The notes beneath the pieces are model-generated. The model saw nothing but the letters and a program-made list of their open reading frames with translations, had not been told where the DNA came from and did no database searches. Shown here one piece after another: positions 1-64,000 of a stretch of DNA of 64,000 bases. Source of the DNA: a virus (lineage: Duplodnaviria; Caudoviricetes); IMG/VR virus record IMGVR_UViG_3300031993_000027, positions 1 to 64,000 of that record, one strand, 5' to 3'. Each line of letters starts with the position of its first letter. Positions within the stretch are counted from its first letter, which is position 1. The position numbers and the translations under genes were made by a program.

Positions 1-159
1 TAAAGAAAAATTCATAGTTCCATATTTTTTATATTTAATATACTGATAAGCATATTCAACCAAAGCACCTATCAATGTTGAATGTTGATAATAATTTGGT
101 TCACCTTGACAACATACAATCACATTGAATTTAGGATTTTTGCAATTTCTTTGTATCAT
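1..159 (-). CDS. small hypothetical protein (3' end outside window); near-identical paralog of 60848..61024
   Basis: ATG at 159, reads MIQRNCKNPKFNVIVCCQGEPNYYQHSTLIGALVEY...; DNA nearly identical to 60866..61024. Confidence 0.6.
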   Translation of the reverse strand, partial: MIQRNCKNPKFNVIVCCQGEPNYYQHSTLIGALVEYAYQYIKYKKYGTMNFSL

Positions 160-322
160 TCATCATCACCTTCTTTCGGAATACACCTAAGAGAATGACA
201 CTTCAAACGAATTAACAAATCACCTTCGTATATATACCCACAATCACAAACACAAATATGATGTACCATATTAAAAGCCATTGTTTTTCCGCATTTAGGG
301 CAAGTTAGAAAAATAGTATCAT

Positions 323-541
323 TCATTCTTCATCAACTGCCTTTTCTATAATCTGCCAGTACAAAGTTTTACATAACGGATTACCTGCAAGATAACAGAT
401 ATTCTTTGTTTCCAAACAAAAGGAATCCTCGTTATTTATCTTAATGTAAGTGTTGCCTACAAACTGTCTTTCTTTATCAAAAGGCGTAAAGAACTCCCCT
501 ATCTCCAAGTCTTTATATGGAACTATTTTAACGTCATACAT
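323..541 (-). CDS. hypothetical protein
   Basis: Start MYDVK after GAGGG SD, overlaps the upstream stop. Confidence 0.55.
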   Translation of the reverse strand: MYDVKIVPYKDLEIGEFFTPFDKERQFVGNTYIKINNEDSFCLETKNICYLAGNPLCKTLYWQIIEKAVDEE

Positions 542-1037
542 TTTCGTTGCCCTCTTCTTTCCATTCCATTTCTGCTCCACAGTGGCAAAAAGGGAATTTA
601 TCAGGATATTCAAACGGTTTGGTATTAATCACTCTTTGGCACTTAGAACAAAAGAATTTATACTTATCGTTCTTTATCCTTATCCACTCACCTATATTTA
701 TTCTTGGGTTTAAATTTTTACCAATTCTCATTCCGTATGTGTATCCTCTATGATATCCACGTTGAATTTCATTGGCTCTGATTGCCCCCAAGTTTATTGT
801 CGGAAGATTCTTTATTTTCGATAACAGTTCGAGAACATATTCAGGAGCGTTTTGACAGATATTCTCCAACTCCTCTACTATCCCTTCAACCTCGTAATGG
901 CTTATATATAAGCCAAATCGAGGCGAGGGTTTATCCTCGTCACAAAGAGATTTTCCATCGTTACACACGGATAATCCAGTGGAAATAGACAATTCATAAG
1001 GCTGTCCATCTGTTCCGTACTCAATCCTCTTGTCCAT
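534..1037 (-). CDS. hypothetical protein with C-terminal zinc ribbon
   Basis: GEWI...FCSKC...FCHCGAEM motif typical of small phage accessory proteins; start taken at MDKR after GGAG. Confidence 0.65.
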   Translation of the reverse strand: MDKRIEYGTDGQPYELSISTGLSVCNDGKSLCDEDKPSPRFGLYISHYEVEGIVEELENICQNAPEYVLELLSKIKNLPTINLGAIRANEIQRGYHRGYTYGMRIGKNLNPRINIGEWIRIKNDKYKFFCSKCQRVINTKPFEYPDKFPFCHCGAEMEWKEEGNENV

Positions 1038-1299
1038 CGTTGTCTCCTGTTTCATCAGTATAAAACTTTTTTATAAACTCGATACTTCCATAATTTTTAG
1101 GATTTATGGTAATAAGTTTTACTTCTCCTTCAATGATTTCTCCTGCAACTGTATGCAAAGTCAGAAAGTCTATGTTTCCTAATGTGATATTTTTAAGTTC
1201 TGATTCAATATAAGCCAAACTTTCACTAACTTCGTATTCTTTATCGAAGTATGGATTTCTAACCGTTATCAGCGTCGTTATCCTCGTTACTTTGCTCAT
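1021..1299 (-). CDS. hypothetical protein
   Basis: AAGGAG SD, coupled ORF. Confidence 0.6.
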   Translation of the reverse strand: MSKVTRITTLITVRNPYFDKEYEVSESLAYIESELKNITLGNIDFLTLHTVAGEIIEGEVKLITINPKNYGSIEFIKKFYTDETGDNDGQED

Positions 1300-1546
1300 T
1301 GTTTTGCTCCTTTAGGTATTCCAAAACCTTCTCCAACATATTAATAATGCTTTGTTTGTTATAAGCACTCGTGTTTAATTCGTCAGACAAATCTTCCAAC
1401 ATATATGCAAAAGAAGGAAAATCGTTTTTGCATATTAGTGATAAATCGTTTAAAAAAATAGCCTGCGCTACTATTGGCAAATCCCAAATTTCTTGTGCAA
1501 GTTCTTCAGGTGTTAACCATATATCAACCTCAAACGTCTTTTTCAT
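1259..1546 (-). CDS. hypothetical protein
   Basis: AAGGAG SD, same junction sequence as the next gene. Confidence 0.6.
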   Translation of the reverse strand: MKKTFEVDIWLTPEELAQEIWDLPIVAQAIFLNDLSLICKNDFPSFAYMLEDLSDELNTSAYNKQSIINMLEKVLEYLKEQNNEQSNEDNDADNG

Positions 1547-1769
1547 TGTTTTGCTCCTTTTCTAAAGCCTCTGTTACACCTTCTTGGCTTATCAAATCGC
1601 CTATTGCGTCCTGTTGCCTTAATGCCTCTTTTATCTTTTCTTTCATTTTGCAATCCGAACACCCTGTTTCCCTGTAAGAACACTCGCCACAAATGTTAAG
1701 TTCACAATTTCCATGACGGTCTGTTTCTTTAAGTGCCTTGATAGCCATATTTAAGGCTTCTTTTGTCAT
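1530..1769 (-). CDS. Cys-rich hypothetical protein
   Basis: GAGGTG SD; MAIKALK and CxxC motifs. Confidence 0.6.
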   Translation of the reverse strand: MTKEALNMAIKALKETDRHGNCELNICGECSYRETGCSDCKMKEKIKEALRQQDAIGDLISQEGVTEALEKEQNNEKDV

Positions 1770-1815
1770 TCTGTATCACCTCTCTTTCTCTTTTACATCC
1801 ATATATTTTTCACAA

Positions 1816-2568
1816 TCAGAAGAATTGACCATCGTGAAGTGAAGCGTTAAACACCGCACCTGCAAGTGAATCTGCGATATTCTTGGAATGGTCTGCATCA
1901 TGGTCTACACGACCTGTTTGATTATCTTGTTTAAGATTTACCAATTCGGTTATCAGTTCTTCTTGGTGTGAGAGAATCATAATTCTTCTTTCTATCAGAG
2001 CCGTTTTAAACGTTTGGTATCCGTCAGGTTTCTTATCCAAAGAAACGATAGTAGTATCTTCAAAGCCTGTTGTTTTGAATGTCTGCATCATATCTCTGCT
2101 TTGAAAACTATCAAGAGATATTCCTTTTATGTTCCAACCTAATTCGTTTTTTAAATAATATACAAATTCTCTGTCCTTCCTAAAAGATATCTCCGACCCA
2201 CTAGGACACTGAATGCCGATAGAAAATACCTGTCTGTATGCTAGTTCTTTTATTTTGGTATGTTCTTCTGTGAAGAAGCCACATCCTTGTCTATTAGTGT
2301 ATCCTAGAACTGCTACACAACTTATTCCTTTACGGTTTCCTACCAACGAACGATTAAAATGAATAAACAAAGGTTTCGTGTAGATTTCAGGCGGTACTTT
2401 TTCAGGCTCGAAAAAATCCTGATATTTGAGTTGGTCTAACATTCCGATAGTCAGGACATTTGACTTAAACGGATTGTCTTGTGGAATAATACACTTCTCC
2501 AACGATGAATAATCAATGTATTGAAGTTTTCTTTTTAGAGCCTCATGGTTAATTAAATCATTGTTCAT
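1816..2568 (-). CDS. stand-alone terminase large subunit C-terminal (RNase H-like) nuclease domain, probably inactive
   Basis: Motifs IHFNRSLVGNRKGISCV, SLDSFQS, ELITELVNL and VDHDADHSKNIADSLAGAV match the TerL nuclease layout; no ATPase domain; first catalytic Asp position is Asn. Confidence 0.7.
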   Translation of the reverse strand: MNNDLINHEALKRKLQYIDYSSLEKCIIPQDNPFKSNVLTIGMLDQLKYQDFFEPEKVPPEIYTKPLFIHFNRSLVGNRKGISCVAVLGYTNRQGCGFFTEEHTKIKELAYRQVFSIGIQCPSGSEISFRKDREFVYYLKNELGWNIKGISLDSFQSRDMMQTFKTTGFEDTTIVSLDKKPDGYQTFKTALIERRIMILSHQEELITELVNLKQDNQTGRVDHDADHSKNIADSLAGAVFNASLHDGQFF

Positions 2569-2717
2569 TCTTTTTTACCTCTCTTCCTTCTGAACTCTTT
2601 GATTTTATCTTTTATATCAAGAAAAATAACTAAGATAACCCAAAAACCAATAACAACAAACAACAAACCCCACCCGATAATTTCTTCAATCATCTTTAAT
2701 TTAAAATACATTTCCAT
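2565..2717 (-). CDS. small single-pass membrane protein (50 aa)
   Basis: GAGGTG SD; hydrophobic IIGWGLLFVVIGFWVILVIFL; ATGA overlap with the next gene. Confidence 0.6.
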   Translation of the reverse strand: MEMYFKLKMIEEIIGWGLLFVVIGFWVILVIFLDIKDKIKEFRRKRGKKE

Positions 2718-2736
2718 TCTTTATCACCTCTATCTT

Positions 2737-2765
2737 TCTTAACGAATTATCTCGATTGATTCTTC
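2737..2765 (-). promoter_or_regulatory. phage-specific promoter, GAAGAATCAA-N11-CGTTAAGA
   Basis: One of 7 copies with an identical 11-nt spacer, upstream of an RBS. Confidence 0.75.
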
Positions 2766-3061
2766 GATAGTTTATGCAAACACTTCAAAAGAGCGAACTC
2801 GTTTCTCGTTATCCTCTTTGACAGTCTGTTTAGTCTCCTGACTACCCTGTTAGTCTCACGGATATTCGGATGTTCATTGAGTGACTTAGTTGCTTCGTAT
2901 AAGAGCCTGTCAAACTCTTCAGAATGTCTCTTATTTATCGTCATAAGGCGTTGAGTGATAAGAGACCTTATAAACTCGTTCCTGTCGCTTACAGGCTCTC
3001 CTAGAGCCTCTATACAGTCCCTTATGATATCAGGGTCAAGATTTAATTGTTTTGAAAACAT
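2747..3061 (-). CDS. hypothetical protein
   Basis: 104-aa ORF, coupled to the upstream gene. Confidence 0.6.
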   Translation of the reverse strand: MFSKQLNLDPDIIRDCIEALGEPVSDRNEFIRSLITQRLMTINKRHSEEFDRLLYEATKSLNEHPNIRETNRVVRRLNRLSKRITRNEFALLKCLHKLSKNQSR

Positions 3062-3431
3062 TTTTAATACCGCCTGACTTATAATCCTTCTTATCTAAAG
3101 CCTTTTCGAAATCAACGATTCTCTTTGCTATGCTCGCCCTCTCGCTCTGTGGAATACCTGCCAGTTCCATTGCTTTCTCAAAGGTCTCGTTCTCTATCCT
3201 GTAATAGTGGTGAACAAGAAGTGTCTGTAAAGCCCACTTGCACTCTTCCGTTGTAGGTATCTGAATCGTTTGTCCACCATAGAACTTAATCAGATTAGCA
3301 AAACTCTTGCTGTCGGTCAGGTAAGCCAACTCATTAAGCAGGGCATACTTCGGATTGTCAGAGGAAGCGTACAACAGCACACACATCATTGAAAAGGTAT
3401 CTTCTCTTTTAAGGCTATCCATAATGTCCAT
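3036..3431 (-). CDS. Mor/C-like transcription regulator
   Basis: LIKFYGGQTIQIP resembles the Mor-family FGGxxIYIP motif, followed by a helical C-terminus. Confidence 0.5.
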   Translation of the reverse strand: MDIMDSLKREDTFSMMCVLLYASSDNPKYALLNELAYLTDSKSFANLIKFYGGQTIQIPTTEECKWALQTLLVHHYYRIENETFEKAMELAGIPQSERASIAKRIVDFEKALDKKDYKSGGIKNVFKTIKS

Positions 3432-3432
3432 C

Positions 3433-4107
3433 TTAAAGTCCTCCTAGTGGTTCAACCTGTTCCTTAAAGGATTCCAGTGCAAAGTTTTTTATCACATTAA
3501 ACGATTTGTCTTCTTCGGAATACAGGTCAGATATGATTGCGTCCATAAGGATTCTATATAGCATCCTCGTATAATTCTCGTCCTCTTCGGTCTGATTAAA
3601 ACTCACAAACCTGCTGTTTGCTATTGACAGTGTTAGCGATATTTTTGCGTTCAGATATTCCTTAGTGTCAGGATAGAAGGTTGAGGCTTCCAAGGCTCTG
3701 TCTATCATTCTAGGTATTCCCTCGATAACACTTCTCATACAGATATTGCTTATATCGGGATTATCTATTGAAGAAGCACTGCCCATCCTTATTATGACTT
3801 CTTCAAGGTTAGAGTATTTCCCTGTACAGTCTACTATCCTAGGCTGATAATCTCTCTTCCATATCTTGATGTAGTTATGATACCAAGAATTTATGTATCC
3901 AATCCAAGATATAATATCAAACCTCTTCATGTACATATCGGTTGCCAACAGGTTTGCTACGAGGTCACAATCTTCTTCAGTGTTGAGAAGTTTGTTCCTC
4001 ATTAAGAAGCATTTGCATAAGAAGTGGATGCGTTCATATATCTTAGGGTCGTCAGGGTTTTCTGCCAACATATCCTTGATATTCTGCTCCATCGTAACAA
4101 GTCTCAT
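3433..4107 (-). CDS. hypothetical protein
   Basis: 224-aa ORF with SD, in operon. Confidence 0.65.
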   Translation of the reverse strand: MRLVTMEQNIKDMLAENPDDPKIYERIHFLCKCFLMRNKLLNTEEDCDLVANLLATDMYMKRFDIISWIGYINSWYHNYIKIWKRDYQPRIVDCTGKYSNLEEVIIRMGSASSIDNPDISNICMRSVIEGIPRMIDRALEASTFYPDTKEYLNAKISLTLSIANSRFVSFNQTEEDENYTRMLYRILMDAIISDLYSEEDKSFNVIKNFALESFKEQVEPLGGL

Positions 4108-4108
4108 G

Positions 4109-4666
4109 TCATGCTCCTATCAGATTTCTTTGCAGTCCTGACAGATAATCATAGAGTTTATTTCTGAACTCTTCCTGCTTATCTGCGGTAGTTAGTTCGT
4201 CATACTTCTTAGCAAACAGGAATATCATGTTGTCAGGAAGATTGTAATTGCTCTTCAGATAACCATAGGCTATCTGTCTCTCTTCCTCATAGAACTCTTT
4301 AGGAAGCGGTTTAGTGAATCCGCAGACTTCGGTCTCAAATTCAATCTTACGTTCTATGTCTTCTTCGGTCATGCTTGCTTTCATTATCATATCAACAAGC
4401 CTGTACTTTAATTGGGACACTCCCATACTGTCAACAGCCTGTACATCCTCAATAGCCTTGAATATCTCTTTGGTGGAAGGAAAGTAATCACTCTCCTTTG
4501 CTACCTGACCGCAAGCCTTTATGAAGGTCTCGTCAGGGATATCTCCAAATAACTGCATCCAGTCTGCCGTGAATAAAGCCTTATCTTCTTTAGTCTTATC
4601 TCTGAAGAAATAAGGGAAGTGTGTTTCGAATGTCTTTAACGCTAAAACAACTGTCTCTTCTTTCAT
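4109..4666 (-). CDS. G39P-like helicase loader/inhibitor
   Basis: N-terminal W..LF.D....F..A......YFPS..EI pattern; directly follows the initiator gene. Confidence 0.6.
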   Translation of the reverse strand: MKEETVVLALKTFETHFPYFFRDKTKEDKALFTADWMQLFGDIPDETFIKACGQVAKESDYFPSTKEIFKAIEDVQAVDSMGVSQLKYRLVDMIMKASMTEEDIERKIEFETEVCGFTKPLPKEFYEEERQIAYGYLKSNYNLPDNMIFLFAKKYDELTTADKQEEFRNKLYDYLSGLQRNLIGA

Positions 4667-4675
4667 GTTGTCTCC

Positions 4676-5575
4676 TTACAGTCCACATTCTTTAAGAAAT
4701 GCCTTTTGTTCTTCTTCCGTCATACCACCTGAATGATTGTTAGTAGGCAACGACAGTGGTGTGGAGAACGAAAGTTTAAGTTGCCCATCTATATTTCTTA
4801 ACGATTTTTCGGAATTGATTCTCTTCAACTCGTCACCGAAATAGTCGTTGGAATCTTTTACTTCAAAGAAACCATCCCAACATCTTTCTATGCTCTGATT
4901 GATAATTGCTTCTACCAATCTGACATTATCTCCACCGAGTTTTAAGAGTTTATTTACACTTGTTCTTACTGTTCCTTCTGTCTTCATTTCATATTTCTTG
5001 CCTTTTGCTTTTCTCATTTCAGCAAAATCAAGATATGCCTTAACCAAGTTAGGATTATTTACAAAGATAGGGAAGTCATCTAAGACAGTTTCAACCATAG
5101 ATTTCTTTGCTTTAGTTTCTTTAAATATATTATTATTTTTGTTATTATTTGTGTTATTATTTGGTATTGCTTTGCCCTGTGGGTCACATCCATTTGCCCT
5201 GTGGGTCACATCCATCTGCCCTGTGGGGCAAATGGACAACGAAGGGGTTTCTACGGTTTTTAAATGCAAATCAGCATACCATTTCGTCTTATCACAGGCA
5301 TCATCGTTATAACAGCCTGTCTTTATATATCCCGAATCTTCCAACTTCTTTAGCGAGGTTCTTATCTGCTTTTCAGACATATAAGGAAACTGCTTTTTGT
5401 AAGCCTTAATACTGTTATACGTCCAATAGTATCCGTCATAAAAATTCAAATTATTTTCTTCGTTATGTTCACACCAATAAGAAATATTGGCATAGAGAAT
5501 TGCTGACATTATGCCTACGTCCAAGGCAACATCAGTATCAAAATAATTCTTCCTGTTTTTGTTAGAATCGCTCAT
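4676..5575 (-). CDS. phage replication initiator protein
   Basis: N-terminal winged helix (QFPYMSEKQIRTSLKKLEDSGYI), central iterons and Asn-rich linker, C-terminal IINQSIERCWDGFF domain. Confidence 0.8.
   Translation of the reverse strand: MSDSNKNRKNYFDTDVALDVGIMSAILYANISYWCEHNEENNLNFYDGYYWTYNSIKAYKKQFPYMSEKQIRTSLKKLEDSGYIKTGCYNDDACDKTKWYADLHLKTVETPSLSICPTGQMDVTHRANGCDPQGKAIPNNNTNNNKNNNIFKETKAKKSMVETVLDDFPIFVNNPNLVKAYLDFAEMRKAKGKKYEMKTEGTVRTSVNKLLKLGGDNVRLVEAIINQSIERCWDGFFEVKDSNDYFGDELKRINSEKSLRNIDGQLKLSFSTPLSLPTNNHSGGMTEEEQKAFLKECGL
5125..5236. repeat. putative replication origin: three 22-bp iterons plus AT-rich tract
   Basis: TTTGCCCTGTGGGTCACATCCA at 5171 and 5193, degenerate copy at 5215; AT-rich 5125-5165; lies inside the initiator gene, as in lambda O. 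Confidence 0.75.
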
Positions 5576-5578
5576 ACA

Positions 5579-6274
5579 TTAGTTCTCCTGTTCCTTATAT
5601 TTCTTCTCAAATGCCTCCCACGCTTCATCCGTACCTATGTTATCAGCAACAGCGTAATCTATTGCTTTTATGACTTCGTTTATAGGAAGGTCGGAACTAT
5701 ACCACTCTCCGTCCAACCTGTATCCAAGTTTCGTGTATGTGTTGTGCATCCTTTGTTCAATATCAAAAGCAACATCGCTTTCAATCTTATAGATTAGTTC
5801 AAGAGGGAATGGTCTTGTGTCAAGTTGCGACATTCTTTTCTCTACGTTGATAGAATATCCTATTTTATATTTATCAGCGCACTTCAATATATACACAAAT
5901 CCTTTATTCCTAATCTTTTCTTGTTTTAAATTTGTTGGAAAATCAGAATCATTATTTTCTATCAATTCTGTTTTTAAAAAAGTAGTATAAAAGAACATCC
6001 TACCATTCGGTGTTTCTAAGGACAAGCAATCTATAAAATTGCTATTATAGAGACACTTTAAACATTCGATAATTTTCTCGTTAGAAATATAAGGTATAGA
6101 ATCTTTAACATCTTCAAGAGTTACGCTTGCGTATATCAGACCGTCTATAATCTTCTTTTTTGCTTTACTCATTACGCACCAACGTTTTAGAAAATGGTAA
6201 ACTATGGAAGCCTCTATCCCAATTTTCATAGCATCAACTTCAATTTCGTGTTCAATTCCAAAGCAATATCCCAT
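5579..6274 (-). CDS. GIY-YIG (T5orf172/MUG113-like) nuclease with initiator-like N-terminal domain
   Basis: GFVYILKCADKYKIGYS..VEKRMSQL...EQRMH...GEWY. Confidence 0.75.
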   Translation of the reverse strand: MGYCFGIEHEIEVDAMKIGIEASIVYHFLKRWCVMSKAKKKIIDGLIYASVTLEDVKDSIPYISNEKIIECLKCLYNSNFIDCLSLETPNGRMFFYTTFLKTELIENNDSDFPTNLKQEKIRNKGFVYILKCADKYKIGYSINVEKRMSQLDTRPFPLELIYKIESDVAFDIEQRMHNTYTKLGYRLDGEWYSSDLPINEVIKAIDYAVADNIGTDEAWEAFEKKYKEQEN

Positions 6275-6350
6275 AAAAACCTCCCATATCTAGTGGTATT
6301 TTTTTGTGCAAACCCCACATATAGTTGCCTTAAACAACCGAAAAAAGGGT

Positions 6351-6435
6351 AAAAAAAACCGTCTGTGAAGGTGGCTCTTCACTGACGGAATGTTGTTGCA
6401 TTGAATTGCATTGAAGCCACCCAATGCAACGTTTG
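6351..6435 (-). ncRNA. structured leader: two hairpins with complementary loops, the second a U-tailed terminator
   Basis: Hairpin 1 loop GGUGGCU, hairpin 2 loop AGCCAC(C) followed by U8. Confidence 0.55.
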
Positions 6436-6443
6436 TAGAAATA

Positions 6444-6472
6444 ATATTAACACAAGCATTTTAGAAATGCAA
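6444..6472 (-). promoter_or_regulatory. sigmaA-type promoter for the replication genes
   Basis: TTGCAT-N17-TAATAT. Confidence 0.55.
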
Positions 6473-6479
6473 GTATCAA

Positions 6480-6893
6480 TCAGATATCAAAAGGCAAATC
6501 GTCACCTTCCTCTATAACAGGAGCAACAGGCTCTTGTCTTGGTGCAGGTGCAGGTCTGCTATTGTTCCCACCACTAGATGCACCACAGAAATTAGCGGTC
6601 TCTACAAGAACCTCGGTAACAAACACCTTTTTGCCGTTGTTGTCATCATAGTTACGTGTCTGAATCTTGCCGTTCACGACAATCATATCTCCCTTATGAA
6701 AATACTGACCGATGAACGAGGCTGTTCCACGCCACGCTACGCAGTTGATAAAGTCAGTCGCCTTATTACCACTGCTGTCTTTAAAGTCTCTCTCACAGGC
6801 AAGTGTGAACGAGGCACACGCTACCTGATTTGTTGTGTTCCTAAGTTCAGGGTCTTTTGTGAGACGACCCTGCAAACATACGTTATTGAGCAT
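6480..6893 (-). CDS. ssb: single-stranded DNA-binding protein
   Basis: MLNNVCLQGRLTKDPELR...DFINCVAWR...DDLPF. Confidence 0.95.
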   Translation of the reverse strand: MLNNVCLQGRLTKDPELRNTTNQVACASFTLACERDFKDSSGNKATDFINCVAWRGTASFIGQYFHKGDMIVVNGKIQTRNYDDNNGKKVFVTEVLVETANFCGASSGGNNSRPAPAPRQEPVAPVIEEGDDLPFDI

Positions 6894-6910
6894 ATGTATC
6901 TCCTTCCTTG

Positions 6911-7612
6911 TTATAAATTAAACGGCAGTTCAACGCCATCTTCGTCTATGATAGGTTCAGGCTGTGGTTCGGGCTTTGGCGGTTCTTCTGCCTTTGCCCT
7001 TCTCTTAGCCGAACACTCCATACAGATTGGCACTCCGTACTTCTTCTTAGTAGCCTCGGCTATCTTACTTGCTGATACGCCTTGATGTTCCTTAATCTCA
7101 CCCTTGCAATCAGCACAGATAAGAGGCTCGATAGGCTTTGTAACAGTCGTTGTCTTAACAGTCTGCTTTGGTGCTGATACAGGCGCATAATCTTCGCTAT
7201 GGTCTTCAGGCAAATCCTCTTTGCTGTATACACGCAAGCCTAAACCGTGTCTTGCGATACACTTTGTTGCACACCTCTGAATAGCCTTGGTTACATCAAA
7301 AGAGGTTACGCTGTCCAATGGGATACTCTTATTCCTGTAATCCATGACAGGCAGATACTCAATCTGTTCCAACCCCTTAACAACTACACCAACCTTAACC
7401 CATGCGGTCTTACCGTCAGTATGATAGTTCCATCCATCCTTGTTCTCATAAACAATGATATTAGCATCAGGAAATTGCTTTTTAAGTTCGTTCCACGCAA
7501 AAACCCAAGAGACGTAAGAAAAGCCGTTTCTCTTTTCGGTATAGTCGGTTATGTCTATCTTAGACAGATTCTTAAAAACGTCTGCGTCAATGTAATCCTG
7601 ATAGTTACACAT
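6911..7612 (-). CDS. Sak3/DUF1071-type single-strand annealing recombinase
   Basis: SYVSWVFAW, EYLPVMDYRNKSI, KAIQRCATKCIARHGLGL..Y..EDLP; C-terminal zinc finger; adjacent to ssb. Confidence 0.85.
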   Translation of the reverse strand: MCNYQDYIDADVFKNLSKIDITDYTEKRNGFSYVSWVFAWNELKKQFPDANIIVYENKDGWNYHTDGKTAWVKVGVVVKGLEQIEYLPVMDYRNKSIPLDSVTSFDVTKAIQRCATKCIARHGLGLRVYSKEDLPEDHSEDYAPVSAPKQTVKTTTVTKPIEPLICADCKGEIKEHQGVSASKIAEATKKKYGVPICMECSAKRRAKAEEPPKPEPQPEPIIDEDGVELPFNL

Positions 7613-7850
7613 TATCTTTTACCTCCTTCCATAAGTTCGGATGACGAAGCAAGAAGTTTATCACGTTCCCTGCTTCGGCTAGTGCCACGGCACTGTACGA
7701 AGCCTTATACTTCGTTGTCTTATCATTAGATGTAGAAACAATCCTCTCAAAATGGTCTTTTAGGTCTATGAGTTCATCCCTTACATCTACACCGTCCATT
7801 ATACTAAACAATCTGTCCGTTTTAAGGGACACTTTATTGTTTTCTGTCAT
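7605..7850 (-). CDS. hypothetical protein
   Basis: Coupled ORF with SD. Confidence 0.6.
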   Translation of the reverse strand: MTENNKVSLKTDRLFSIMDGVDVRDELIDLKDHFERIVSTSNDKTTKYKASYSAVALAEAGNVINFLLRHPNLWKEVKDNV

Positions 7851-8914
7851 TACTCCACCTCCTGTAAAATGCTTAAATAACGGTCTTTTTCGTACTTACA
7901 ATCCACTGTGTCCAAGAACTCGATGAACTTCTGTTTTACATCAAGGTCTGTGAAGTCGTGAACCTGTTCTTCGGTCTCGGAAGACCCTTCTTCCGAGTAG
8001 ACATTCAATAACTTGAAAGCGATTATATTCTTGCGTTCAGAAAGAATCTTCTGATAGGTTTCTTTGTTATTGTATTCACTATACTTAACGATAAAAGCAT
8101 AATTGAATCTACGGTCAAAAGTATCGAGGATTGCTTCAAGGTCTGATGAATCTTCAAATCCTTCAATTCTTCTGAACAAGATAGCATTAGGATTTTCGAA
8201 CCTCAATGTTTCCATTGTATCTGTGTCATAGATAAAAGCAGAAGGAACGTAGTCTTGGTCATCCGAGAAAGAATGAGAAAAAACAGACCCTATGTTATTT
8301 ACGCTGTGTTTGGTCGTTCTCAATCTGCTAGGAACATGGATGTGACCATTAGCCACAAATCCAAAGTGTTCGGCAAGTTCCTCTGACCTTATTCCTGTTT
8401 CCAGTTTCACTCCGTCCCTGATGTAACTCTCTTTGATATCTATGTGAGATACCAAGACGCTATTCGATATTGACATCAGAAGAGCCTCGTCGATATCCTC
8501 TGCATCCATATACGGTAGGATAGAAAGTACGTCGTTTATCTTTGTAGGTTTATCCACAACGACCACGTTCTTATATCCTGATAGGATATCTGAAGCGTTG
8601 AAGTTATCGTTGACCTTCTCATGGTTTCCTACTGTTACGTAGTGAGGAACATCAACCTTCTCGAAGTATCCAAAGAACCTGCGTATCGCTTCAAGTTCCT
8701 CTGCCTTGACCATCGTGCTGTCAAAAGTGTCTCCACCGTTCACGATACAGTCAACGTTGTTTTCTTCGGCTAATTTGGCAAGCCACTTGCCTGTCTCTAT
8801 GACCCTTCTAAGCCTAACCGTAAACTTAGGGAACTCCGTTTCCTCGTCTATATAGAGAGGAAGTATGCTACTGTTATAAGAACAGTGTAAATCTGTGTAA
8901 ATCAGAATCTTCAT
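7850..8914 (-). CDS. SbcD/Mre11 (gp47-like) metallophosphoesterase nuclease
   Basis: TDLH, GGDTFD, GNHE, SH and GHIH motifs. Confidence 0.85.
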   Translation of the reverse strand: MKILIYTDLHCSYNSSILPLYIDEETEFPKFTVRLRRVIETGKWLAKLAEENNVDCIVNGGDTFDSTMVKAEELEAIRRFFGYFEKVDVPHYVTVGNHEKVNDNFNASDILSGYKNVVVVDKPTKINDVLSILPYMDAEDIDEALLMSISNSVLVSHIDIKESYIRDGVKLETGIRSEELAEHFGFVANGHIHVPSRLRTTKHSVNNIGSVFSHSFSDDQDYVPSAFIYDTDTMETLRFENPNAILFRRIEGFEDSSDLEAILDTFDRRFNYAFIVKYSEYNNKETYQKILSERKNIIAFKLLNVYSEEGSSETEEQVHDFTDLDVKQKFIEFLDTVDCKYEKDRYLSILQEVE

Positions 8915-8937
8915 GTTTCGGTAATACCTCCTGACAT

Positions 8938-8966
8938 TCTTAACGAATAAGACGGTTTGAATCTCC
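8938..8966 (-). promoter_or_regulatory. phage-specific promoter, GGAGATTCAA-N11-CGTTAAGA
   Basis: Conserved bipartite motif upstream of the sbcD RBS. Confidence 0.8.
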
Positions 8967-8970
8967 GATT

Positions 8971-9043
8971 GTTAGGGTAGTAGCAATTTACACAAACGAC
9001 TACCCTAACTATTGTGCAACTTGTCAACTAGGTATTAGGGTAG
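8971..9043. promoter_or_regulatory. cluster of three CTACCCTA boxes in the divergent intergenic region
   Basis: TAGGGTAG at 8973, CTACCCTA at 9000, TAGGGTAG at 9036. Confidence 0.6.
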
Positions 9044-9107
9044 AATAATGATAATCTTAAATCACACACCAAACAATACAAGATGCAACGCAAATGGAGG
9101 TTTTTCT

Positions 9108-9755
9108 ATGAACGATTTTATTAATGAACATTTTTCCGAGTTAGATAACTATATCAAGTCTGTCGCTAGAAGGTTCTCGTACAGCATCCGTGGAATGGAG
9201 ACTGACGACTTGTATCAGGAACTTTGGCTTGACGTTTGTTCCAAGAACTATACTGAAATGCCTTTGGCGATAACAGCCATCCGTAATAAGGCTAAAGATA
9301 TCTACTTCAAGGAGAAGGTTCATCTTTCCGACAGATATCTTACCGACGACGAAACCCTCTGTGATATCTTCCTCTTGGAAGAAACTTTGGATGAATATCT
9401 CTTCTATATTTCCAACGATGACGAGCATGACAGGGACACTCTCGCTGACATACGCAAGATAGTGGATTCCTTGGATGGTAAGTACAGGAAGTACGTTATC
9501 TGCAAGATGTATCTTGACTGCAATATCGAGGAGTACGAGGACGAGTTCAACAGCATTACTGCTAATCTTCCTAAGAATCAGAAGGACGAACTTCTCGGAC
9601 GTAAAAAGATTGTCAAGAACGATTCACAGAGGAACTTTACTGGTCTCGGTATCGACACCTTGATTTCCAAGTATGTCCTGAATTTCACATCGAAGAACTA
9701 CATCTATACCTTCAAGAGAGACCTGAAGGAGAAGTTCGCACAGGCTCTTGCCTAA
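9108..9755 (+). CDS. ECF-like RNA polymerase sigma factor
   Basis: Region-2-like YIKSVARRF...TDDLYQELWL...AIRNKAKD; region-4-like IRKIVDSLDGKYR; GGAGG SD. Confidence 0.6.
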   Translation: MNDFINEHFSELDNYIKSVARRFSYSIRGMETDDLYQELWLDVCSKNYTEMPLAITAIRNKAKDIYFKEKVHLSDRYLTDDETLCDIFLLEETLDEYLFYISNDDEHDRDTLADIRKIVDSLDGKYRKYVICKMYLDCNIEEYEDEFNSITANLPKNQKDELLGRKKIVKNDSQRNFTGLGIDTLISKYVLNFTSKNYIYTFKRDLKEKFAQALA

Positions 9756-9756
9756 C

Positions 9757-9796
9757 ATTACAGCAGTATTACAGGTAGATTGCAGAGAGATTACAT
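9757..9796 (+). repeat. four ATT(A/G)CA direct repeats at 11-bp period
   Basis: Copies at 9757, 9768, 9779 and 9790. Confidence 0.6.
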
Positions 9797-9830
9797 TTGT
9801 AAACTTTCTGTTAAGTCTACCCTATACCTG

Positions 9831-9866
9831 TTGACATATACTACCCTACGTGGTAAGGTTAGGGTA
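9831..9866 (+). promoter_or_regulatory. sigmaA promoter with CTACCCTA box
   Basis: TTGACA-N17-TAAGGT with extended TG; boxes at 9817 and 9841, inverted TAGGGTA at 9860. Confidence 0.7.
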
Positions 9867-9897
9867 CAATACTACTATATGTTTAGGAGGAACGCCT

Positions 9898-10566
9898 ATG
9901 AGATTTGTTTACAGTGATGGTGGCAGGAGCAACTACTTCAAAGCCACAAAGGTTGGAGATTGTGTAGTACGTGCTATCGCCAATGCCACAGGGATTGACT
10001 ACAAGGCTGTCTATGACAGTATCAATGCCTTGGCTAAGAATGAGCGCAAGAGCAAGTATAAGAAATCACAATCAAGAAACGGAGTACGCAGGACTACCGC
10101 AAAGAAGTATCTTGAATCCCTCGGTTGGGTATGGAAGCCGTGTATGACCATTGGTTCAGGTTGTCAGGTTCACCTTACAGAATCCGAACTCCCTTCAGGC
10201 AATCTGATTCTATCCCTGTCTAAGCACTTCACCTGTGTTAAGGATGGAGTTCTCTACGATACCTACGATTGTAGCAGGGACGGTGACAGATGCGTATACG
10301 GTTATTGGTACAAGCCAAATCTCGATGCCGAATGGACTGTGTTAGGAAGAGTTGTTACGTCAATTCAAAAACAACAGTTCCATGAGGGAGATATCGCAAT
10401 CCTTCATACCAATAGCCACGATTGGAAGGTCAAGGTTATTATTCCTTTTCAGGAAGAGGACGGTTCTTGGTATTACGAGGTTGAGTGTATTGACCCTGAA
10501 GTATCAGAGTGCGTTCGTAAGAACTTTCACAGAGACGTTGCACAAGACAGATTAAGGAGGGTGTAA
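9898..10566 (+). CDS. hypothetical protein with possible papain-like Cys-His-Asp domain
   Basis: GDCVVRAIA...SKHFTCV.DG.LYDT; AGGAGG SD. Confidence 0.6.
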   Translation: MRFVYSDGGRSNYFKATKVGDCVVRAIANATGIDYKAVYDSINALAKNERKSKYKKSQSRNGVRRTTAKKYLESLGWVWKPCMTIGSGCQVHLTESELPSGNLILSLSKHFTCVKDGVLYDTYDCSRDGDRCVYGYWYKPNLDAEWTVLGRVVTSIQKQQFHEGDIAILHTNSHDWKVKVIIPFQEEDGSWYYEVECIDPEVSECVRKNFHRDVAQDRLRRV

Positions 10567-10567
10567 T

Positions 10568-11059
10568 ATGGCAAAGACAAAATGGGCTACCACTAGAAAG
10601 TGGGATGCAAGCAAGGTAGAAGTTGAATTTGAGAAGAGGCTTGCAAAAGATGGATTCAGCATCAAAGGCATTAAGGAGTATACTACTCTGACCGCCTATC
10701 TTATAGAAAAGGACGGAATAGAAACAGAATTTCGTATCTGTCATACAGGGGGAATATCGGTTGTTGACTTATACAATAGTTTCCTCTCTTTCCACAAAGT
10801 TAGTGAAGAATACTACAAGGTTAAAACAGAGTATGAGAAGAAAATGAAAAAAGATAACGAGGCGAAGCAAATGTCACGTGATGAATACACATCAAAAGAA
10901 ATGCAGTGGTGCTCCTCTGTGTTGAAGGGAATTGATTTAAGGATAAGGCAAAACATGGATATGTTTAGTCGTATTGATATCACAGCGTTAAGGATGGCAG
11001 TAGCCATAATAGAGGAAACGATTTCAAAGCAGGAGCATTTTGAAAAGGAGGTAAAATGA
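10568..11059 (+). CDS. hypothetical protein
   Basis: AAGGAGG SD. Confidence 0.65.
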   Translation: MAKTKWATTRKWDASKVEVEFEKRLAKDGFSIKGIKEYTTLTAYLIEKDGIETEFRICHTGGISVVDLYNSFLSFHKVSEEYYKVKTEYEKKMKKDNEAKQMSRDEYTSKEMQWCSSVLKGIDLRIRQNMDMFSRIDITALRMAVAIIEETISKQEHFEKEVK

Positions 11060-11060
11060 T

Positions 11061-11327
11061 ATGGCAAAATCTATGACAGTAAGAGCGTTGATGCACGAGT
11101 ATTGGATGAACAATCCTGACGGTCACTTCTTCGACCCTAAAACACTACGTTTCTTTGGAGAAACTATCTCCGATATGCGTATCGAAGGAGTAAAAGAGAT
11201 AGAGACATACAGGGGAGAAAAGCATCAGTGTTATGTCCTGTCTTCCCTTCAGAAGAATCACCCGATGGGTGCAACAAGAGTTAATCATTATTTCGATGTG
11301 AACACGTTTGAGTTCATACCACAGTAA
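11061..11327 (+). CDS. hypothetical protein
   Basis: AAGGAGG SD; GHFFD..TLRFFG. Confidence 0.7.
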   Translation: MAKSMTVRALMHEYWMNNPDGHFFDPKTLRFFGETISDMRIEGVKEIETYRGEKHQCYVLSSLQKNHPMGATRVNHYFDVNTFEFIPQ

Positions 11328-11342
11328 GAGAGGAGAATCAGT

Positions 11343-11558
11343 ATGGGCATTTTTGACAAAAAGGTAAAGTATGAAGAGATAGTATCCGTTGCTACGGATA
11401 AGATTGCCAAGGTGAGGCATTACGGAGAAACTATCAGCCGTATCTCGTTGCTTCAGTACATCTATCAGTTCTTCGCTAGTAAGCGTGGACAGGTAGACTT
11501 CCATGACGCTATGGATGTAGTCGAGGCTTTCTATATGTCAGGTGACGTAAAAGCCTGA
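11343..11558 (+). CDS. hypothetical protein
   Basis: GAGGAG SD. Confidence 0.65.
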   Translation: MGIFDKKVKYEEIVSVATDKIAKVRHYGETISRISLLQYIYQFFASKRGQVDFHDAMDVVEAFYMSGDVKA

Positions 11559-11582
11559 CATATAATCGTAATAAATATCTTC

Positions 11583-11611
11583 TTGACATATACTACCCTA
11601 TCGCTTATAAT
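11583..11611 (+). promoter_or_regulatory. sigmaA promoter with CTACCCTA box
   Basis: Perfect TTGACA-N17-TATAAT; box at 11593. Confidence 0.85.
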
Positions 11612-11643
11612 CAAGATAACTACTAGGACAGGAGGTACAGACC

Positions 11644-11808
11644 ATGACAATTTTCAAGTTCTTGTTTTGGGGATTCAATCTCCTTCTTGCTTGCAAATGG
11701 ACTGTCTTCTCTATCGAGTGGTTAGAGACGGACAAGCCTAGCAGAGAGTGTTATTGGAAGTACGTTCTCCGCAGGATGTTTCCTGAATTTTACGACAGGT
11801 TTTTGTGA
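11644..11808 (+). CDS. small hydrophobic protein (54 aa)
   Basis: AGGAGG SD; first gene after the promoter. Confidence 0.6.
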   Translation: MTIFKFLFWGFNLLLACKWTVFSIEWLETDKPSRECYWKYVLRRMFPEFYDRFL

Positions 11809-11822
11809 TAGGAGGAATTGCT

Positions 11823-11987
11823 AATGGATAAGTTTAACAGTTTGATGACCTGCTTTATGTTGGTCTTCTTCACTTCTCTTATGGGAGTTATCTTCCTTTG
11901 GTTCGAGAAGGAAATGGGTGGCAGTCTCATAGACGACCTTAGAAATCTTTTCAGAACCACTGGTGATTCTAAGAAGCAGATTCGTTA
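11823..11987 (+). CDS. small membrane protein (54 aa)
   Basis: AGGAGG SD; hydrophobic N-terminal half. Confidence 0.6.
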
Positions 11988-11990
11988 AGA
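11962..11990 (+). promoter_or_regulatory. phage-specific promoter, GGTGATTCTA-N11-CGTTAAGA
   Basis: Conserved bipartite motif. Confidence 0.7.
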
Positions 11991-12111
11991 GAATTAGGTG
12001 GGAGTGCCTCAACGTGCCGAGGACTTTAAAAGAGGGTGTTCCTTCGCTGTGAATGGCTAGGATTGTAATTGAGACCCGAACCCCCCTTCTCCTTTTAAAT
12101 GCGAGGTGACT

Positions 12112-12396
12112 ATGATGAACGAGATTTTGATTTATCCATATAAGTTCGTAGCCGAAAAGGTTACTACTAACTTGTACTTGATTCGCATATCCAAGTTGAA
12201 GACCGTATGGTTTGAACATCTTCATGGGAGTAAGACCTTCGAGTTTGACCGTGAAGTAGGTTGGATGAAAACAAGTAAGTATTGGGCATTAGATATGCCG
12301 AGACCGTTTGATTACCACGACTTCTATACATGGTGTAAGGAGTGGTTAGAGAATAAGCAGGAGGAACAGAGAAGTGTTGAAACAGAAGTTGTATGA
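12112..12396 (+). CDS. hypothetical protein
   Basis: GAGGTG SD. Confidence 0.6.
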   Translation: MMNEILIYPYKFVAEKVTTNLYLIRISKLKTVWFEHLHGSKTFEFDREVGWMKTSKYWALDMPRPFDYHDFYTWCKEWLENKQEEQRSVETEVV

Positions 12397-12715
12397 AAAG
12401 ATTGAGTATTTGGAAGAAACTGCCAAGACCTATTGGCGGTACGCCAAATACGACAAAGAGGGACTTGCTTCAAGATACGAACAGGATGCCCTCAAATTTG
12501 ATAAGAAAGCCGACTTGTTTCGTTCTTACATTGACAGGATTGATAAGGGAGAACCCATCTGTAATTGTGAAAACTGTGTTTTCTACAATCCTAATTATGT
12601 AGACAAAGACAAGCGTACAGGAATCGAGTTTCATTGTAACTATTGTGAACAGAAGAACCTTGCTTGCTATGACACAGAGTTCGTTCTGTTCTGTGAATCT
12701 ATGAAGGAGCGTTGA
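12374..12715 (+). CDS. Cys-rich hypothetical protein
   Basis: AGGAGG SD; CxxC motifs. Confidence 0.6.
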   Translation: MLKQKLYEKIEYLEETAKTYWRYAKYDKEGLASRYEQDALKFDKKADLFRSYIDRIDKGEPICNCENCVFYNPNYVDKDKRTGIEFHCNYCEQKNLACYDTEFVLFCESMKER

Positions 12716-12897
12716 TATATATGATGGAGTATTTCGTTGGAGACTTTAGATTTGAGTTGGATAACGACAGTTGTACTATCCACATCTTTGAGCATAACTA
12801 TAACACCTACGAGAGAATAGATTCGTTCTATGGCACTTTCCCGATGGGCAAGAATTTGTTCAAGGCGTGGTGTGAGAACTGGTACGCCAATAACTAG
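12712..12897 (+). CDS. hypothetical protein
   Basis: Coupled ORF. Confidence 0.55.
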   Translation: MIYMMEYFVGDFRFELDNDSCTIHIFEHNYNTYERIDSFYGTFPMGKNLFKAWCENWYANN

Positions 12898-12907
12898 GAG
12901 GAATAAA

Positions 12908-13171
12908 ATGTACAAGCCACCCATAGAGATAGAATCTTATGATAATTTTATAGAAGAAACGTCTAAGGAATTTGCGAATCAAATTGAAAAAGAGACCTTC
13001 AACGTCATTCAAAGATTCGGTATCGTTGTTGATAGGGAAGAACTCATAAAAGCATTGAGATATGATAGAGATTCCTATACCAAAGGATATAACGATGCTT
13101 TAAAACACGTTTCTAAGAGAGTATCGGAACTTATTGAAGAATGTATGATTAAAACCGAGGAGGGCGAGTAA
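12908..13171 (+). CDS. hypothetical protein
   Basis: AGGAGG SD; DREELIKALRYDRDSYTKGY. Confidence 0.65.
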   Translation: MYKPPIEIESYDNFIEETSKEFANQIEKETFNVIQRFGIVVDREELIKALRYDRDSYTKGYNDALKHVSKRVSELIEECMIKTEEGE

Positions 13172-13455
13172 TGAAACTATTACCATTAGTTTGTAGTCAG
13201 TGTGGGGGTCACTTAGACCCTGAAACCTTCACCTGTAAATCCTGCGGTACATCATTCGTTTCTAAACTGGGCAATCTGACATTCATTCAGGTTGAAGTTG
13301 GAGATATGGCATTTAACCAAGTGAATATGTATATGGAAAAAATACAACAGGAAATAAAAGCCAATGTAGGAGAAGACGAGAAGTTTATCATTCTTCCTAC
13401 AAGAAATGGCATGGGTGCTGTAACGGTAAAGCAGTTTAAGTATTTAAAGGAGTAA
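13171..13455 (+). CDS. zinc-ribbon protein
   Basis: CSQCGG...CKSCGT. Confidence 0.65.
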   Translation: MKLLPLVCSQCGGHLDPETFTCKSCGTSFVSKLGNLTFIQVEVGDMAFNQVNMYMEKIQQEIKANVGEDEKFIILPTRNGMGAVTVKQFKYLKE

Positions 13456-13460
13456 CAAAG

Positions 13461-14108
13461 ATGGGAATAGAAAAGGTTAAAAACTGTCCGAATTGTGGAG
13501 GCATCCTGAACGATTCGGGTTGTTGTTTATTCTGTGGAAGTAGGGTCTATGACTTTGCTGACCTTTACCTTGCCACAGAAGATATCCCTATACATTCTGA
13601 TGTTTACATCGGAATAACAGACCATCAAGAGAAAACAACATTCTATCCTGCCTATAATTCTAGTGCTCTTTTTGATTTTAGTTATGATAATGATGTTTAT
13701 GTAGATTTATGGGGCAGGAGCACACGTTTTAGAAGACCTCCTTCTGTTTCCATAAGTCTTAGTTTTTATCTAACAGGAAATCCTATTGAAAACATTATGG
13801 AGGACAAAGAAGGAGAGATATGTCCTAACTGCGGTGGTCACTATGATTCCTTCGGAAGATGTACTTCCTGTGGAAGCAAGATATATCACTTCTCGCTTAT
13901 TCCGATAACTCTTCCTTATTATCGTCAGGCAAAGAAAGAAGGGAAGCAGTATATCAGAGCAAGAGCAAACAACGAGATAATTCAATTTCCTGTGAAATAT
14001 GTATCTGAATGCGAAAGAACATTTCGTGGAGGTATATATGACGAACTCATTGTAACGTTTGAGACTTACGAAGATGAAATCATAAAGGAGACAATAGATG
14101 AAAGTTAG
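13461..14108 (+). CDS. protein with two tandem zinc-ribbon modules
   Basis: CPNCGG...C..CGS.(V/I)Y.F occurs twice. Confidence 0.65.
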   Translation: MGIEKVKNCPNCGGILNDSGCCLFCGSRVYDFADLYLATEDIPIHSDVYIGITDHQEKTTFYPAYNSSALFDFSYDNDVYVDLWGRSTRFRRPPSVSISLSFYLTGNPIENIMEDKEGEICPNCGGHYDSFGRCTSCGSKIYHFSLIPITLPYYRQAKKEGKQYIRARANNEIIQFPVKYVSECERTFRGGIYDELIVTFETYEDEIIKETIDES

Positions 14109-14802
14109 TAAAGAAAGAATAAGAGAACTCAATGCACTAGGAATACAATTAAGTATGGTAGTAAGTCATATAAAAGCATTTAAGGCTAAAGACGAGGAAG
14201 AGAGTTCTTTTAGAAATAGTTATATAAAGAATTTATATGAAGCATATATAGAACTTTTGAAAAGTGTAGAGGTAGAGGATATAGAGTGTGAGCAGTGTGG
14301 TAGTGCTTCTATGACCTGTTCGTTTTGTGAGTGTGGAACAGAACATACAAGAAATGGCACAAAATATAGTTTGAGTACATTACGTAAGGCTATTAAGGAG
14401 GCAGAAATGAAAGAAATTCATAACGGCATTATCGAAAAGGCAGATGTAGGATTTGACGGAGATTGGCTCTTTACCTATCACCTTCAGTTAAGAGGTGCAG
14501 GGACAGGATGTATCTTCGGAGGTCATTGTCTCGGTAAGAGAATGGAGAACAAGTTCTATTTTGATTCAAGGAGCATCGTTGCTCTTATGAAGATTCTTGA
14601 TGTAGTAGGAGCAGACAACTTCAAGGAGTTGGAAGGAAAGCCTATCAGAATTATGGAAGAGAATTGTTCAGTAATAGGCATAGGGAATTTCTTAGAGGAT
14701 AAGTGGTTTATCCCTAGAGAGTTCTTCGCAGTAAAAAAGGATTGGGAGGTCTTAGAAGATGATAACAACAGTGGAACAAAGGTTGACGAGAATCTTTGGT
14801 GA
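14098..14802 (+). CDS. hypothetical protein, apparent fusion of two cassettes (internal start at 14407)
   Basis: In-frame AAGGAGGCAGAAATG at 14395-14409. Confidence 0.6.
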   Translation: MKVSKERIRELNALGIQLSMVVSHIKAFKAKDEEESSFRNSYIKNLYEAYIELLKSVEVEDIECEQCGSASMTCSFCECGTEHTRNGTKYSLSTLRKAIKEAEMKEIHNGIIEKADVGFDGDWLFTYHLQLRGAGTGCIFGGHCLGKRMENKFYFDSRSIVALMKILDVVGADNFKELEGKPIRIMEENCSVIGIGNFLEDKWFIPREFFAVKKDWEVLEDDNNSGTKVDENLW

Positions 14803-14977
14803 AGGACACGTCAGGAAGAGCAAACAGAACCTTCCTGACAAAGTTCTGTTTATGAATGACACAACGGAAGAGAAGTGTTCTCATACAGGATATGATGTTC
14901 TCGATGGAGAAGATACGCCTAATAATTGGTGGCACTGCTATGTTGACATGGCAGGACGTTACCACTTGGACAGATAA
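14759..14977 (+). CDS. hypothetical protein
   Basis: GGAGG SD; overlaps the previous gene. Confidence 0.5.
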   Translation: MITTVEQRLTRIFGEGHVRKSKQNLPDKVLFMNDTTEEKCSHTGYDVLDGEDTPNNWWHCYVDMAGRYHLDR

Positions 14978-14986
14978 GGAATTACT

Positions 14987-15454
14987 ATGGGATATCGTTT
15001 AAATGTTTACAGAGTTACCAAAGCAGACCTAGAGAGCGAAGGTTGGAACGACGAACACGAAGGTATCTTTAGTCAGGAGTTCCTTTATAACACAGGGTCT
15101 TTTATCGCAGAGACATACAAGTTTATCGGTTACTACAACATAGACGTTGAACACCTGAAGAGTTTGCAATACCTTATAAAACTCGGAAAACTTGATACGG
15201 ATTACGGAGTGGATGATTGGGGTCATATACTATTTTCGGGACACCGTTCTCTTACTTATCCGCTAACCGCAGAAGAGTTCAGGAAGTTCTTTGACCTATA
15301 TAACGAAGATATCAACGACTATCAATTCTCGCCACAAGACCTTGGATATAAAACATACAAGAAGCCTTGGACGCTTGATAGTTGGAAAGATGGAGCACCT
15401 GCTCTAGTTAAGGCTTACTATGATAACGACTATAAACTTTTGATTTGGGAGTGA
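14987..15454 (+). CDS. hypothetical protein
   Basis: AAGGA SD, 155 aa. Confidence 0.65.
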   Translation: MGYRLNVYRVTKADLESEGWNDEHEGIFSQEFLYNTGSFIAETYKFIGYYNIDVEHLKSLQYLIKLGKLDTDYGVDDWGHILFSGHRSLTYPLTAEEFRKFFDLYNEDINDYQFSPQDLGYKTYKKPWTLDSWKDGAPALVKAYYDNDYKLLIWE

Positions 15455-15460
15455 TTTACT

Positions 15461-16132
15461 ATGGACATAATTTACGGTGGAAGAGGACAAGGAAAGACTG
15501 TCACGCTTGTCAAGTACAGTGCAGAAAAAAGAATCCCTATCGTTGTGTATAACGAACCTTCTCGTAGGCGCATACTCGATATAGCGTATAATCTAGGGGT
15601 ACGCATTCCCGAACCTATATCCATTGAAAAGATACGTTCAGGAAGAGCAAGAGCCTCTCATGTTGATAAGTGTGTGTTGGACGACATAGAGCGTATTCTT
15701 TATGATTCTCTTGACGGTATCAGCGTACAGGCTTTTACCATAGATACAGAAACGCTTAACACTGTTAAGGCAAAAACAGGAGAGAAAAAGAAGCCTAGTT
15801 TTCCTAAATTAAAGACTATTTATAAGAATTGGGTGTCCAAGCAGTACCACAAACTGTACGGTGATGTTCCGATTGTTCCAAATATAACAGTTTGCAGAAG
15901 GGATGTTGTTACCTTGTGTGGACAGCATATCATTCCCAATCCTCTTTGTTGCCCTCCTGACTTTTTCGACGAAAATGGCATACCGACAGAAACCTTTGTT
16001 AACTATGCTGTTGACGAGTTTCTTCGTGGTCATCTGAAGAATATTGCGGATTGTGTAGAGGTCAAGCACGATTATTCTGATTACGGAGAACCTTCTCTTC
16101 GCTTTAGTCTCCATATAGCAAGAAATAAATAA
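15461..16132 (+). CDS. minimal P-loop NTPase-like protein
   Basis: YGGRGQGKT Walker A at the extreme N-terminus; CVLDD Walker B-like. Confidence 0.6.
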   Translation: MDIIYGGRGQGKTVTLVKYSAEKRIPIVVYNEPSRRRILDIAYNLGVRIPEPISIEKIRSGRARASHVDKCVLDDIERILYDSLDGISVQAFTIDTETLNTVKAKTGEKKKPSFPKLKTIYKNWVSKQYHKLYGDVPIVPNITVCRRDVVTLCGQHIIPNPLCCPPDFFDENGIPTETFVNYAVDEFLRGHLKNIADCVEVKHDYSDYGEPSLRFSLHIARNK

Positions 16133-16147
16133 AAGGAGGAACTTACA

Positions 16148-16510
16148 GTGTCAAAAGATTATAAAATAGGAGAAGAAATTAAAAACCATGTGTTGGAAGG
16201 TTTGATGGCTTCTTATAACGAAGGTTATGATGATGGTTACAATAAAGGCTATATGGATGCTAAAAGGGATATAACAAAGTCTTTTAGAAAATCCGAATGG
16301 TTTCTTCCTGATGATTCTGAAAAGTGTTGTGTCGCTGAAGAATCTAGCAACAAGCCTCGCTCTTGTTTAAATTGTTTCAACTGTTCAAAAAGAGAAAACT
16401 TGATAGGTCAATGCTTTTGGACTTGTAACTTCGGAGAGGGAGAATTGTTAGGAGACGACGAAAAACAAGTCTGTTCTCACCCTGTCTGCAATTTTTATAT
16501 AGAGTGTTGA
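16148..16510 (+). CDS. hypothetical Cys-rich protein
   Basis: YNEGYDDGYNKGY repeat; AGGAGG SD. Confidence 0.6.
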   Translation: MSKDYKIGEEIKNHVLEGLMASYNEGYDDGYNKGYMDAKRDITKSFRKSEWFLPDDSEKCCVAEESSNKPRSCLNCFNCSKRENLIGQCFWTCNFGEGELLGDDEKQVCSHPVCNFYIEC

Positions 16511-16542
16511 CATATTCTACCCTATCCATTATACTTAGGGTA
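16507..16542 (+). promoter_or_regulatory. sigmaA promoter with CTACCCTA box
   Basis: TTGACA-N17-TATACT; box at 16517, inverted TAGGGTA at 16536. Confidence 0.8.
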
Positions 16543-16568
16543 CACTATTAATTATGGAGGTACGGAAT

Positions 16569-17099
16569 ATGTGCGATAACAAACGTTTATGGAAGTTGGC
16601 AGAGGTTGAGGAATATGTTTCCAACAACAGACCTGCTCGTGACTATGACTTTATTATGTCATATGCCTTAGACCTTCCTTTTATCAGAGAGGCAAGGGAT
16701 GACGAGCGTTGTGGATTTGTTTTTGATGGACACGGATTCGGAACAGTTCACCTTATTATCAAGGCAGAACCGTGGAATGTCAACGAGAAGACAGGTTCTT
16801 CTAACATAGGGTTCTATGTGATTACATACGACCATGGTGCTACCATTCATGTATGGGATGCTTATCAGGACGAGTACGGCATCAGAGACGGTAGCAAAGT
16901 AGGAGACTATTCTGTTGACGATATAAAAAGCCTTGATGACTTCATTAGGACACTCGAAAACGATGCTGATACTTGCCCTGTTTGTGGCAAGAAGGTCGGA
17001 AGAGAAAATATGAAGCGTTTCTGCTATGCAGGACGTTGTTGTGAAGATTGTCTTCCTGCAATGAAGAATAAGTATGAAACAGCAGGTTGGTATAACTGA
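16569..17099 (+). CDS. hypothetical protein with C-terminal zinc finger
   Basis: GGAGG SD; CPVCGK...CCEDC. Confidence 0.65.
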   Translation: MCDNKRLWKLAEVEEYVSNNRPARDYDFIMSYALDLPFIREARDDERCGFVFDGHGFGTVHLIIKAEPWNVNEKTGSSNIGFYVITYDHGATIHVWDAYQDEYGIRDGSKVGDYSVDDIKSLDDFIRTLENDADTCPVCGKKVGRENMKRFCYAGRCCEDCLPAMKNKYETAGWYN

Positions 17100-17116
17100 C
17101 AGGAAGGAGAGATAGT

Positions 17117-17506
17117 ATGACGATTAAGGATTTGCTCGGATGCTACGTAGAAACAATGTGCAGGGATACGGTTCGTATCTATGTAGTCAGACGTATAGGA
17201 AACAACGAGTTGGTCTATCAAGACCACATTTGCGACCTGAAGGAAGAATACGAAGACCTTGAAGTTTTCCACTGGTTCGCTTCCCCTATTAGGAACGAAG
17301 AGACCGACACGGAGATTACGATATTCGTAAAGGAAGATGATTACAAGGCTCTCAACATTGAAGAGGAAGACGTGTTGTTCGGAGACGATAGTGCTGTGGT
17401 CATCCACTTCGTTGATACCGCAGATGCTATAAGGGAAATCTATCCTGATTCTTTGGGCAGGTTTTCGTCAATCATAGATTACCTTAGAAAGAAGGGTCGC
17501 CTGTGA
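17117..17506 (+). CDS. hypothetical protein
   Basis: AAGGAG SD. Confidence 0.65.
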   Translation: MTIKDLLGCYVETMCRDTVRIYVVRRIGNNELVYQDHICDLKEEYEDLEVFHWFASPIRNEETDTEITIFVKEDDYKALNIEEEDVLFGDDSAVVIHFVDTADAIREIYPDSLGRFSSIIDYLRKKGRL

Positions 17507-17687
17507 ATGTCATGGTCTGTGTTATTCTCGGAGTATTCTTCTACATAGTTGCATGGGCAACAATTTTAGGAAACGTCTTATTTGTGCCGAATGAACGTAA
17601 GGACAAGTTCACTCTTAGGGCATGGATAGGAGTACATATCATAGCAATAGGAATCGTTTTTACATTTTTTATCGGGAGGTGAACATT

Positions 17688-18047
17688 ATGTCAAAGGATA
17701 GTGCGTTTGTTCTGTTCTATGCTATTTATCTACTTTTCTTTGCTGTCGCAGGAATAGTTATCTTCCTTATCATCAGGAAGAATATCAGGAAGAATCATGC
17801 CAACAACGTGAAGCGTAGAGAAGAAGAGATTCAGGCTAAGAGAGAATCTCTTATGAGGCAGATGATTCAGATGTATGTTAAGTACCATGAGAAGGGATTC
17901 GCCCCTTCATGGGTCAAGGAAGACTTTAAGAGGCTCTTTGACGAGTATCTTAAATTAAGAACATCAGAAGAGGAATTGGAAGAAGCAGAAAACTTCAGAG
18001 ATAAGTTCTATTCCCTTCCTGAATCAGAATCACAAGGAGGTAAATGA
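17688..18047 (+). CDS. membrane-anchored protein
   Basis: GGAGGTG SD; N-terminal transmembrane helix. Confidence 0.65.
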   Translation: MSKDSAFVLFYAIYLLFFAVAGIVIFLIIRKNIRKNHANNVKRREEEIQAKRESLMRQMIQMYVKYHEKGFAPSWVKEDFKRLFDEYLKLRTSEEELEEAENFRDKFYSLPESESQGGK

Positions 18048-18048
18048 T

Positions 18049-18225
18049 ATGCAGACAGACTTGCTGAAGTATTGGTCGGAAAAGTTATCTGAAGCAAGCA
18101 CAGACTTGTCTCACGCTGTAACAGAAAAAGGTGTCTCTTCCTACGATGAAGAGTACGAAGACCTTTTCAACGAGATAACAATGATTAGCCGTACAATCGC
18201 CCTGCTTGCTAATACAAAGGAGTGA
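18049..18225 (+). CDS. hypothetical protein (58 aa)
   Basis: AAGGAGG SD; fills the gap between genes. Confidence 0.5.
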   Translation: MQTDLLKYWSEKLSEASTDLSHAVTEKGVSSYDEEYEDLFNEITMISRTIALLANTKE

Positions 18226-18229
18226 TGCT

Positions 18230-18475
18230 ATGTCGTTAAGGTGTACTTGTTATAAAGACAAAGACCGCTTTAGACAGAAGAGAGAGGAATGGAAGACAGG
18301 ATATCGCAAGAGAACAGGTGCTTTTTTATATCCTGCTAGGGACTATTCCATACGTGAAGACATGGCAATTCTTGAACATTCTATCCCCGACAGAGAATTG
18401 TCAAAGAAGATAGAGCGTTCGGTAAACGCAATTCAAAAGAGAAGATGGTTTTTGAAGAGAAATGAGACCGATTGA
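18230..18475 (+). CDS. basic, putative HTH DNA-binding protein
   Basis: DRELSKKIERSVNAIQKRRW. Confidence 0.55.
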   Translation: MSLRCTCYKDKDRFRQKREEWKTGYRKRTGAFLYPARDYSIREDMAILEHSIPDRELSKKIERSVNAIQKRRWFLKRNETD

Positions 18476-18986
18476 CGGACAGAATATAGAACAAAAGATA
18501 TCGGCATTGAGAGAGGGTCAAAAGGATTTACTTTCGGTTGACCTTCTCAATCAATGCCTTGACCTAGTTAAAGAAGAGCCTGAACTGGCAATAGAACCTG
18601 ACTATGGAGAATTGGTCTATCAGGTAACGATTCCTATCGTTCCTACGACCAAGAAAAACAGTCAGAGGATATTGAAGAACCTCAAAACAGGGAAGAACTT
18701 TATTGCACAAGGAACAGCCTATAAGCAATACGAGAACTCTGCCAAGTGGTTTCTTAGACCTTTAGGGATAGATTACCCTGTAAACATCAAGTGTTTGTTT
18801 TACAGGGAAAACAAACATAGGGTTGACCTTACTAACTTGCTAGAGAGTATCGACGATATCCTAGTTGGTAAGGGAACTATCAAGGATGACAGTTTCAATA
18901 TCCTTGTAGGACACGACGGAAGCCGTGTATATGTAGACAAGGAACATCCAAGAACGGAAATCTATATCTACAAGATAAAGGAGTGA
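18462..18986 (+). CDS. rusA: RusA-like Holliday junction resolvase
   Basis: TKKNSQRI, VDLTNLLESIDDILV...IKDD, PRTEIYI. Confidence 0.75.
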   Translation: MRPIDGQNIEQKISALREGQKDLLSVDLLNQCLDLVKEEPELAIEPDYGELVYQVTIPIVPTTKKNSQRILKNLKTGKNFIAQGTAYKQYENSAKWFLRPLGIDYPVNIKCLFYRENKHRVDLTNLLESIDDILVGKGTIKDDSFNILVGHDGSRVYVDKEHPRTEIYIYKIKE

Positions 18987-19089
18987 ATATGGCAACATTT
19001 GAGAAATACGTAATCATCCTATTAATCGTGATAATAATCCTTCAGATTTTTAATGGTCTGAACAGTAAATAAAGAAGTGAGGTAATACA

Positions 19090-19293
19090 ATGTCAAAGAA
19101 GAAAAAGAATCCTACTAGACCTCGTAGCACTATCGAGGCGCAGGAGCGTTATAAGAGAGAATCTACGAGACAATATGCTATCCGTTTCCTGAAAAATGCG
19201 GATGCGGATATCATTGAACTCTTAGATGCCACGCCTAAGAAGTTGGACATTTTAAGAGTGGCTTTGAGAGATTACATAAATAAATATAAATAA
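19090..19293 (+). CDS. small putative ribbon-helix-helix regulator
   Basis: YAIRFLKNADADIIELLD...ILRVALRDYI. Confidence 0.5.
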   Translation: MSKKKKNPTRPRSTIEAQERYKRESTRQYAIRFLKNADADIIELLDATPKKLDILRVALRDYINKYK

Positions 19294-19308
19294 TTTTCGT
19301 CTGCTCTA

Positions 19309-19337
19309 TTGACTTAGGCTACCCTATGCTCTATAAT
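19309..19337 (+). promoter_or_regulatory. sigmaA promoter with CTACCCTA box
   Basis: TTGACT-N17-TATAAT; box at 19319. Confidence 0.8.
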
Positions 19338-19383
19338 CAAGGTAGTTATACAGGAACTACACTTTTTATGGAGGTACGGAGCA

Positions 19384-20610
19384 ATGACAAAGTTCGCTAT
19401 TTATGAAGGTCTTATGGAAGACCTTCGCAAGAAGGTAAAGAGAGTAGAGAAGAAGTGCAACCGATATGGATGCCCTTTTTCATACGAGGAAGTCGGAGAG
19501 ACTTTTAAGAAGTTCAATAACCCTGACGACCCTGACCATCCATTCGTATACAGATTCATCGAGGTCGAGGTTGAGGGAACAGCCAAGAAGGAAGATTGGG
19601 AGTTCGTAGCATCTATCGAGCATACCGACAACGGTAATATCTATCACAAGGCACTGACAGATATCGAAATCCCTGTAAGGTATCGTGACTGTCAACCATA
19701 CTGTGAGCACTGCAACACAGACCGTCCTCGTAAGAAGACGTACATCGTTCACAACACAGAGACAGGCGAGTTCAAGCAACTTGCTTCTTCCTGCGTTAAG
19801 GACTACACAAGAGGTCTTAGTGCTGAAATGTTCGCTTTCTACGCTTCAATCGTAGACCTCTTCGCTGAAGAAGAGATTTCCTTCGGTGGTGGTTATCACG
19901 GTGAGAAGATGCTCTACAAGGTAGAGGACGTTCTTCTCTACGTATCCGAGTGTATCAACTACTTGGGTTACGTCAAGAAGTACGACGAGTACGGTGAGCG
20001 CAATCCTTACGCTACTGTTCATTCTGCAAGACTTCTTTACGAGAATGACTTCTACAAGAGCCAACTCTCCAAGTACGAGAAGGAAGAAATCTACAAACTT
20101 CAGGAGAAGATTGAGAAGAAGGGTACATTCAATCCTTCTTCCGACGAGAACAAGGCACGAGTTAAAGAGGCTCTCGATTGGCTCTTCGCACAGGAGAACC
20201 CTTCTGACTACATCCACAATGTACAGGTAATCGCAAAGCAGGAGTACATCGAGTGGAAGAACTTCGGTCTCCTCTGTTCCCTTCTCCCTGTTGCTTACAA
20301 GGCTATCAACAGCATCAAGGAACAGGCTAAGAGAGTTAAGGAAGAGGCTAACTCCGAGTACGTTGGTACAGTGGGTGAGAGAAAAGACTTCGTACTTACT
20401 TTCGTAAGAGAAGCATACTTCGATTCAGAGTTCGGTGTTACCTACGTTTACACTTTCAAGGACGAGAACGGTAACATCTTCGTATGGAAGACTAGCAACA
20501 TTCTCAACCTGAAGGAGAACGAGCAGGTTACTATCAAGGGAACTATCAAGGCTCACAACGAGTACAAGCACGTTAAGCAGACAGTTATCACACGTTGCAA
20601 GGTAGCATAA
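19384..20610 (+). CDS. phage protein with CxHC zinc site and C-terminal OB-fold
   Basis: CEHCNTDR.RK; YVGTVGER...FVWKT...IKGTIKAH.EY...QT.ITRC; strongly biased codon use. Confidence 0.75.
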   Translation: MTKFAIYEGLMEDLRKKVKRVEKKCNRYGCPFSYEEVGETFKKFNNPDDPDHPFVYRFIEVEVEGTAKKEDWEFVASIEHTDNGNIYHKALTDIEIPVRYRDCQPYCEHCNTDRPRKKTYIVHNTETGEFKQLASSCVKDYTRGLSAEMFAFYASIVDLFAEEEISFGGGYHGEKMLYKVEDVLLYVSECINYLGYVKKYDEYGERNPYATVHSARLLYENDFYKSQLSKYEKEEIYKLQEKIEKKGTFNPSSDENKARVKEALDWLFAQENPSDYIHNVQVIAKQEYIEWKNFGLLCSLLPVAYKAINSIKEQAKRVKEEANSEYVGTVGERKDFVLTFVREAYFDSEFGVTYVYTFKDENGNIFVWKTSNILNLKENEQVTIKGTIKAHNEYKHVKQTVITRCKVA

Positions 20611-20624
20611 GGAGTGACAGGCAT

Positions 20625-20978
20625 ATGTGTAAGGATTGGCGAAAGAAGTATCCAGTAGACGAGATTCGAAATATCGAAGCAGGTATCAAGAAGTTGCGGA
20701 GCATGATTGAGCAGGTGGAGGCATCGGGAACGCCCTTTGAGAAGATTTTCAACAACGACGTAATCAAGTACGATGTTCTCCCTAAGAACTTCTTCGTGTT
20801 CAAGCACCACGGTAAGATGAACAGTCAGGTTCGAATCCTGTACCGATTCATCAGAAAACCTGATGGTTCATTTGAAATCGAGATTCATCAGGTGTATATT
20901 AAGAGGAAGGACTTAGGTAAGTTACAGAATATTTACCTAAAAGACTTCGAGAAATATGTTAAGAACTACACCGAATAG
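20625..20978 (+). CDS. hypothetical protein, possibly RelE/ParE-like fold
   Basis: AAGGAG SD; FFVFK....QVRILYRF. Confidence 0.55.
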   Translation: MCKDWRKKYPVDEIRNIEAGIKKLRSMIEQVEASGTPFEKIFNNDVIKYDVLPKNFFVFKHHGKMNSQVRILYRFIRKPDGSFEIEIHQVYIKRKDLGKLQNIYLKDFEKYVKNYTE

Positions 20979-20993
20979 TAAGCGGTAACAAGT

Positions 20994-21179
20994 GTGGAGA
21001 CTAAAGTTACCTACAAGCCAAATGAATTTGCAAAGTTAGTTGGGGTATCGGTAAAGACACTTCAACGTTGGGACAGACAAGGACTTCTTAAAGCGAATCG
21101 TACTGTTTCTAATCGCAGATTCTATACCGAAGAACATTATAAGGTTTGTATGAATCAGTCCAAAGACAAATTATGTTGA
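20994..21179 (+). CDS. truncated IS607-type TnpA (MerR-like HTH only)
   Basis: YKPNEFAKLVGVSVKTLQRWDRQG.L...RT..NRRFYT; no serine recombinase domain. Confidence 0.75.
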   Translation: METKVTYKPNEFAKLVGVSVKTLQRWDRQGLLKANRTVSNRRFYTEEHYKVCMNQSKDKLC

Positions 21180-22315
21180 AGAGTTTTAAGACGGAAATCA
21201 ATCCTACTAAAGAACAGATTGTTTTGATTAACAAAACTATTGGTGTATGCAGATTCATTTATAATTTCTATATTGCTCACAATCAGGAACTCTATAAGAC
21301 TAATCATTCCTTTATGAGTGGAAGAGAATTTAGTGTATGGATGAATAACGAATACCTTCCCGATAATCCTGAATATTCTTGGATTAAGGAAGTCAGTAGC
21401 AAGTCAGTTAAACAATCTATAATGAATGGATATGAAGCCTTTTCAAAGTTCTTTCAAGGTAAGAGCAGATTTCCAAGATTCAAAAAGAAACATCAAGACC
21501 TTGTGAAGATGTACTTTGTGAAAACTAATCCTACTGATTGTTATTGTGAAAGACACAGAATAAAGATACCTACTCTTGGTTGGGTAAGACTTAAAGAAAA
21601 AGGATACATACCACTAACTAAGAACGATTATGTAATAAGAAGTGGAACTATTTCTAAACAGGCAGGTCGTTACTATGTATCAGCCATTGTAGAAATCCCT
21701 GACAAGATAGTTAACGAATATTCTGAAGGTATAGGAATAGATTTAGGTATAAAAGACCTAGCAATAATATCCACAGGACAATCTTTTAAGAACATTAACA
21801 AGAGTTCAAATGTAAGAAAGTTAGAAAAGAGATTAAAGAGAGAACAAAGAAGGTTATCTCGTAAACAAATAAAAAAGAAAGGAGAAGTTGCTCAAAACAG
21901 AGAAAAGCAAAGACTGAAGGTACAGAAACTTCATCAAAGGATATCTAATATCCGTACAGACTACATTAACAAGACAATAGTAGAGATAGTGAAAACCAAA
22001 CCATCTTATATAACTATTGAAGACCTTAATGTAAAGGGAATGATGAAGAATAAGCATCTTTCAAAGGCTGTATCGTCACAAAGGTTCTATGAGTTTAGAA
22101 CAAAACTAAAAAGCAAATGTGACGAGTACAGAATAGAGTTAAGAATAGCAGACAGGTTTTATCCTTCTTCCAAGACTTGTAACTCTTGTGGAAGAATAAA
22201 CAAGACTTTAAAGTTGTCTGATAGAATCTTCAAATGTGAATGTGGATACATAGCAGATAGAGATTTCAATGCTAGTCTTAACTTGAAGGATTTGAAAATC
22301 TATACAGTAGCATAG
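21173..22315 (+). CDS. tnpB: TnpB RNA-guided endonuclease
   Basis: N-terminal HTH; RuvC motifs GIDLG, IEDL, DRDFNAS; zinc finger CNSCG...CECG. Confidence 0.95.
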   Translation: MLKSFKTEINPTKEQIVLINKTIGVCRFIYNFYIAHNQELYKTNHSFMSGREFSVWMNNEYLPDNPEYSWIKEVSSKSVKQSIMNGYEAFSKFFQGKSRFPRFKKKHQDLVKMYFVKTNPTDCYCERHRIKIPTLGWVRLKEKGYIPLTKNDYVIRSGTISKQAGRYYVSAIVEIPDKIVNEYSEGIGIDLGIKDLAIISTGQSFKNINKSSNVRKLEKRLKREQRRLSRKQIKKKGEVAQNREKQRLKVQKLHQRISNIRTDYINKTIVEIVKTKPSYITIEDLNVKGMMKNKHLSKAVSSQRFYEFRTKLKSKCDEYRIELRIADRFYPSSKTCNSCGRINKTLKLSDRIFKCECGYIADRDFNASLNLKDLKIYTVA

Positions 22316-22494
22316 GCAAGCATTTATAGATATGTACCGATGGTCAGTCGGGAATTTACGACTGTGGAGTGTACAAGAACTTGTGAGTAGATTACTTAGT
22401 AATCAAAAGCATACACGTTGAAACAGTAAGAAGTATCCGTGAGGACTTCATTTCTCATATATTTGAGTGACAGGTGTAGATTTAATAACTGTTT
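22316..22494 (+). ncRNA. TnpB omegaRNA scaffold plus about 20-nt guide (from 22475)
   Basis: About 160-nt structured region after the tnpB stop; boundaries inferred. Confidence 0.6.
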
Positions 22495-22504
22495 TTCGTT
22501 TAGA
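22476..22504 (+). promoter_or_regulatory. phage-specific promoter, GTAGATTTAA-N11-CGTTTAGA
   Basis: Variant of the bipartite motif, upstream of the sbcC operon. Confidence 0.65.
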
Positions 22505-22537
22505 GAATTAGGAACAAATATATTGAGGGGGTTTAGT

Positions 22538-22744
22538 ATGGAAAACTCAAACGAAAGCAAGAACAATATAATTCAGTTAACCGAAAAGGACTACGTAAAT
22601 CTCTTTGCTTGGATATCCTTGCTTGAAAACAGAGTAGAGGTTTTAGAGAAGGAACTTGGTATCCTTAATAACACTCCGAGACCGAAAACTCTTTCAAAGG
22701 TTCGTATCTACGAAGAAACAGCCAAGTCGGAGGTTAACGCATGA
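22538..22744 (+). CDS. hypothetical protein
   Basis: GAGGGG SD; ATGA-coupled to sbcC. Confidence 0.55.
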   Translation: MENSNESKNNIIQLTEKDYVNLFAWISLLENRVEVLEKELGILNNTPRPKTLSKVRIYEETAKSEVNA

Positions 22745-24486
22745 ATATAAGATTTACGAAACTCGTTATCGAGGGTTTCCAATCTATCGGGAGCAGAGAA
22801 GAACTTGACCTCGAAGGGCAGGGCATAACAATCATCAAAGGTATCAACGAATATGAAAAAAAGGCTTCAAGTAACGGCACAGGAAAGTCGAGTACGGTAG
22901 AGGCATTAAATTGGTGTTTGTTCGGTAAGACCTCGGCAGGTGTTACCAACGTCACAAACCGTTATTATCCGAACGGATGCTTCGTATCCGTAGAGTTCCA
23001 TAAGGACAGCGAGAAATACCTCATAGAACGCTTCCTAGACCACAAGGAACGCAAGACAGGTATTTCCTTATTCTGTAATGGTCTCGACCTGTCGTGCCGT
23101 AATAAGAGCGATACAGACAAGTTGATTAAGGAGAAGGTGCTTCCATTCAATCAAGATGTATTCTTATCGACAATCTTCCTGTCGCAAGGATTCAGTGGCA
23201 GGTTGTCCCTGCTCACACCTACGGCTCGTAAAGAGAGATTAGAAGTGCTCGCAAATATCGACGAGAGAATCACCGCTTTCAAAGAGCAGGTCAATAATAA
23301 AAAGTCCGATTATTCGGACAGTTTAAGAGAGTGTGATAAGCAGGTCTCATACATCAACGGTCAACTTGATTCGGTCATCAGGAACAAAGAGAATGCCGAG
23401 AAGTTGAAGGAAAAGTCAGTGGATATTCCCGACCTCGACGTTGATGAAGTTACGGCTAAAATGAATGAATTAGAGAAGACCATCGGAGACCTTAAAGAAG
23501 ATTCTAAGAACTACTCCGAGAAGATTAACAAGTGCGAGTATCAGTATTCCTCGTTGAACATTGAGAAGGACAGGATTAACAGAGATAAGAATAAACTTGA
23601 AGTACAGTTGAACGCTGTCGGAGAATCCTTCGAGTGCCCGACCTGTCATCAGACCGTGAGTGCGGAACTCGGAGAAGAAATCAAAGCGGATATCGAAGAG
23701 AAGATATCTGATTTGGAGGATGAAATCTTTGACAAGTCCGAACAGATAATGCTCGTTGAATCAGACCTTATGACTTACAGAAGAAATTCTGAAGACGTGA
23801 ATAACAGGCTTAACGCTATGTCTAAGACCCATAAGGAACTCACAGAGAAGATGTATGCCTATAACAAGGCGGTAAGAGAAAATGCCACCTTGCAGGGTCA
23901 ATTAGCGAACCTCGCAAATATCAGTGAGTTAGAAAAGAATATCCTCGACCTTAACTCACAGATTCAGGAGGTCAACGACAAGAGGGGAGAAGTAGAGATT
24001 GACTATAACATCACCGACCATATCCTGAAGTTGATTACCAAAGAGTTCAGGACATATCTGTTGTCAGGCATCATCGAGTACATGAATCAGAAGTTACAGA
24101 AGTATTCGGAATATCTCTTCGAAAACTCCGATGACAAGATTTGGGTCGATGCAGATACGTCTAAGTTGACCATCATGCTCAATGACAGTCTCTATGAGAG
24201 TTTGTCAGGCGGTGAGAAGAAAAAGGTTGACCTTTCCCTTGTCTTGGCACAGAGAGACCTTGCCCTGAAGGTGTCAGGCTTTACCTGTAATCTCATGGTC
24301 TGTGATGAAATATTGGAGAACTGCGACGAGGTTGCTTCCAACGTCTGCCTTAAACTCTTGAACGACGTATCAGAAGAAATCGAATCTGTATACCTGATTT
24401 CACACAATAACTACTCCCTGCCTATTGATAACACAATCACTGTTATCAAAGGAAGTGACAGAATTTCAAGAATTTCTTACAGTTAA
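22741..24486 (+). CDS. SbcC/Rad50 (gp46-like) ATPase
   Basis: NGTGKS Walker A, coiled coils, CPTC zinc hook, LSGGE signature, VCDE Walker B, ISH. Confidence 0.9.
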   Translation: MNIRFTKLVIEGFQSIGSREELDLEGQGITIIKGINEYEKKASSNGTGKSSTVEALNWCLFGKTSAGVTNVTNRYYPNGCFVSVEFHKDSEKYLIERFLDHKERKTGISLFCNGLDLSCRNKSDTDKLIKEKVLPFNQDVFLSTIFLSQGFSGRLSLLTPTARKERLEVLANIDERITAFKEQVNNKKSDYSDSLRECDKQVSYINGQLDSVIRNKENAEKLKEKSVDIPDLDVDEVTAKMNELEKTIGDLKEDSKNYSEKINKCEYQYSSLNIEKDRINRDKNKLEVQLNAVGESFECPTCHQTVSAELGEEIKADIEEKISDLEDEIFDKSEQIMLVESDLMTYRRNSEDVNNRLNAMSKTHKELTEKMYAYNKAVRENATLQGQLANLANISELEKNILDLNSQIQEVNDKRGEVEIDYNITDHILKLITKEFRTYLLSGIIEYMNQKLQKYSEYLFENSDDKIWVDADTSKLTIMLNDSLYESLSGGEKKKVDLSLVLAQRDLALKVSGFTCNLMVCDEILENCDEVASNVCLKLLNDVSEEIESVYLISHNNYSLPIDNTITVIKGSDRISRISYS

Positions 24487-24488
24487 GT

Positions 24489-24517
24489 GGAGATTCAATC
24501 TCTACTTACCGTTAAGA
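24489..24517 (+). promoter_or_regulatory. phage-specific promoter, GGAGATTCAA-N11-CGTTAAGA
   Basis: Exact consensus copy. Confidence 0.8.
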
Positions 24518-24548
24518 GAGATAGGAAAATAAAAGAGAGGTGTCGGTT

Positions 24549-24719
24549 ATGCCAAGTGCTTATATCACATTCCCATTGGCAATGCTTATAGGAATAGAAT
24601 TTGGAATGATTCTTTTGGTCATATCTCTGTACAGTTCTAGGGTCAAGGCTTTGAACAAGACCATTAAGGAACAGGAAAAAGAGATAGATGAACTGAAGAA
24701 GTCTGAACTTAAAATCTAA
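24549..24719 (+). CDS. small membrane protein with coiled-coil tail
   Basis: GAGGTG SD; transmembrane helix. Confidence 0.55.
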   Translation: MPSAYITFPLAMLIGIEFGMILLVISLYSSRVKALNKTIKEQEKEIDELKKSELKI

Positions 24720-24763
24720 CGTCGTGCAGACGTAGAAAATAAAATAAAAGGAGACTTTTGCCT

Positions 24764-25012
24764 ATGCTTTCACAGGAAAAGAGAGTTATCAACTACCTTT
24801 TGGAACATGATACCATTTCACAGTTGGAGGCGACCAAGTTGTTTGGTGCTACTCGTCTAGGGGCTATCGTGTTCAACATCAGAGAGAAGTACGGATATGA
24901 TGCTGTCGCTTCTATTTGGGTAGAAGAGCCAAACCGCTATGGAGTGAAGACACGTTTTGTTCGTTACAAGTTGAACAAGCGTAAGGTCAAGGTAAAGAAG
25001 GGAAAGAAGTAA
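24764..25012 (+). CDS. winged-HTH DNA-binding protein
   Basis: QEKRVINYL..HDTISQLEA...FGATRLGAIVFNIR. Confidence 0.7.
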   Translation: MLSQEKRVINYLLEHDTISQLEATKLFGATRLGAIVFNIREKYGYDAVASIWVEEPNRYGVKTRFVRYKLNKRKVKVKKGKK

Positions 25013-25032
25013 TCCATTACCCTCCATAACAC

Positions 25033-25122
25033 GATAAGGCGGTAAGAGACCGAAACTTACCGCCTTATCTATCCAATTTAGAGTTGTTCCACAGGAGGTG
25101 CTAGGGTGGGGCAACTCTTTTT
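25033..25122. terminator. paired hairpins where early and late transcription converge
   Basis: GATAAGGCGGTAAG/CTTACCGCCTTATC and AGAGTTGTTCCAC/GTGGGGCAACTCT followed by a T-run. Confidence 0.7.
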
Positions 25123-25137
25123 AGTAGAGTGTCTTTA

Positions 25138-28100
25138 TTATGGTTCTTCTTCCTCGTCAGGGGTTTCCTCTTCGTCAGGATTGCCTAACATGAACAGGGA
25201 CAACGGTGCTTGACCTTCTCTGTACATATAGAACTTGTCATCGTCATTACAAGGATAGAAGACATTATTGACCAATTCCAATACTCCGATATGCTCATTC
25301 TGTCTCTTCGGTACGAACGACTTTATGAGGTTCTGATTCTCGTCGTAGATAGAGAGTTTATAGAACTTGCCATAGTTTCCATAAAGAGCATCGACCATCT
25401 TGTATGCACCAAGAATCTTACCATCAACTAAAGAATAATCTTTCGGAGCAAGAAGCATAAATCCAGTATAAGTTCTTTCTTCCTGATTTACATAAATCCT
25501 GTTTGGTCTAGTAGCAGGATAGAACTTATTGGAAACCTTATCTCTTACACCTGATACTCCTTCATATGCTTCAGGAATAAAGTCAGCGACTACATTGTTA
25601 CTTGCATCCTTTATCTTTATCTCCTGAACTGTACCACATCCATTGACGAACGGAGCAATGTAGGTATAAGCAGGAACAAACGGTTCATCGTTGATACTAT
25701 CTCTACCGTTCATAATATAGAAACCACCACTAGTAGCCTGTGTATGACTTCCGTTACCTGCTAATACAAACGTATGTGGTGTGTTTATGTAAGGTCTGAT
25801 ATCTTCGTTGGATATTACTCCTGTGTTATACTGAATACCTGTCTGTAAATTGAGGAAATTACCATTGTTACCGTCTTCACAGACAAATAGACCTTCGGTA
25901 TTTGTAGCACCTGTACCACCGATTATCGTGTAACATCTGCCAAACTCTTTATCAAGACTTCCTGTTATCTCGAAGGTATAGTCAGTATAGAGTTCCATAT
26001 CGTCAACATAGATATATCCATCATCTACCGAGCCATAAGTGTCAGTCGTCCATACCTGATTCATGGAAGGTGTTATCGAACTGCCATGTAAGGTGTAAGT
26101 ATTTCTACCTTCTACAATGTCCAACGGAGGGCAATCATCACTAGACTGCTGTCCTGCAAGTTCCATTCTTAACTTACCTGTTTCTCCGTCCAGTACAAGG
26201 AACAATCCTCTATACTTAAACTCTCTGTCATCAGGTGTATATTGATATGAACCACCTGCTATAGTCCACAGTCTGCTAGGTGTGGAAGGATTCAGGTCTG
26301 CATCTATCTCATAAGTATAGGTAGTTTTTAATTCCAAGTCAGGAATAGTAATCCATCCACCGTAAGTTTGAGAATCACTATTAGTGTATTGAGCCGTTGT
26401 CTGCATGAGATAATAGTCAGCAAGCACTGTCTTAGTATGTAAGTGCCAGTACAGCAGGAAATACGACCATGACACATTAAACTCGCTTGCCGAATACAGA
26501 GGCAAACCGTCTGCTCCCTCAACAGGAACATTACCATTGACACTCCTGAAGGTATAGTTGTAATTTCCTAACGGCTGTTGGAAATACTTGTTGTATTCTT
26601 CAGCATAGTCATCAGGAACTTCCGACAGTTGACTAAGACCTGTCTTCTTGTTTGTGATAGCAAAGATATGGTCATAGACTTCAGGATTGCTCTTTAAATA
26701 GGCAGGAGCGTTAGAAGAAAGTGACCCATCAGGCGAAATTGCCCTCGGCATTTCATAACGCTTAACATTATCCCAACCTGCTGTTGCCAAATAAAGGGCG
26801 TTAATTGGCTCTATAAGGCTTTGCAGGTCTGTGTACTTAATCTTCTCTCCTGCCACCACGGAAGCCGAAACAGACCCATCTGCGAACGTAGCAACGACAT
26901 TTCTTGCCTCAATGAACTTATTCATGCTCTCGGCAGAGATAGGATAGCCTCTTGGATAGTCACCGTTTGAACCGTCTTCGGCAACAGCGAGAGGGAAGTC
27001 TTCAATATAAATCTTGTAATTAGCACTTCTTTTAGAACCATATTGAGATTCTACTTCGATTTTTATCCTGTAAAATTTCTTCTCTTCCCCTTGTTCTATT
27101 GCCGTAATAGGGTCTAAGTCTATTCCTGTCAGGTCAATTATAACAGTGTTCTGATGCGTAAGTTCACCGCTACCCGATACACAGATATAAGTCGGGTTAT
27201 CTTCAGTGGAGTTGTCTGATATATCGTAGGTAAGAAAAAAGCCTGTTTCATCACCAATATATGTTACTTCCAAGGAATTATACCTGTATGCGTCCTTCTC
27301 TTCCTGTGTTAAGAAATCATAGTTGTTGTCTTTAGGTAATCTGACCGCTATCCTGAAAAGAGATTTTTCTCCGTTATCTGTGTCACCGACGAACCATGTG
27401 GCACGAGTGGAAGTAGGTGAAATTCTCTGAATATTAGAAAGACCACTGTCCACCAAAAGAAAATCAGTGTACGTTGCAGGATTTGTACCTTCTAAAGTCT
27501 CACTGAAAAGAGGAGTGATTATAAGTGTGTATTCTACTCCAAGAGAAATATTTTCAAAATTAATACTTGCACTTTTTTGAGGCACAATAAATGTTGCCAC
27601 ATTAACAAATTCGAGTTTGTAGTAGTTTGCAATACCTGTTTCGGCAGGGTTGCTGTCATCGTAAGACCATATCAACTCTAAAGGTTCTTGTTTTGGTTTA
27701 ACAACATGGTCAACTTCGACATATTCTCCGTTTACTTTGACCTTCAAATTAGTTATCTGATTGGTCGGTCTAGGGTCTCTGCGAACATAGTTATTGTATG
27801 TGGCAGGTGAACCTGTCAGACTGTAAATATGAGCACCGTTCTGAATGTAACTACCGTCATAGACAGGAGTTACTTTACAGGAATAATATCCGCTAGTTTG
27901 GATGTTTATATTCTGAAGGTTAACAGGTATTGTGTACGTCTTTACCCCTGCGTTGCTGTTCGCATATGAGTTAGTTACTGTACCAACACTATACGTTGTT
28001 CCTCCGTTTACCAAGACCACAACAAACTTCTTAACAACACCGTTGCTTTCAGGTTTGTTGTTATATGAGAAGGTTATGTTGAAGTTTTGCTCGTCTCTTC

Positions 28101-29130
28101 TGATGTTAGGAGAGAGCGCATTAATGGAAGGTAATACCTGCGGTCTCGGATTGAAGGTCACATAGTTATTTACCGTAGTAATAATATTCGTATAACGGTA
28201 ATTTGTTCCGTTGAACTTATAGTAAGGTGTTATCTTTAAAGAGTAACTATGTTCAGGGATAAGGTCTTTTGAGTTGCAAATATTCCAAGTGAATTTAAGT
28301 TTTGAAGACCCATCTACATTAGTCCCTTCAGACTTTGCCACTTCCTTATAATATTTGCGAGTGTTGTTTGCTTGGTCGTAGAGTTCAACTAAAAAATGCG
28401 TAGCAGTGCCACTAGTTGAACTGTAAGGGAATGTCCAACTAACAGAAATAGCACGCTCGTTCCTGACCGTTCCATAACTAGCACTAATGTTGCCTACGTT
28501 AACCCTAGGCTTAATATAGAACTGTCTTTTGATATATTCGTCGCCTTCGCCAACACCTGCTCCGAAGTCCTTCTTAATTTGAAAAGCAACCTTTTCAGAG
28601 TTGTTATTAAGAGCCTGATTGTTCCCTGATTCAAGAAGATTTCTAAAAGGATAACTAGATTTATTTAAGAAAAAATCATCAAAGACAAGGATTTCACTTT
28701 GAGGAGTACCATAGCCTACCCACCACGAATTACTTGCATTTGTCTTATTTTTATATCCAACCGCACTGTTATTCTGATATGCAGGTTCAATAAAATAAAC
28801 TCCACCGTAATCAGACCCCCAAACACCATTTTTGCGTCCTATTGTCGAAGCCCAACTAAAAACAGTAATATTATTGCCTGTTCCTGATTCATACATATAA
28901 ATGTCAAAGACAGGCATACGTGCTGTATCATTAAAATATTGGTCGCTGATATATATATCCGAACAATTTCTTGTATTAAGAAAAGTCGGGGGTGGATAAG
29001 GATTAGACGTAATAGGAAAAGGGGGTTTATTTAAAACAGGTTGTCCTAAGACACTATAATTTGCCCATACCATGTAGTTAGAACTTCTATCACTTGATTC
29101 CTGAAATATCTGTTTCCCTGTACGTGCCAT
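25138..29130 (-). CDS. tail fibre / receptor-binding protein
   Basis: 1330 aa, last gene of the tail operon; three FN3-like repeats; C-terminal lectin-like domains. Confidence 0.7.
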   Translation of the reverse strand: MARTGKQIFQESSDRSSNYMVWANYSVLGQPVLNKPPFPITSNPYPPPTFLNTRNCSDIYISDQYFNDTARMPVFDIYMYESGTGNNITVFSWASTIGRKNGVWGSDYGGVYFIEPAYQNNSAVGYKNKTNASNSWWVGYGTPQSEILVFDDFFLNKSSYPFRNLLESGNNQALNNNSEKVAFQIKKDFGAGVGEGDEYIKRQFYIKPRVNVGNISASYGTVRNERAISVSWTFPYSSTSGTATHFLVELYDQANNTRKYYKEVAKSEGTNVDGSSKLKFTWNICNSKDLIPEHSYSLKITPYYKFNGTNYRYTNIITTVNNYVTFNPRPQVLPSINALSPNIRRDEQNFNITFSYNNKPESNGVVKKFVVVLVNGGTTYSVGTVTNSYANSNAGVKTYTIPVNLQNINIQTSGYYSCKVTPVYDGSYIQNGAHIYSLTGSPATYNNYVRRDPRPTNQITNLKVKVNGEYVEVDHVVKPKQEPLELIWSYDDSNPAETGIANYYKLEFVNVATFIVPQKSASINFENISLGVEYTLIITPLFSETLEGTNPATYTDFLLVDSGLSNIQRISPTSTRATWFVGDTDNGEKSLFRIAVRLPKDNNYDFLTQEEKDAYRYNSLEVTYIGDETGFFLTYDISDNSTEDNPTYICVSGSGELTHQNTVIIDLTGIDLDPITAIEQGEEKKFYRIKIEVESQYGSKRSANYKIYIEDFPLAVAEDGSNGDYPRGYPISAESMNKFIEARNVVATFADGSVSASVVAGEKIKYTDLQSLIEPINALYLATAGWDNVKRYEMPRAISPDGSLSSNAPAYLKSNPEVYDHIFAITNKKTGLSQLSEVPDDYAEEYNKYFQQPLGNYNYTFRSVNGNVPVEGADGLPLYSASEFNVSWSYFLLYWHLHTKTVLADYYLMQTTAQYTNSDSQTYGGWITIPDLELKTTYTYEIDADLNPSTPSRLWTIAGGSYQYTPDDREFKYRGLFLVLDGETGKLRMELAGQQSSDDCPPLDIVEGRNTYTLHGSSITPSMNQVWTTDTYGSVDDGYIYVDDMELYTDYTFEITGSLDKEFGRCYTIIGGTGATNTEGLFVCEDGNNGNFLNLQTGIQYNTGVISNEDIRPYINTPHTFVLAGNGSHTQATSGGFYIMNGRDSINDEPFVPAYTYIAPFVNGCGTVQEIKIKDASNNVVADFIPEAYEGVSGVRDKVSNKFYPATRPNRIYVNQEERTYTGFMLLAPKDYSLVDGKILGAYKMVDALYGNYGKFYKLSIYDENQNLIKSFVPKRQNEHIGVLELVNNVFYPCNDDDKFYMYREGQAPLSLFMLGNPDEEETPDEEEEP

Positions 29131-29151
29131 AGTATCCTCCTTTGTTTGTTA

Positions 29152-30066
29152 TTAGTTGTAGACAGCGTTATATACCTTGTCTCCTGTTATCGTTCCTCCG
29201 ACACTAAGATTGCCTGTAATCTCTACATCAGTTGTATCCAGTATAATCTTACTCGAAGAAGATATTGTCGGTTCTCCTGCTGTTGACAGGTCGATTGTAA
29301 TGTCTCCTATCGTAACTGTGTTATTAGAGACAACAACTGTTGTTCCATTGACGTTAAGTGTGATGCTAGAATCTGAACTGATTACGCTTCCGAGAATGTC
29401 GAGCAATGTCGTTGTATCATCCTTGAAAACAATCTCCTGATTATCTACGGTAACAGACTTCTTATCGGTAAGAACGTTACTAGATATGAACTTAGCATAG
29501 CCAACCTTTTCATCATCGGTTGTCTTGTTCAGGTATGTATCGCTTACATCACTAGCGAGGAACGTTTCGAGAGACTTACTATTATCAGTATTACTCCTAA
29601 TCTCGTTAGTAGAGAACGGAAACGGATTCGGTGTGAAGTCAGTGTCCACATCACCGTTAGAATCAAGTACGCCAATCTGAAGATATTTGTACTCGTCTCC
29701 TACCTGTGGGTCATCGAACTCAATCGTGATACCTTCAATCAGGGTATTATCAACAGGGTCAACACCTGCCATAAGAAGGTTGTTAACGTCAAAATCTATC
29801 TTAATCCACACGTTCTTGCTCGAAGGTGCGTTAGCAATAGTAAGAGTGTCCGTAATAGTAATAAGGTATCCGTCAATATTGCACCTGCCAACGGCTATCT
29901 CCAAATCAGAGCCACTCTTAGAAATACCAAGACCCTCAACAACGAAGTTAAGGGTATTAAGCCTTGTTACTATTGCCTTAATATTTCCCTCGGCTGTTAT
30001 CTTACCCTGTGTAGTGGAATTGCTTGAAGGGAATACTTCGATATCGGAATAAGGTATATTTGCCAT
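29152..30066 (-). CDS. baseplate/tail-fibre associated protein
   Basis: GRCNIDGY motif, beta-rich C-terminus, position in operon. Confidence 0.55.
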   Translation of the reverse strand: MANIPYSDIEVFPSSNSTTQGKITAEGNIKAIVTRLNTLNFVVEGLGISKSGSDLEIAVGRCNIDGYLITITDTLTIANAPSSKNVWIKIDFDVNNLLMAGVDPVDNTLIEGITIEFDDPQVGDEYKYLQIGVLDSNGDVDTDFTPNPFPFSTNEIRSNTDNSKSLETFLASDVSDTYLNKTTDDEKVGYAKFISSNVLTDKKSVTVDNQEIVFKDDTTTLLDILGSVISSDSSITLNVNGTTVVVSNNTVTIGDITIDLSTAGEPTISSSSKIILDTTDVEITGNLSVGGTITGDKVYNAVYN

Positions 30067-30078
30067 AGTTTATCTCCT

Positions 30079-30654
30079 TTATGTATTTTCATTGATTGAC
30101 GTAATAGAGATATCCCATACTACGTCTATAAAGTCGTTTTCTTTCTTTTCTATCGGTGTAGGCATTACATACCTAGCGCAAAGTTGATGATTAGGTGTAA
30201 GAAGACCTATCTCTTTGATAACAGTAGGGTCATCTGTCGTTCCTGCTAATACATCGGAAGCAATATAAAATCTTAGAGAGAGTGTAATAGTAGTAGAACT
30301 TTCATTATATCCGCTTGAACCTACACATATTTTCTCTAAGTCTGTGCCAACAGAATACGGTGGAGAATCATCCTTACTTCCATCATAGTAAAGATATTGT
30401 CCAAGACTTGTATCGGTAAAAGATGTAGGGTTATCAGAATATCCAACTACAAAGAAGTGCGGATAAAAATCTGCCATTACGTCTTCTGTGTTCTTTCTGT
30501 CAAAGTCTCCCCTAAGAAATTTGAAGACCCCAAGGGACATTTGCTTAGTACCTAAGTTGTGACCGAAATACTCTTTATATTTACCTGTATTTCCGTCTAC
30601 AACTCTTATCCCGACGTTTACATTTAACTTAAAATCTATACCTTGCACACGCAC
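30079..30654 (-). CDS. tail fibre attachment (collar-like) protein
   Basis: HN, IKEIGL, LCAR, PIEK....DVVW motifs. Confidence 0.6.
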   Translation of the reverse strand: MRVQGIDFKLNVNVGIRVVDGNTGKYKEYFGHNLGTKQMSLGVFKFLRGDFDRKNTEDVMADFYPHFFVVGYSDNPTSFTDTSLGQYLYYDGSKDDSPPYSVGTDLEKICVGSSGYNESSTTITLSLRFYIASDVLAGTTDDPTVIKEIGLLTPNHQLCARYVMPTPIEKKENDFIDVVWDISITSINENT

Positions 30655-30661
30655 ACCTCCA

Positions 30662-31306
30662 TTACGGTTGTTGTTCGTTTACTTCACCAAAGCCTACCAT
30701 ATTAACATCATCATCAGGGTCAGACATAGGCATAACCTTGTTTCTGTTGTTGACCGAGAAATCCAAGTTGGAAACCGTAACGAGGTCTCCAAGTATGAGG
30801 GCTTCTTTAGGTCTGATGTTAACAGACTGCTTGATTTGTACCGCCATTCCGACAGGTCTTACCACTTCTATTAATTCATAGAGTTTCTTTGTCAGGACAT
30901 TTGCTCCGACAAACACATTAAGAACATTGTTAGTCGTGTCATATATGATATTCAGGTAATCCATATCACCGCTTATATCATCCTTCTCTAAAGCACTGTT
31001 TATAGCAACGGCACACGCTAATCTGATGCCCTTTTCACTTCCCCTGTATTTTATCATTAACGGATAGTATTTGATTATCAATCTGTTCGTTTCATACGAC
31101 AGGGAATAGTCATACTCGTATCCTACATACGAAGCAAGAAGAGGAAGATGCTTGCTAGGGCATTTATCAGCATTAACTAACGATACCATGTTGTTGATAT
31201 CGTTCTTTTCTACATTGGTTATGATATCAAGTAATCTAAGGATTGCTTGAAAATCTCTCGATGTAGTGTATATATCAGGTACATTGTCTCTCGAATGTAT
31301 TAACAT
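30662..31306 (-). CDS. baseplate wedge protein, P2 gpI-like
   Basis: LPLLASYVG, YRGSEKGI, VRPVG. Confidence 0.75.
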   Translation of the reverse strand: MLIHSRDNVPDIYTTSRDFQAILRLLDIITNVEKNDINNMVSLVNADKCPSKHLPLLASYVGYEYDYSLSYETNRLIIKYYPLMIKYRGSEKGIRLACAVAINSALEKDDISGDMDYLNIIYDTTNNVLNVFVGANVLTKKLYELIEVVRPVGMAVQIKQSVNIRPKEALILGDLVTVSNLDFSVNNRNKVMPMSDPDDDVNMVGFGEVNEQQP

Positions 31307-31317
31307 CGAAACTCTCC

Positions 31318-33210
31318 TTATATTCTAATGCTGTCTTCTGCTATCTCCAAGTCACCTGCATTGATTTCAGGCAATACCATATTGATTACATTCTGCTGAT
31401 ATGTGATGTTCAATGTCGTTGTCATAGCACCTGTGAAGTTAACCGTGATATCGCCTGTCTGATAATCAACCGTTCCCGATAAGAACACAGCCGATTCGCA
31501 ACTTAGTCCACCTGCGTTGTCGTCAAAGATAGTGCTTCTTCCGTTATCAAAACTGATAGTCAGGGTAGAAGGTTTGATAGGGGCACTAAGAGTAGCCGTG
31601 TACGTGGATACTCCTGTTATGTCAACCTTGCTATTCTTCTTTCCTGTTATGATTGTCTTATCCGTAACAGGTGTCGTGCTTGTTATATTACCGTCGATAT
31701 CATAGGTATGGAGACAATATTCTATACCGTCCACATCCACGTTATAAATCAACGGAGAAGCCGAATGAATCGTATTGATAAGACCCGAATATCCGATAAC
31801 AGAATTGTACCTGATATCTTCTCTCTTATAAGACTGTTGTATTGCGTCTATGACAGCGTTGTAGATGTTGTTAGCGGTTGTCTTGTCTACTTTCTCTTTG
31901 AGATATATTGTCCCTTTAATCGTCCAATTATAATAAGTGATATCATCAAAATCTATCATCAGGTTCAACGGCATCAACTTGTTCTTTTGTAACGCATTAA
32001 GGATTGTCGTTCTGAAGTCTGCATCAGTTACGCTCTGCTCAAAAGCCTCGGTCTTAGTCACATATATCTTAACATCATTAGCATGGAACTCTGTACCGTT
32101 TCCATCAAAGTCGTCAGGGTTCGGGTCTGTGGTCAAGTCCGTTACCATGCAATTAGCGACACCCTCAATCCTTCTAGTTGCTTTCTCAAAGTCACTAGCC
32201 GTTATTAAGGTGTCATAAGTGTTGATATAGTTGACTACATTATCTCTTGCTTCTTCAGGCGTTTCCGCATTAAATCCATAAGTGCTGTTATCGTTTACGA
32301 TATTGATATCTGAAGATACATCTACCTGATTTCCGTTAACGGTCTTGATAATTCTCGAAGTAGCCTTAACGATAGAGTTCTGCTCTACCTGTCCGTTGAT
32401 ACCTGCGGATACAAGATAGAACAACTTGAACTTCGTTGCTCCAAAGTTCTGCCAATAGGATACGAGTTCAATATACGGTCTGTCATCACTGTCTGTCTTT
32501 AACTCGAAGTATCTTCCTGTATAGGTAAGAGCATCTACGTTGTCAACCTGCTTCCATTCCTGACCCTCTCCAAGTCCTGAATCGTCAATAAGGATTATTG
32601 AGGTTTCGTCTACGGTTATATCATCAAGGTAAATCTTGTTACCTGCAATGATATCTTCGCTTGCAACATTGTAATTAAAGACAGTATGCCAAGCCTTATT
32701 AGGGTCAGCAGGTACAACTTCCGCACCAACATAACTAGGAGTTTTCGGAATGCCCTGTACTAATTCTACTTCGATTGCCGTGTTACCATTAGCAGGGATA
32801 TTCGTTTGATTTCCGATATATGTGTATGTTGTATCTCCGTTCTGTGTTGCGAACGATGTGAACTTTGGAAGCGTAGCATCTGAAGTTCCAATATTGGTAA
32901 GAGAAGCATTACATCTAGCAGATTGATACCAATGAAGTTTATAGCCTACGAGACCGAAGACCTGTACTGCGTTCTTCCTCTGTGACACCGTAGCAGGATA
33001 AACTTCCAAGACAGCCTTATCATGGTTATATGACAGCATATCTCCGTACATACTAATCAACTTGATAAGCAATACGCCCACGTCAGATTCGTCCGACGTG
33101 TTCCAAGTTTGAGACATATTCTGTACGCTGTCTACAAGGTCTGCATAGATAGAAGCAAAGTCCCTAGAATCAACTTTAATCTCGTTTATGTTGTTTGTGT
33201 CGATAGCCAT
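31318..33210 (-). CDS. baseplate wedge protein, T4 gp6/P2 gpJ-like
   Basis: SRDFASI, ESDVGVLLI, ETPEEAR, LITASDF. Confidence 0.85.
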   Translation of the reverse strand: MAIDTNNINEIKVDSRDFASIYADLVDSVQNMSQTWNTSDESDVGVLLIKLISMYGDMLSYNHDKAVLEVYPATVSQRKNAVQVFGLVGYKLHWYQSARCNASLTNIGTSDATLPKFTSFATQNGDTTYTYIGNQTNIPANGNTAIEVELVQGIPKTPSYVGAEVVPADPNKAWHTVFNYNVASEDIIAGNKIYLDDITVDETSIILIDDSGLGEGQEWKQVDNVDALTYTGRYFELKTDSDDRPYIELVSYWQNFGATKFKLFYLVSAGINGQVEQNSIVKATSRIIKTVNGNQVDVSSDINIVNDNSTYGFNAETPEEARDNVVNYINTYDTLITASDFEKATRRIEGVANCMVTDLTTDPNPDDFDGNGTEFHANDVKIYVTKTEAFEQSVTDADFRTTILNALQKNKLMPLNLMIDFDDITYYNWTIKGTIYLKEKVDKTTANNIYNAVIDAIQQSYKREDIRYNSVIGYSGLINTIHSASPLIYNVDVDGIEYCLHTYDIDGNITSTTPVTDKTIITGKKNSKVDITGVSTYTATLSAPIKPSTLTISFDNGRSTIFDDNAGGLSCESAVFLSGTVDYQTGDITVNFTGAMTTTLNITYQQNVINMVLPEINAGDLEIAEDSIRI

Positions 33211-33587
33211 TAATTGCGCCCTCCTGCCATTGCAAGTGAGAAATTAGAATATATACCTTCAGCCTTAATGTAGTACCTCATATTGATAATTACTGCATCC
33301 TCTTCATAGGTAAAGGTAATATCGTCCGAGTTCATTTCAATTCTCTTCTCATATAAGTTTACCGCATTTAATATCTTAGAGCGAATCATTTCTTCAAGAA
33401 GTGCTCCCTCATAATCAAATACGTGCTCCACTATATCCGAACCGAATATCGGGTCTCCGAGAAGTTCAGGAGTAGTAGAGTTAAGAAGCAGATACAGACA
33501 ACGGTCAATAGACTGTTTGCCTGATTCAAGATTGACCTTGCCTGTTGTCACATTAAATATATTAGGAAATCCAATCGTCTGATTCAT
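33210..33587 (-). CDS. gp25/gpW-like baseplate protein
   Basis: ELLGDPIFGS, YEKRI. Confidence 0.85.
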   Translation of the reverse strand: MNQTIGFPNIFNVTTGKVNLESGKQSIDRCLYLLLNSTTPELLGDPIFGSDIVEHVFDYEGALLEEMIRSKILNAVNLYEKRIEMNSDDITFTYEEDAVIINMRYYIKAEGIYSNFSLAMAGGRN

Positions 33588-33596
33588 TTTTACACC

Positions 33597-35504
33597 TTAA
33601 CCTGTATACCTAAGAACATAGTCCCAACCTTTTGAATAGATACGGTACTCACAAACAAGAACCTCTCTGCCTGTTTGGTCTCCACCTTGACCGTAGATAC
33701 CGCCTGTCTCCGAGATACTTGCCTGTACCATCATTCCGTTTCCAATGTAGCAAGCCGTGTGATGCGCCTCGTTAAGAAGTACGTCGCCACGAACTAACTC
33801 CATATTAGCATTAAATGGAATAGCCGTAAATCCGCATTGTGTAAATACGGAACGCATATTTCCTGTATATGTCGCCCCTTTATCTCTAACCCCTGTTCCT
33901 GCGTTTTGGTATCCCATGATGACAAGGCTAGAACAATCCACATCGGGGTTGAGGTAACGGTTCTTCTGACTGTATCCGTGAGAATCGTCATTAGCGATAT
34001 CTATCATCCAATTTACAGCCGTGTCGATTACTCCATTGCCCGAAGCGTTAACGTTGTTGCTTACACCTTCGAGATATGGTAAAGGGTCAACAGCGACACC
34101 GTTCATATACATTTCAAAGCCAAGGAATACCGAGTTAGCATCACCGCTTCTTCCGACATATCCAATGACTTCTCCCTGCTCTATGTCTACTGTATCCGTA
34201 GGGGCATGATTACGATGATTATTAGGGAAGTTACGCAGGTGAGTATATCTAGTTGTATACTTGCCCTGTTTAATCTCTACGAACTTACCATAGCCGTTAG
34301 CACCTCTGTCTAAGAACTTAGCCGTTCCACTATGCGAGGCTCTTACTTCTGCACCCATGATACCTTCTTCAAATATCTTGATGCCTTTATTCTTTCCACG
34401 CTCAAATCCCTCGACAATCTCTTTACAGTCTGTCGGATATTCGACAGCAAATCCAAGAGAATTAGTTCCTTGTAAATCTGAAGAGGTTGCTGTGGTCAAA
34501 GCCTTGTTGATATCAAGAACTTTGACCTCGTTATAGACCCTAGTCCTTCTGTCTCTGTTTCCATAAGCCGAACTGCCAAGCCAATAGTCACCGTTAAGGG
34601 TCTCGTTATAAAGACCGTCCAAGTCTTTCTTTCTCGACGCTTTAGCGATATTCATTGCTCCTTTTGGAGATTGGTTATACATATCGCAGAAATATATCTG
34701 TGCTCTGAAGTCCGTTACGCCCACAGATTCGCCCTGTGCTACGTAGTTAGACAGATATTCGTTAGTATATTCATCCTGTACCGTATGACCGTTAGGAGTG
34801 TCGATAATAGCCTTTATCGCATTGTAGTTGCTGTCATCTTTGATTACATAGAAATCACTCCACGATTTCTCTAAGGAGAAGTTAGCACCGTAGTTACTGT
34901 ACAGCGCATTATATTGAGAAGGGTTAGCGTCCCTTATCCTTCTCATTAACTCCCTGCCGTTGTTAGCGTGCCACTGAAGAAGTCCGATAGAGATTGCATC
35001 TACATCTTTAGGATTAATTATGTTATAGTTCTTACCGCCTGATTCATTGGCAAATATAACATCAGCCATGACACTAAGATTGGATGTGCCATTTGAAATA
35101 GACAGATTATTGTTATCGCTTCCTGTGTAAGCACCTGACACCAACTCGTTGATTTCACCCTTGGCAAGAGAACCCATATAGATAGGGGAACGCAAATCTC
35201 CACCTTCGAACATGACCCAACCTACTGTTCCGACTGAAGGTAAAATGATAGGCATATCACCTGCAAAGAGTTCCTTCATAGAATCAATAGTGAACATATC
35301 CATATCCTTAAATATGGTCGTACACATAGTTGCCCAAGGGTATTCTCCGAGTTCATCAGAATATCCTGTTTTTTGTTCTACAAACTCACCGTGACAGGTA
35401 GGTATATAGACTTGTACCCTATTCAGTTGTTGAGGGTCATCTACTCTCGTTACTCTTGCTTTAAGTGGAGAATAATAACCCTTGTAAGCATTGTTCTCGT
35501 CCAT
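33597..35504 (-). CDS. gp5-like baseplate spike/tail lysin: OB-fold, lysozyme-like, degenerate M23 and NlpC/P60-like domains
   Basis: DDP..LNRVQVYIP, WVMFEGGD..SPIYMG; NESGG...SIGLLQW; GYGKFVEI..YTHL..GEVIGYVG; DCSS...HHTA. Confidence 0.8.
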   Translation of the reverse strand: MDENNAYKGYYSPLKARVTRVDDPQQLNRVQVYIPTCHGEFVEQKTGYSDELGEYPWATMCTTIFKDMDMFTIDSMKELFAGDMPIILPSVGTVGWVMFEGGDLRSPIYMGSLAKGEINELVSGAYTGSDNNNLSISNGTSNLSVMADVIFANESGGKNYNIINPKDVDAISIGLLQWHANNGRELMRRIRDANPSQYNALYSNYGANFSLEKSWSDFYVIKDDSNYNAIKAIIDTPNGHTVQDEYTNEYLSNYVAQGESVGVTDFRAQIYFCDMYNQSPKGAMNIAKASRKKDLDGLYNETLNGDYWLGSSAYGNRDRRTRVYNEVKVLDINKALTTATSSDLQGTNSLGFAVEYPTDCKEIVEGFERGKNKGIKIFEEGIMGAEVRASHSGTAKFLDRGANGYGKFVEIKQGKYTTRYTHLRNFPNNHRNHAPTDTVDIEQGEVIGYVGRSGDANSVFLGFEMYMNGVAVDPLPYLEGVSNNVNASGNGVIDTAVNWMIDIANDDSHGYSQKNRYLNPDVDCSSLVIMGYQNAGTGVRDKGATYTGNMRSVFTQCGFTAIPFNANMELVRGDVLLNEAHHTACYIGNGMMVQASISETGGIYGQGGDQTGREVLVCEYRIYSKGWDYVLRYTG

Positions 35505-35508
35505 ATCA

Positions 35509-37104
35509 TCACCTGTACATATTCTTCAGATAAGTAGGGTCGTATACATCGTCTTTTTCATACGGTGTAGGAGGTTCATTGCCTGTAATCTCACGATACA
35601 CCTTCTTTGCCATAGAAGTCTTCGTGTTAGGTTGCGATTTGGTTTGAGTTTCCGTCGCAGGAGGATTATACGTAGGTGTATAAGGAATATCCTTGCCACT
35701 ATAAGTAAATGAGGTCTCAATCCTAATCTTTGAAGATTCTGCTTCCTGCTTAACCCTCTCGGTAATGAGATTGACTGCACCAGTTATAGTTTTGACAATG
35801 GCTCTCTTAATCCTAAGATACCTACTGCTCGTATCATCAACGATAATCTTGAACAAGGAGAGGTTCGTGGTGAAGCCACCACTAGTTATGTTGCTCCTTC
35901 CTCCGATTACCATATACAGACCTGCTGTATGATGTTTCTGTCCATAAAACATAGGGTTAACAGATATGATTGCTCCGATAGGGATATCGGCAGGGATACC
36001 TTCAAGTTCGATAGAGGCATTGTAAGCCCAATCCATAGGCTTAGACCATTCCCTAGTCGTTACCCTGTTATCCTGTTCCATGTAGTCACCGACTTCAAGT
36101 TCTTCCATACCTTCAATGGATACATCCTTACCCGAAGAATCTATTCCGTATCTTGTCTCCATTATGTTTTCCGAAGTGGCAATATTGAGTTCACCCTTGA
36201 ACTCCGTCTCAAACGCCTTTACGAGATTGTTCGTGGAATTGTCCTTGTGGTTTCCACCCCAATCAAAAGTAAAGATGATTGCTTTTCTGTTCAACCTGCC
36301 GTTAGAGATAACTGAAGTCCTGTGAATATTAATATTCTTCTTGCCTTTGATATCACTCACGGAATACCAGTATTGAGCCGTAGGGTCTTCCTTATCGTCA
36401 ATGTTCATAAGAAGAGTATCAAGATACTCGTACACGGTTACGTCGGATACAGCGTCCATATCCATGTTGTTTGCATAGGAATCACAGTTGTCAATCAACT
36501 CGATATCATAATCCTGAAAATAAGATATGCCTTTATTTCCAAGAGCATCATCCTTGACGAGATTTTTTACTATAAAAGTATCTTCCATGTTGAAAAGGTT
36601 TCTGACAGCAAGCAACGGATTGCCATTGACTATTGGAGGGAAGTTATATCTCTTCTCTCTCAAAGTCATAGCCGTGGATACTCCGTTTATCGTGTAATAG
36701 ATGATGCTGTCTCTAAGGGAAATCGAATATCCGAGGATGATACATTCATATTCCTGTGATACGAGATTAAATCCGTCCACTCCACCGTAGCCGAATCTCA
36801 ATCTGCAAGGTTGCTTTGTCGCTGTTACTCCGTCAAGTGCTCTGTCAATAGCATTAGGGTCTTGATTAGGTTGTGGAACATACGCAATGCTGATAGTAAA
36901 TTTGTTAGCCGAACCAACACCTGTTCCTGCATACTCCATGTCCATCTGCATGAAGTAGTCAACATTGCGCTTGTTATATGTAGACATTTTTAAATCCCCT
37001 ACATAAAAGTCTATGAAGGGGGTACACTTGCTACCTGTCATTGCTTTGGTGACATTAGTGATAGCGTTTTTGAATTGTGTCATCCTATCTACATATTGTG
37101 CCAT
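35509..37104 (-). CDS. baseplate hub protein (gp27/gpD-like)
   Basis: LRFGYG, ASIELEG, GLYMV...SNITSGGFTTNL; synteny. Confidence 0.65.
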   Translation of the reverse strand: MAQYVDRMTQFKNAITNVTKAMTGSKCTPFIDFYVGDLKMSTYNKRNVDYFMQMDMEYAGTGVGSANKFTISIAYVPQPNQDPNAIDRALDGVTATKQPCRLRFGYGGVDGFNLVSQEYECIILGYSISLRDSIIYYTINGVSTAMTLREKRYNFPPIVNGNPLLAVRNLFNMEDTFIVKNLVKDDALGNKGISYFQDYDIELIDNCDSYANNMDMDAVSDVTVYEYLDTLLMNIDDKEDPTAQYWYSVSDIKGKKNINIHRTSVISNGRLNRKAIIFTFDWGGNHKDNSTNNLVKAFETEFKGELNIATSENIMETRYGIDSSGKDVSIEGMEELEVGDYMEQDNRVTTREWSKPMDWAYNASIELEGIPADIPIGAIISVNPMFYGQKHHTAGLYMVIGGRSNITSGGFTTNLSLFKIIVDDTSSRYLRIKRAIVKTITGAVNLITERVKQEAESSKIRIETSFTYSGKDIPYTPTYNPPATETQTKSQPNTKTSMAKKVYREITGNEPPTPYEKDDVYDPTYLKNMYR

Positions 37105-37496
37105 TAACTCAATACACTTCCATCAGAATATAAAGATACTAAAGGTGGACACCTAAGAACTGTTCCACATGGAACATCAAAAGGGTCTATGATATCATTT
37201 GCCATTGCTATTATCCACCAGTAAGGAGCAAAGCCGTAAACGATATTGGCAATAACATCCAATCTGTTTTCCGTCTGTCTGTTGACCGTTATATACGTAT
37301 CATTCTCGGTAACAGGGATTTCCTTCTTATCAACAGTGGAATGATAGTAAACTCCGATATGAGAATCAAACAATCTGTCGGTTGTCTGATACCTAGACAG
37401 AGTAGGATAAATCCTCGGAGAATAATACTCCAAGGGTTCATATATTTTTCTAGTCTCGGCTATCGAACCGAGTTCTACTTTTACATAATCACTCAT
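37104..37496 (-). CDS. gp53/LysM-like baseplate protein
   Basis: RLDVIANIVYG...WWIIAMANDIIDPF...GTVLRCP. Confidence 0.85.
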   Translation of the reverse strand: MSDYVKVELGSIAETRKIYEPLEYYSPRIYPTLSRYQTTDRLFDSHIGVYYHSTVDKKEIPVTENDTYITVNRQTENRLDVIANIVYGFAPYWWIIAMANDIIDPFDVPCGTVLRCPPLVSLYSDGSVLS

Positions 37497-37498
37497 TC

Positions 37499-38152
37499 TT
37501 AGCCTCCCTTAATTGGCGGTCTGTTATAAGGGTTAGTCGGAACAGAATTAAGGTCAGAAGCCGAGAAGACACTATCAGGCACGTCAACGAAATTAAGTGA
37601 CACATCACAGCACTGATAGTATCCGTCAATGATTGGTTTCTGCCAATTAAAAGATACGCTCTCTACATAACCTTTGCATCTGAATTGTCCGAACTGAAAT
37701 GTAGTTACAGGCGGTTGAAGACCCTTCTCAACATAAAAAGGAAATACTGACCTTCTTAATTCAACAAGAATCCTGTCAATATATTCTTCATCACCGTTGA
37801 CCATTTCACGGTGAAGTCTGAAATTAAGTCCAAACGTCCTGTATCCTGTTCCTGTAAAGGTGGATATTGGAGAACTTCTTCCCAACGGTTGAGACTGTGA
37901 CCAATTAGCCGACTGTGATTCACTGATTTGGTCAGGATAGCAAGGAAGAGTGAACACTATGTCTGTGCCCTTATTAAAGGCTAATTCTGCATATCTGTCT
38001 CCTATACGAGAATATCCGTTATGATGTACTATCATAAAACACTCGGAAGAAAGATTGCGTATTTCCGTGTTAACAGTAGGATTGATATATTCCTTCAGAT
38101 TGTCTGTCGCATTCAACTGAACAGGATAAACTAGAAATTCTCTTCTAGGCAT
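37499..38152 (-). CDS. tail tube initiator protein
   Basis: PDQISESQSANW...GRSSPI, PPV..FQFG...GYVESVS. Confidence 0.7.
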   Translation of the reverse strand: MPRREFLVYPVQLNATDNLKEYINPTVNTEIRNLSSECFMIVHHNGYSRIGDRYAELAFNKGTDIVFTLPCYPDQISESQSANWSQSQPLGRSSPISTFTGTGYRTFGLNFRLHREMVNGDEEYIDRILVELRRSVFPFYVEKGLQPPVTTFQFGQFRCKGYVESVSFNWQKPIIDGYYQCCDVSLNFVDVPDSVFSASDLNSVPTNPYNRPPIKGG

Positions 38153-38171
38153 ACTTTATCTCCTTCCTGAC

Positions 38172-39395
38172 TTAATAATATAATTGTACACCATTTTCGG
38201 TGTCTTTGAGTATCTGACCTTCAGTTTGAACATCAACATATCCCAAAGAATAAAACATCTTCGGTCTCCTGTCTAAGTAACGAGGGGTCTTGTATAACTC
38301 CTGATACTCCTTCACTATCTGTCTAAATTCTTCGGTGTACATTCCACTAGGCTCAATGCCCCTCTTAGGAAGGATATTAGCCAACAGTTTTTGAATGTAG
38401 TATATGTCCGATTCATCGGACAGTTCGCACAATGAAGACCCGAAGAGATAATCAAAGAACTTGGAATGAATAAGCCAATAAGAATCTATAAAACCATCAG
38501 TGTCTATGTCACTTCCCGACAGGTTGTTTTTCTTCAGGATAAGGAACGAGTTGTTGTATGTATACTCGTTATACTCATAGGACAAAAGGATATTGTTTGC
38601 TCTCGAACTCGTTTTGTATGTGACACAAGTTCCACGAACAACGCTCTTCTCTTCTATCTCGGAAACAGAGTTATTTACCTGACTAGGGAATGTTTGGCTA
38701 GTAGACCCTACATAGAACGTAACAGGAAGTTGGTCTCCGTTTCCGTCCTCGTTGTCAAACCTGTGGCAGATAAGGTATTCTGTATCAGGCTTGCAAGGAA
38801 CAATCATCGTACAATAGGAATTGTTAAGTGATATGACGTTCCCCTCTATCTTAGAATCAAACATGAAATCTTCAGTAGACAGGTTGACCAATGAACTTGC
38901 GTCCAACGGTATAAGGTTTTTCCTCTTGCTCTGTGTAAGAACAATCCTGTACTCGTCAGTCGAGTTAGTGTCAACATAACTGATAAACGTGGTCAAGTCC
39001 CAACCGTACTCCTTGGCAAATTCAAGAAGACTAGGTTGAGTATTTGCGTCCATGATATATCTCATTGCCTGTTCAACTATATCGTCAGGTTTATTGACTG
39101 ATTTTGAAGAGCAGGTAATCGTGTTAACTGTACGGACAACCGCAAAACAATACGTGATGGATTTATACTCCGTCACTCCGTTTATCTCTATCGGTATCTG
39201 ACTATATTGAGAGGCAAGAGCATCATACATTTCTTCGCTCGAAACAACCTTCGGGAGATTGATATACTCGATAAGGTTGTTATGAGTGTATGTATCATAA
39301 ATACCACTTACTCTCAAAGTGTTGTTGTATTCTTCCTGCAAGAATGCTTCCAAGTATCTTACAGTTAAATTCGAATCACCGTACTTGATATTCAT
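38172..39395 (-). CDS. virion protein with peptidoglycan-binding-like repeats
   Basis: GDSNLTVRYL...SGIYD; IYYIQKLL...SGMYT...VKEYQ...GYVD. Confidence 0.5.
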   Translation of the reverse strand: MNIKYGDSNLTVRYLEAFLQEEYNNTLRVSGIYDTYTHNNLIEYINLPKVVSSEEMYDALASQYSQIPIEINGVTEYKSITYCFAVVRTVNTITCSSKSVNKPDDIVEQAMRYIMDANTQPSLLEFAKEYGWDLTTFISYVDTNSTDEYRIVLTQSKRKNLIPLDASSLVNLSTEDFMFDSKIEGNVISLNNSYCTMIVPCKPDTEYLICHRFDNEDGNGDQLPVTFYVGSTSQTFPSQVNNSVSEIEEKSVVRGTCVTYKTSSRANNILLSYEYNEYTYNNSFLILKKNNLSGSDIDTDGFIDSYWLIHSKFFDYLFGSSLCELSDESDIYYIQKLLANILPKRGIEPSGMYTEEFRQIVKEYQELYKTPRYLDRRPKMFYSLGYVDVQTEGQILKDTENGVQLYY

Positions 39396-41929
39396 TAATG
39401 ACCGCCCTTCCCACTCATAACAGGTTTAAGACTTGTAGATATATTACCTGACATAAGACCTGAAGATGAATCAATATAGATTGAACCACCGTTTTCTGCT
39501 ATTGCTTTTACGATTGCTAATCCTACTTCTCTGATAACCGCCTCAACATCAGTTGTGTCAGGCTTGTTGTTCTTGTTAGCAAGGTTAACTCCACGCATTA
39601 CCGCACTACTTAATTGTGGGATAGGCGATATGATTTCTCCGTAAGGGTTATCGCCTACTACGGCAAGTTCAGGGGTTTTAACATAACCACCTGTTCCGTA
39701 TTTCTTGACCCAATTACCGTTTTCGTCTTGTACATATCCTGACTGTACAAGTTGTGCTACTGACATTCCTGTTGTTCCAACACCTGCATCGTAACCGCCC
39801 AAATCAACGTGTGCTATCTCTTTGGCTTTTTTCTTGTACTTATGCAGATTCCAAAGGTCTCCCATCATCGTTGAATCAAAATCGCCAAAGGCTAATTTTA
39901 CGGCATCTGATGAAAGAGCACCTATTGGGATATACTCGTACCATTCTTTGTCTTTTAATTGACCTATTGCGTAACTTCCTACTGCTTGGTCTATGTACTT
40001 TTGCTTTTCCTTTTCGGTCTCGGCTACCATTGCCTTGTTAAGCATTTCCTCCTGATATGCCTCGTCACCGCCTAATACACGAGCCTTGTCGAAAACATCC
40101 GCAAGAAGTTCTGCGATAAAGGCTACATCAGTAGCAATAAGTTGAAGTGCTCCGTTGATATCGTTTGCTACTGTGCTGTTAGAAGCAATGTTCTCCAACA
40201 TTTCTTCAGCAGTTGTAAACAGGTCATCGTTTGCAAATGCCTGTACCAAATCCTCGTATGCACTTTCAGGCGAATAGTCTTTTTTGAGTTCTTCTTCTAA
40301 GTTCTTCTTGAAGTCTGCATCTATCTTCTGATAGTTAGCCCAATCACTTAACCACGAAGCCCCCAAAGCGGAATTGACAGCACCTTGCGTAAGGGCATTG
40401 CTCGTTCCACTAGTGAACATTCCTGCAAGTCCTATCTGCTGTCCTATAAGTGCTTCCCACGAAGAAGGAACACCACCTGATTGAGCAAGGGCAATCCTCT
40501 GAAGAGTGTTACCACCTGTCAGTCCCTTATAAGGCGAGTAAAACGCTTCGATAGAATCGTTAACAAGGTTGATAGCATCAGCCGTGGACATTCCACTCTT
40601 TTCAAGAGCCGAAAGATATGCTCTTGCTTCATTGGTCATCAACTCTCTCTTCGTATAGAGTTCAACAGGAACGAGTTTGTCTATGATAGTAGACATAGAA
40701 CCCATCGTTACCCTCGAACTACCTGCTGTATCTCTTACTGCTTCTACGATACCGCCAAGAGACCTAGACATATTGAAAAGACCCTGCTGTTGCAGGTCAA
40801 GGAAATACTGATTGTTCGTATCAAGAGTGGGCGCAATCTTAGTCAACAAAACATTCTCTAAGGATGCCTGTTCCGATTGACTAGCAGAGAAACCTTTTTC
40901 AAGAAGTCCTGCCTGTGTCTTCCACCACTCTGTTGCCTTTACATTGTTTCTAAGGTTGTTGTTAGCGATAGAATTAATCCTATCTTCCATCATGTTATGG
41001 TACAACGCACCCTGTTCATTGGCATCGTCGGCACGTTCAAGATACAATCCAAACGTCTTGTACGTCTCTTGCTGTGTATGATAGATATCTGTTAGTCCGT
41101 CTCCAAGCCAACCGAGGAGGTAATTAACGGCAATCATTATCAGGGAGACAACAGAATCAGCCATGGATTCCTGCTTTTGGAAGACCTTGACAACATCGAG
41201 AATATCATCAACAAGGCGGTTCATGTACTTGCCCTGTACCAAGTTCCTCTGCGTCGTGTTAAGCACATCCATGACACTTGCATTGACTTCTTTCATAGAG
41301 GACACTTGTTTCTTTCTGTCTTTTTCCTCTTCTTTATCTCTTGAAGTAGGGGTCTTTGAATCCTTGATTCCTTTTTCAATAGAATCTTTGAGTTCCCTAG
41401 CGTACTTGCTGTTATCCTTATCGGTCTTTTCAAGATACCTGCCGATAGCATAAGTGTTGTTAGCACCTGTTTGAGCATTGGAAGATATAGTGGCAAGTTG
41501 ACTAGTCAGGTCTTTATACAGACTTTCATTTGCCAAGGAGGATGTATTGTTATCGACAGTTCCACTTACTGCGTCTCCTACACCAACATTACCGCCTATC
41601 TTTTTAAGATATTCGGTATGTCTCTTTTCAAGTCGGTCATACAGGTCATCATACTTCTCATAAATTAAACCCTTCTGCCCTTGACCGCCTGTAAGTTTAC
41701 TGTAATGACTTAATTCTGCTGTCTTGATATGACCAAGATAAGTTGTGTGCAGTGTTTCAAGTTTTCCATACAACTGCGTATAAAAACTAAGAGTAGTGTC
41801 TGACACACTCTTTAAGTTTCCCTTAGTCTGCTTATCAGGTCTTATATCATTAAATACAGAGTTAGCATTTGCTCCTGTATTGCCGATTTTAAACTTACCG
41901 TTGTATAAGTTGTTAAAATTATCAGGCAT
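39395..41929 (-). CDS. tape measure protein
   Basis: Long helical protein after the chaperones; YGTGGYV..PELAVVGD. Confidence 0.7.
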   Translation of the reverse strand: MPDNFNNLYNGKFKIGNTGANANSVFNDIRPDKQTKGNLKSVSDTTLSFYTQLYGKLETLHTTYLGHIKTAELSHYSKLTGGQGQKGLIYEKYDDLYDRLEKRHTEYLKKIGGNVGVGDAVSGTVDNNTSSLANESLYKDLTSQLATISSNAQTGANNTYAIGRYLEKTDKDNSKYARELKDSIEKGIKDSKTPTSRDKEEEKDRKKQVSSMKEVNASVMDVLNTTQRNLVQGKYMNRLVDDILDVVKVFQKQESMADSVVSLIMIAVNYLLGWLGDGLTDIYHTQQETYKTFGLYLERADDANEQGALYHNMMEDRINSIANNNLRNNVKATEWWKTQAGLLEKGFSASQSEQASLENVLLTKIAPTLDTNNQYFLDLQQQGLFNMSRSLGGIVEAVRDTAGSSRVTMGSMSTIIDKLVPVELYTKRELMTNEARAYLSALEKSGMSTADAINLVNDSIEAFYSPYKGLTGGNTLQRIALAQSGGVPSSWEALIGQQIGLAGMFTSGTSNALTQGAVNSALGASWLSDWANYQKIDADFKKNLEEELKKDYSPESAYEDLVQAFANDDLFTTAEEMLENIASNSTVANDINGALQLIATDVAFIAELLADVFDKARVLGGDEAYQEEMLNKAMVAETEKEKQKYIDQAVGSYAIGQLKDKEWYEYIPIGALSSDAVKLAFGDFDSTMMGDLWNLHKYKKKAKEIAHVDLGGYDAGVGTTGMSVAQLVQSGYVQDENGNWVKKYGTGGYVKTPELAVVGDNPYGEIISPIPQLSSAVMRGVNLANKNNKPDTTDVEAVIREVGLAIVKAIAENGGSIYIDSSSGLMSGNISTSLKPVMSGKGGH

Positions 41930-42051
41930 ACTCTATTCTCCGTGTCATATCTCGTTATATTTACAGCCTAGCACTGTTCCTGTTGCGTTCCAAGAACAAA
42001 TTAAGGAAATTATACTCAAATTAGCCAAAAGGCTCTAAAGGGCAATTAAGG

Positions 42052-42274
42052 CTATCCTTTTCTTGCTTCTTTAAGAGCCTCCGCTTCTTCTTCTTTTATC
42101 TTCTTCAGTTCCTTGAAGATGAACGTCCTGTCGTAATATGACATTTTATCCGTGTCTCCAAAGGTTATACCGTTGCAAATCATACTTATCATAATTTGCT
42201 GTCTCATTATGTCGTCACGCTGAAGATAAGTTGTTAACCCTCCATCTTCAGTTGGGGAGGGAAGGTCGAAAAAA
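42052..42274 (-). CDS. second tail-assembly chaperone ORF (gp51/GT-like), probable frameshift extension
   Basis: Open frame from the TTTTTT run at 42269-42274 to TAG at 42052; first ATG at 42207 lacks a clear SD. Confidence 0.55.
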
Positions 42275-43009
42275 TTCTTCAGTCATTGGAAGAACGAACT
42301 TAATCTTCCTTTTACATTCAGGACACTCTGCCTCGACCCTCTTATCAATTCCGTAAGAACCTACAAGTTCATCGTACTTCTGTTCAAAGTATTGGAAGTC
42401 TCTTGCGTGCATCGTCTCGACGTACTTTTCGAGTTTGAATGTAGGCAGGAGTTGTCCGTTTACCGTACATACTCTTCTTGATTGTTCAAGAATCCAAGAA
42501 GGGTCTCCCTCATAGTCAGGGAACTTCTCTAACTTAGCCTGACCATCTTCGATAATCTTCATGTAGTCTTCAGTGGTATATAACTTGCATTGCAAGGTAT
42601 CACCACTTACAGGAAGAGCACCGATTTCGAACGGTTCTTTGAACGTATCAGGAAGGACACGTACATCAAGTTCGTCAAGGTCAAACGTAAGGTCAACGGT
42701 TCTTCCACAATGAGGACACTTAGTTGTAATCTTATAGTCCTTGCCATAAGTCTCAATCCTAAGTTTGTACATCAGGAATTGAAGGTCAACTAACTTCAAT
42801 TTTGTTACATCAACATTCTCATTAGAGGTCAAGCACCTCTGAATGAGTTTTGCTGTTGTATCGAATGTACTTGAAGACAGTCTTAACTTTTCTTCCATTG
42901 TGGTCATCGGTCTGAAAGTAAAAGTCCTGCCAACCTTCTCTTTGTTGTAAAGCGGATAGCAAGGAACACTATCGCAATCTTTCAACTTAATGGTCTTTGC
43001 TTCATTCAT
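42248..43009 (-). CDS. T4 gp26-like baseplate hub/tail assembly chaperone
   Basis: FRPMTTMEEK, LRIETYG, CPHC, CPEC, ends EEFFRP. Confidence 0.8.
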   Translation of the reverse strand: MNEAKTIKLKDCDSVPCYPLYNKEKVGRTFTFRPMTTMEEKLRLSSSTFDTTAKLIQRCLTSNENVDVTKLKLVDLQFLMYKLRIETYGKDYKITTKCPHCGRTVDLTFDLDELDVRVLPDTFKEPFEIGALPVSGDTLQCKLYTTEDYMKIIEDGQAKLEKFPDYEGDPSWILEQSRRVCTVNGQLLPTFKLEKYVETMHARDFQYFEQKYDELVGSYGIDKRVEAECPECKRKIKFVLPMTEEFFRPSLPN

Positions 43010-43036
43010 ATTTGCACCTCCGAATGAATCTTTAAA

Positions 43037-43075
43037 ACAGGTTAGGTAGCACCCTGTTTGAGTGCTACCTGCCTA
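43037..43075 (-). terminator. hairpin after the tail tube gene
   Basis: AGGTAGCAC/GTGCTACCT stem. Confidence 0.55.
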
Positions 43076-43091
43076 GCGTTACCTTTATATT

Positions 43092-43697
43092 TTACCCGAA
43101 CTTTTGGTCATTATCCAGTGGGAAACAATGGTCGTATTGGAAGGTACAAGCAATCTTCCTTACATCGTTTGTTCCCTGTGCAAATGAGCCGAGGTCGAGC
43201 GAAGATATCCAACATCCGTTGAGTTGCCATACACGGCTATACTCACCTGAAGGGTCATACTCGATAAGGTATGCTGTCTTCTTATAACGGCTTGCTCTAC
43301 CGACCTTCTGATTTCTCGGATTGTAAACTTCCTTGAACCATGCCATAAGAAGTCTCTCTGTGTTCATTCCGAGGAAGTCGTTGAACTGAATAGAACCGCC
43401 CTCGTAGTTAGGTACACCCGCATACTTAACCTTGTTGTTTGCGTATGGAACTTCAAGAGCACTTACGTTGAAGTTCGGTGCGGAGAACGAATCAATAGAA
43501 AGTGTAAGTTGGTCACTAATATTGCTAGGAACATTACTTTCACTAATGCCTGATTCATCGTCATCGAACATCTTCAATCCTGCAAGTCCTGTAATCTGAA
43601 GTTCGAAGTTATTGGTACGCTGTGGCTCGTACTCGTCACGTCCGACCATATGGTACGTACCACGCTTATAGTTCTTTGTATTCAAACCATCTGCCAT
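43092..43697 (-). CDS. tail tube protein (gp19-like)
   Basis: EPQRTNNF, KYAG, WQLNGCWISSL..G, TFQYD; follows the sheath gene. Confidence 0.85.
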   Translation of the reverse strand: MADGLNTKNYKRGTYHMVGRDEYEPQRTNNFELQITGLAGLKMFDDDESGISESNVPSNISDQLTLSIDSFSAPNFNVSALEVPYANNKVKYAGVPNYEGGSIQFNDFLGMNTERLLMAWFKEVYNPRNQKVGRASRYKKTAYLIEYDPSGEYSRVWQLNGCWISSLDLGSFAQGTNDVRKIACTFQYDHCFPLDNDQKFG

Positions 43698-43716
43698 AGT
43701 GATTTACTCCTTCCTA

Positions 43717-45396
43717 TCAAGATTCAGAAAACAGAGCCGAATCGTTTGTTACGATGAAGTCGATGTTAAAGTCTTCGGCTGTTCTCGCTATTCTTACGAT
43801 AACCTGACCACGAACTGTGTTGTTGTTGATATCGTCTTCAGTAGTTGTCGTCTCGTCCATGATAATCTTATAGTTATCAAGTGCTCCATCTGCTGATATC
43901 TGTGAGAGGAATGGGTCGAGTTGTCCCCTAAACTCATTCCACGTCTTCAGGTTATTTCCTTCAAATGTGAGAGAGATAGAAATGTCTCTTATCTTTCTCT
44001 TAATCTCGTTAGCAGTGATACGAACATTGAGGTCTTGGAATGCACTTCTTATTGAACCTGTTGTATCTCCGCTTACGACATACAATGTCTTCTGACCGAA
44101 GATAGCGTAGCCGTAGTTGAGAATCTTACGGATAGGGTTAACATACGGAAGTGTGCTCTGCATCTTATCTGCGAGAACAGAACCGATTTCAAATACAGCC
44201 TTGCTTGCTTCAGGTACAAGACCACGCCTTACGCCAGCAGGTGAAAGCCATATCGGATTACCGTTCTTGATGCTCTTAGCCAACTCGTAAAGGAATACGA
44301 ATGACGGAGGCATTATCTTTACTTCTGCTGTTCTAGGAAGTTGGAAATAAATCCAAGATTCAAATGTCGTAGCATAAGAAGAAGCAACATAGTTGAAGTG
44401 ACCATTGATATTTTCAACATCATTATCCTTCGGTTCGATGGAAGAGGGAATGTCAAGCACAACGAGACAGTCTTTTCTCTCTTCCGCTACATCAACAAGA
44501 GCCGTAACTGCCTTTTTGGTGTATGTTGTTCCATCAGTGTTCAAGAGGTCTGTCATACCACCAAGAGTAAGGAACTTAACAGCAAACAGGTCTTGGTCTT
44601 TGAGAACATCGAAGAAACTTTGGTCTACTTCCAAAGCGTAAGCAATCGTGTTAGTGTTTGTGATAACGTCTGTTTCAAGAGGGTCTGTACCATTAGCAAG
44701 AGTAAATTGAACTGTTGTTGTTGCTGTTGCCTGATTGAGCCAACCCTCATTAAGAACAAAGTCTGCAAGTTCTTCAAGAAGCACAAACTTTACAAGGGAT
44801 GAATCAACAAGTTGGATACCTGCATAGAACAGTTTTGTTACCGTTACATCTGCACTTCCCGAAACAGGTGTATCAGCAGGGACAGAACATACTGTGAAGG
44901 ATTCTTTCTTTGTTCCCTTGGTAATCGTTACAGTGATATCACCTACTGCCATTGTGTCAGGCGTTCCTGAAGTAATAGTAGGACAATCAAACTGAACCGT
45001 AATGCCGTTTGCTCCTGTACCTGCGATTTTCGCAAGAATCTTCATTTCGTCTGTCGGTGTTTCTTCCCCATCATCGAGAACAACTTCAGCAGTATCAGAA
45101 ATGGAAACTGTCTGCTGTAAGTCAGCATCATAATAGGAAACAACTCTTTGGAAGAGTACAGGGAAACCTGCAAGCAAAAGGTTTGTTGCATAGTCCCAAG
45201 CACAACCGTATGTACCAACATTTACAGACGGAGGTGTAGAACCAAACTCGGCAATGAACTCATTGTAGTTCCTGCAAAGTTTCGGCTCGGTTGTACCTGT
45301 TGTTGCTGAACCTATTACGTATACTATGTTGTCAGAGGAATTTTGAGATACGTTATACAACGTATTGTCTTTTTCGTTAATAGTAATACTAGGCAT
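43717..45396 (-). CDS. tail sheath protein
   Basis: W.SPAGVRRG, VNPI, FGQKTL, LNVR, FEGN; MDETTTT.DDI. Confidence 0.9.
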   Translation of the reverse strand: MPSITINEKDNTLYNVSQNSSDNIVYVIGSATTGTTEPKLCRNYNEFIAEFGSTPPSVNVGTYGCAWDYATNLLLAGFPVLFQRVVSYYDADLQQTVSISDTAEVVLDDGEETPTDEMKILAKIAGTGANGITVQFDCPTITSGTPDTMAVGDITVTITKGTKKESFTVCSVPADTPVSGSADVTVTKLFYAGIQLVDSSLVKFVLLEELADFVLNEGWLNQATATTTVQFTLANGTDPLETDVITNTNTIAYALEVDQSFFDVLKDQDLFAVKFLTLGGMTDLLNTDGTTYTKKAVTALVDVAEERKDCLVVLDIPSSIEPKDNDVENINGHFNYVASSYATTFESWIYFQLPRTAEVKIMPPSFVFLYELAKSIKNGNPIWLSPAGVRRGLVPEASKAVFEIGSVLADKMQSTLPYVNPIRKILNYGYAIFGQKTLYVVSGDTTGSIRSAFQDLNVRITANEIKRKIRDISISLTFEGNNLKTWNEFRGQLDPFLSQISADGALDNYKIIMDETTTTEDDINNNTVRGQVIVRIARTAEDFNIDFIVTNDSALFSES

Positions 45397-45653
45397 TAAC
45401 TTTTTTCTCCTTTTTTAGATTTCTTTCTTCCCCTTTTTGTAGTTGTTTCCGAAGCAAGGGAAGTCGCTTCTTGGTTAACTGATTTCTTTTCTTCTATGCT
45501 TACACTAGAGATTATACCGCTATTCTCTAATTTTTTAATAGTAGAAGATAAAATCTGCCCTTCATAGTCAGAAATAGTAACCGTATCATAAATGCCGATT
45601 GCTACGCTTCCTATGAAGACAGGTCTGTTAGTTCTGTTAGTTATCCTTAACAT
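45396..45653 (-). CDS. small virion-associated hypothetical protein
   Basis: Coupled ORF before the sheath gene. Confidence 0.6.
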   Translation of the reverse strand: MLRITNRTNRPVFIGSVAIGIYDTVTISDYEGQILSSTIKKLENSGIISSVSIEEKKSVNQEATSLASETTTKRGRKKSKKGEKS

Positions 45654-46236
45654 ATTTGTCTCCGTCCTTTACATACAAATCCACACCACCAAAGATGTGC
45701 GGTTTTTCTGTTGTGCTCTTCCACAGATAAGCATCAGGTATATATGCCGATAAGGTAGTCCTGAAATACTCACCGTGTTCTAACTGACCCATTATGTCAG
45801 AGTTGTCTTCGATATTTTGGTCGAAGAAGAGATTGAACGTGTGTTTTAGATTTGTTCCATATGGAATTTTTACTTCCAAAGTAGGATGTGTCATATAATA
45901 AAACAACAGTTCCCTTACTATATTATCATTCTCTTCACGGTGTTTTGTCCATACGTCAAACAAATAATTCATCTGTATCGGTATAACCTGTATCCTCGAC
46001 GTTATTTGTTCGTCTTCAGATATGTTGGAAAGACCACCAGTGAATCTCATTGGATGCGAAGAATCACGAAGAGAAGGATTCAGCCTTGCCACACTTATAA
46101 GCGGTAACTTAATATCATCCTCTTCGAGCCTTGCTATCGTGTTGAAGACTTTCTCGGCAGGTTCAATGTATATTCTGTCATCATCGAAGACACTTCTAAA
46201 GTCTTCTATGATTGCGTTGTCATAAAGATAGAACAT
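45637..46236 (-). CDS. tail terminator (gp15-like)
   Basis: IKLPLISVAR, IPIQMNY.FDVWT; synteny. Confidence 0.65.
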   Translation of the reverse strand: MFYLYDNAIIEDFRSVFDDDRIYIEPAEKVFNTIARLEEDDIKLPLISVARLNPSLRDSSHPMRFTGGLSNISEDEQITSRIQVIPIQMNYLFDVWTKHREENDNIVRELLFYYMTHPTLEVKIPYGTNLKHTFNLFFDQNIEDNSDIMGQLEHGEYFRTTLSAYIPDAYLWKSTTEKPHIFGGVDLYVKDGDKYVKDN

Positions 46237-46238
46237 CT

Positions 46239-46703
46239 TTAAACCTCCCTGCCATCGAGCGCATAGCCCAATTTTTTATAGGCTTCCCAATGCTTGTCTA
46301 TGTTTTTCTGATAGTTGTTAAACACCCGACTAAGCATTGTGGTCGCCTTTGTTACTTCGTTACCCTTGTCGATATATCTAGCAACCTGCTCTAAGGTTGT
46401 GTTGACTGTATTCGGCATCTTTATATCACGACGGATATAAACCTCATACGAGTATTTTCTTTTCCTCCAAGTGATACATTTAAGTATCGAATTTATCAGC
46501 CTGTTTATGTTTATATGTTTAGGTGGCTTTATCCACCTTATCCAAGTAGCGTTGATTAGAGATTGCTCCAACAAAGGGAACTTTGCAGGGATAAGTCCCT
46601 GTTTAATCTCCGTTCTTACACTATCGACCAAGGCATCACAAAACTTGTCTGCGAGGTCTTGGTCGTACACTTCTTTACTGTTAAGTTCAAAGTCAATTTC
46701 CAT
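46239..46703 (-). CDS. hypothetical neck-region protein
   Basis: Position in operon. Confidence 0.55.
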   Translation of the reverse strand: MEIDFELNSKEVYDQDLADKFCDALVDSVRTEIKQGLIPAKFPLLEQSLINATWIRWIKPPKHININRLINSILKCITWRKRKYSYEVYIRRDIKMPNTVNTTLEQVARYIDKGNEVTKATTMLSRVFNNYQKNIDKHWEAYKKLGYALDGREV

Positions 46704-47265
46704 TATTCTCTTTTACCCTGTTTTGGTCTTTTACCTTGATGTAAGAATATCCTTCTTCGTAGTTGTCAGAATACTCTCCACTTGTTGTCTTGTCTCCGTC
46801 TATGTAATTGTAATTACTGTTCGAGTAATCGTTCTTAGGCGTACCATCTTTAGTCTCAAAGATAGGTGCTAATGTACAAGTCCAACTTTCAGGAAATTCA
46901 AGCAACGTATTGATTGACGTAATCTTAAAATCTCTGTATTGGTCGTTAAGAGAATCTATCGGTCTGATACGAATGACACACTCCGTACAAAGGTTAGGTG
47001 CATCAAACGGAAGAATAGCGATATACGGTTTATCGTTAGGTAACTCACTCGCCCAATGAATCTTCTTTAAAGTAGAAGTCTTCGGGTTAGTTTCGAAGAT
47101 AATATCCATCGGCATTTCTTCAGACAATTCTGATATCATTTCCGAATGGATTGTCGGGTCAACTTTAACAGGGTAACGATACAGAACAGGAATGCCACGC
47201 AAACGGCAACACTCCTTGAACCAATTTCTATATAACGTTACGTCTCTTTCAGTTAAATAACCCAT
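46693..47265 (-). CDS. putative head closure/neck protein (gp14-like)
   Basis: Synteny; ECCRLRGIPVLY. Confidence 0.5.
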   Translation of the reverse strand: MGYLTERDVTLYRNWFKECCRLRGIPVLYRYPVKVDPTIHSEMISELSEEMPMDIIFETNPKTSTLKKIHWASELPNDKPYIAILPFDAPNLCTECVIRIRPIDSLNDQYRDFKITSINTLLEFPESWTCTLAPIFETKDGTPKNDYSNSNYNYIDGDKTTSGEYSDNYEEGYSYIKVKDQNRVKENNGN

Positions 47266-47268
47266 ATG

Positions 47269-47679
47269 TTATTTCTTGTACTCCCATCTATCAGAACCAT
47301 ATCTAAGCAGGTATTTTTTATTTTCTCCCATTCTGCTGTATCCCTGATGGCATCTTACAATAGCGGAATAATAAGGATTAACGTCGGCAACGGCTGTTAT
47401 TGAACCGCTAATCTGAACATAGTCGTCATCAGCCAAGAAACAACTTAATACGCCCAATTCTGACATTTCTACTTCATAACTTTCAAATCCAATTTCTGAA
47501 CGATAATTAGAAGTGGATGGTATTTCTACTTCTTTAAGGTCTACTTTAAAACCCTGACACGCTGTATCAAGAAGAGCCTGTATCTGCTCGTTGGTTATAG
47601 CCTGATACATTTCGTCTTTTGTTACCTTCTTGATATCGAGTTGAGAGAAGTCTTTCCTGAAATCAAATTTCCTCGGCAT
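47269..47679 (-). CDS. hypothetical protein
   Basis: GGAGG SD. Confidence 0.6.
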   Translation of the reverse strand: MPRKFDFRKDFSQLDIKKVTKDEMYQAITNEQIQALLDTACQGFKVDLKEVEIPSTSNYRSEIGFESYEVEMSELGVLSCFLADDDYVQISGSITAVADVNPYYSAIVRCHQGYSRMGENKKYLLRYGSDRWEYKK

Positions 47680-48523
47680 CGTGTTCCCCTCCCAATTCTT
47701 CAATTCTTATTGTCAGGTCTTTTTCATCTTGTATTAGACTTTCTAAGTCTCTAATAAATGACCTTGTTTTATATCCACTTTCTGTCCAATTATTTGAATC
47801 ATAACTAGTTGCTTTAGTTTGAAGTTCATTTTCTAGTCTTGAAACTAGGCTAAGATATTGTCTTTTACATATTTCCATAGTCCTATACAAACCATTAGCA
47901 TCATCTTCTGAAACAGAACTAAGAAGGGAAATACCCTTGTCAAACAAATCTGTCAGATTGTCGTACTCAACATCAAGTTTTTTGAAAAGTTTGTTAAGAT
48001 TAGCGTCTCTTTTTAATCCTGCCTGATAATCCTTGACATAGTATTCAGGGTCTCTAAGATGCTTCAAGGTATTAGCCATTGACCTTCTGTCTTGTCTCTT
48101 AGTTTTAAGTTTGTCTCTCTCTTTGTCACCCTTATAGATAACACCATATTCGAGAACGTAAGGCTTAATCTCTTTCCAATCGTTGTTCCAAAAATCAAAA
48201 GAATCTTTCCAAGCACTATTAAACCTGCCTGTATCGGATGTTGCCTTTGAGTATTTATCAGGTTCGATGATATAAACAACAGGTTCTTTGTTTGGCATCT
48301 GTAATTGGATTACAGGAGTGTTACCATCAAGAAAATCCCTCTCGATTTCTTTCCTAGTCGAAGGAATACCCTTGTTTTTAAAGAGCATCTTATCAAGAGG
48401 GTAGTGACCCACTCTATCCTTAGTTTTCCAAGAGTTCCCAAAACCCTGTTTGTTATTATCTAAAGCCTGTCTAAGCCAATCAGGAATTGAGGAAGATAGT
48501 CTCTCAATTAGATATACAGCCAT
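47663..48523 (-). CDS. hypothetical, possible internal head protein
   Basis: N-terminal YLIE resembles a prohead-protease site; AT-rich. Confidence 0.55.
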   Translation of the reverse strand: MAVYLIERLSSSIPDWLRQALDNNKQGFGNSWKTKDRVGHYPLDKMLFKNKGIPSTRKEIERDFLDGNTPVIQLQMPNKEPVVYIIEPDKYSKATSDTGRFNSAWKDSFDFWNNDWKEIKPYVLEYGVIYKGDKERDKLKTKRQDRRSMANTLKHLRDPEYYVKDYQAGLKRDANLNKLFKKLDVEYDNLTDLFDKGISLLSSVSEDDANGLYRTMEICKRQYLSLVSRLENELQTKATSYDSNNWTESGYKTRSFIRDLESLIQDEKDLTIRIEELGGEHDAEEI

Positions 48524-48534
48524 ATAGTTCTCCT

Positions 48535-49314
48535 TTACTGTGAATACAACTCGTTACGCTCTTCTTCATCCATATCAACATCATTGTTCCTGTTCTTCGT
48601 AGTCCTGTCAATATACGGCAAGTCTTTATGAATCTTAGAACGCATATCCTGTGGACGGATACCGATATATTTCGGATTGTGTTGACCACTCTTGTTGATA
48701 AAGAAGTGTGTTTTATCGAGGTCGTAATACTTAATGATTTCGTCGTAATATTCTTTAATGAGGTAATTGATAACGTTAGTTAATTTCCTGACCCAAGTTT
48801 TATTCTTCAATATCATCGTCAGATGCTTACAAAACGAGCCGATGTTATCGTGAGGATTTCTGATAGGAGCAGGAATAAGTTGTCTCTTACCGTTCTTATA
48901 TCCATTCTTAGTAGCAACGTAAGAATAGCGATAGTAGAAGTCAGGACACGTACAATTTACCTTCAGGAATTTCTCTTGGTCGATTGCTTTGTTCAATGCC
49001 TTTTCTACTGAATCGAAATTCACGTTACCTCTATGCTGTCTGTCAACAACATAAATGATTGTCTGAAGAGCCTTACGAAGTTCAATCGTACAGGTGTACT
49101 GATTGACAGGAATGGAGATAACCAATAAGTCATCCTCGATAAACTTGGATACGTCGATTTCCATCTGTCCAGTTATCTTGTATCCCTTACTTCTCTGTAC
49201 TCTTTCAGGTGATTGACGAGTTGTTTTTAAGACCAACTCACGTCTGTTTACTTCGTTAAGATAAGATAAAGAGTGGCTACCTAAACCACCGTTATATCTT
49301 CTTATAACTGTCAT
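48535..49314 (-). CDS. SWIM zinc-finger protein
   Basis: CTCPDF.YR..Y...P.IRNP...GSFCKHL. Confidence 0.75.
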   Translation of the reverse strand: MTVIRRYNGGLGSHSLSYLNEVNRRELVLKTTRQSPERVQRSKGYKITGQMEIDVSKFIEDDLLVISIPVNQYTCTIELRKALQTIIYVVDRQHRGNVNFDSVEKALNKAIDQEKFLKVNCTCPDFYYRYSYVATKNGYKNGKRQLIPAPIRNPHDNIGSFCKHLTMILKNKTWVRKLTNVINYLIKEYYDEIIKYYDLDKTHFFINKSGQHNPKYIGIRPQDMRSKIHKDLPYIDRTTKNRNNDVDMDEEERNELYSQ

Positions 49315-49341
49315 AGATAGCCACTCCTTTAACTCAATTTC

Positions 49342-50847
49342 TTATCTTTCTGTGTTCCTTGTGGAAGGTCTGCGAACAGAACGTCTTGTTGCTGATTCAG
49401 CGATTCTGCTTGCTGTACTTCTACGGATAGGTCTCCTTGATTCAGAAACCCTGCGAGCAGGTCTTACAGATTTCTTCTCGTTGAGGTATTTACCTACAAC
49501 CTGATATGACTTGCTCTCATTCTTTGTGTTACGCTTTGTGATGAAGTTGCACTTCATACCCTCACAACGGATGATGTTCTTGACAGTGGAAATCTTGAAC
49601 ATAAAAGGTGCTCTCTTGGATTCAACCTTGAATGTACCGTTATCCCTTGCTGTCATAATGGAAGACTTAGGATTGAAGTTACAGTTGAGAACTGTCTTTC
49701 TCTCCTTGCCTGATACCATCGTAATCTTACATTCAAGTCTAAGGTTAGAGCCGTTCTTCTTTGCTCCAACTACCTCAAAAGACTTTGCACCGTTGTAATT
49801 TTCACGGATGAACTTTGTGAGGATAGGATTGAATGTCTTCTCGTCGAGATTGTAACCTTCACGCTTCATAGCAGGTCTGCATACAAGCCCCTTGGATTCA
49901 GTACGAACTGACGGTCTTACAGAAGGTCTGCGAAGCATTGGTCTTGCGTTCTCACTGCGTACAGACTGTCTTGCTGACGGTCTACGTGCAAGTCTGTTCT
50001 CTCCACGAACGGAACGCCTAGCAGAAGGTCTGCGAGCGAGTTCATTCTCACCACGTACTACTGACGGTCTACGAGCAATAGTCCTCTCGCCACGAACTGC
50101 ACGAGCAGGTCTGCGAAGAGCACTTCTCTCTCCTACAACTCTGTTCCTGCGAGCAACCTTGTTCTCGTCACGTACTGTACGTGTAACAGGTCTGCGTGCT
50201 CTGTTCTCGTCTTTAACAGACTTCTCGTCCTTTACAGGATTCTTGCTCTCGTCAAGGTCTTTCTCGTCTTCGTCGAAGTCAACCTTAACCTCTTCACCAT
50301 CGAAGTCAAAGTCCTCTTCTCCGTCAACCTTTTTCTCTTCACCCTCGTCGTCGTTCTTAGCAACGTCTTCGTCAGGATTCTCGGAGTTCTCTACCTCACC
50401 AACCTTAACAAATCCATCAGGGGATTCTTGGTTACACATAAGGCAAATGTCTCCTGCGCCCATAGGCAGTTCAGAGAAGAATGTCTGTCCACAGATAGGA
50501 CAACCGTAGATGTTGTCACCTACGTACTCGTCAGTTGTCGGTGTTACATCAGCAGGTGCATCATCAATCAACTGTTGGAAGCCGAGAGCAACGGAAGTCA
50601 TTTCGTCTGCATCGAGGTCAGGGTCAACAACGGCAATGATATCGTCGGCTGTCTCCATTTCGAGGTCGTCCTTCTCTATCTCTTCGTCGTCTTCCTTCTC
50701 GTCTGCTTCCTTCTTGAATCTCTTCTTGTCAACCTTCTCAACAAGTTTTGTATCCTTCTTGGATTCAACGATTGTCTTCTTGGAAGGTTTCTTCTTGGAT
50801 TCAAGGCAAGCGTTCATCAACTTTGTAAAATTGTCAATGTTAGCCAT
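49342..50847 (-). CDS. putative internal head protein with acidic tracts, zinc ribbon and Arg-rich repeats
   Basis: CPICG..CLMC; about 8 RRP..VRxE repeats; located in the head module. Confidence 0.65.
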   Translation of the reverse strand: MANIDNFTKLMNACLESKKKPSKKTIVESKKDTKLVEKVDKKRFKKEADEKEDDEEIEKDDLEMETADDIIAVVDPDLDADEMTSVALGFQQLIDDAPADVTPTTDEYVGDNIYGCPICGQTFFSELPMGAGDICLMCNQESPDGFVKVGEVENSENPDEDVAKNDDEGEEKKVDGEEDFDFDGEEVKVDFDEDEKDLDESKNPVKDEKSVKDENRARRPVTRTVRDENKVARRNRVVGERSALRRPARAVRGERTIARRPSVVRGENELARRPSARRSVRGENRLARRPSARQSVRSENARPMLRRPSVRPSVRTESKGLVCRPAMKREGYNLDEKTFNPILTKFIRENYNGAKSFEVVGAKKNGSNLRLECKITMVSGKERKTVLNCNFNPKSSIMTARDNGTFKVESKRAPFMFKISTVKNIIRCEGMKCNFITKRNTKNESKSYQVVGKYLNEKKSVRPARRVSESRRPIRRSTASRIAESATRRSVRRPSTRNTER

Positions 50848-50909
50848 TTAGTTTTTCTCCTTTACTTTGTTTTGCTTATATATTTATTTTATATCACTTG
50901 TGCGGAATA

Positions 50910-51611
50910 TCAATCCATTGGTAAGAGTAAATCCTTATTGGAATTGAGGAACGTTCTAATCTCTGTTAACTCCGCTTGTGCTTCACTAAGAAGTTGGTCG
51001 GCATCGAGATTGTAAGTTGCACTACCGAGAGTGTACTTACCTCTTACTCTTCCCAACGCTTCCTTGGTCATTGCCAAGGAAAGTCTCTTTAGCAGGTTAA
51101 TCCAAAACTCTTCGTAGATTTCGGATACGTCTTCATATTCAGGTGTGTATACCAGTGTTACCGTGTTAGATACCACTTTCTGTTCATACAAGTATAACTT
51201 CTCGTTCTTCCTGTCATACATAAAATCCAAGTCGGTTGACAGGGCATTCTTATTCTGTTGTACCATTAAGGCTCTTGCGTAGTCGCTTAAAGTAAAGGAA
51301 TTGGTTACACCACTCGTTCTGTTTCTTGATGTATAAATGTACATCATATCCTGCAATCCTGATACGGATATGTTCGGTGAACCTCTCATAACGTAAGATA
51401 TACTTGCTATCTTCTTACCTGCTAAATCTATCACATTAGCATAAGGCACTGTCATGGTCTCACAGTCAGTGATATAGCCCTTCAATTCCTGAAAAGCCAT
51501 ATCAATGATATCATCAAGAAAGTCTTCGAGTTCAATCCATATGATAGGTGCTCCAAGTTGAAGTTTGATGTACCTCATATACTGTTCTTTTGTAAGACCT
51601 GTCTTTGCCAT
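50910..51611 (-). CDS. neck/head-tail adaptor (gp13-like)
   Basis: YIKLQLGAPIIWIEL, KEALGRVRGKY, LLSEAQAE. Confidence 0.8.
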   Translation of the reverse strand: MAKTGLTKEQYMRYIKLQLGAPIIWIELEDFLDDIIDMAFQELKGYITDCETMTVPYANVIDLAGKKIASISYVMRGSPNISVSGLQDMMYIYTSRNRTSGVTNSFTLSDYARALMVQQNKNALSTDLDFMYDRKNEKLYLYEQKVVSNTVTLVYTPEYEDVSEIYEEFWINLLKRLSLAMTKEALGRVRGKYTLGSATYNLDADQLLSEAQAELTEIRTFLNSNKDLLLPMD

Positions 51612-51627
51612 ATCCTAACTCCGCTTC

Positions 51628-51909
51628 TTATTCAGCCTTTTTCTTGGATGTTTTCTTCTTAGGCTTCGCTTCTGTCTTTGCCTCTTCTGTCTTCTCTACA
51701 ACAGGTTCTTCAACCTTGGTCTCTACGACAGGTTCTTCAACCTTTGCTTCTTCAACAGATTCGACAAGAATCTTCTTACCTTCCTTTACAGGTGTCGGCT
51801 CTTCAAGAACCTTCTTCTCGGTTTCTTTTACAGTAGCCTTGGCAACTGTCTTAGGCGTGGCAAGAATGATTCTCCTCTTTTCATAGCCTTTTGCGTGAAA
51901 CATTCTCAT
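51628..51909 (-). CDS. Lys/Glu-rich low-complexity protein
   Basis: KVEEPVVE repeated; GAGG SD. Confidence 0.6.
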   Translation of the reverse strand: MRMFHAKGYEKRRIILATPKTVAKATVKETEKKVLEEPTPVKEGKKILVESVEEAKVEEPVVETKVEEPVVEKTEEAKTEAKPKKKTSKKKAE

Positions 51910-52154
51910 TACCTCTTTCTATATTATGTTATTTTCGCCCCTAGCGTTTATCCTAATCGTTTCTATCTGTTTCTATGAGTAATTCTACTCTGTGACCAGT
52001 AAACGGCTTAGAAACGAAAATAGACGGTGTTTAGAAGATATGTAGAGCAGGTCAGGAGGGGAGGTTAATAGAACAAGTAAAACAAATTGCGATACACACC
52101 ATGACAAGATGTTTTTAACCTGACCTGCCTACAAACCACACTATCCATAAAGCA

Positions 52155-52182
52155 ACTGTCTAAGGGGATTCCCCCTAGACAG
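52155..52182 (-). terminator. hairpin terminator
   Basis: ACTGTCTAAGGGG/CCCCCTAGACAGT. Confidence 0.6.
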
Positions 52183-52201
52183 TAGGAACTTTATTTCTTA
52201 A

Positions 52202-52453
52202 TTACTCTTCAGAGGAAATAGCATCGAGGGTGATTGTAACGCCTGTCGGCTTTTCCAGTGAATCGTAGTAGATTGCTTCCTCGGAAGATGTTGCTGTGAG
52301 TTCAAGACCCTGACCTTCAGAGTGGTCGTCGTCTACACCACCGACTGTCTTCCAAAGATTTGCACGATACAACTGAAAAGTAAAAGGCTTATCAGATACA
52401 TTCTGAATTGTAACCTTCATAGGCTCTTTGTAATCAACGTTAGTAATAGCCAT
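52202..52453 (-). CDS. small protein after the capsid gene (possible decoration protein)
   Basis: AAGGAG SD; position. Confidence 0.6.
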   Translation of the reverse strand: MAITNVDYKEPMKVTIQNVSDKPFTFQLYRANLWKTVGGVDDDHSEGQGLELTATSSEEAIYYDSLEKPTGVTITLDAISSEE

Positions 52454-52554
52454 ATTCTTTACTCCTTTTAAGTTTGTTTTTAGAAATCCCTCTAGGTGAG
52501 TTGCCCCACCTAGAGTTCATCCGAAAGATAAATGAGGGTATATGATGAAACTGC

Positions 52555-53979
52555 TTATGCTGTTACCTGTCCTGCAATGTAGAGGTTAGGGTTAACCATC
52601 TTCTTGCCGTACATCGTAGCCCATGCTCTCTGACCACGGAAGTCTGCATCCATGATAAGGTCAGTAGCCGTGATAGGCATATAAGGACAATAGAAGTAAC
52701 CTGCGTCAAACATATTGTTACCCTTGTAGCCCATTACATACTTATCCTGTGGGAAAGCAGGGTTTACATAAACCTTGATGTTACCAATCATACCGCAGTA
52801 GTAAGAACCGTTTGCAACGTTACCACTCGGTTTGAAGTTCCTCATGGATTCGAGAACTGTCTTTACACCAAGACCGCAAATCATAAAGTTTGCGGATACC
52901 TTACGTGTAGCACCTGCGATAGCGTTAGAACTATCGTTGATTCTCTCGATGAATCCGTCGTAGTGGTCTGCAAGACTTACGCCACCAGGCAGTGACTTAG
53001 ACCATGTACGAGGTGTGAGAAGAGGATTTGTGTTACCAACAGCACTCTTCAGGAGGTCAAACGTAATCTCGTTGTCGATTTCGTAAGCCATTTCGCCCGA
53101 AGCCTGTGTAGCAAGCAACTCTTCGATGTTCTGACCATATTCCTTCTGAAGTTCATAAGAAGCATCAAAAGCCCAATATGCTCTAAGTGTACGAGCCGTT
53201 GCAATAACAGGGAGGCTCTGCATTTCGAGACCGATTTCAGGAACGTTTGTGAATCCTGCGCCACCGATAGCACCGTCACCCTCTGTACCACTTGCTGTCT
53301 CACCTGCTGTACCGAATGTATCGAAGCCGTTAGAACGTACTTCCTCATTCATAAAGTAGTAAGATACGAATACCTTCTTACCGTTTGTAGGTGCTGTTGT
53401 AAGCGTTACAGATGTTGCTGTAAGACCGTTTGTGTCGATAGCATAAGTTGTGCCATCTTCGTCAACGATAACAGCCTTGTAGTCACCGTTAGCATCCTTA
53501 GATGTGTCAACAGGTGTCCAATCGAGGCTGAACTGCTTGTTAGAACCATCACCTGTTCCTACCATTTCTCTGTTAACGAATGCGGATGTGTAATCCATGT
53601 CAGAGAACGAACCGTGGATGGAACTATTGAATGTAGTACCTGCCTTTGTCTCACCCTTGTTAGACTGATACTGATAGTTGAGGTAGTTAATCATACCAAC
53701 TCTGTTATCCATTGGCTGAACAGCAACTACGTCAAATGCGATAAGGTTAGGTACGGAAGCGGTAAGGATATCAAGAGCATATCTCTTGTACTGACCGATT
53801 TGAGCAGGGTTTGTTGCTTCCATAGCCTTAATACGAGACTGTGTGTTCTCCAAGCAATGAGCAAGAGCGACCTTCTTCTCGAAAGTCATAGGCTTACCCT
53901 GTACCTTCTCTACCATTGCAATTCTCTTAGCGAACTTACTGATAAGGTAAGCACTTCTTTGGTTAATCAAATTAGCCAT
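52555..53979 (-). CDS. major capsid protein, T4 gp23-like
   Basis: VAVQPM, TARTLRAYW, EIDNEI, DAGYFYCPYMP, TMYG. Confidence 0.95.
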   Translation of the reverse strand: MANLINQRSAYLISKFAKRIAMVEKVQGKPMTFEKKVALAHCLENTQSRIKAMEATNPAQIGQYKRYALDILTASVPNLIAFDVVAVQPMDNRVGMINYLNYQYQSNKGETKAGTTFNSSIHGSFSDMDYTSAFVNREMVGTGDGSNKQFSLDWTPVDTSKDANGDYKAVIVDEDGTTYAIDTNGLTATSVTLTTAPTNGKKVFVSYYFMNEEVRSNGFDTFGTAGETASGTEGDGAIGGAGFTNVPEIGLEMQSLPVIATARTLRAYWAFDASYELQKEYGQNIEELLATQASGEMAYEIDNEITFDLLKSAVGNTNPLLTPRTWSKSLPGGVSLADHYDGFIERINDSSNAIAGATRKVSANFMICGLGVKTVLESMRNFKPSGNVANGSYYCGMIGNIKVYVNPAFPQDKYVMGYKGNNMFDAGYFYCPYMPITATDLIMDADFRGQRAWATMYGKKMVNPNLYIAGQVTA

Positions 53980-53997
53980 AGTAAAAAATCTCCTTTA

Positions 53998-55572
53998 TTA
54001 GTCTACTTTGTGTCCGAAGTTCTGTAAGAAATTCATTGTCTGTCTATCTTCATCATTGAGACCAATACTGCTTTCAAATCCGACAGGCTTAATAGCGATA
54101 GGAAGTTTACTAAGTCTTCTCTTCTCGTCTGACAACTGCTCAACTATCATATCAACGTCTTGAATACCATAGTTAGCAGGAAGCATCTGTCTGACCTTGT
54201 TTTGGTCTATTCCTTCGGATAAACACTTTGTTCCAATGTATCTTTCGAGCACTTCAGACATTTGTGTTTTTTGTTCTGTAAGTCTGTTAGATACATTTTG
54301 CATCTTGTTCTCGGTCAACATCTGACTGTTGTTAACCTTTTCCAAGTCAGAGTTAAGAGCGTTGTTCTCTTCGTAGAGAGAATCCAACTCGTTAGCCTTG
54401 TTAGACAACTCGTTCTCCAACTCAATTATCCTGCCCTCGTTTTCCTTATTGGCTTCGGTAAGGCTTTCTAACTGATTGTCCTTAGATTCGAGTTCCTTTG
54501 TCAAAGTAGAAGTTTCCCTCTTTGCCTCCGACAATTCTCTTCTAAGAGAATGAATCTGTCTCTTTGCTTCTTCGAGTTGTGCCTTTAAAGTTTCTGTTTC
54601 TTCGGAATAGGATTCTTCAAGTCTCCTGACCCTAGAACTTGCCTTATTCAACTTTTCCATAACGTCACGGTTTACTCTTTCAAGTCTCTCGTTCTTTACT
54701 TCAAGTCTCCTAAGAACTCTCTTGCTAGAAATGGATTCGGCTTTGTAGTCCTCTTTGAGTTCGTTCATCTTCTTATCACTAATATTATTAGCCTCTTTAA
54801 GAGATTCTAACTCGGACTTCAAGTTCTCGTTCTCTTCTGCAAGATTTCCCAAATCTTCTTCCAACTTGCTAGACAGATTCGCTCCGTCTACGTTGGACAA
54901 TCTATTGTCGATTGATTCTCTGATAGAATCAAGATTCGGCATATTTACGGATTCTGCTAATCTCTTTAACCCGATTAGTTCATCCTTAGTCGTGGCATTC
55001 TCTATCTCCTTTGTGAAGATATCAGTTACCTTTGCCCTTGCAACTGATTCAACCTTGTCAGGTCTTGCTGACTTAACAGCAGGTTGTACTACCATATCGT
55101 GACCGTAATACGAATATGTGTCAGGGTCGATTATCGTCTCTCCGTTTCTTTCGATTTCATCACCGAGACCTCTTGATGAAACACCTATCTTACATCCATA
55201 ATCAATGAGAGACTTCAGGATACGTCCCTGCGGTGTGTCGAGGATATCGAACTCTACCCAAAGGATACTTTCATTCTCTCTGATTTCCATATTGGTAAGA
55301 ACAACTGCAACCTCTTTTAGTGAAGAATCTATGCGTTCTGTCGGATGGTCAAGTTCCCCAAAACAAGTGTGAGTTTCCATCATTTCCTTGTAATCGTCAG
55401 AGTTCATTACATTACGCCACAACTGAATGTCATATCTACGACCATTTCTTGTTGGTGCGTTGAACTCTGCTCCGATACCTGCAAGGTGTCCTAAACAATT
55501 CGGATTAGTTACAGGTGCTTCACTGTATTCGAGTACAGTCTGAAGTCTCTCTGTCAAAACTTTCTTAGCCAT
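53998..55572 (-). CDS. prohead protease (gp21-like) fused to a coiled-coil scaffold
   Basis: RNGRRY, FGELDHP, LDTPQGRIL, GVSSRGLG; long C-terminal coiled coil. Confidence 0.9.
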   Translation of the reverse strand: MAKKVLTERLQTVLEYSEAPVTNPNCLGHLAGIGAEFNAPTRNGRRYDIQLWRNVMNSDDYKEMMETHTCFGELDHPTERIDSSLKEVAVVLTNMEIRENESILWVEFDILDTPQGRILKSLIDYGCKIGVSSRGLGDEIERNGETIIDPDTYSYYGHDMVVQPAVKSARPDKVESVARAKVTDIFTKEIENATTKDELIGLKRLAESVNMPNLDSIRESIDNRLSNVDGANLSSKLEEDLGNLAEENENLKSELESLKEANNISDKKMNELKEDYKAESISSKRVLRRLEVKNERLERVNRDVMEKLNKASSRVRRLEESYSEETETLKAQLEEAKRQIHSLRRELSEAKRETSTLTKELESKDNQLESLTEANKENEGRIIELENELSNKANELDSLYEENNALNSDLEKVNNSQMLTENKMQNVSNRLTEQKTQMSEVLERYIGTKCLSEGIDQNKVRQMLPANYGIQDVDMIVEQLSDEKRRLSKLPIAIKPVGFESSIGLNDEDRQTMNFLQNFGHKVD

Positions 55573-55761
55573 TATCTCGCCCTTCTCTTTTGACATATGA
55601 TAAGCGTCAGAATCGCTCCAACGCTAGTTTCCGTCTCCAAAATTTACAGTACAGGTGATAGGGTAGTTTTGTTCTGTTTTTTAGGCTACCGTAACATAAC
55701 CTGTACTATTATTGTACCACTTCCCTTTAATTTTAACTTTTCTTCTTTTATTTTGCAATAA

Positions 55762-55866
55762 GGAAAACCCCTTACCACGTTTGCAATGGTAAGGGGTTCA
55801 AGGAGAATAGTATGAGATATAAGAGTTGGATAGTGACTTATTCAAGTGACCTTTTTATCGGTCAGG
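55762..55866 (-). ncRNA. candidate ~100-nt small RNA
   Basis: Extended -10 TGGTATAAT at 55870-55878, 5' hairpin, anti-SD/anti-AUG segment, 12-bp terminator stem at 55766-55798. Confidence 0.5.
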
Positions 55867-55987
55867 TACATTATACCATAAGTTTAACTGTTCTGCTACC
55901 TGCCTAGAGTAAAGTTTTCTCGATGAAAGGGGGGTTGTCCTTTCTATGTGTTTTTGTCATCTAGGCAAGTAACACAGCCTTTAACTG

Positions 55988-56215
55988 TCAGTCAGGATTA
56001 AATCTAACCTCGAATCTATCCTGCGGAGGATAACCGCAATTCCCACAATCGTCTACAAGGATAAGATAACCCTCGGAGGAAATATACCAATCGTCGATAT
56101 CACAGTAGATAAGGTTGGACTGTTTAAACCACTTCTCTTTGAAGATGTGATTATGGTCGAAGATAGGTTCTTTGCCTGTCCTCTTGTCTATAACGATGAA
56201 TGATAACTTAGCCAT
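55988..56215 (-). CDS. hypothetical protein
   Basis: LIYCDIDDW.I..EG.L.LVDDCGN. Confidence 0.65.
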   Translation of the reverse strand: MAKLSFIVIDKRTGKEPIFDHNHIFKEKWFKQSNLIYCDIDDWYISSEGYLILVDDCGNCGYPPQDRFEVRFNPD

Positions 56216-56408
56216 AGATAATCTCCCTGATTTTCTCTAATGCTTTCTCGCTGTCTATGTCGGGGTCGAGCCAACGTTCTACTTCGTTTACCTTGCGGAT
56301 ACATTCGATTGCCTTGCGTATTGCATCTATCTGCTCTTCAAAAGTATAATTAAGAAATGCAGATATAGACAGATTATCAAGTATCTTGATTGTTTCTTCA
56401 CTATTCAC
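56208..56408 (-). CDS. hypothetical protein
   Basis: GGAG SD; coupled. Confidence 0.55.
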   Translation of the reverse strand: MNSEETIKILDNLSISAFLNYTFEEQIDAIRKAIECIRKVNEVERWLDPDIDSEKALEKIREIIYG

Positions 56409-56565
56409 GATTGTTTCTCCCTGTATCTCTTTAAAGTCTCCAAGGCTGTCTCGATATCATTACGTTCCTTGCTTGTCAGATACAGTTCAAGAACGATATC
56501 GTCTTTGTGCCTTATGAGAATGTCCATTGCTTCTTCCAAGGTCATCTTAGTCATCCCCTTCCTTG

Positions 56566-56850
56566 TTAAAGCCTACTTAATTCTTTCAGAATAGTGTTGA
56601 GCAGGTTTTTCTTAAATCTGTCAATCCTGCCGTTGGTGTCATCGTTATAACCTCTAAGCCACTTTTCCTTAAAGTTCTTGACAGTTTCCCTGTATTTGCT
56701 CTCACTTATGTCTAAACTTTGCCACCACTCTAGGTCGTGAAGGACTTCTGCTAAGTCGTGGATAAGTTCTTCAAGTTCACTGTCGCTCATTTCACCCGAA
56801 TAAGTGCTTTCGAATGTATTGTACATATAGTTAAAACTTCCACCTGACAT
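56566..56850 (-). CDS. hypothetical phage protein
   Basis: MSGGSFNY...LHDLEWW.S.D. Confidence 0.7.
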   Translation of the reverse strand: MSGGSFNYMYNTFESTYSGEMSDSELEELIHDLAEVLHDLEWWQSLDISESKYRETVKNFKEKWLRGYNDDTNGRIDRFKKNLLNTILKELSRL

Positions 56851-56889
56851 GGTTAACTCTTCTCTCTTTCTTTATTGTCTTTCATAGTA

Positions 56890-56918
56890 TCTTAACGAAT
56901 GTTTAGGATTGAATCTCC
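56890..56918 (-). promoter_or_regulatory. phage-specific promoter, GGAGATTCAA-N11-CGTTAAGA
   Basis: Exact consensus copy. Confidence 0.8.
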
Positions 56919-57712
56919 TCTTTAGGAGCGAGTATTACCTTTTCAGGTTCATCAGGAACGGTATAAGGGAATGTTACCTCTACACGGCTTTGTCCACTCT
57001 GAAACCATGACTTGCCACCATCATCAGAAAATACCTTGCCCTCTATGTCATAGGCTTTGCCATCCTTGTCTTTGAACACAGAAGAATATCTCTTGTTCTG
57101 ATAATGTCCGTTTGTTATCTCTCCCCATTCGTCATCCTCTCCTGTAAGTGGAGATAATGGCTTGAACCTTGCAAGTCTGTTGAAGTAGTCACAGTTAATG
57201 CTGAATCCTGAATGTCCCTGACTGCTGATAACCTTGATAAGAGCGAGAACATCCTTGTTCAGTCTTTCCTGATACTCGTCTCCTATGCGAGTAATCCTAC
57301 GCAACTCACTCTTGGCGTACTTAACAAGATGGTCTTCTTCGTCATAGTAGTCGGTTTCTTCGTCACAATAAGTTCTTTCTTCTTCGTCTTCTTCTTCATC
57401 AAAGTCTTCGTCATCTTCATATTCAACTTTGCGCACTCTCATTAGTTCTTTACCGTTTTTCGCTTTTTCCTCTTCTTCGGTATCAACTAATCTTCTGCAA
57501 AGGTCTTGAAGTTCAGAAAATGTTTCCCTTTTGTCTGTCCTAAAATCGACATGATACCATCCGCAATCATAAGTTATTGAAAAAGACGAATACTTTTCCT
57601 TGAAAACCTCTTTGCAGAATTTTTCTACCGTTTCTAAAGAATCTTCACATTCGGTATGAAACTCAATACAATACCTGTTGGTTGATTCATATGATGTTCT
57701 AAAAAATGACAT
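56903..57712 (-). CDS. hypothetical protein (duplicated N-terminal motif, acidic linker, C-terminal domain)
   Basis: QGHSGFS..PLSPLTGEDDEW..YQNKR. Confidence 0.7.
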   Translation of the reverse strand: MSFFRTSYESTNRYCIEFHTECEDSLETVEKFCKEVFKEKYSSFSITYDCGWYHVDFRTDKRETFSELQDLCRRLVDTEEEEKAKNGKELMRVRKVEYEDDEDFDEEEDEEERTYCDEETDYYDEEDHLVKYAKSELRRITRIGDEYQERLNKDVLALIKVISSQGHSGFSINCDYFNRLARFKPLSPLTGEDDEWGEITNGHYQNKRYSSVFKDKDGKAYDIEGKVFSDDGGKSWFQSGQSRVEVTFPYTVPDEPEKVILAPKEEIQS

Positions 57713-57726
57713 TATCTTGTTCCTCC

Positions 57727-58011
57727 TTACTTTTTTGCCTTTAACCTCTGTCCGTCGTGTTCACAGTATTCACCGTCTATTCCATATCTGCTCCCACATT
57801 CAGGACAAAACTTAGAATGACCTTCCTCAATCCAATACCCTGCAATCATACCTGCAAAAAAACTTAGTACCAATACAAGTCCAATCACTGTTACAAGCAC
57901 ATCAAATGAAATGCTAATCTTGTCTTTCAAGTTCATAGGACACACTTCGCAATTATGGAAGCAGTGATGTTCAAACGTATATTTTATTTTCTCTGAATCA
58001 ACAAGTGACAT
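57727..58011 (-). CDS. membrane protein with zinc ribbon
   Basis: Transmembrane helix; FCPECG..YCEHDG. Confidence 0.6.
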   Translation of the reverse strand: MSLVDSEKIKYTFEHHCFHNCEVCPMNLKDKISISFDVLVTVIGLVLVLSFFAGMIAGYWIEEGHSKFCPECGSRYGIDGEYCEHDGQRLKAKK

Positions 58012-58012
58012 A

Positions 58013-58336
58013 TTACCTCCTACAATAATAGTGTTCACACTTCGTTGCGTCTAAGGGTACTATTGTTCTCATACAGGCACATCCGAATCCGTGGTCATCA
58101 AGCCATTCCCACTCTGTACAGGTCTCACAGGAAGGGAATACAAGTTGTATTTCAAGAACAGGACGACCCCAAGCATCTACCGAGAGAGTGTATTTCTTTA
58201 CATAAGCCTCATAATAGTTCTTAGGAACGTCGTTTATTACACCGTCGAAAAAGAAGTTTCTCCCTCTTCCAATATCAACGGTTATCGACACAACAGTATA
58301 TTCATCAAAGGGTTTAAAGATTTGTTCTAACGTCAT
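58013..58336 (-). CDS. hypothetical protein
   Basis: GAGGA SD. Confidence 0.55.
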   Translation of the reverse strand: MTLEQIFKPFDEYTVVSITVDIGRGRNFFFDGVINDVPKNYYEAYVKKYTLSVDAWGRPVLEIQLVFPSCETCTEWEWLDDHGFGCACMRTIVPLDATKCEHYYCRR

Positions 58337-58337
58337 A

Positions 58338-58766
58338 TTAGTATTCCTCGTACTGTATAGAATAATTCCATGACATAGGATAACTCCATGATAAACCGCC
58401 TCTTTCAAGTTCGAAGCGTTCTATCAGGTATTCCCTGACCACATTTTCTTCCTCATAATCAAGAAGAATATCTATGTGACGAATCCCTCCAATCATCCCT
58501 CTAAAATTCATTAGACGAACTAATCTACTTAAAGAGATAGAAAGTTCTGATTCTTTTAAGTCCTTTAAGTTTGTTATCCACTCTGCCACTTGTTCATATA
58601 AATCGGCTTTATCACGGTATTCTTTTACTATGGGATTATATGGAGATAGAGGACTTGCTATTCTTTCTCCCATGGGTCTGTATCTTTCCGCATCTTCTCT
58701 AAGTTTTTCAGCCTTTTTTATAAAGTATTTGACCGCAAAGTATTTGATTGTTTCTTCGTTATCCAT
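58338..58766 (-). CDS. hypothetical protein
   Basis: Coupled ORF. Confidence 0.6.
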   Translation of the reverse strand: MDNEETIKYFAVKYFIKKAEKLREDAERYRPMGERIASPLSPYNPIVKEYRDKADLYEQVAEWITNLKDLKESELSISLSRLVRLMNFRGMIGGIRHIDILLDYEEENVVREYLIERFELERGGLSWSYPMSWNYSIQYEEY

Positions 58767-59328
58767 TGCTTTCTCCCTTCAAGGCTTCGATTGCCATATC
58801 TATCGCCTCGTTCACTTCTATGTCTTTAGGATATTCGGGAAACGGATATTTAAGAGATTCCAGTGTCTTGATTGCATCTTCTTTTGTCGGTAACAAATCT
58901 TCCTGTTCGAATCCTTCTCCATAACCGTAATCGTATTCACACTTCCATACAGTACCATCAGGTTCAATCATTTCTGCAATATAAGGATTATTAGTGTTGT
59001 ATCCTGAAGTAAATCTGAACTTGTAGTCATTGTACTCAAACTCAACTTCACCATAATCCCACCAATCCATTTCGTCGGTCTTATACGAAATCTCTTTAAT
59101 TCCGTCTTCGGTGAGTTTGTAGATTTCAGGAAGACCTTGTTTGTGGCAAAGAACACGAATGTTTCCATCACCCAAAATTCCATGATGGATATGGTCTATC
59201 CAATCTATAAGAATTTCGTTACTTACCTTAAAAGTCCCTTCATTGGGTTTAAACAATGGAACGTCCTCTTTATCTTTGCGACGTTCACCGTTCTTGTAAA
59301 CAAAAGCACCATAATCGCAATAAGCCAT
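58759..59328 (-). CDS. hypothetical protein
   Basis: MAYCDYGAFVYKNGERR.DKED; GAGGAGG SD. Confidence 0.7.
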   Translation of the reverse strand: MAYCDYGAFVYKNGERRKDKEDVPLFKPNEGTFKVSNEILIDWIDHIHHGILGDGNIRVLCHKQGLPEIYKLTEDGIKEISYKTDEMDWWDYGEVEFEYNDYKFRFTSGYNTNNPYIAEMIEPDGTVWKCEYDYGYGEGFEQEDLLPTKEDAIKTLESLKYPFPEYPKDIEVNEAIDMAIEALKGESNG

Positions 59329-59367
59329 ATTATTCCTCCTCTTCTTGCCTTGCGTCAATTAGTCGTG

Positions 59368-59646
59368 TCATTCTTTATCACCTCTCATATCTGTACCACA
59401 GTGCCAACAATAAGGAACTTCTATTGAACCCGAATGTATATCACTATGATGACATTTATTGCATTCGTAAAGGTTGTTACCCCCATCGTCGTAATCGGTT
59501 TCTTTTAAAATCCACTCACCTTTTGGTCTTTCATTATAAGGTGTTCCGTTTGCAATAATATTTTGGTCTACTGTGTCCGTTCTGTTAAACACACACTCTC
59601 TGCAAAATTCATAATACCTTTCGGGTATATCAATTATCAGTTTCAT
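59368..59646 (-). CDS. zinc-ribbon accessory protein
   Basis: MKLIIDIPE...GEWI...ECNKC...YCWHCG.DM. Confidence 0.7.
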   Translation of the reverse strand: MKLIIDIPERYYEFCRECVFNRTDTVDQNIIANGTPYNERPKGEWILKETDYDDGGNNLYECNKCHHSDIHSGSIEVPYCWHCGTDMRGDKE

Positions 59647-59830
59647 TGTCTGCCTCCTGTTTTGGGTATACCTGTTCGCCTCCTATCAGAACCTTAACTT
59701 GCTTCTTCTGTTCGGCTTCGAGCAATCCGTATTTGTATCCACGTTCCCATGCTTGCGCTACTATCTGTTCGATTGCCCCCTTCATTCCCTCAAGATTTTT
59801 CAGTTTTGTTTCTGTCTTTGTCTTACTCAT
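59630..59830 (-). CDS. hypothetical protein
   Basis: AGGAGG junction. Confidence 0.6.
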   Translation of the reverse strand: MSKTKTETKLKNLEGMKGAIEQIVAQAWERGYKYGLLEAEQKKQVKVLIGGEQVYPKQEADNETDN

Positions 59831-60104
59831 TGTCTGCCTCCTTTAACCTCTTATTTGTATCACCGTAATCATAACCAACAGGCACTCTCTTTTCTATCCA
59901 ATCGCCTTGCGGTCTTTTTTGACCATCTTCTAAGCCTTGAACATATCCAATATCGAAGTTATCTCTGATTTCAACTGTCGGGGCATTGTCAATCATACCT
60001 AAAACTTCATCTTTCATTATCCAAGTGTTTACACCATCATAAGAATAAGCACATTCTTTAAGCACTTCTTTCAAAGCACTACGGCTTATTAAATCATTGT
60101 TCAT
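59823..60104 (-). CDS. hypothetical protein (MNNDLISR family)
   Basis: DLISRSAL...IDNAPTVE. Confidence 0.7.
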   Translation of the reverse strand: MNNDLISRSALKEVLKECAYSYDGVNTWIMKDEVLGMIDNAPTVEIRDNFDIGYVQGLEDGQKRPQGDWIEKRVPVGYDYGDTNKRLKEADNE

Positions 60105-60288
60105 TGTCTGCCTCCTTCATATCATCAACCAAAGTGTCAATATACAATCTTGTAGTCTTTTTAGTGTGAATATCAGTACAAGCCACATATCCGTTAGTAT
60201 TTTCTATAAGGTGTCCTATTTTGTACTGTCTACCATTAAATTCAAATATTTCGCCTGTGTGCATAAATCCTATGGTTGTTTTACTCAT
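60094..60288 (-). CDS. hypothetical protein
   Basis: Coupled ORF. Confidence 0.6.
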   Translation of the reverse strand: MSKTTIGFMHTGEIFEFNGRQYKIGHLIENTNGYVACTDIHTKKTTRLYIDTLVDDMKEADNEQ

Positions 60289-60671
60289 TCTTCTTTCTCC
60301 TTATATGGTCTTGGTAATTCTTGCCAAGCAACAACTTTTGAATATGAATGGAACTCACTTCCCAAACTACCTAATGTTCGGCTGTCAAATTGTTCTTGCC
60401 AAATACCGAATTGTTCACACCCTTCATCATAACTTCCTATAAATGAATATTCATCTTCTTCGCTTTCATCTATTTTGCCCCATAGTAAGTAATCACCCTC
60501 TTCTTCGGGCAATCTCTCGCTAACAGGAATCCACTCGCCCTTTGTTCTTTCATCATAAGGTTTACCTTTCCTCAGAATATCCCTCATATCAGCACAAAGC
60601 AGAGCAGACCATTGGTTTTCTTCATCAAAACTCTTTTTCATTCCTTCAGGAAGTTCAATTACTAGTTTCAT
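60285..60671 (-). CDS. DUF551-like protein
   Basis: WIPVSERLPE...VVAWQELPRPY. Confidence 0.7.
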   Translation of the reverse strand: MKLVIELPEGMKKSFDEENQWSALLCADMRDILRKGKPYDERTKGEWIPVSERLPEEEGDYLLWGKIDESEEDEYSFIGSYDEGCEQFGIWQEQFDSRTLGSLGSEFHSYSKVVAWQELPRPYKEKEE

Positions 60672-60841
60672 TTTCTTTGCCTCTCATATTCCTTTATCCT
60701 ATCTTCTTCAAGTTCAAGATAGAAACCACATTTTTTGCAATTATGAAACGGATTCCTACAACAACAATAGTCGTGTCCGTAAATATTTGAAAAGAAGTGA
60801 TACAGTTTGAGTTTTATCTTAAAAAACAACGGTTCTTTCAT
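60668..60841 (-). CDS. hypothetical protein (57 aa)
   Basis: GAGGTG SD; ATGA overlap. Confidence 0.5.
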   Translation of the reverse strand: MKEPLFFKIKLKLYHFFSNIYGHDYCCCRNPFHNCKKCGFYLELEEDRIKEYERQRK

Positions 60842-60847
60842 TCTTTA

Positions 60848-61024
60848 TCACCTCTCATACTCTTTTAAAGAAAAATTCATAGTTCCATATTTTTTATATT
60901 TAATATACTGATAAGCATATTCAACCAAAGCACCTATCAATGTTGAATGTTGATAATAATTTGGTTCACCTTGACAACATACTATCACATTGAATTTAGG
61001 GAAATTGCATTTTCTTCGTATCAT
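60848..61024 (-). CDS. small hypothetical protein, paralog of 1..159
   Basis: Near-identical DNA. Confidence 0.6.
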   Translation of the reverse strand: MIRRKCNFPKFNVIVCCQGEPNYYQHSTLIGALVEYAYQYIKYKKYGTMNFSLKEYER

Positions 61025-61110
61025 TCCTTCTCACCCCTTCTTCTTTTAATACCTTCATAAATCATACAAGCAAGCCAACCTGCGAAAAACGATAAGAAAA
61101 TCATCATTAT

Positions 61111-61392
61111 TTACCACCCCAACTTCTCAACAGCCTTATGTCTTATCTCGTCAACATCACTGAACCTGTCTAGGTTTTCAATGATAAACTCTCTGTAACT
61201 GGCAAACCCAACACATCCGTCCTTTGCCATCATATATTCAAAGATACTGTCTTTGTCTATGCCGTAAAGGATATTGTCATTTAACAACGCACAGGCTATG
61301 TCTAATGCTCTATCGAGTTTATCGGCTCTTGACATTTCGTATTCTCTTTCATATGAAGGATTGTACACAGTACCTAATATCTTTTCGTTCAT
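61111..61392 (-). CDS. hypothetical protein
   Basis: GAGGA SD. Confidence 0.6.
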   Translation of the reverse strand: MNEKILGTVYNPSYEREYEMSRADKLDRALDIACALLNDNILYGIDKDSIFEYMMAKDGCVGFASYREFIIENLDRFSDVDEIRHKAVEKLGW

Positions 61393-61556
61393 TTATCCTG
61401 TTCCTCTCTCTCGTTGTTCAGTTCCTTTAACAACTTGACTACAAAACCAAGTTCTTTAGCAACTAGGGAATAATGCGGATGTTTTCTTGCCTGACTGTTA
61501 TAGAACAGCAACTTGGCTTCATAAAGTCTTATCTCTTTGTCTAAATCAATCATCAT
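61389..61556 (-). CDS. hypothetical protein (55 aa)
   Basis: AGGAG SD directly after the promoter. Confidence 0.5.
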   Translation of the reverse strand: MMIDLDKEIRLYEAKLLFYNSQARKHPHYSLVAKELGFVVKLLKELNNEREEQDK

Positions 61557-61569
61557 AGTCTCCTACTTT

Positions 61570-61598
61570 TCTTAACGGATTTCGAGAATTAAATCTTC
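61570..61598 (-). promoter_or_regulatory. phage-specific promoter, GAAGATTTAA-N11-CGTTAAGA
   Basis: Conserved bipartite motif. Confidence 0.75.
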
Positions 61599-62457
61599 AA
61601 TATTTTATTCTCTCCATCATTTCGTAGACTACTCTTTCGTGCATATTGTTCGCCTCGATATCAGGGCGAGGATATTTCTCCAATAACTCGTCGTGGTCTT
61701 TGGCACAAAGTCCCCTCTTTTCAATCGTAATATCCTTCGTTGTGTTTGCATCAAGATATGGAGATTCAGGGTCAACTTCAAATACTCTTGTCTCATAGTA
61801 AGTATCAAGAGCCACCGTTTCCATTTTGCCATCTGTTATATAATCCCCTATTGTAGATACAACCCAAGCCTTGTCCTCATATTCAAGAAGAGTATTTCTT
61901 CTGAATTGGCACTTTTCATAGCCTATGAAGTGTCCTGCCCACCCTCTTTCTGTTCTTTTCACTTCGTTGGATTTTGCTACTTCCACAAGAAGAATCTCTC
62001 CTTCCCTTTGTGGATGCACCATGTACTTGTGGTTTTTCAAATATACCGTTTCTTTAACATCTGTAAGATGGGCATAAGGAAGAAGCATTTGAGGAGAATA
62101 CTCGATTTCTTTACCATCAGTATTCTTTATATAAACAGAAGTACAAGAATAAGGGTTTATGTTCGATATCTTGCGTTTCTCTGTAAACTTCTTGTCCTCA
62201 CTAAGATAGACATTATTATAGAAATTCCCTGCTTTACACAAGGGATTTATTACTACCTCTTCCCCACAACTAAAAATATATTGGTGAGATTTAACAAGAA
62301 TAAGATTCTCTCTTCTCTCAAACTCTACCAAGCCATTCTTGTTGATAAGTTCTACTGTTACTTCTAATGGCGAAAATGAATTAATAAATTCTCCTTTAAC
62401 TTCATAAAAACCAAGGTCTCTCTTGTGCTGAACGATATCTCCTTTGTTAAATTCCAT
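61597..62457 (-). CDS. multi-domain hypothetical protein
   Basis: AAGGAGG SD; ERGWAGHFI....C.FRRNTLL. Confidence 0.65.
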   Translation of the reverse strand: MEFNKGDIVQHKRDLGFYEVKGEFINSFSPLEVTVELINKNGLVEFERRENLILVKSHQYIFSCGEEVVINPLCKAGNFYNNVYLSEDKKFTEKRKISNINPYSCTSVYIKNTDGKEIEYSPQMLLPYAHLTDVKETVYLKNHKYMVHPQREGEILLVEVAKSNEVKRTERGWAGHFIGYEKCQFRRNTLLEYEDKAWVVSTIGDYITDGKMETVALDTYYETRVFEVDPESPYLDANTTKDITIEKRGLCAKDHDELLEKYPRPDIEANNMHERVVYEMMERIKY

Positions 62458-62633
62458 CTTTATTATAAGCCTCCTTCCAGTTGTCGTCTCCTTCAAACTC
62501 CCAAAAAGTAGGGAAGTCCCCACAGGCGCAAGGGTATGCCATAGGACACCCCCTTGTTTTTGATTCCTTGAAATTCTCACAATCCTTGCAGAACTCTCTT
62601 ACGGTCTCAAACGCCTTTCTTATTTCTTCTTTG

Positions 62634-62939
62634 TTATACTAATAGTCCATATTTCTCGACCAACTTCAAAAACTTCGGGTCATAAGCCCCGACCTGAAAT
62701 ACTTCGATGTATTCGTCAAAAGGGTCATCAAGATTGATTCTCTTTGCCACATTACCGCCTATCTTTCCTTTAGGATTGTTAGACAGATAGGTGAACTGCT
62801 TATCCTTAGTGAACTTCAACTGAAGCGGATAAGTATAGTCTCCATCCATAATGTATGAGAACGGTCTGTTATATCCAATCTCGTCAATAACATCTTTGAC
62901 CGTCTTACCTTCGAAACGAATCTTCACACTGTTAATCAT
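62634..62939 (-). CDS. hypothetical protein
   Basis: AGGAGG SD; coupled. Confidence 0.6.
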   Translation of the reverse strand: MINSVKIRFEGKTVKDVIDEIGYNRPFSYIMDGDYTYPLQLKFTKDKQFTYLSNNPKGKIGGNVAKRINLDDPFDEYIEVFQVGAYDPKFLKLVEKYGLLV

Positions 62940-63292
62940 ACCGCCTCCTGAATACTGCGTATGTCTTTACCATAGAAGGAGCAAGGTTCATTGGTATCCC
63001 TGTCTACGATGTTAAGATACCTGCTGTCAGCCGACAGGAAGCCTGTGAGAGTTCTGCCATCTTTGAGAGTGACCGTACACTGCTTGCCAACAAAGTCGTC
63101 CACGCATACCGATACGACCAGTTCCTTCTTCATACGCTCCGTGTTGAGTTCGAGAAGAGCCTCTTCAACGTCTCTGAAGTATTCGAGTTCTTCCGTTACC
63201 TCAACTCCACAGTCGTCCTCTTCCTTCTTCAATCCCTTGTACTTGGAAGTCAGGGTAATCAACTGATAGAGCCTCTTGTTGTCTAGTGCCAT
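62936..63292 (-). CDS. protein with C-terminal Sm/LSm-like domain
   Basis: FVGKQCTVTLKDGRTLTGFL.ADSRYLNI...GKDIRSI. Confidence 0.5.
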   Translation of the reverse strand: MALDNKRLYQLITLTSKYKGLKKEEDDCGVEVTEELEYFRDVEEALLELNTERMKKELVVSVCVDDFVGKQCTVTLKDGRTLTGFLSADSRYLNIVDRDTNEPCSFYGKDIRSIQEAV

Positions 63293-63302
63293 AAAATCCC
63301 CC

Positions 63303-63689
63303 TTAGTATCCGTACTTAGTAAGGTACTCGTCGTCGGAGATAATCTCTTCATTGTCTCCGTCACTTCTTACATCAGTGATAATACCCATCTGCTCCGCTA
63401 CCTTCAAGACCTCCCTTACGGTGTAGTCGTAAGGCTTGCGTGCTGTCTTACAGAAGTTGAAACCCTTCTCGTCTTCGTTGCTGAAGTAACAGGTCTCGTG
63501 GTCGAGGTCTTTGGAAGCATCACCATTGAATGCTACGGTGTCGAGAGTGATGATAGGCTCGCCCTCTCCCCATCCGTTACCGATGAAAATGCCCTTTGCC
63601 TTGCTGTCCTCGATAATCTTCCTTACCGCCTCACAGAAGTCCTCTGTGATTGGCTGACTTGTTCTGTTCCAATAACGTGTGTAACCCAT
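63303..63689 (-). CDS. hypothetical phage protein
   Basis: MGYTRYW...FNG...HET...FCKTARKPYD; AGGAGG SD. Confidence 0.75.
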   Translation of the reverse strand: MGYTRYWNRTSQPITEDFCEAVRKIIEDSKAKGIFIGNGWGEGEPIITLDTVAFNGDASKDLDHETCYFSNEDEKGFNFCKTARKPYDYTVREVLKVAEQMGIITDVRSDGDNEEIISDDEYLTKYGY

Positions 63690-63700
63690 ATTGTGCCTCC

Positions 63701-64000
63701 TTATTTCATTCTGTTGATAAGAGTACGGAAGTGGAATCTCTGTCCTCTTCTTCCACTGTCGAGGATAACGTGTTCGTTGTATCCACCTGCTCCGATAGTC
63801 TCTACCTTCGCTTTTCCTGTTGTTCCTACGATGTAACCGTTGAGGTCGCCCTTCTCTCCGATACAGAGATTAGAAGCATCGGTTATCTCGGTTACGATAG
63901 CCTGTGTACGCTCGATGATGAAATCGTACTTGCGGTCTGCTTCGGCATTGAGGTCTTTGAGAAGTTTCTCTTCGTTCAGATGGTCAGACTGTGAATAGTC
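63701..64000 (-). CDS. hypothetical protein, 5' end outside window
   Basis: Open frame ...LNGYIVG..GKAKVETIGAGGYN...HFRTLINRMK*. Confidence 0.65.
   Translation of the reverse strand, partial: DYSQSDHLNEEKLLKDLNAEADRKYDFIIERTQAIVTEITDASNLCIGEKGDLNGYIVGTTGKAKVETIGAGGYNEHVILDSGRRGQRFHFRTLINRMK

Follow-up and report, generated by a model that had tools for sequence, protein, structure and literature searches.

The ORF at positions 1816–2568 encodes a protein, P0001, that has the homology and the fold of the nuclease domain of a large terminase (TerL), joined in frame to a leader of different origin. Active-site Asp residues have been lost, the coding sequence is a mosaic, the substitutions found only in this copy are clustered, and the gene is absent from the other phages searched. 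On balance, P0001 is probably a selected pseudo-enzyme that only binds. It would be expressed and kept by selection after losing its nuclease activity, and would act by contact with a partner of the terminase nuclease domain.

Locus and gene neighborhood

The virus record is the complete genome of an uncultured phage (127,491 bp), with a terminal repeat of only 97 bp, and the window analyzed here is its first 64 kb. P0001 is encoded by an intact ORF of 250 aa plus the stop codon. The coordinates of this ORF, its segments and the related features are collected in Table 1. The stop codon of the 50-aa ORF upstream overlaps the start of P0001 (ATGA), and the P0001 ATG is preceded, at a distance of about 9 nt, by a GAGG ribosome-binding site. 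Judged by eye, the 50-aa product has a hydrophobic stretch resembling one membrane-spanning segment. The other ORFs upstream of P0001 encode proteins of unknown function, and none of them is an adjacent ATPase half.

Elsewhere in the window, a 231-aa protein (5579–6274, minus strand) combines a T5orf172/MUG113 (GIY-YIG-like) domain with a weak N-terminal match to replication initiators. Its gene is located directly 5′ of a DnaD/O-like replication initiator at 4676–5575.

Table 1. Coordinates of P0001, its segments and related features. Positions refer to the window unless prefixed with G000:C1 or L003.
Feature	Position	Strand	Basis
P0001, chimeric ORF: borrowed leader and TerL nuclease domain	1816..2568	minus	ORF calling, BLASTP, AF2 model, Foldseek
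Codons 1–16, MNNDLINHEALKRKLQ, origin in the 'DLISR' accessory family	2521..2568	minus	sequence comparison
Codons 17–249, equal to residues 207–439 of the second TerL ORF, whole RNase H-like nuclease domain	1822..2520	minus	
Active-site island, codons 72–80: D72N, C73R, T76V, D78N, T80K	2329..2355	minus	
Second island, beta2–beta3 turn, codons 96–105: Y/F96C, D97G, G101E, E105K	2254..2283	minus	
Codon 230, AAT (Asn), GAT (Asp) in TerLs; start of C-terminal helix, SKD motif	1879..1881	minus	
Codons 106–165, tract of near-identity to the phage's own TerL gene	2074..2253	minus	DNA comparison
50-aa ORF upstream of P0001	2565..2717	minus	
Promoter-like bipartite motif GAATCAAT-N10-CGTTAAGAA, 5′ of the two-gene unit	2736..2762	minus	
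Copies of the bipartite motif in the window	2736-2762, 4795-4821, 8937-8963, 61569-61595	minus	
Further copies of the bipartite motif	near G000:C1:74503, 82542, 115986	minus	
Paralogous 'DLISR' gene with the same MNNDLI start codons as P0001	59823..60104	minus	
ORFs with the 'DLISR' module	window 1816-2568, 59823-60104; G000:C1:73035-73499, 126077-126454, 126834-127370		
Real TerL, two overlapping ORFs, outside the window	G000:C1:105322-108193 (= L003:1297-4168)	minus	

Promoter-like motif

The bipartite motif GAWTCAAT-N10-CGTTAAGAA occurs in seven copies in the genome, all on the minus strand, and the copy belonging to P0001 lies 27 bases 5′ of the 50-aa ORF. The CGTTAAGAA half has nine genomic copies, eight of them on the minus strand, with the upstream box at the same spacing in seven. 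A ribosome-binding site and a start codon are found just 3′ of the motif in five of the seven bipartite copies. The copy near 4803 is located within the 3′ end of the ORF at 4676–5575, and for the copy near 115986 no start codon was seen in the stretch read. In a scan for sigma-70 promoters and terminators, shuffled sequence scored as well.

The motif is a plausible candidate for a phage-specific class of promoters serving accessory and replication genes. A phage-specific promoter had already been claimed upstream of P0001 by a reading made from the sequence alone (hereafter the sequence-only reading). The recurrence of the element seven times on one strand agrees with that claim, while its function as a promoter is a deduction. 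Translation of P0001 would probably take place from the second position in a small accessory operon behind this recurring phage motif.

Homology and predicted fold

Searches of Pfam and PHROGs with P0001 gave zero matches. By tblastn, P0001 matched large terminases of 277 cultured phages in their C-terminal part, the best match being the TerL of Listeria phage LIS04 (38% identity, E 2e-40). HMMER retrieved 1847 relatives at E ≤ 0.001; in the 150 listed, the alignment falls on the nuclease region of terminase-sized proteins. Within the same genome, BLASTP aligned residues 16–249 of P0001 with residues 206–439 of the second ORF of the phage's own TerL, without gaps over 234 residues and at 81% identity. 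Identity to the TerLs of clade relatives is 65–75%.

The AF2 model, calculated from an alignment of 74 homologues, reached a pLDDT of 92.1 and a pTM of 0.89. Among the Foldseek matches listed from the PDB, almost all are large terminases or their nuclease domains (D6E, HK97, G20c, Sf6, SPP1, P22, T4 and herpesvirus enzymes). In BFVD the top match is a terminase (TM 0.85, rmsd 1.8), and the matches listed are again almost all terminases. The predicted fold is that of the RNase H/RuvC-like nuclease domain of terminases, with the terminase-specific beta-hairpin. The ATPase domain, with its Walker A and B motifs, is absent from P0001, and the ORF begins about 50 residues before strand beta1. The description of P0001 in the sequence-only reading as an intact, stand-alone TerL nuclease domain devoid of an ATPase domain is therefore borne out by the alignment to the phage's own TerL, by the model and by the structural search.

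The real TerL of the phage

A whole-genome search with the LIS04 TerL found two places, P0001 and a better and longer match at 105.5–106.8 kb, where two ORFs with a 62-nt overlap in an A-rich run together encode the real TerL. Of these, the first contains the TerL N-terminus, a mini-intein inside Walker A (GG/CLTGD...VAHN/SIGCGKS) and the N-half of an intein just before Walker B (KAIL/CLDEKT...). The second begins with the C-half of an intein (...VVSHN/CGILDEVNF), followed by Walker B, the remaining ATPase domain, a complete nuclease domain whose active site is intact, and a tail of about 65 residues. This arrangement is either a natural split intein or a frameshift within a single intein. A T4-like portal gene directly follows.

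Since a complete TerL with its own nuclease domain is encoded elsewhere in the genome, P0001 is an extra copy and not the C-terminal half of a split terminase. Its placement in an accessory array far from the head genes, as had been proposed, also holds, with the real TerL and the portal at 105.3–108.2 kb.

Two further observations concern this region and its relatives. Segments of about 750 nt each at G000:C1:113562–114302 and 102145–102888 share 67% DNA identity and may represent a gene pair near the packaging module that has diverged. In addition, some related metagenomic TerLs (among P0036–P0057, P0011, P0016 and P0017) carry an intein exactly at the nuclease catalytic motif. In P0038, the one sequence inspected whole, the intein lies between DH-x5 and the SKD Asp. 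P0011, P0016 and P0017 also contain HNH endonuclease domains, and their alignment to P0001 stops at this same place, residue 227. On these grounds, the nuclease region is put forward as a hotspot for homing-driven gene conversion between co-infecting phages.

Chimeric structure and the 'DLISR' family

DNA homology between P0001 and TerL spans codon 17 to codon 249 and is followed by one new codon and the stop, so that the C-terminal tail of TerL (about 65 aa) is missing. The 5′ junction, at codon 16/17, is in frame and falls at a short TA(Y) microhomology. Both junctions are located at domain borders, and the captured segment is the whole nuclease fold and nothing more.

The first residues of P0001, MNNDLI, also start the ORFs 59823–60104 (minus strand) and 126077–126454. 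The first of these is a member of the accessory family from which the start had been said to be borrowed, a point that the comparison upholds. Moreover, codons 4–17 of P0001 have 90% DNA identity to an internal stretch of the ORF 126834–127370 (minus strand), reading DLISREALKRKLQY. The helix module 'DLI(S/N/R)-x-x-(A/Y)L' occurs in five ORFs, either at the start or at an internal joint, and a IDNAPTVEIRDNFDIGYVQGLEDGQKRPQG module is also common to three of the five. This 'DLISR' family is modular, has no assigned function and has members in the relative G001 as well. The accessory genes also contain a segmental duplication of about 1.4 kb (59642–61042 versus G000:C1:126228–127491 plus window 1–175), whose pieces are 77–100% identical and which spans the ends of the record. 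The rule for capsid-targeting leaders (aliphatic-x-Glu) was considered for the N-terminus of P0001 and rejected, as the sequence reads I-N-H-E. The chimera would have arisen by ectopic recombination, which fused 16 'DLISR' codons in frame to the nuclease domain of a TerL.

Active-site residues

The phage's own TerL reads IHFDCSITGDRTG and SKDIADS where P0001 reads IHFNRSLVGNRKG and SKNIADS, respectively. In a set of 207 homologues, position 72 is Asp in 197 of the 198 aligned and position 78 in 193 of 197; both are invariant when 61 TerLs are aligned. At position 230, all 18 close TerLs have Asp. Apparent Asn residues at position 230 in 22 full-length TerLs were an alignment artefact, produced by an intein inserted at that point. 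The replacement of near-universal Asp by Asn at positions 72 and 78 and in SKNIAD, first noticed in the sequence-only reading, was thus confirmed, and full-length relatives do not carry Asn at any of the three sites.

A sequence-level profile of the 74 homologues matched no solved structure, and the catalytic residues were therefore mapped by topology only. In the AF2 model, N72 ends strand beta1, N78 is in the following loop and N230 begins the C-terminal helix. From this topology, they would correspond to D294, D300 (T4 D409) and D429 or its neighbor in the G20c TerL; topology is likewise the only guide to which of D230 and D233 is the metal-A ligand. P0001 keeps D153 (at the end of beta4), D178, D222-H223, K229 and D233, and is devoid of the conserved metal-ligating carboxylates of beta1 and the C-terminal helix, as well as of the Asp six residues on from that of beta1.

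Among the G20c TerL mutants tested, D294N, D347N and D429N had the lowest nuclease activity; these residues were called indispensable for catalysis, and D294 is expected to coordinate both metals (PMC5389553). P0001 carries the same kind of substitution at the beta1 Asp and, by topology, at the C-terminal-helix Asp. The mutant proteins could be purified for in vitro assays and were thus at least soluble (PMC5389553). They are full-length laboratory enzymes, in contrast to P0001, which is a natural stand-alone gene, and the residue equivalence between them is topological. Since the beta1 Asp is lost, two-metal catalysis, and with it two-metal DNA cutting by P0001, is very unlikely.

Private substitutions and mosaicism

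Compared with 22–24 TerLs of the clade, residues 17–249 of P0001 contain 12 private substitutions: A19D, D72N, C73R, T76V, D78N, T80K, Y/F96C, D97G, G101E, E105K, K220R and D230N. Nine of them lie within 34 residues (72–105; simulated scan p 7.5e-5). Within the island of codons 72–80, 22 clade TerLs show no variation at four of the five substituted positions; at the fifth, position 76, 21 have T and one has N. Eight of the 12 changes are at TerL-invariant sites (expected 5.2, p 0.08), and 12 changes placed at random would include positions 72, 78 and 230 with a probability of about 1e-4. Residues 66–110 have a net charge of +3 in P0001 versus −3 to −5 in ten TerLs, a shift that turns the catalytic pocket from acidic to basic.

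The remainder of the gene follows different TerLs in different segments. Over the 180 nt of codons 106–165, P0001 departs from the phage's own TerL gene only twice, both times synonymously, and this segment is read as a recent gene-conversion tract; its flanks differ from the own TerL mostly at synonymous sites. Residues 17–71 are near-identical in protein to a foreign metagenomic TerL (P0004) and not to the own TerL, and residues 166–222 match P0210, a sister-strain TerL 93% identical to the own TerL, with only two differences. P0001 thus appears as a patchwork of TerL alleles circulating in the phage population. Either it was captured from a donor that was itself mosaic, or it has been repeatedly overwritten by recombination with its own TerL or those of co-infecting phages.

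The dN/dS of P0001 versus its own TerL is 0.18 overall and 0.045 for codons 166–218. Purifying selection was not concluded from these low values, as P0210 matches the segment of codons 166–218 better than the own TerL does. In a mosaic of TerL alleles, dN/dS against the own TerL reflects the divergence between TerLs and is uninformative on constraint. Neutral drift, which had been raised as a possible outcome, is therefore not addressed by dN/dS but by the distribution of the private substitutions, whose strong clustering on the active site does not look neutral. The 250-codon frame is undisrupted and the substitutions are not spread at random, as they would be in a pseudogene. Within tracts that track living TerL alleles, the persistence of tight islands at conserved, apparently functional sites is still informative.

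Distribution

Exactly one match was obtained in every one of the 277 genomes of cultured phages that have a homologous TerL. G001, a complete relative of 128 kb, has one TerL and no second copy, and its syntenic slot is occupied by other small genes, including a 71-aa MNNDLISR gene. A near-length search of 5.8 billion proteins returned only P0001 and a TerL fragment. IMG/VR, searched by protein, by alignment and by a degenerate DNA pattern for FIHFNR...GNRKG, contained no further dead copy, and none was found in JGI metagenome contigs.

The exact P0001 protein is present on two contigs, in JGI/IMG and ENA, which argues against an assembly artefact, and the two records may come from the same phage strain. 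With no orthologue in any of the phages searched, conservation across lineages cannot be shown. The earlier term 'retained' for this fragment is consequently weaker than claimed.

Interpretation

A selected pseudo-enzyme that only binds accounts better than decaying junk for an undisrupted frame with junctions at domain borders, a confidently modeled fold, conservative Asp-to-Asn changes at three conserved acidic sites and the private islands. In the mechanism proposed, P0001 would keep exchanging sequence with its own TerL and with the TerLs of co-infecting relatives, so that most of it stays identical or near-identical to living TerL alleles. The two private islands would persist through this exchange, the beta1 Asp, the Asp six residues on and the C-terminal-helix Asp being removed and the pocket made basic. 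P0001 would thus fold as a TerL nuclease domain without two-metal cutting and act by occupying a ligand of that domain. The ligand may be DNA, or a protein that engages the nuclease domain, such as the terminase/portal assembly (its own or a competitor's) or a host terminase sensor. The change of charge and the basic pocket favor DNA, and mimicry directed at a protein partner would agree with how little P0001 differs from living TerLs outside the islands. It is also conceivable that detoxification of a stray nuclease fragment was the sole reason for selection of the Asp-to-Asn changes, and that P0001 has no positive function.

This last possibility leads to the account that comes next in probability, although clearly behind the pseudo-enzyme: P0001 may be a young recombination relic, a TerL segment copied into the accessory array by illegitimate or ectopic recombination, in which active-site mutations were fixed because a free nuclease is harmful, and which is now functionless and bound to be lost. 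The copy is found in a single phage among those searched, most of its sequence is still identical to living TerL alleles, so that it could be recent, and the surrounding array is shuffled, with the 59.6–61.0 kb segment duplicated at 126.2–127.5 kb plus 1–175 and five copies of the leader family. However, the easiest way to disarm such a fragment is a stop codon, a frameshift or a deletion, and yet the frame of 250 codons is intact. Instead, there are several missense changes, including three from Asp to Asn at conserved acidic residues of the predicted pocket, and the model is still confident. Both junctions respect domain borders, and the tight islands (p ~7e-5) stand beside tracts that differ mainly at synonymous sites, which looks like an older copy overwritten except where selection resists. 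At the far end of the scale, it is highly improbable that P0001 works as a nuclease or serves as the C-terminal half of a split terminase. It has the TerL nuclease fold and keeps D153, D178, D222-H223, K229 and D233, but the real TerL has an intact nuclease domain of its own, and the beta1 Asp found in 197 of 198 homologues is replaced by Asn, a change whose G20c equivalent, D294N, was among those with the lowest activity tested (PMC5389553).

If P0001 is a binding-only pseudo-enzyme, two special cases can be weighed for its role, both of them unlikely when taken singly. As a modulator of packaging or a poison of competitors, the slightly less unlikely of the two, the dead domain would compete with active TerL nuclease domains for DNA or for a docking site. 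Cutting of the phage's own concatemer would then be restrained, or the terminase of co-infecting relatives disabled. The basic pocket (+3 versus −3 to −5) would favor metal-free contact with DNA, and the mosaic of foreign and own TerL alleles shows frequent co-infection and recombination with relatives. On the other hand, P0001 has no C-terminal tail, which in TerL may contact the portal, by analogy with other terminases. Moreover, DNA is reported to be gripped by the ATPase domain of TerL, and the nuclease domain cleaves it (PMC5389665).

As an immune decoy, an even more doubtful case, the dead domain would bind an Avs1-3-like sensor without triggering it and so shield the real TerL. SeAvs3 makes extensive contacts with the natively folded nuclease domain of terminases, and for KpAvs2 some nuclease domains are sufficient as activators (PMC13601566), which makes a lone nuclease domain a plausible ligand of such sensors. 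The location of the gene in an accessory array, away from the clusters for packaging and head proteins, and the closeness of the domain to living TerLs outside the two islands also agree with a decoy. Nevertheless, SeAvs3 is reported to read active-site residues (PMC13601566), and these are exactly the ones altered in P0001, while EcAvs2 and Upx sense the TerL ATPase domain (PMC13601566), which P0001 does not have. The copy is not conserved among relatives. Furthermore, a paralogue of a TerL domain in T4, vs.8, is a trigger and not an inhibitor (PMC13601566). Like P0001, vs.8 is a phage gene of its own that reproduces one domain of the large terminase; unlike P0001, it copies the ATPase half, keeps the Walker motifs and activates EcAvs2 rather than blocking it (PMC13601566). 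Full-text searching of the literature found no described dead terminase-nuclease paralogue and no terminase-derived decoy.

The same nuclease domain is shared by P0001, the own TerL of the phage, its metagenomic relatives (P0003–P0018 and P0210) and SP-15-like TerLs such as that of Listeria phage LIS04. P0001 differs from all these TerLs in having no ATPase domain, C-terminal tail or inteins and in not being located beside the portal. It also differs in the Asn residues at 72, 78 and 230, the change of D97 to Gly, the basic pocket and the foreign N-terminus of 16 residues.

Significance

The value of the finding is limited by its source, a single copy from one uncultured phage, and the role given to a partner is a proposal. 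A TerL mimic that does not cut, is updated by recombination and soaks up a host sensor of the terminase fold or poisons the terminase of competitors is an improbable outcome, but if true, viral decoys derived from the very core protein that is sensed or targeted would have their first example. The private islands, set in tracts still exchanged with living TerL alleles, clearly illustrate how an ectopic copy evolves under gene conversion. Large terminases are regarded as core enzymes that occur in one copy and have little freedom to change, and for this reason several bacterial immune sensors target them. A natural copy of the cutting domain alone, predicted to be well folded and with acidic active-site residues lost, points to a second, non-enzymatic use of this fold, which may lie in the regulation of packaging, in competition between phages or in immune evasion.

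Follow-up and report, generated by a model that had tools for sequence, protein, structure and literature searches.

The motif sites and their genes

The window analysed here, positions 1 to 64,000 of a virus record that is 127,491 bp long (called G000), carries copies of a two-box motif located ahead of recombination/repair genes and of small accessory-gene arrays, together with one gene for a putative sigma factor. The relevant features are the following.

2737..2765 (-), motif copy, 19 nt 5' of a 50-aa ORF, which is followed by a stand-alone terminase nuclease-domain paralogue (1816-2568)
4796..4824 (-), motif copy with one mismatch, within the 3' end of gene 4676-5575 and 129 nt 5' of gene 4109-4666
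8938..8966 (-), exact-consensus motif copy; sbcD starts 23 nt downstream
8914 down to ~5579 (-), unit headed by the 8938 copy: sbcD, a small ORF, Sak, SSB and a T5orf172 gene
9021..9049 (+), predicted sigmaA-type promoter, TTGTCA-17-AATAAT, before the sigma gene; scored 10 of 12
9108..9755 (+), encodes the proposed motif reader, a divergent ECF-like member of the sigma-70 family (215 aa)
11962..11990 (+), motif copy with a ~122-nt leader to the ATG at 12113; leads into a series of small genes that extends to 13171-13455
22361-22429, TnpB omega-RNA (RAGATH-18), directly 5' of the 22476 motif copy
22476..22504 (+), motif copy, ATG ~33 nt downstream; precedes a small ORF and sbcC (22741-24486)
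24489..24517 (+), motif copy, exact consensus, 22 nt 5' of a 59-aa ORF
55765..55799 (-), strong intrinsic-terminator-like hairpin (14 pairs and a T run), terminating the 56890 unit short of the head genes
56890..56918 (-), exact-consensus motif copy that overlaps a Tad3-domain gene at its end; leads a set of four small ORFs (56850 down to 55988)
61570..61598 (-), motif copy, 13 nt 5' of a 55-aa ORF heading a small accessory-gene array

The pattern GDWGAWTYWA-N11-CGTTWAGA matched the window exactly at seven positions, the same seven sites and strands that had been named in the original prediction, whereas the number expected by chance was 0 and 100 dinucleotide-preserving shuffles of the window yielded no match. 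The three copies reported to be identical, GGAGATTCAA-N11-CGTTAAGA, were found at 8938, 24489 and 56890. When up to two mismatches were tolerated, the search gained just one window site, 4796-4824(-), with 0.4 expected, thus the motif class is sharp. The CGTTWAGA box by itself occurs 11 times, compared to an expectation of 4.8. Over the whole 127,491-bp record there are 12 exact sites, again with 0 expected, and a position-weight matrix added 74496(-) and 4796(-), which brings the total to 14 sites genome-wide, eight of them in the window. The spacer between the boxes is 11 nt without exception, in the window and in the rest of the genome, as had been proposed; its sequence varies freely, and the two boxes are not mutually complementary. 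Conservation extends beyond the pattern first described: aGTG stands immediately 5' of it, CGTT is preceded by TT or TC, and a T(A/G)GG begins 4 nt past AGA, giving aGTGnAGATT(C/T)AA-N11-CGTT(A/T)AGA-N4-T(A/G)GG as the full consensus.

All 14 sites point in the same direction as the local genes, and at 11 of them a start codon follows 13-50 nt downstream, at five sites as close as 13-23 nt past CGTTAAGA. The sites sit just 5' of good ribosome-binding sites, in many cases overlapping the stop codon of the gene before, and the one at 74496(-), outside the window, comes directly after a terminator hairpin. The claim that the copies lie at gene boundaries on the coding strand was thus borne out, and their placement ahead of sbcD/Sak/SSB, sbcC and the accessory arrays was confirmed at 8938, 22476 and 61570. 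The further claim that no copy precedes a structural gene holds in the window, because the terminator at 55799-55765 separates the 56890 operon from the head genes; outside the window it has to be qualified, as the copy at 111435 precedes a cell-wall hydrolase gene. Given this copy outside the window, it is possible that the class acts also late, and the 'middle' timing originally suggested from the sequence is unproven.

The sigma-like protein

The 9108-9755 gene is the only sigma-like gene detected in the 127,491-bp genome. The start Met of its product is common to all close homologues, and homologous sigmas with 54-60% identity are encoded on Logan/ENA contigs of 112,558 and 109,506 bp. The protein itself scores below every curated HMM cut-off: Pfam Sigma70_r2 gave E 0.019 (15.2 bits, cut-off 24), and TIGR02937 sigma70-ECF gave E 0.0023 over residues 6-143 (17.6 bits, cut-off 42.9). 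At the level of the family the match is clearer, with 17 of the 24 members recognized by TIGR02937 sigma70-ECF (best 5.9e-9) and 8 of the 24 by Sigma70_r2 (best 5.7e-7). These profile matches support the assignment of the protein to a divergent sigma-70/ECF-like family, whereas strict ECF membership is unproven.

The predicted architecture consists of two helical domains joined by a low-confidence linker (~76-107), and lacks regions 1.1 and 3. Residues 1-80, modelled with a pLDDT of about 90 or more (model 2), superpose on sigma domain 2 of RpoE, SigE, SigW, SigR, SigK, sigma-70 and sigma-28 (57-81 residues, rmsd 1.9-3.7 Å) with Z scores of 6-7.2, which are no higher than those for some unrelated helical bundles. 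The same limit applies to the fold matches of the protein overall (Z 5-7, mixed with unrelated helical bundles), and Foldseek returned weak rows only, though rich in sigma factors. Whole-length structural alignments to ECF sigmas cover 130-146 residues and both domains. RERxYVV.K.YL and, at the C terminus, an SGSxRxxK-like helix are visible in the alignment of the family. The C-terminal half would form a sigma-4-like domain; a search of the whole genome with the Pfam region-4 models (r4, r4_2) found no match. Near the candidate promoter of the sigma gene there are TAGGGTAG boxes at 8973, 9000 and 9036.

A related phage with a different motif class

The sole relative compared, G001, is a 128-kb phage having 72 genes in common with G000. 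Its sbcD gene is divergent from the positional orthologue of the sigma gene, and among 69 proteins common to the two phages none is less conserved than the sigma (26% identity vs. a median of 55%). G001 does not have the G000-type motif class, it contains one orphan ~55-bp G000-type cassette only, and this cassette stands in unrelated gene contexts in the two phages. Instead, at equivalent positions, G001 has a two-box class of its own, 11 copies of AAATCTAAA-N11-TGTGTT-N4-TATTATAG (0.8 expected), with the same 11-nt spacing, of which G000 contains zero copies. Downstream of four G001 sites lie orthologues of G000 genes that have the motif in front: sbcD-sbcC and the counterparts of 7605-7850, 3433-4107 and 13171-13455. 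One G001 site serves sbcD and sbcC jointly, whereas in G000 the two genes are apart and each has its own copy. The motif class has thus been exchanged between related phages whose sigma orthologues are strongly diverged. A TATTAT block at a constant position is also part of the G001 motif and, judged from its sequence, could serve the host primary sigma.

Database searches

Neither the locus (megablast) nor the sigma or a 501-aa head-module protein (tblastn) had a match among cultured phages. IMG/VR yielded no relative from the sigma alone or from the sigma alignment, and no match to the exact motif; the 15-base motif core gave 45 single, chance-like hits. No sigma relatives were found in the JGI metagenomes, where 12 single motif hits were unrelated to the phage, or in the GTDB genomes, where the 6 single motif hits were likewise unrelated. 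A PDB sequence-profile search with the sigma family found nothing.

For the virion genes, two candidate promoter elements were rejected: TATAAATA as a late promoter (none of its six occurrences in G000 stands before a gene) and the recurring CTAGG strings, which are parts of terminator hairpins. The orthologous upstream regions of G000 and G001, in which a third, virion-gene class was sought, had no shared box.

Discussion

The fixed spacing, the strict co-orientation and the location just 5' of ribosome-binding sites support the view that the sites behave like promoters. We estimate with a probability of about 0.7 that the 14 sites are real promoters of a phage-specific class, which is probably dependent on the phage sigma encoded at 9108-9755. 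Sigma dependence, start sites and timing are what we infer from the arrangement. In the proposed mechanism the host RNA polymerase, carrying the primary sigma of the host, would transcribe 9108-9755 from the sigmaA-type promoter, and the 215-aa two-domain ECF-like sigma would then displace the host sigma on the core polymerase. Its domain-4-like C-terminal helix-turn-helix would read the upstream G(G/A)AGATTCAA block and domain 2 would read CGTT, with transcription starting ~5-9 nt downstream, within the conserved T(A/G)GG. The class would in this way turn on sbcD, Sak, SSB and sbcC, as well as the small accessory-gene arrays. Searches of the genome for a multisubunit polymerase beta or a MotA homologue found none; no T7-type polymerase was found either, in a search that lacked a working positive control.

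It is instructive to compare this arrangement with known systems. Bacterial group-4 ECF sigmas (M. tuberculosis SigH/SigE, Streptomyces SigR) recognize GGAA(T/C)-N16-18-(C)GTT promoters. The G000 protein is similar to ECF sigmas in having ~200 aa, two domains and sigma70-ECF as its best HMM, its best structural matches are SigH, SigL, SigE, SigK and RpoE, and GGAGA-N16-CGTT has the same layout; the CGT in the proposed -10 is a resemblance to ECF promoters. It differs from them by scoring below the curated cut-offs, by a long insertion separating the segments that resemble regions 4.1 and 4.2, and by the apparent lack of an anti-sigma partner and of autoregulation, the latter because the sigma gene has a sigmaA-type promoter. 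The late sigma of T4, gp55, is a minimal sigma redirecting the host polymerase to the promoter TATAAATA. G000 shares with T4 a T4-type portal and head protease as well as a minimal sigma, but its promoter is bipartite and the class avoids the virion operon. SPO1 is a large myovirus of a low-G+C host with a sigma cascade of gp28 (middle) and gp33/gp34 (late), and with AGGAGA as its middle -35. The SPO1 late promoter consensus, read by gp33/gp34, is CGTTAGA-N17-19-GATATT (PMC3601020). The late -35 resembles the 3' box of G000 and the middle -35 resembles the GGAGA of the 5' box, whereas the late-class geometry is not seen in G000, there is one sigma gene only, and no sequence match was found.

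The closest parallel is offered by phiEco32 gp36 and Salmonella phage 7-11 gp47, phage sigmas with private promoter classes, that of 7-11 being bipartite, GTAAtg-N16-aCTA; it was shown experimentally that these related phages have diverged sigmas and dissimilar consensuses at similar genome positions (PMC12276001, PMC8948821). G000 and G001 differ from each other in the same manner. As in phiEco32 and 7-11, the G000 protein appears to be small and distantly homologous to sigma factors, with domains like sigma-2 and sigma-4, expressed from a host-sigma promoter and redirecting the host core polymerase, and gp36 (9m7y_F) is among its structural matches (Z 5.0). On the other hand, there is no detectable sequence similarity to the sigmas of these phages, the consensus is different, no gp79-like partner was identified, and the G000 class is not ahead of the main virion operon; the host of G000 is probably Firmicute-like rather than an enterobacterium.

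Other readings of the motif have to be weighed against dependence on the phage sigma. A CGTT-type -10 box and a second box about 16 nt upstream of it make up the usual ECF layout, and the promoters could be read by an alternative (ECF-type) sigma of the host, leaving 9108-9755 with some other role or another promoter set; the G+C contents of the two phages differ (39% in G000, 32% in G001), and the difference in motif could reflect a difference in host. We regard this as unlikely: the phage's own sigma gene adjoins a site and no other candidate target class was found for it, the exact consensus has 6 single hits in 185,579 species genomes, which is chance level, and 12 single hits in the JGI metagenomes, and control of recombination genes by a stress-induced host sigma would be unusual in a lytic-type 127-kb myovirus. 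Remodelling of the host primary-sigma holoenzyme by a phage activator bound at the upstream box, as with T4 MotA/AsiA, would fit the T4-type portal and head protease genes of G000 and the fixed TATTAT of the G001 class, but is improbable, as the G000 alignment has no TAnnnT at a fixed position after CGTTAAGA, the search for a MotA homologue (MotA_activ) was empty, and a sigmaA-type class, TTGAC-N17-TATAAT/TATACT, is clearly present in the genome as a separate set, quite unlike the motif.

The adjacency of one copy to the end of a TnpB/omega-RNA element and the occurrence of the ~55-bp cassette in unrelated gene contexts in two phages would also be expected if the sites were not promoters, but regulator operators, targets of recombination or mobile elements, or RNA-level signals in 5' leaders. 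A site is near just one of the three TnpB copies, the boxes are not complementary and the spacer is free to vary, while co-orientation and the position before ribosome-binding sites, often over a stop codon, suit transcription initiation better, which makes a non-promoter role very unlikely. We give hardly any credence to the idea that CGTTAAGA, which has one inserted A relative to CGTTAGA, is a -35 of the SPO1 late type and the upstream box something else. With start codons 13-23 nt after CGTTAAGA at five sites, a -10, a start site and a ribosome-binding site could not all be accommodated, no conserved GATATT-like block follows downstream, and a tblastn search of 50,697 phage records, SPO1-like phages included, gave no match to the sigma. 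Recognition by the phage sigma thus remains our preferred reading of the motif class.

The comparison with G001 suggests, tentatively and at somewhat less than even odds, that sigma and promoter class were re-tuned together in one lineage, resulting in naturally orthogonal pairs which keep the 11-nt geometry and the genome positions, with ~55-bp cassettes moving between phages and an orphan cassette of the 'wrong' class left in the relative. A change of host could also explain the change of motif, because the G+C contents differ and only one relative was compared.

Control by phage-encoded sigmas is already known from SPO1, phiEco32, 7-11 and others, and the present finding extends this theme because the strategy repeats theirs; what is new is the consensus and a very divergent lineage of sigma. 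The results define a concrete, testable regulon of an uncultured phage of 127 kb, consisting of one sigma gene, 14 putative promoters and the genes that they would serve. Together, G000 and G001 offer two compact sigma/promoter sets, possibly orthogonal to each other, which could be useful as parts of synthetic gene circuits.

Results

The original prediction described seven copies of a two-box signal, GDWGAWTYWA-N11-CGTTWAGA, as "middle" promoters read by an ECF-like sigma factor of the phage. Exact matching returned these seven copies in the window on the predicted strands, three of them in the identical form GGAGATTCAA-N11-CGTTAAGA, and no match in 100 dinucleotide-preserving shuffles of the window. 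Tolerating up to two mismatches added a single window site (0.4 expected), thus the motif class has no degenerate tail. In the whole record of the phage (G000; 127,491 bp, 97-bp terminal repeat, 39% G+C), of which the window makes up the first half, there were 12 exact sites, and a position-weight matrix added 74496 (-) and 4796 (-), which gives 14 sites. Outside G000 the exact motif was found in single occurrences only, at chance level.

Motif copies in the window (start positions), their proposed reader, and genes downstream of motif copies
2737 (-), exact copy
4796-4824 (-), copy with up to two mismatches
8938 (-), exact copy
11962 (+), exact copy
22476 (+), exact copy
24489 (+), exact copy
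56890 (-), exact copy
61570 (-), exact copy
9108-9755 (+), sigma-like protein, 215 aa
Window, one copy: sbcD, small ORF, Sak, SSB, T5orf172 gene
Window, one copy: small ORF, then sbcC
Window, one copy: stand-alone duplicate of the terminase nuclease domain
Window, further copies: arrays of small unknown genes
Outside the window: P-loop ATPase, phosphoesterase, cell-wall hydrolase, unknown proteins

All 14 sites share the direction of the local genes, and the three plus-strand sites fall within the sole long plus-strand block (9-25 kb). Eleven sites are followed at 13-50 nt by a start codon that has a good ribosome-binding site of the AGGAG type, and the motif often overlaps the stop codon of the preceding gene. 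Site 74496 is directly preceded by a strong terminator hairpin, and another strong terminator (55799-55765) closes the operon after site 56890, ahead of the head genes. At site 61570 a mere 13 nt separate the 3' box from the start codon, which means that this box has to be the downstream, -10-like element. The aligned sites are conserved beyond the predicted pattern: aGTG upstream of the motif, two pyrimidines directly ahead of CGTT, and T(A/G)GG beginning 4 bases past AGA, which is likely the initiation region. The leader after site 11962 is unusually long (11991-12112, +, ~122 nt to the ATG at 12113) and matches no Rfam family.

By comparison with homologues the sigma ORF starts at 9108, not at 9048. 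Its assignment as sigma-like comes from profile matches of the family; the sequence itself stayed below threshold with every sigma model (Pfam Sigma70_r2, E 0.019, 15.2 bits; NCBIfam sigma70-ECF, E 0.0023, residues 6-143). An exhaustive search yielded a family of ~20 representatives with 27-63% identity; Sigma70_r2 matched 8 of 24 members (best 5.7e-7) and sigma70-ECF 17 of 24 (best 5.9e-9). Two AlphaFold models (pLDDT 70 and 80) have two helical domains separated by a disordered linker. Residues 1-80 superimpose on domain 2 of RpoE, SigE, SigW, SigR, SigK, sigma-70 and sigma-28 (Z 6-7.2, rmsd 2-3.7 Å), and the top 22 Foldseek chains, phiEco32 gp36 among them, are all sigma factors with both domains aligned (130-146 residues, Z 5-7.2); helical bundles can match by chance in this range of Z, thus the structural matches back up the profile hits without replacing them. 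The Pfam region-4 models had no match anywhere in the genome, and a putative C-terminal helix-turn-helix can be read only from the family alignment. Searching 50,697 phage records with tblastn gave no match to the sigma, and IMG/VR, the JGI metagenomes and the GTDB genomes likewise yielded no relatives of it; closer relatives (sigma 54-60% identical) are encoded on 110-kb Logan/ENA contigs.

The sigma gene, the only one of its kind in the genome, and sbcD point away from each other, with just ~140 bp between the sigma start and the motif copy of sbcD; the sigma gene has a sigmaA-type promoter of its own (TTGTCA-17-AATAAT, 9021-9049). The genome contains a second promoter class, ~12 copies of TTGAC-N17-TATAAT/TATACT, each with an 8-bp CTACCCTA/TAGGGTAG box.

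SigmaA-type promoters with the 8-bp box
Window: 8968-9049, 9817-9871, 11583-11611, 16507-16545, 19309-19337, 55659
Genome: 64521, 69604, 73989, 89099, 90781, 94697, 100059

The box lies within the promoter spacer and is often repeated after the -10 element. Three such boxes lie at the flanks of the sigma gene promoter and of the motif copy before sbcD, one is just upstream of the head operon. The box looks like a candidate operator for a phage regulator. A promoter class that would serve the main virion operon (55.6 to 25.1 kb) was looked for and not found, nor did phylogenetic footprinting reveal one; the T4-type TATAAATA is not used as a promoter in G000. Just upstream of the head operon, 55765-55990 (-) contains an extended -10 (TGGTATAAT) with a leader of ~100 nt and a 14-bp terminator hairpin behind it; possible roles are those of an attenuator, an antitermination target or a small RNA.

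Several features adjoin motif sites. Site 56890 overlaps the 3' end of a gene (56903-57712, -) whose product contains the type I Thoeris inhibitor domain Tad3 (E 4e-37) and shares 75% identity with a gene of the related phage G001. Behind site 2737 lies a stand-alone 250-aa ORF (1816-2568), formed by a 653-bp, 85% identical duplicate of part of the terminase large-subunit gene (window 1823-2475, genome 105521-106173); both pieces match a single 1030-aa ORF of G001, and an 847-nt "gap" (genome 106837-107683) reads like intein sequence. A TnpB (IS605 OrfB) gene followed by a RAGATH-18 omega-RNA (22361-22429, 74 bits) forms an element (window 21146-22474) ending at the 5' box of site 22476, thus the predicted TnpB guide would overlap the sbcC promoter. 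Neither of two further TnpB genes (genome 77635-78792, 122544-123632) adjoins a motif copy. Two proteins of ~980 aa (genome 100084-103005, 111462-114410) carry BspA-type leucine-rich repeats (LRR_5, E down to 1e-108), a hint of a gut or rumen Firmicute or Bacteroidota setting.

The motif and sigma were compared in one relative, G001 (IMG/VR, 128,410 bp, 32% G+C), which shares 72 of 207 genes with G000 and whose virion proteins are 40-70% identical. In G001, too, sbcD is divergent from the sigma gene. The two sigma proteins are 26-31% identical, the lowest value among 69 shared proteins (median 55%). The G000 motif does not recur as a class in G001. Its lone copy there (114295-114340) is in a ~55-bp cassette homologous to G000 site 111435, with unrelated flanks and between unrelated genes. 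The cassette was probably imported, since the accessory region there shares 75-100% identical genes with G000; it could be an orphan that remained after an exchange of accessory genes. G001 has its own motif, AAATCTAAA-N11-TGTGTT-N4-TATTATAG (11 copies vs. 0.8 expected), with the same 11-nt spacer between the main boxes, and this motif is absent from G000. Four G001 sites precede orthologues of motif-preceded G000 genes (sbcD-sbcC, 7605-7850, 3433-4107, 13171-13455). In G001 a single site is shared by sbcD and sbcC; in G000 the two genes lie on opposite strands at a distance of 14 kb, each with its own copy.

Discussion

The motif sites are very probably promoters, and we consider it likely (about 70%) that their reader is the host polymerase in complex with the divergent ECF-like sigma factor encoded by the phage. 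Genome searches for a multisubunit polymerase beta subunit and for MotA were empty, and a T7-type polymerase was not found in a search that had no working positive control and is weak on its own; therefore the phage most likely depends on the host polymerase, with the sigma protein as the sole recognisable specificity factor. The presence of the distinct TTGAC-N17-TATAAT/TATACT class argues against the motif being a mere local flavour of the housekeeping promoter. Read as GGAGA-N16-CGTT, the motif agrees in layout with SigH/SigR-type ECF promoters. The 3' box also resembles the SPO1 late -35 element (CGTTAGA, consensus as quoted in PMC3601020), but the SPO1 geometry, with a -10 box 17-19 nt further, was rejected because start codons follow the 3' box within 13-23 nt at five sites. 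For the recombination genes "middle" seems a reasonable label; some genes downstream of the motif could be late.

The pattern in G000 and G001 is what would be expected if sigma factor and promoters changed together, in a single comparison between two phages that may have different hosts. It is possible that the TATTAT block in the G001 motif serves the host primary sigma factor. Such a pattern has been demonstrated by experiment for phiEco32 (gp36, with AATGTA at -11.5) and phage 7-11 (gp47, with GTAAtg-N16-aCTA in similar places along the genome) (PMC8948821, PMC12276001). This kind of phage gene control is already well known, what is new is the sigma lineage and its consensus, and the co-divergence with G001 is the most interesting aspect of the finding.
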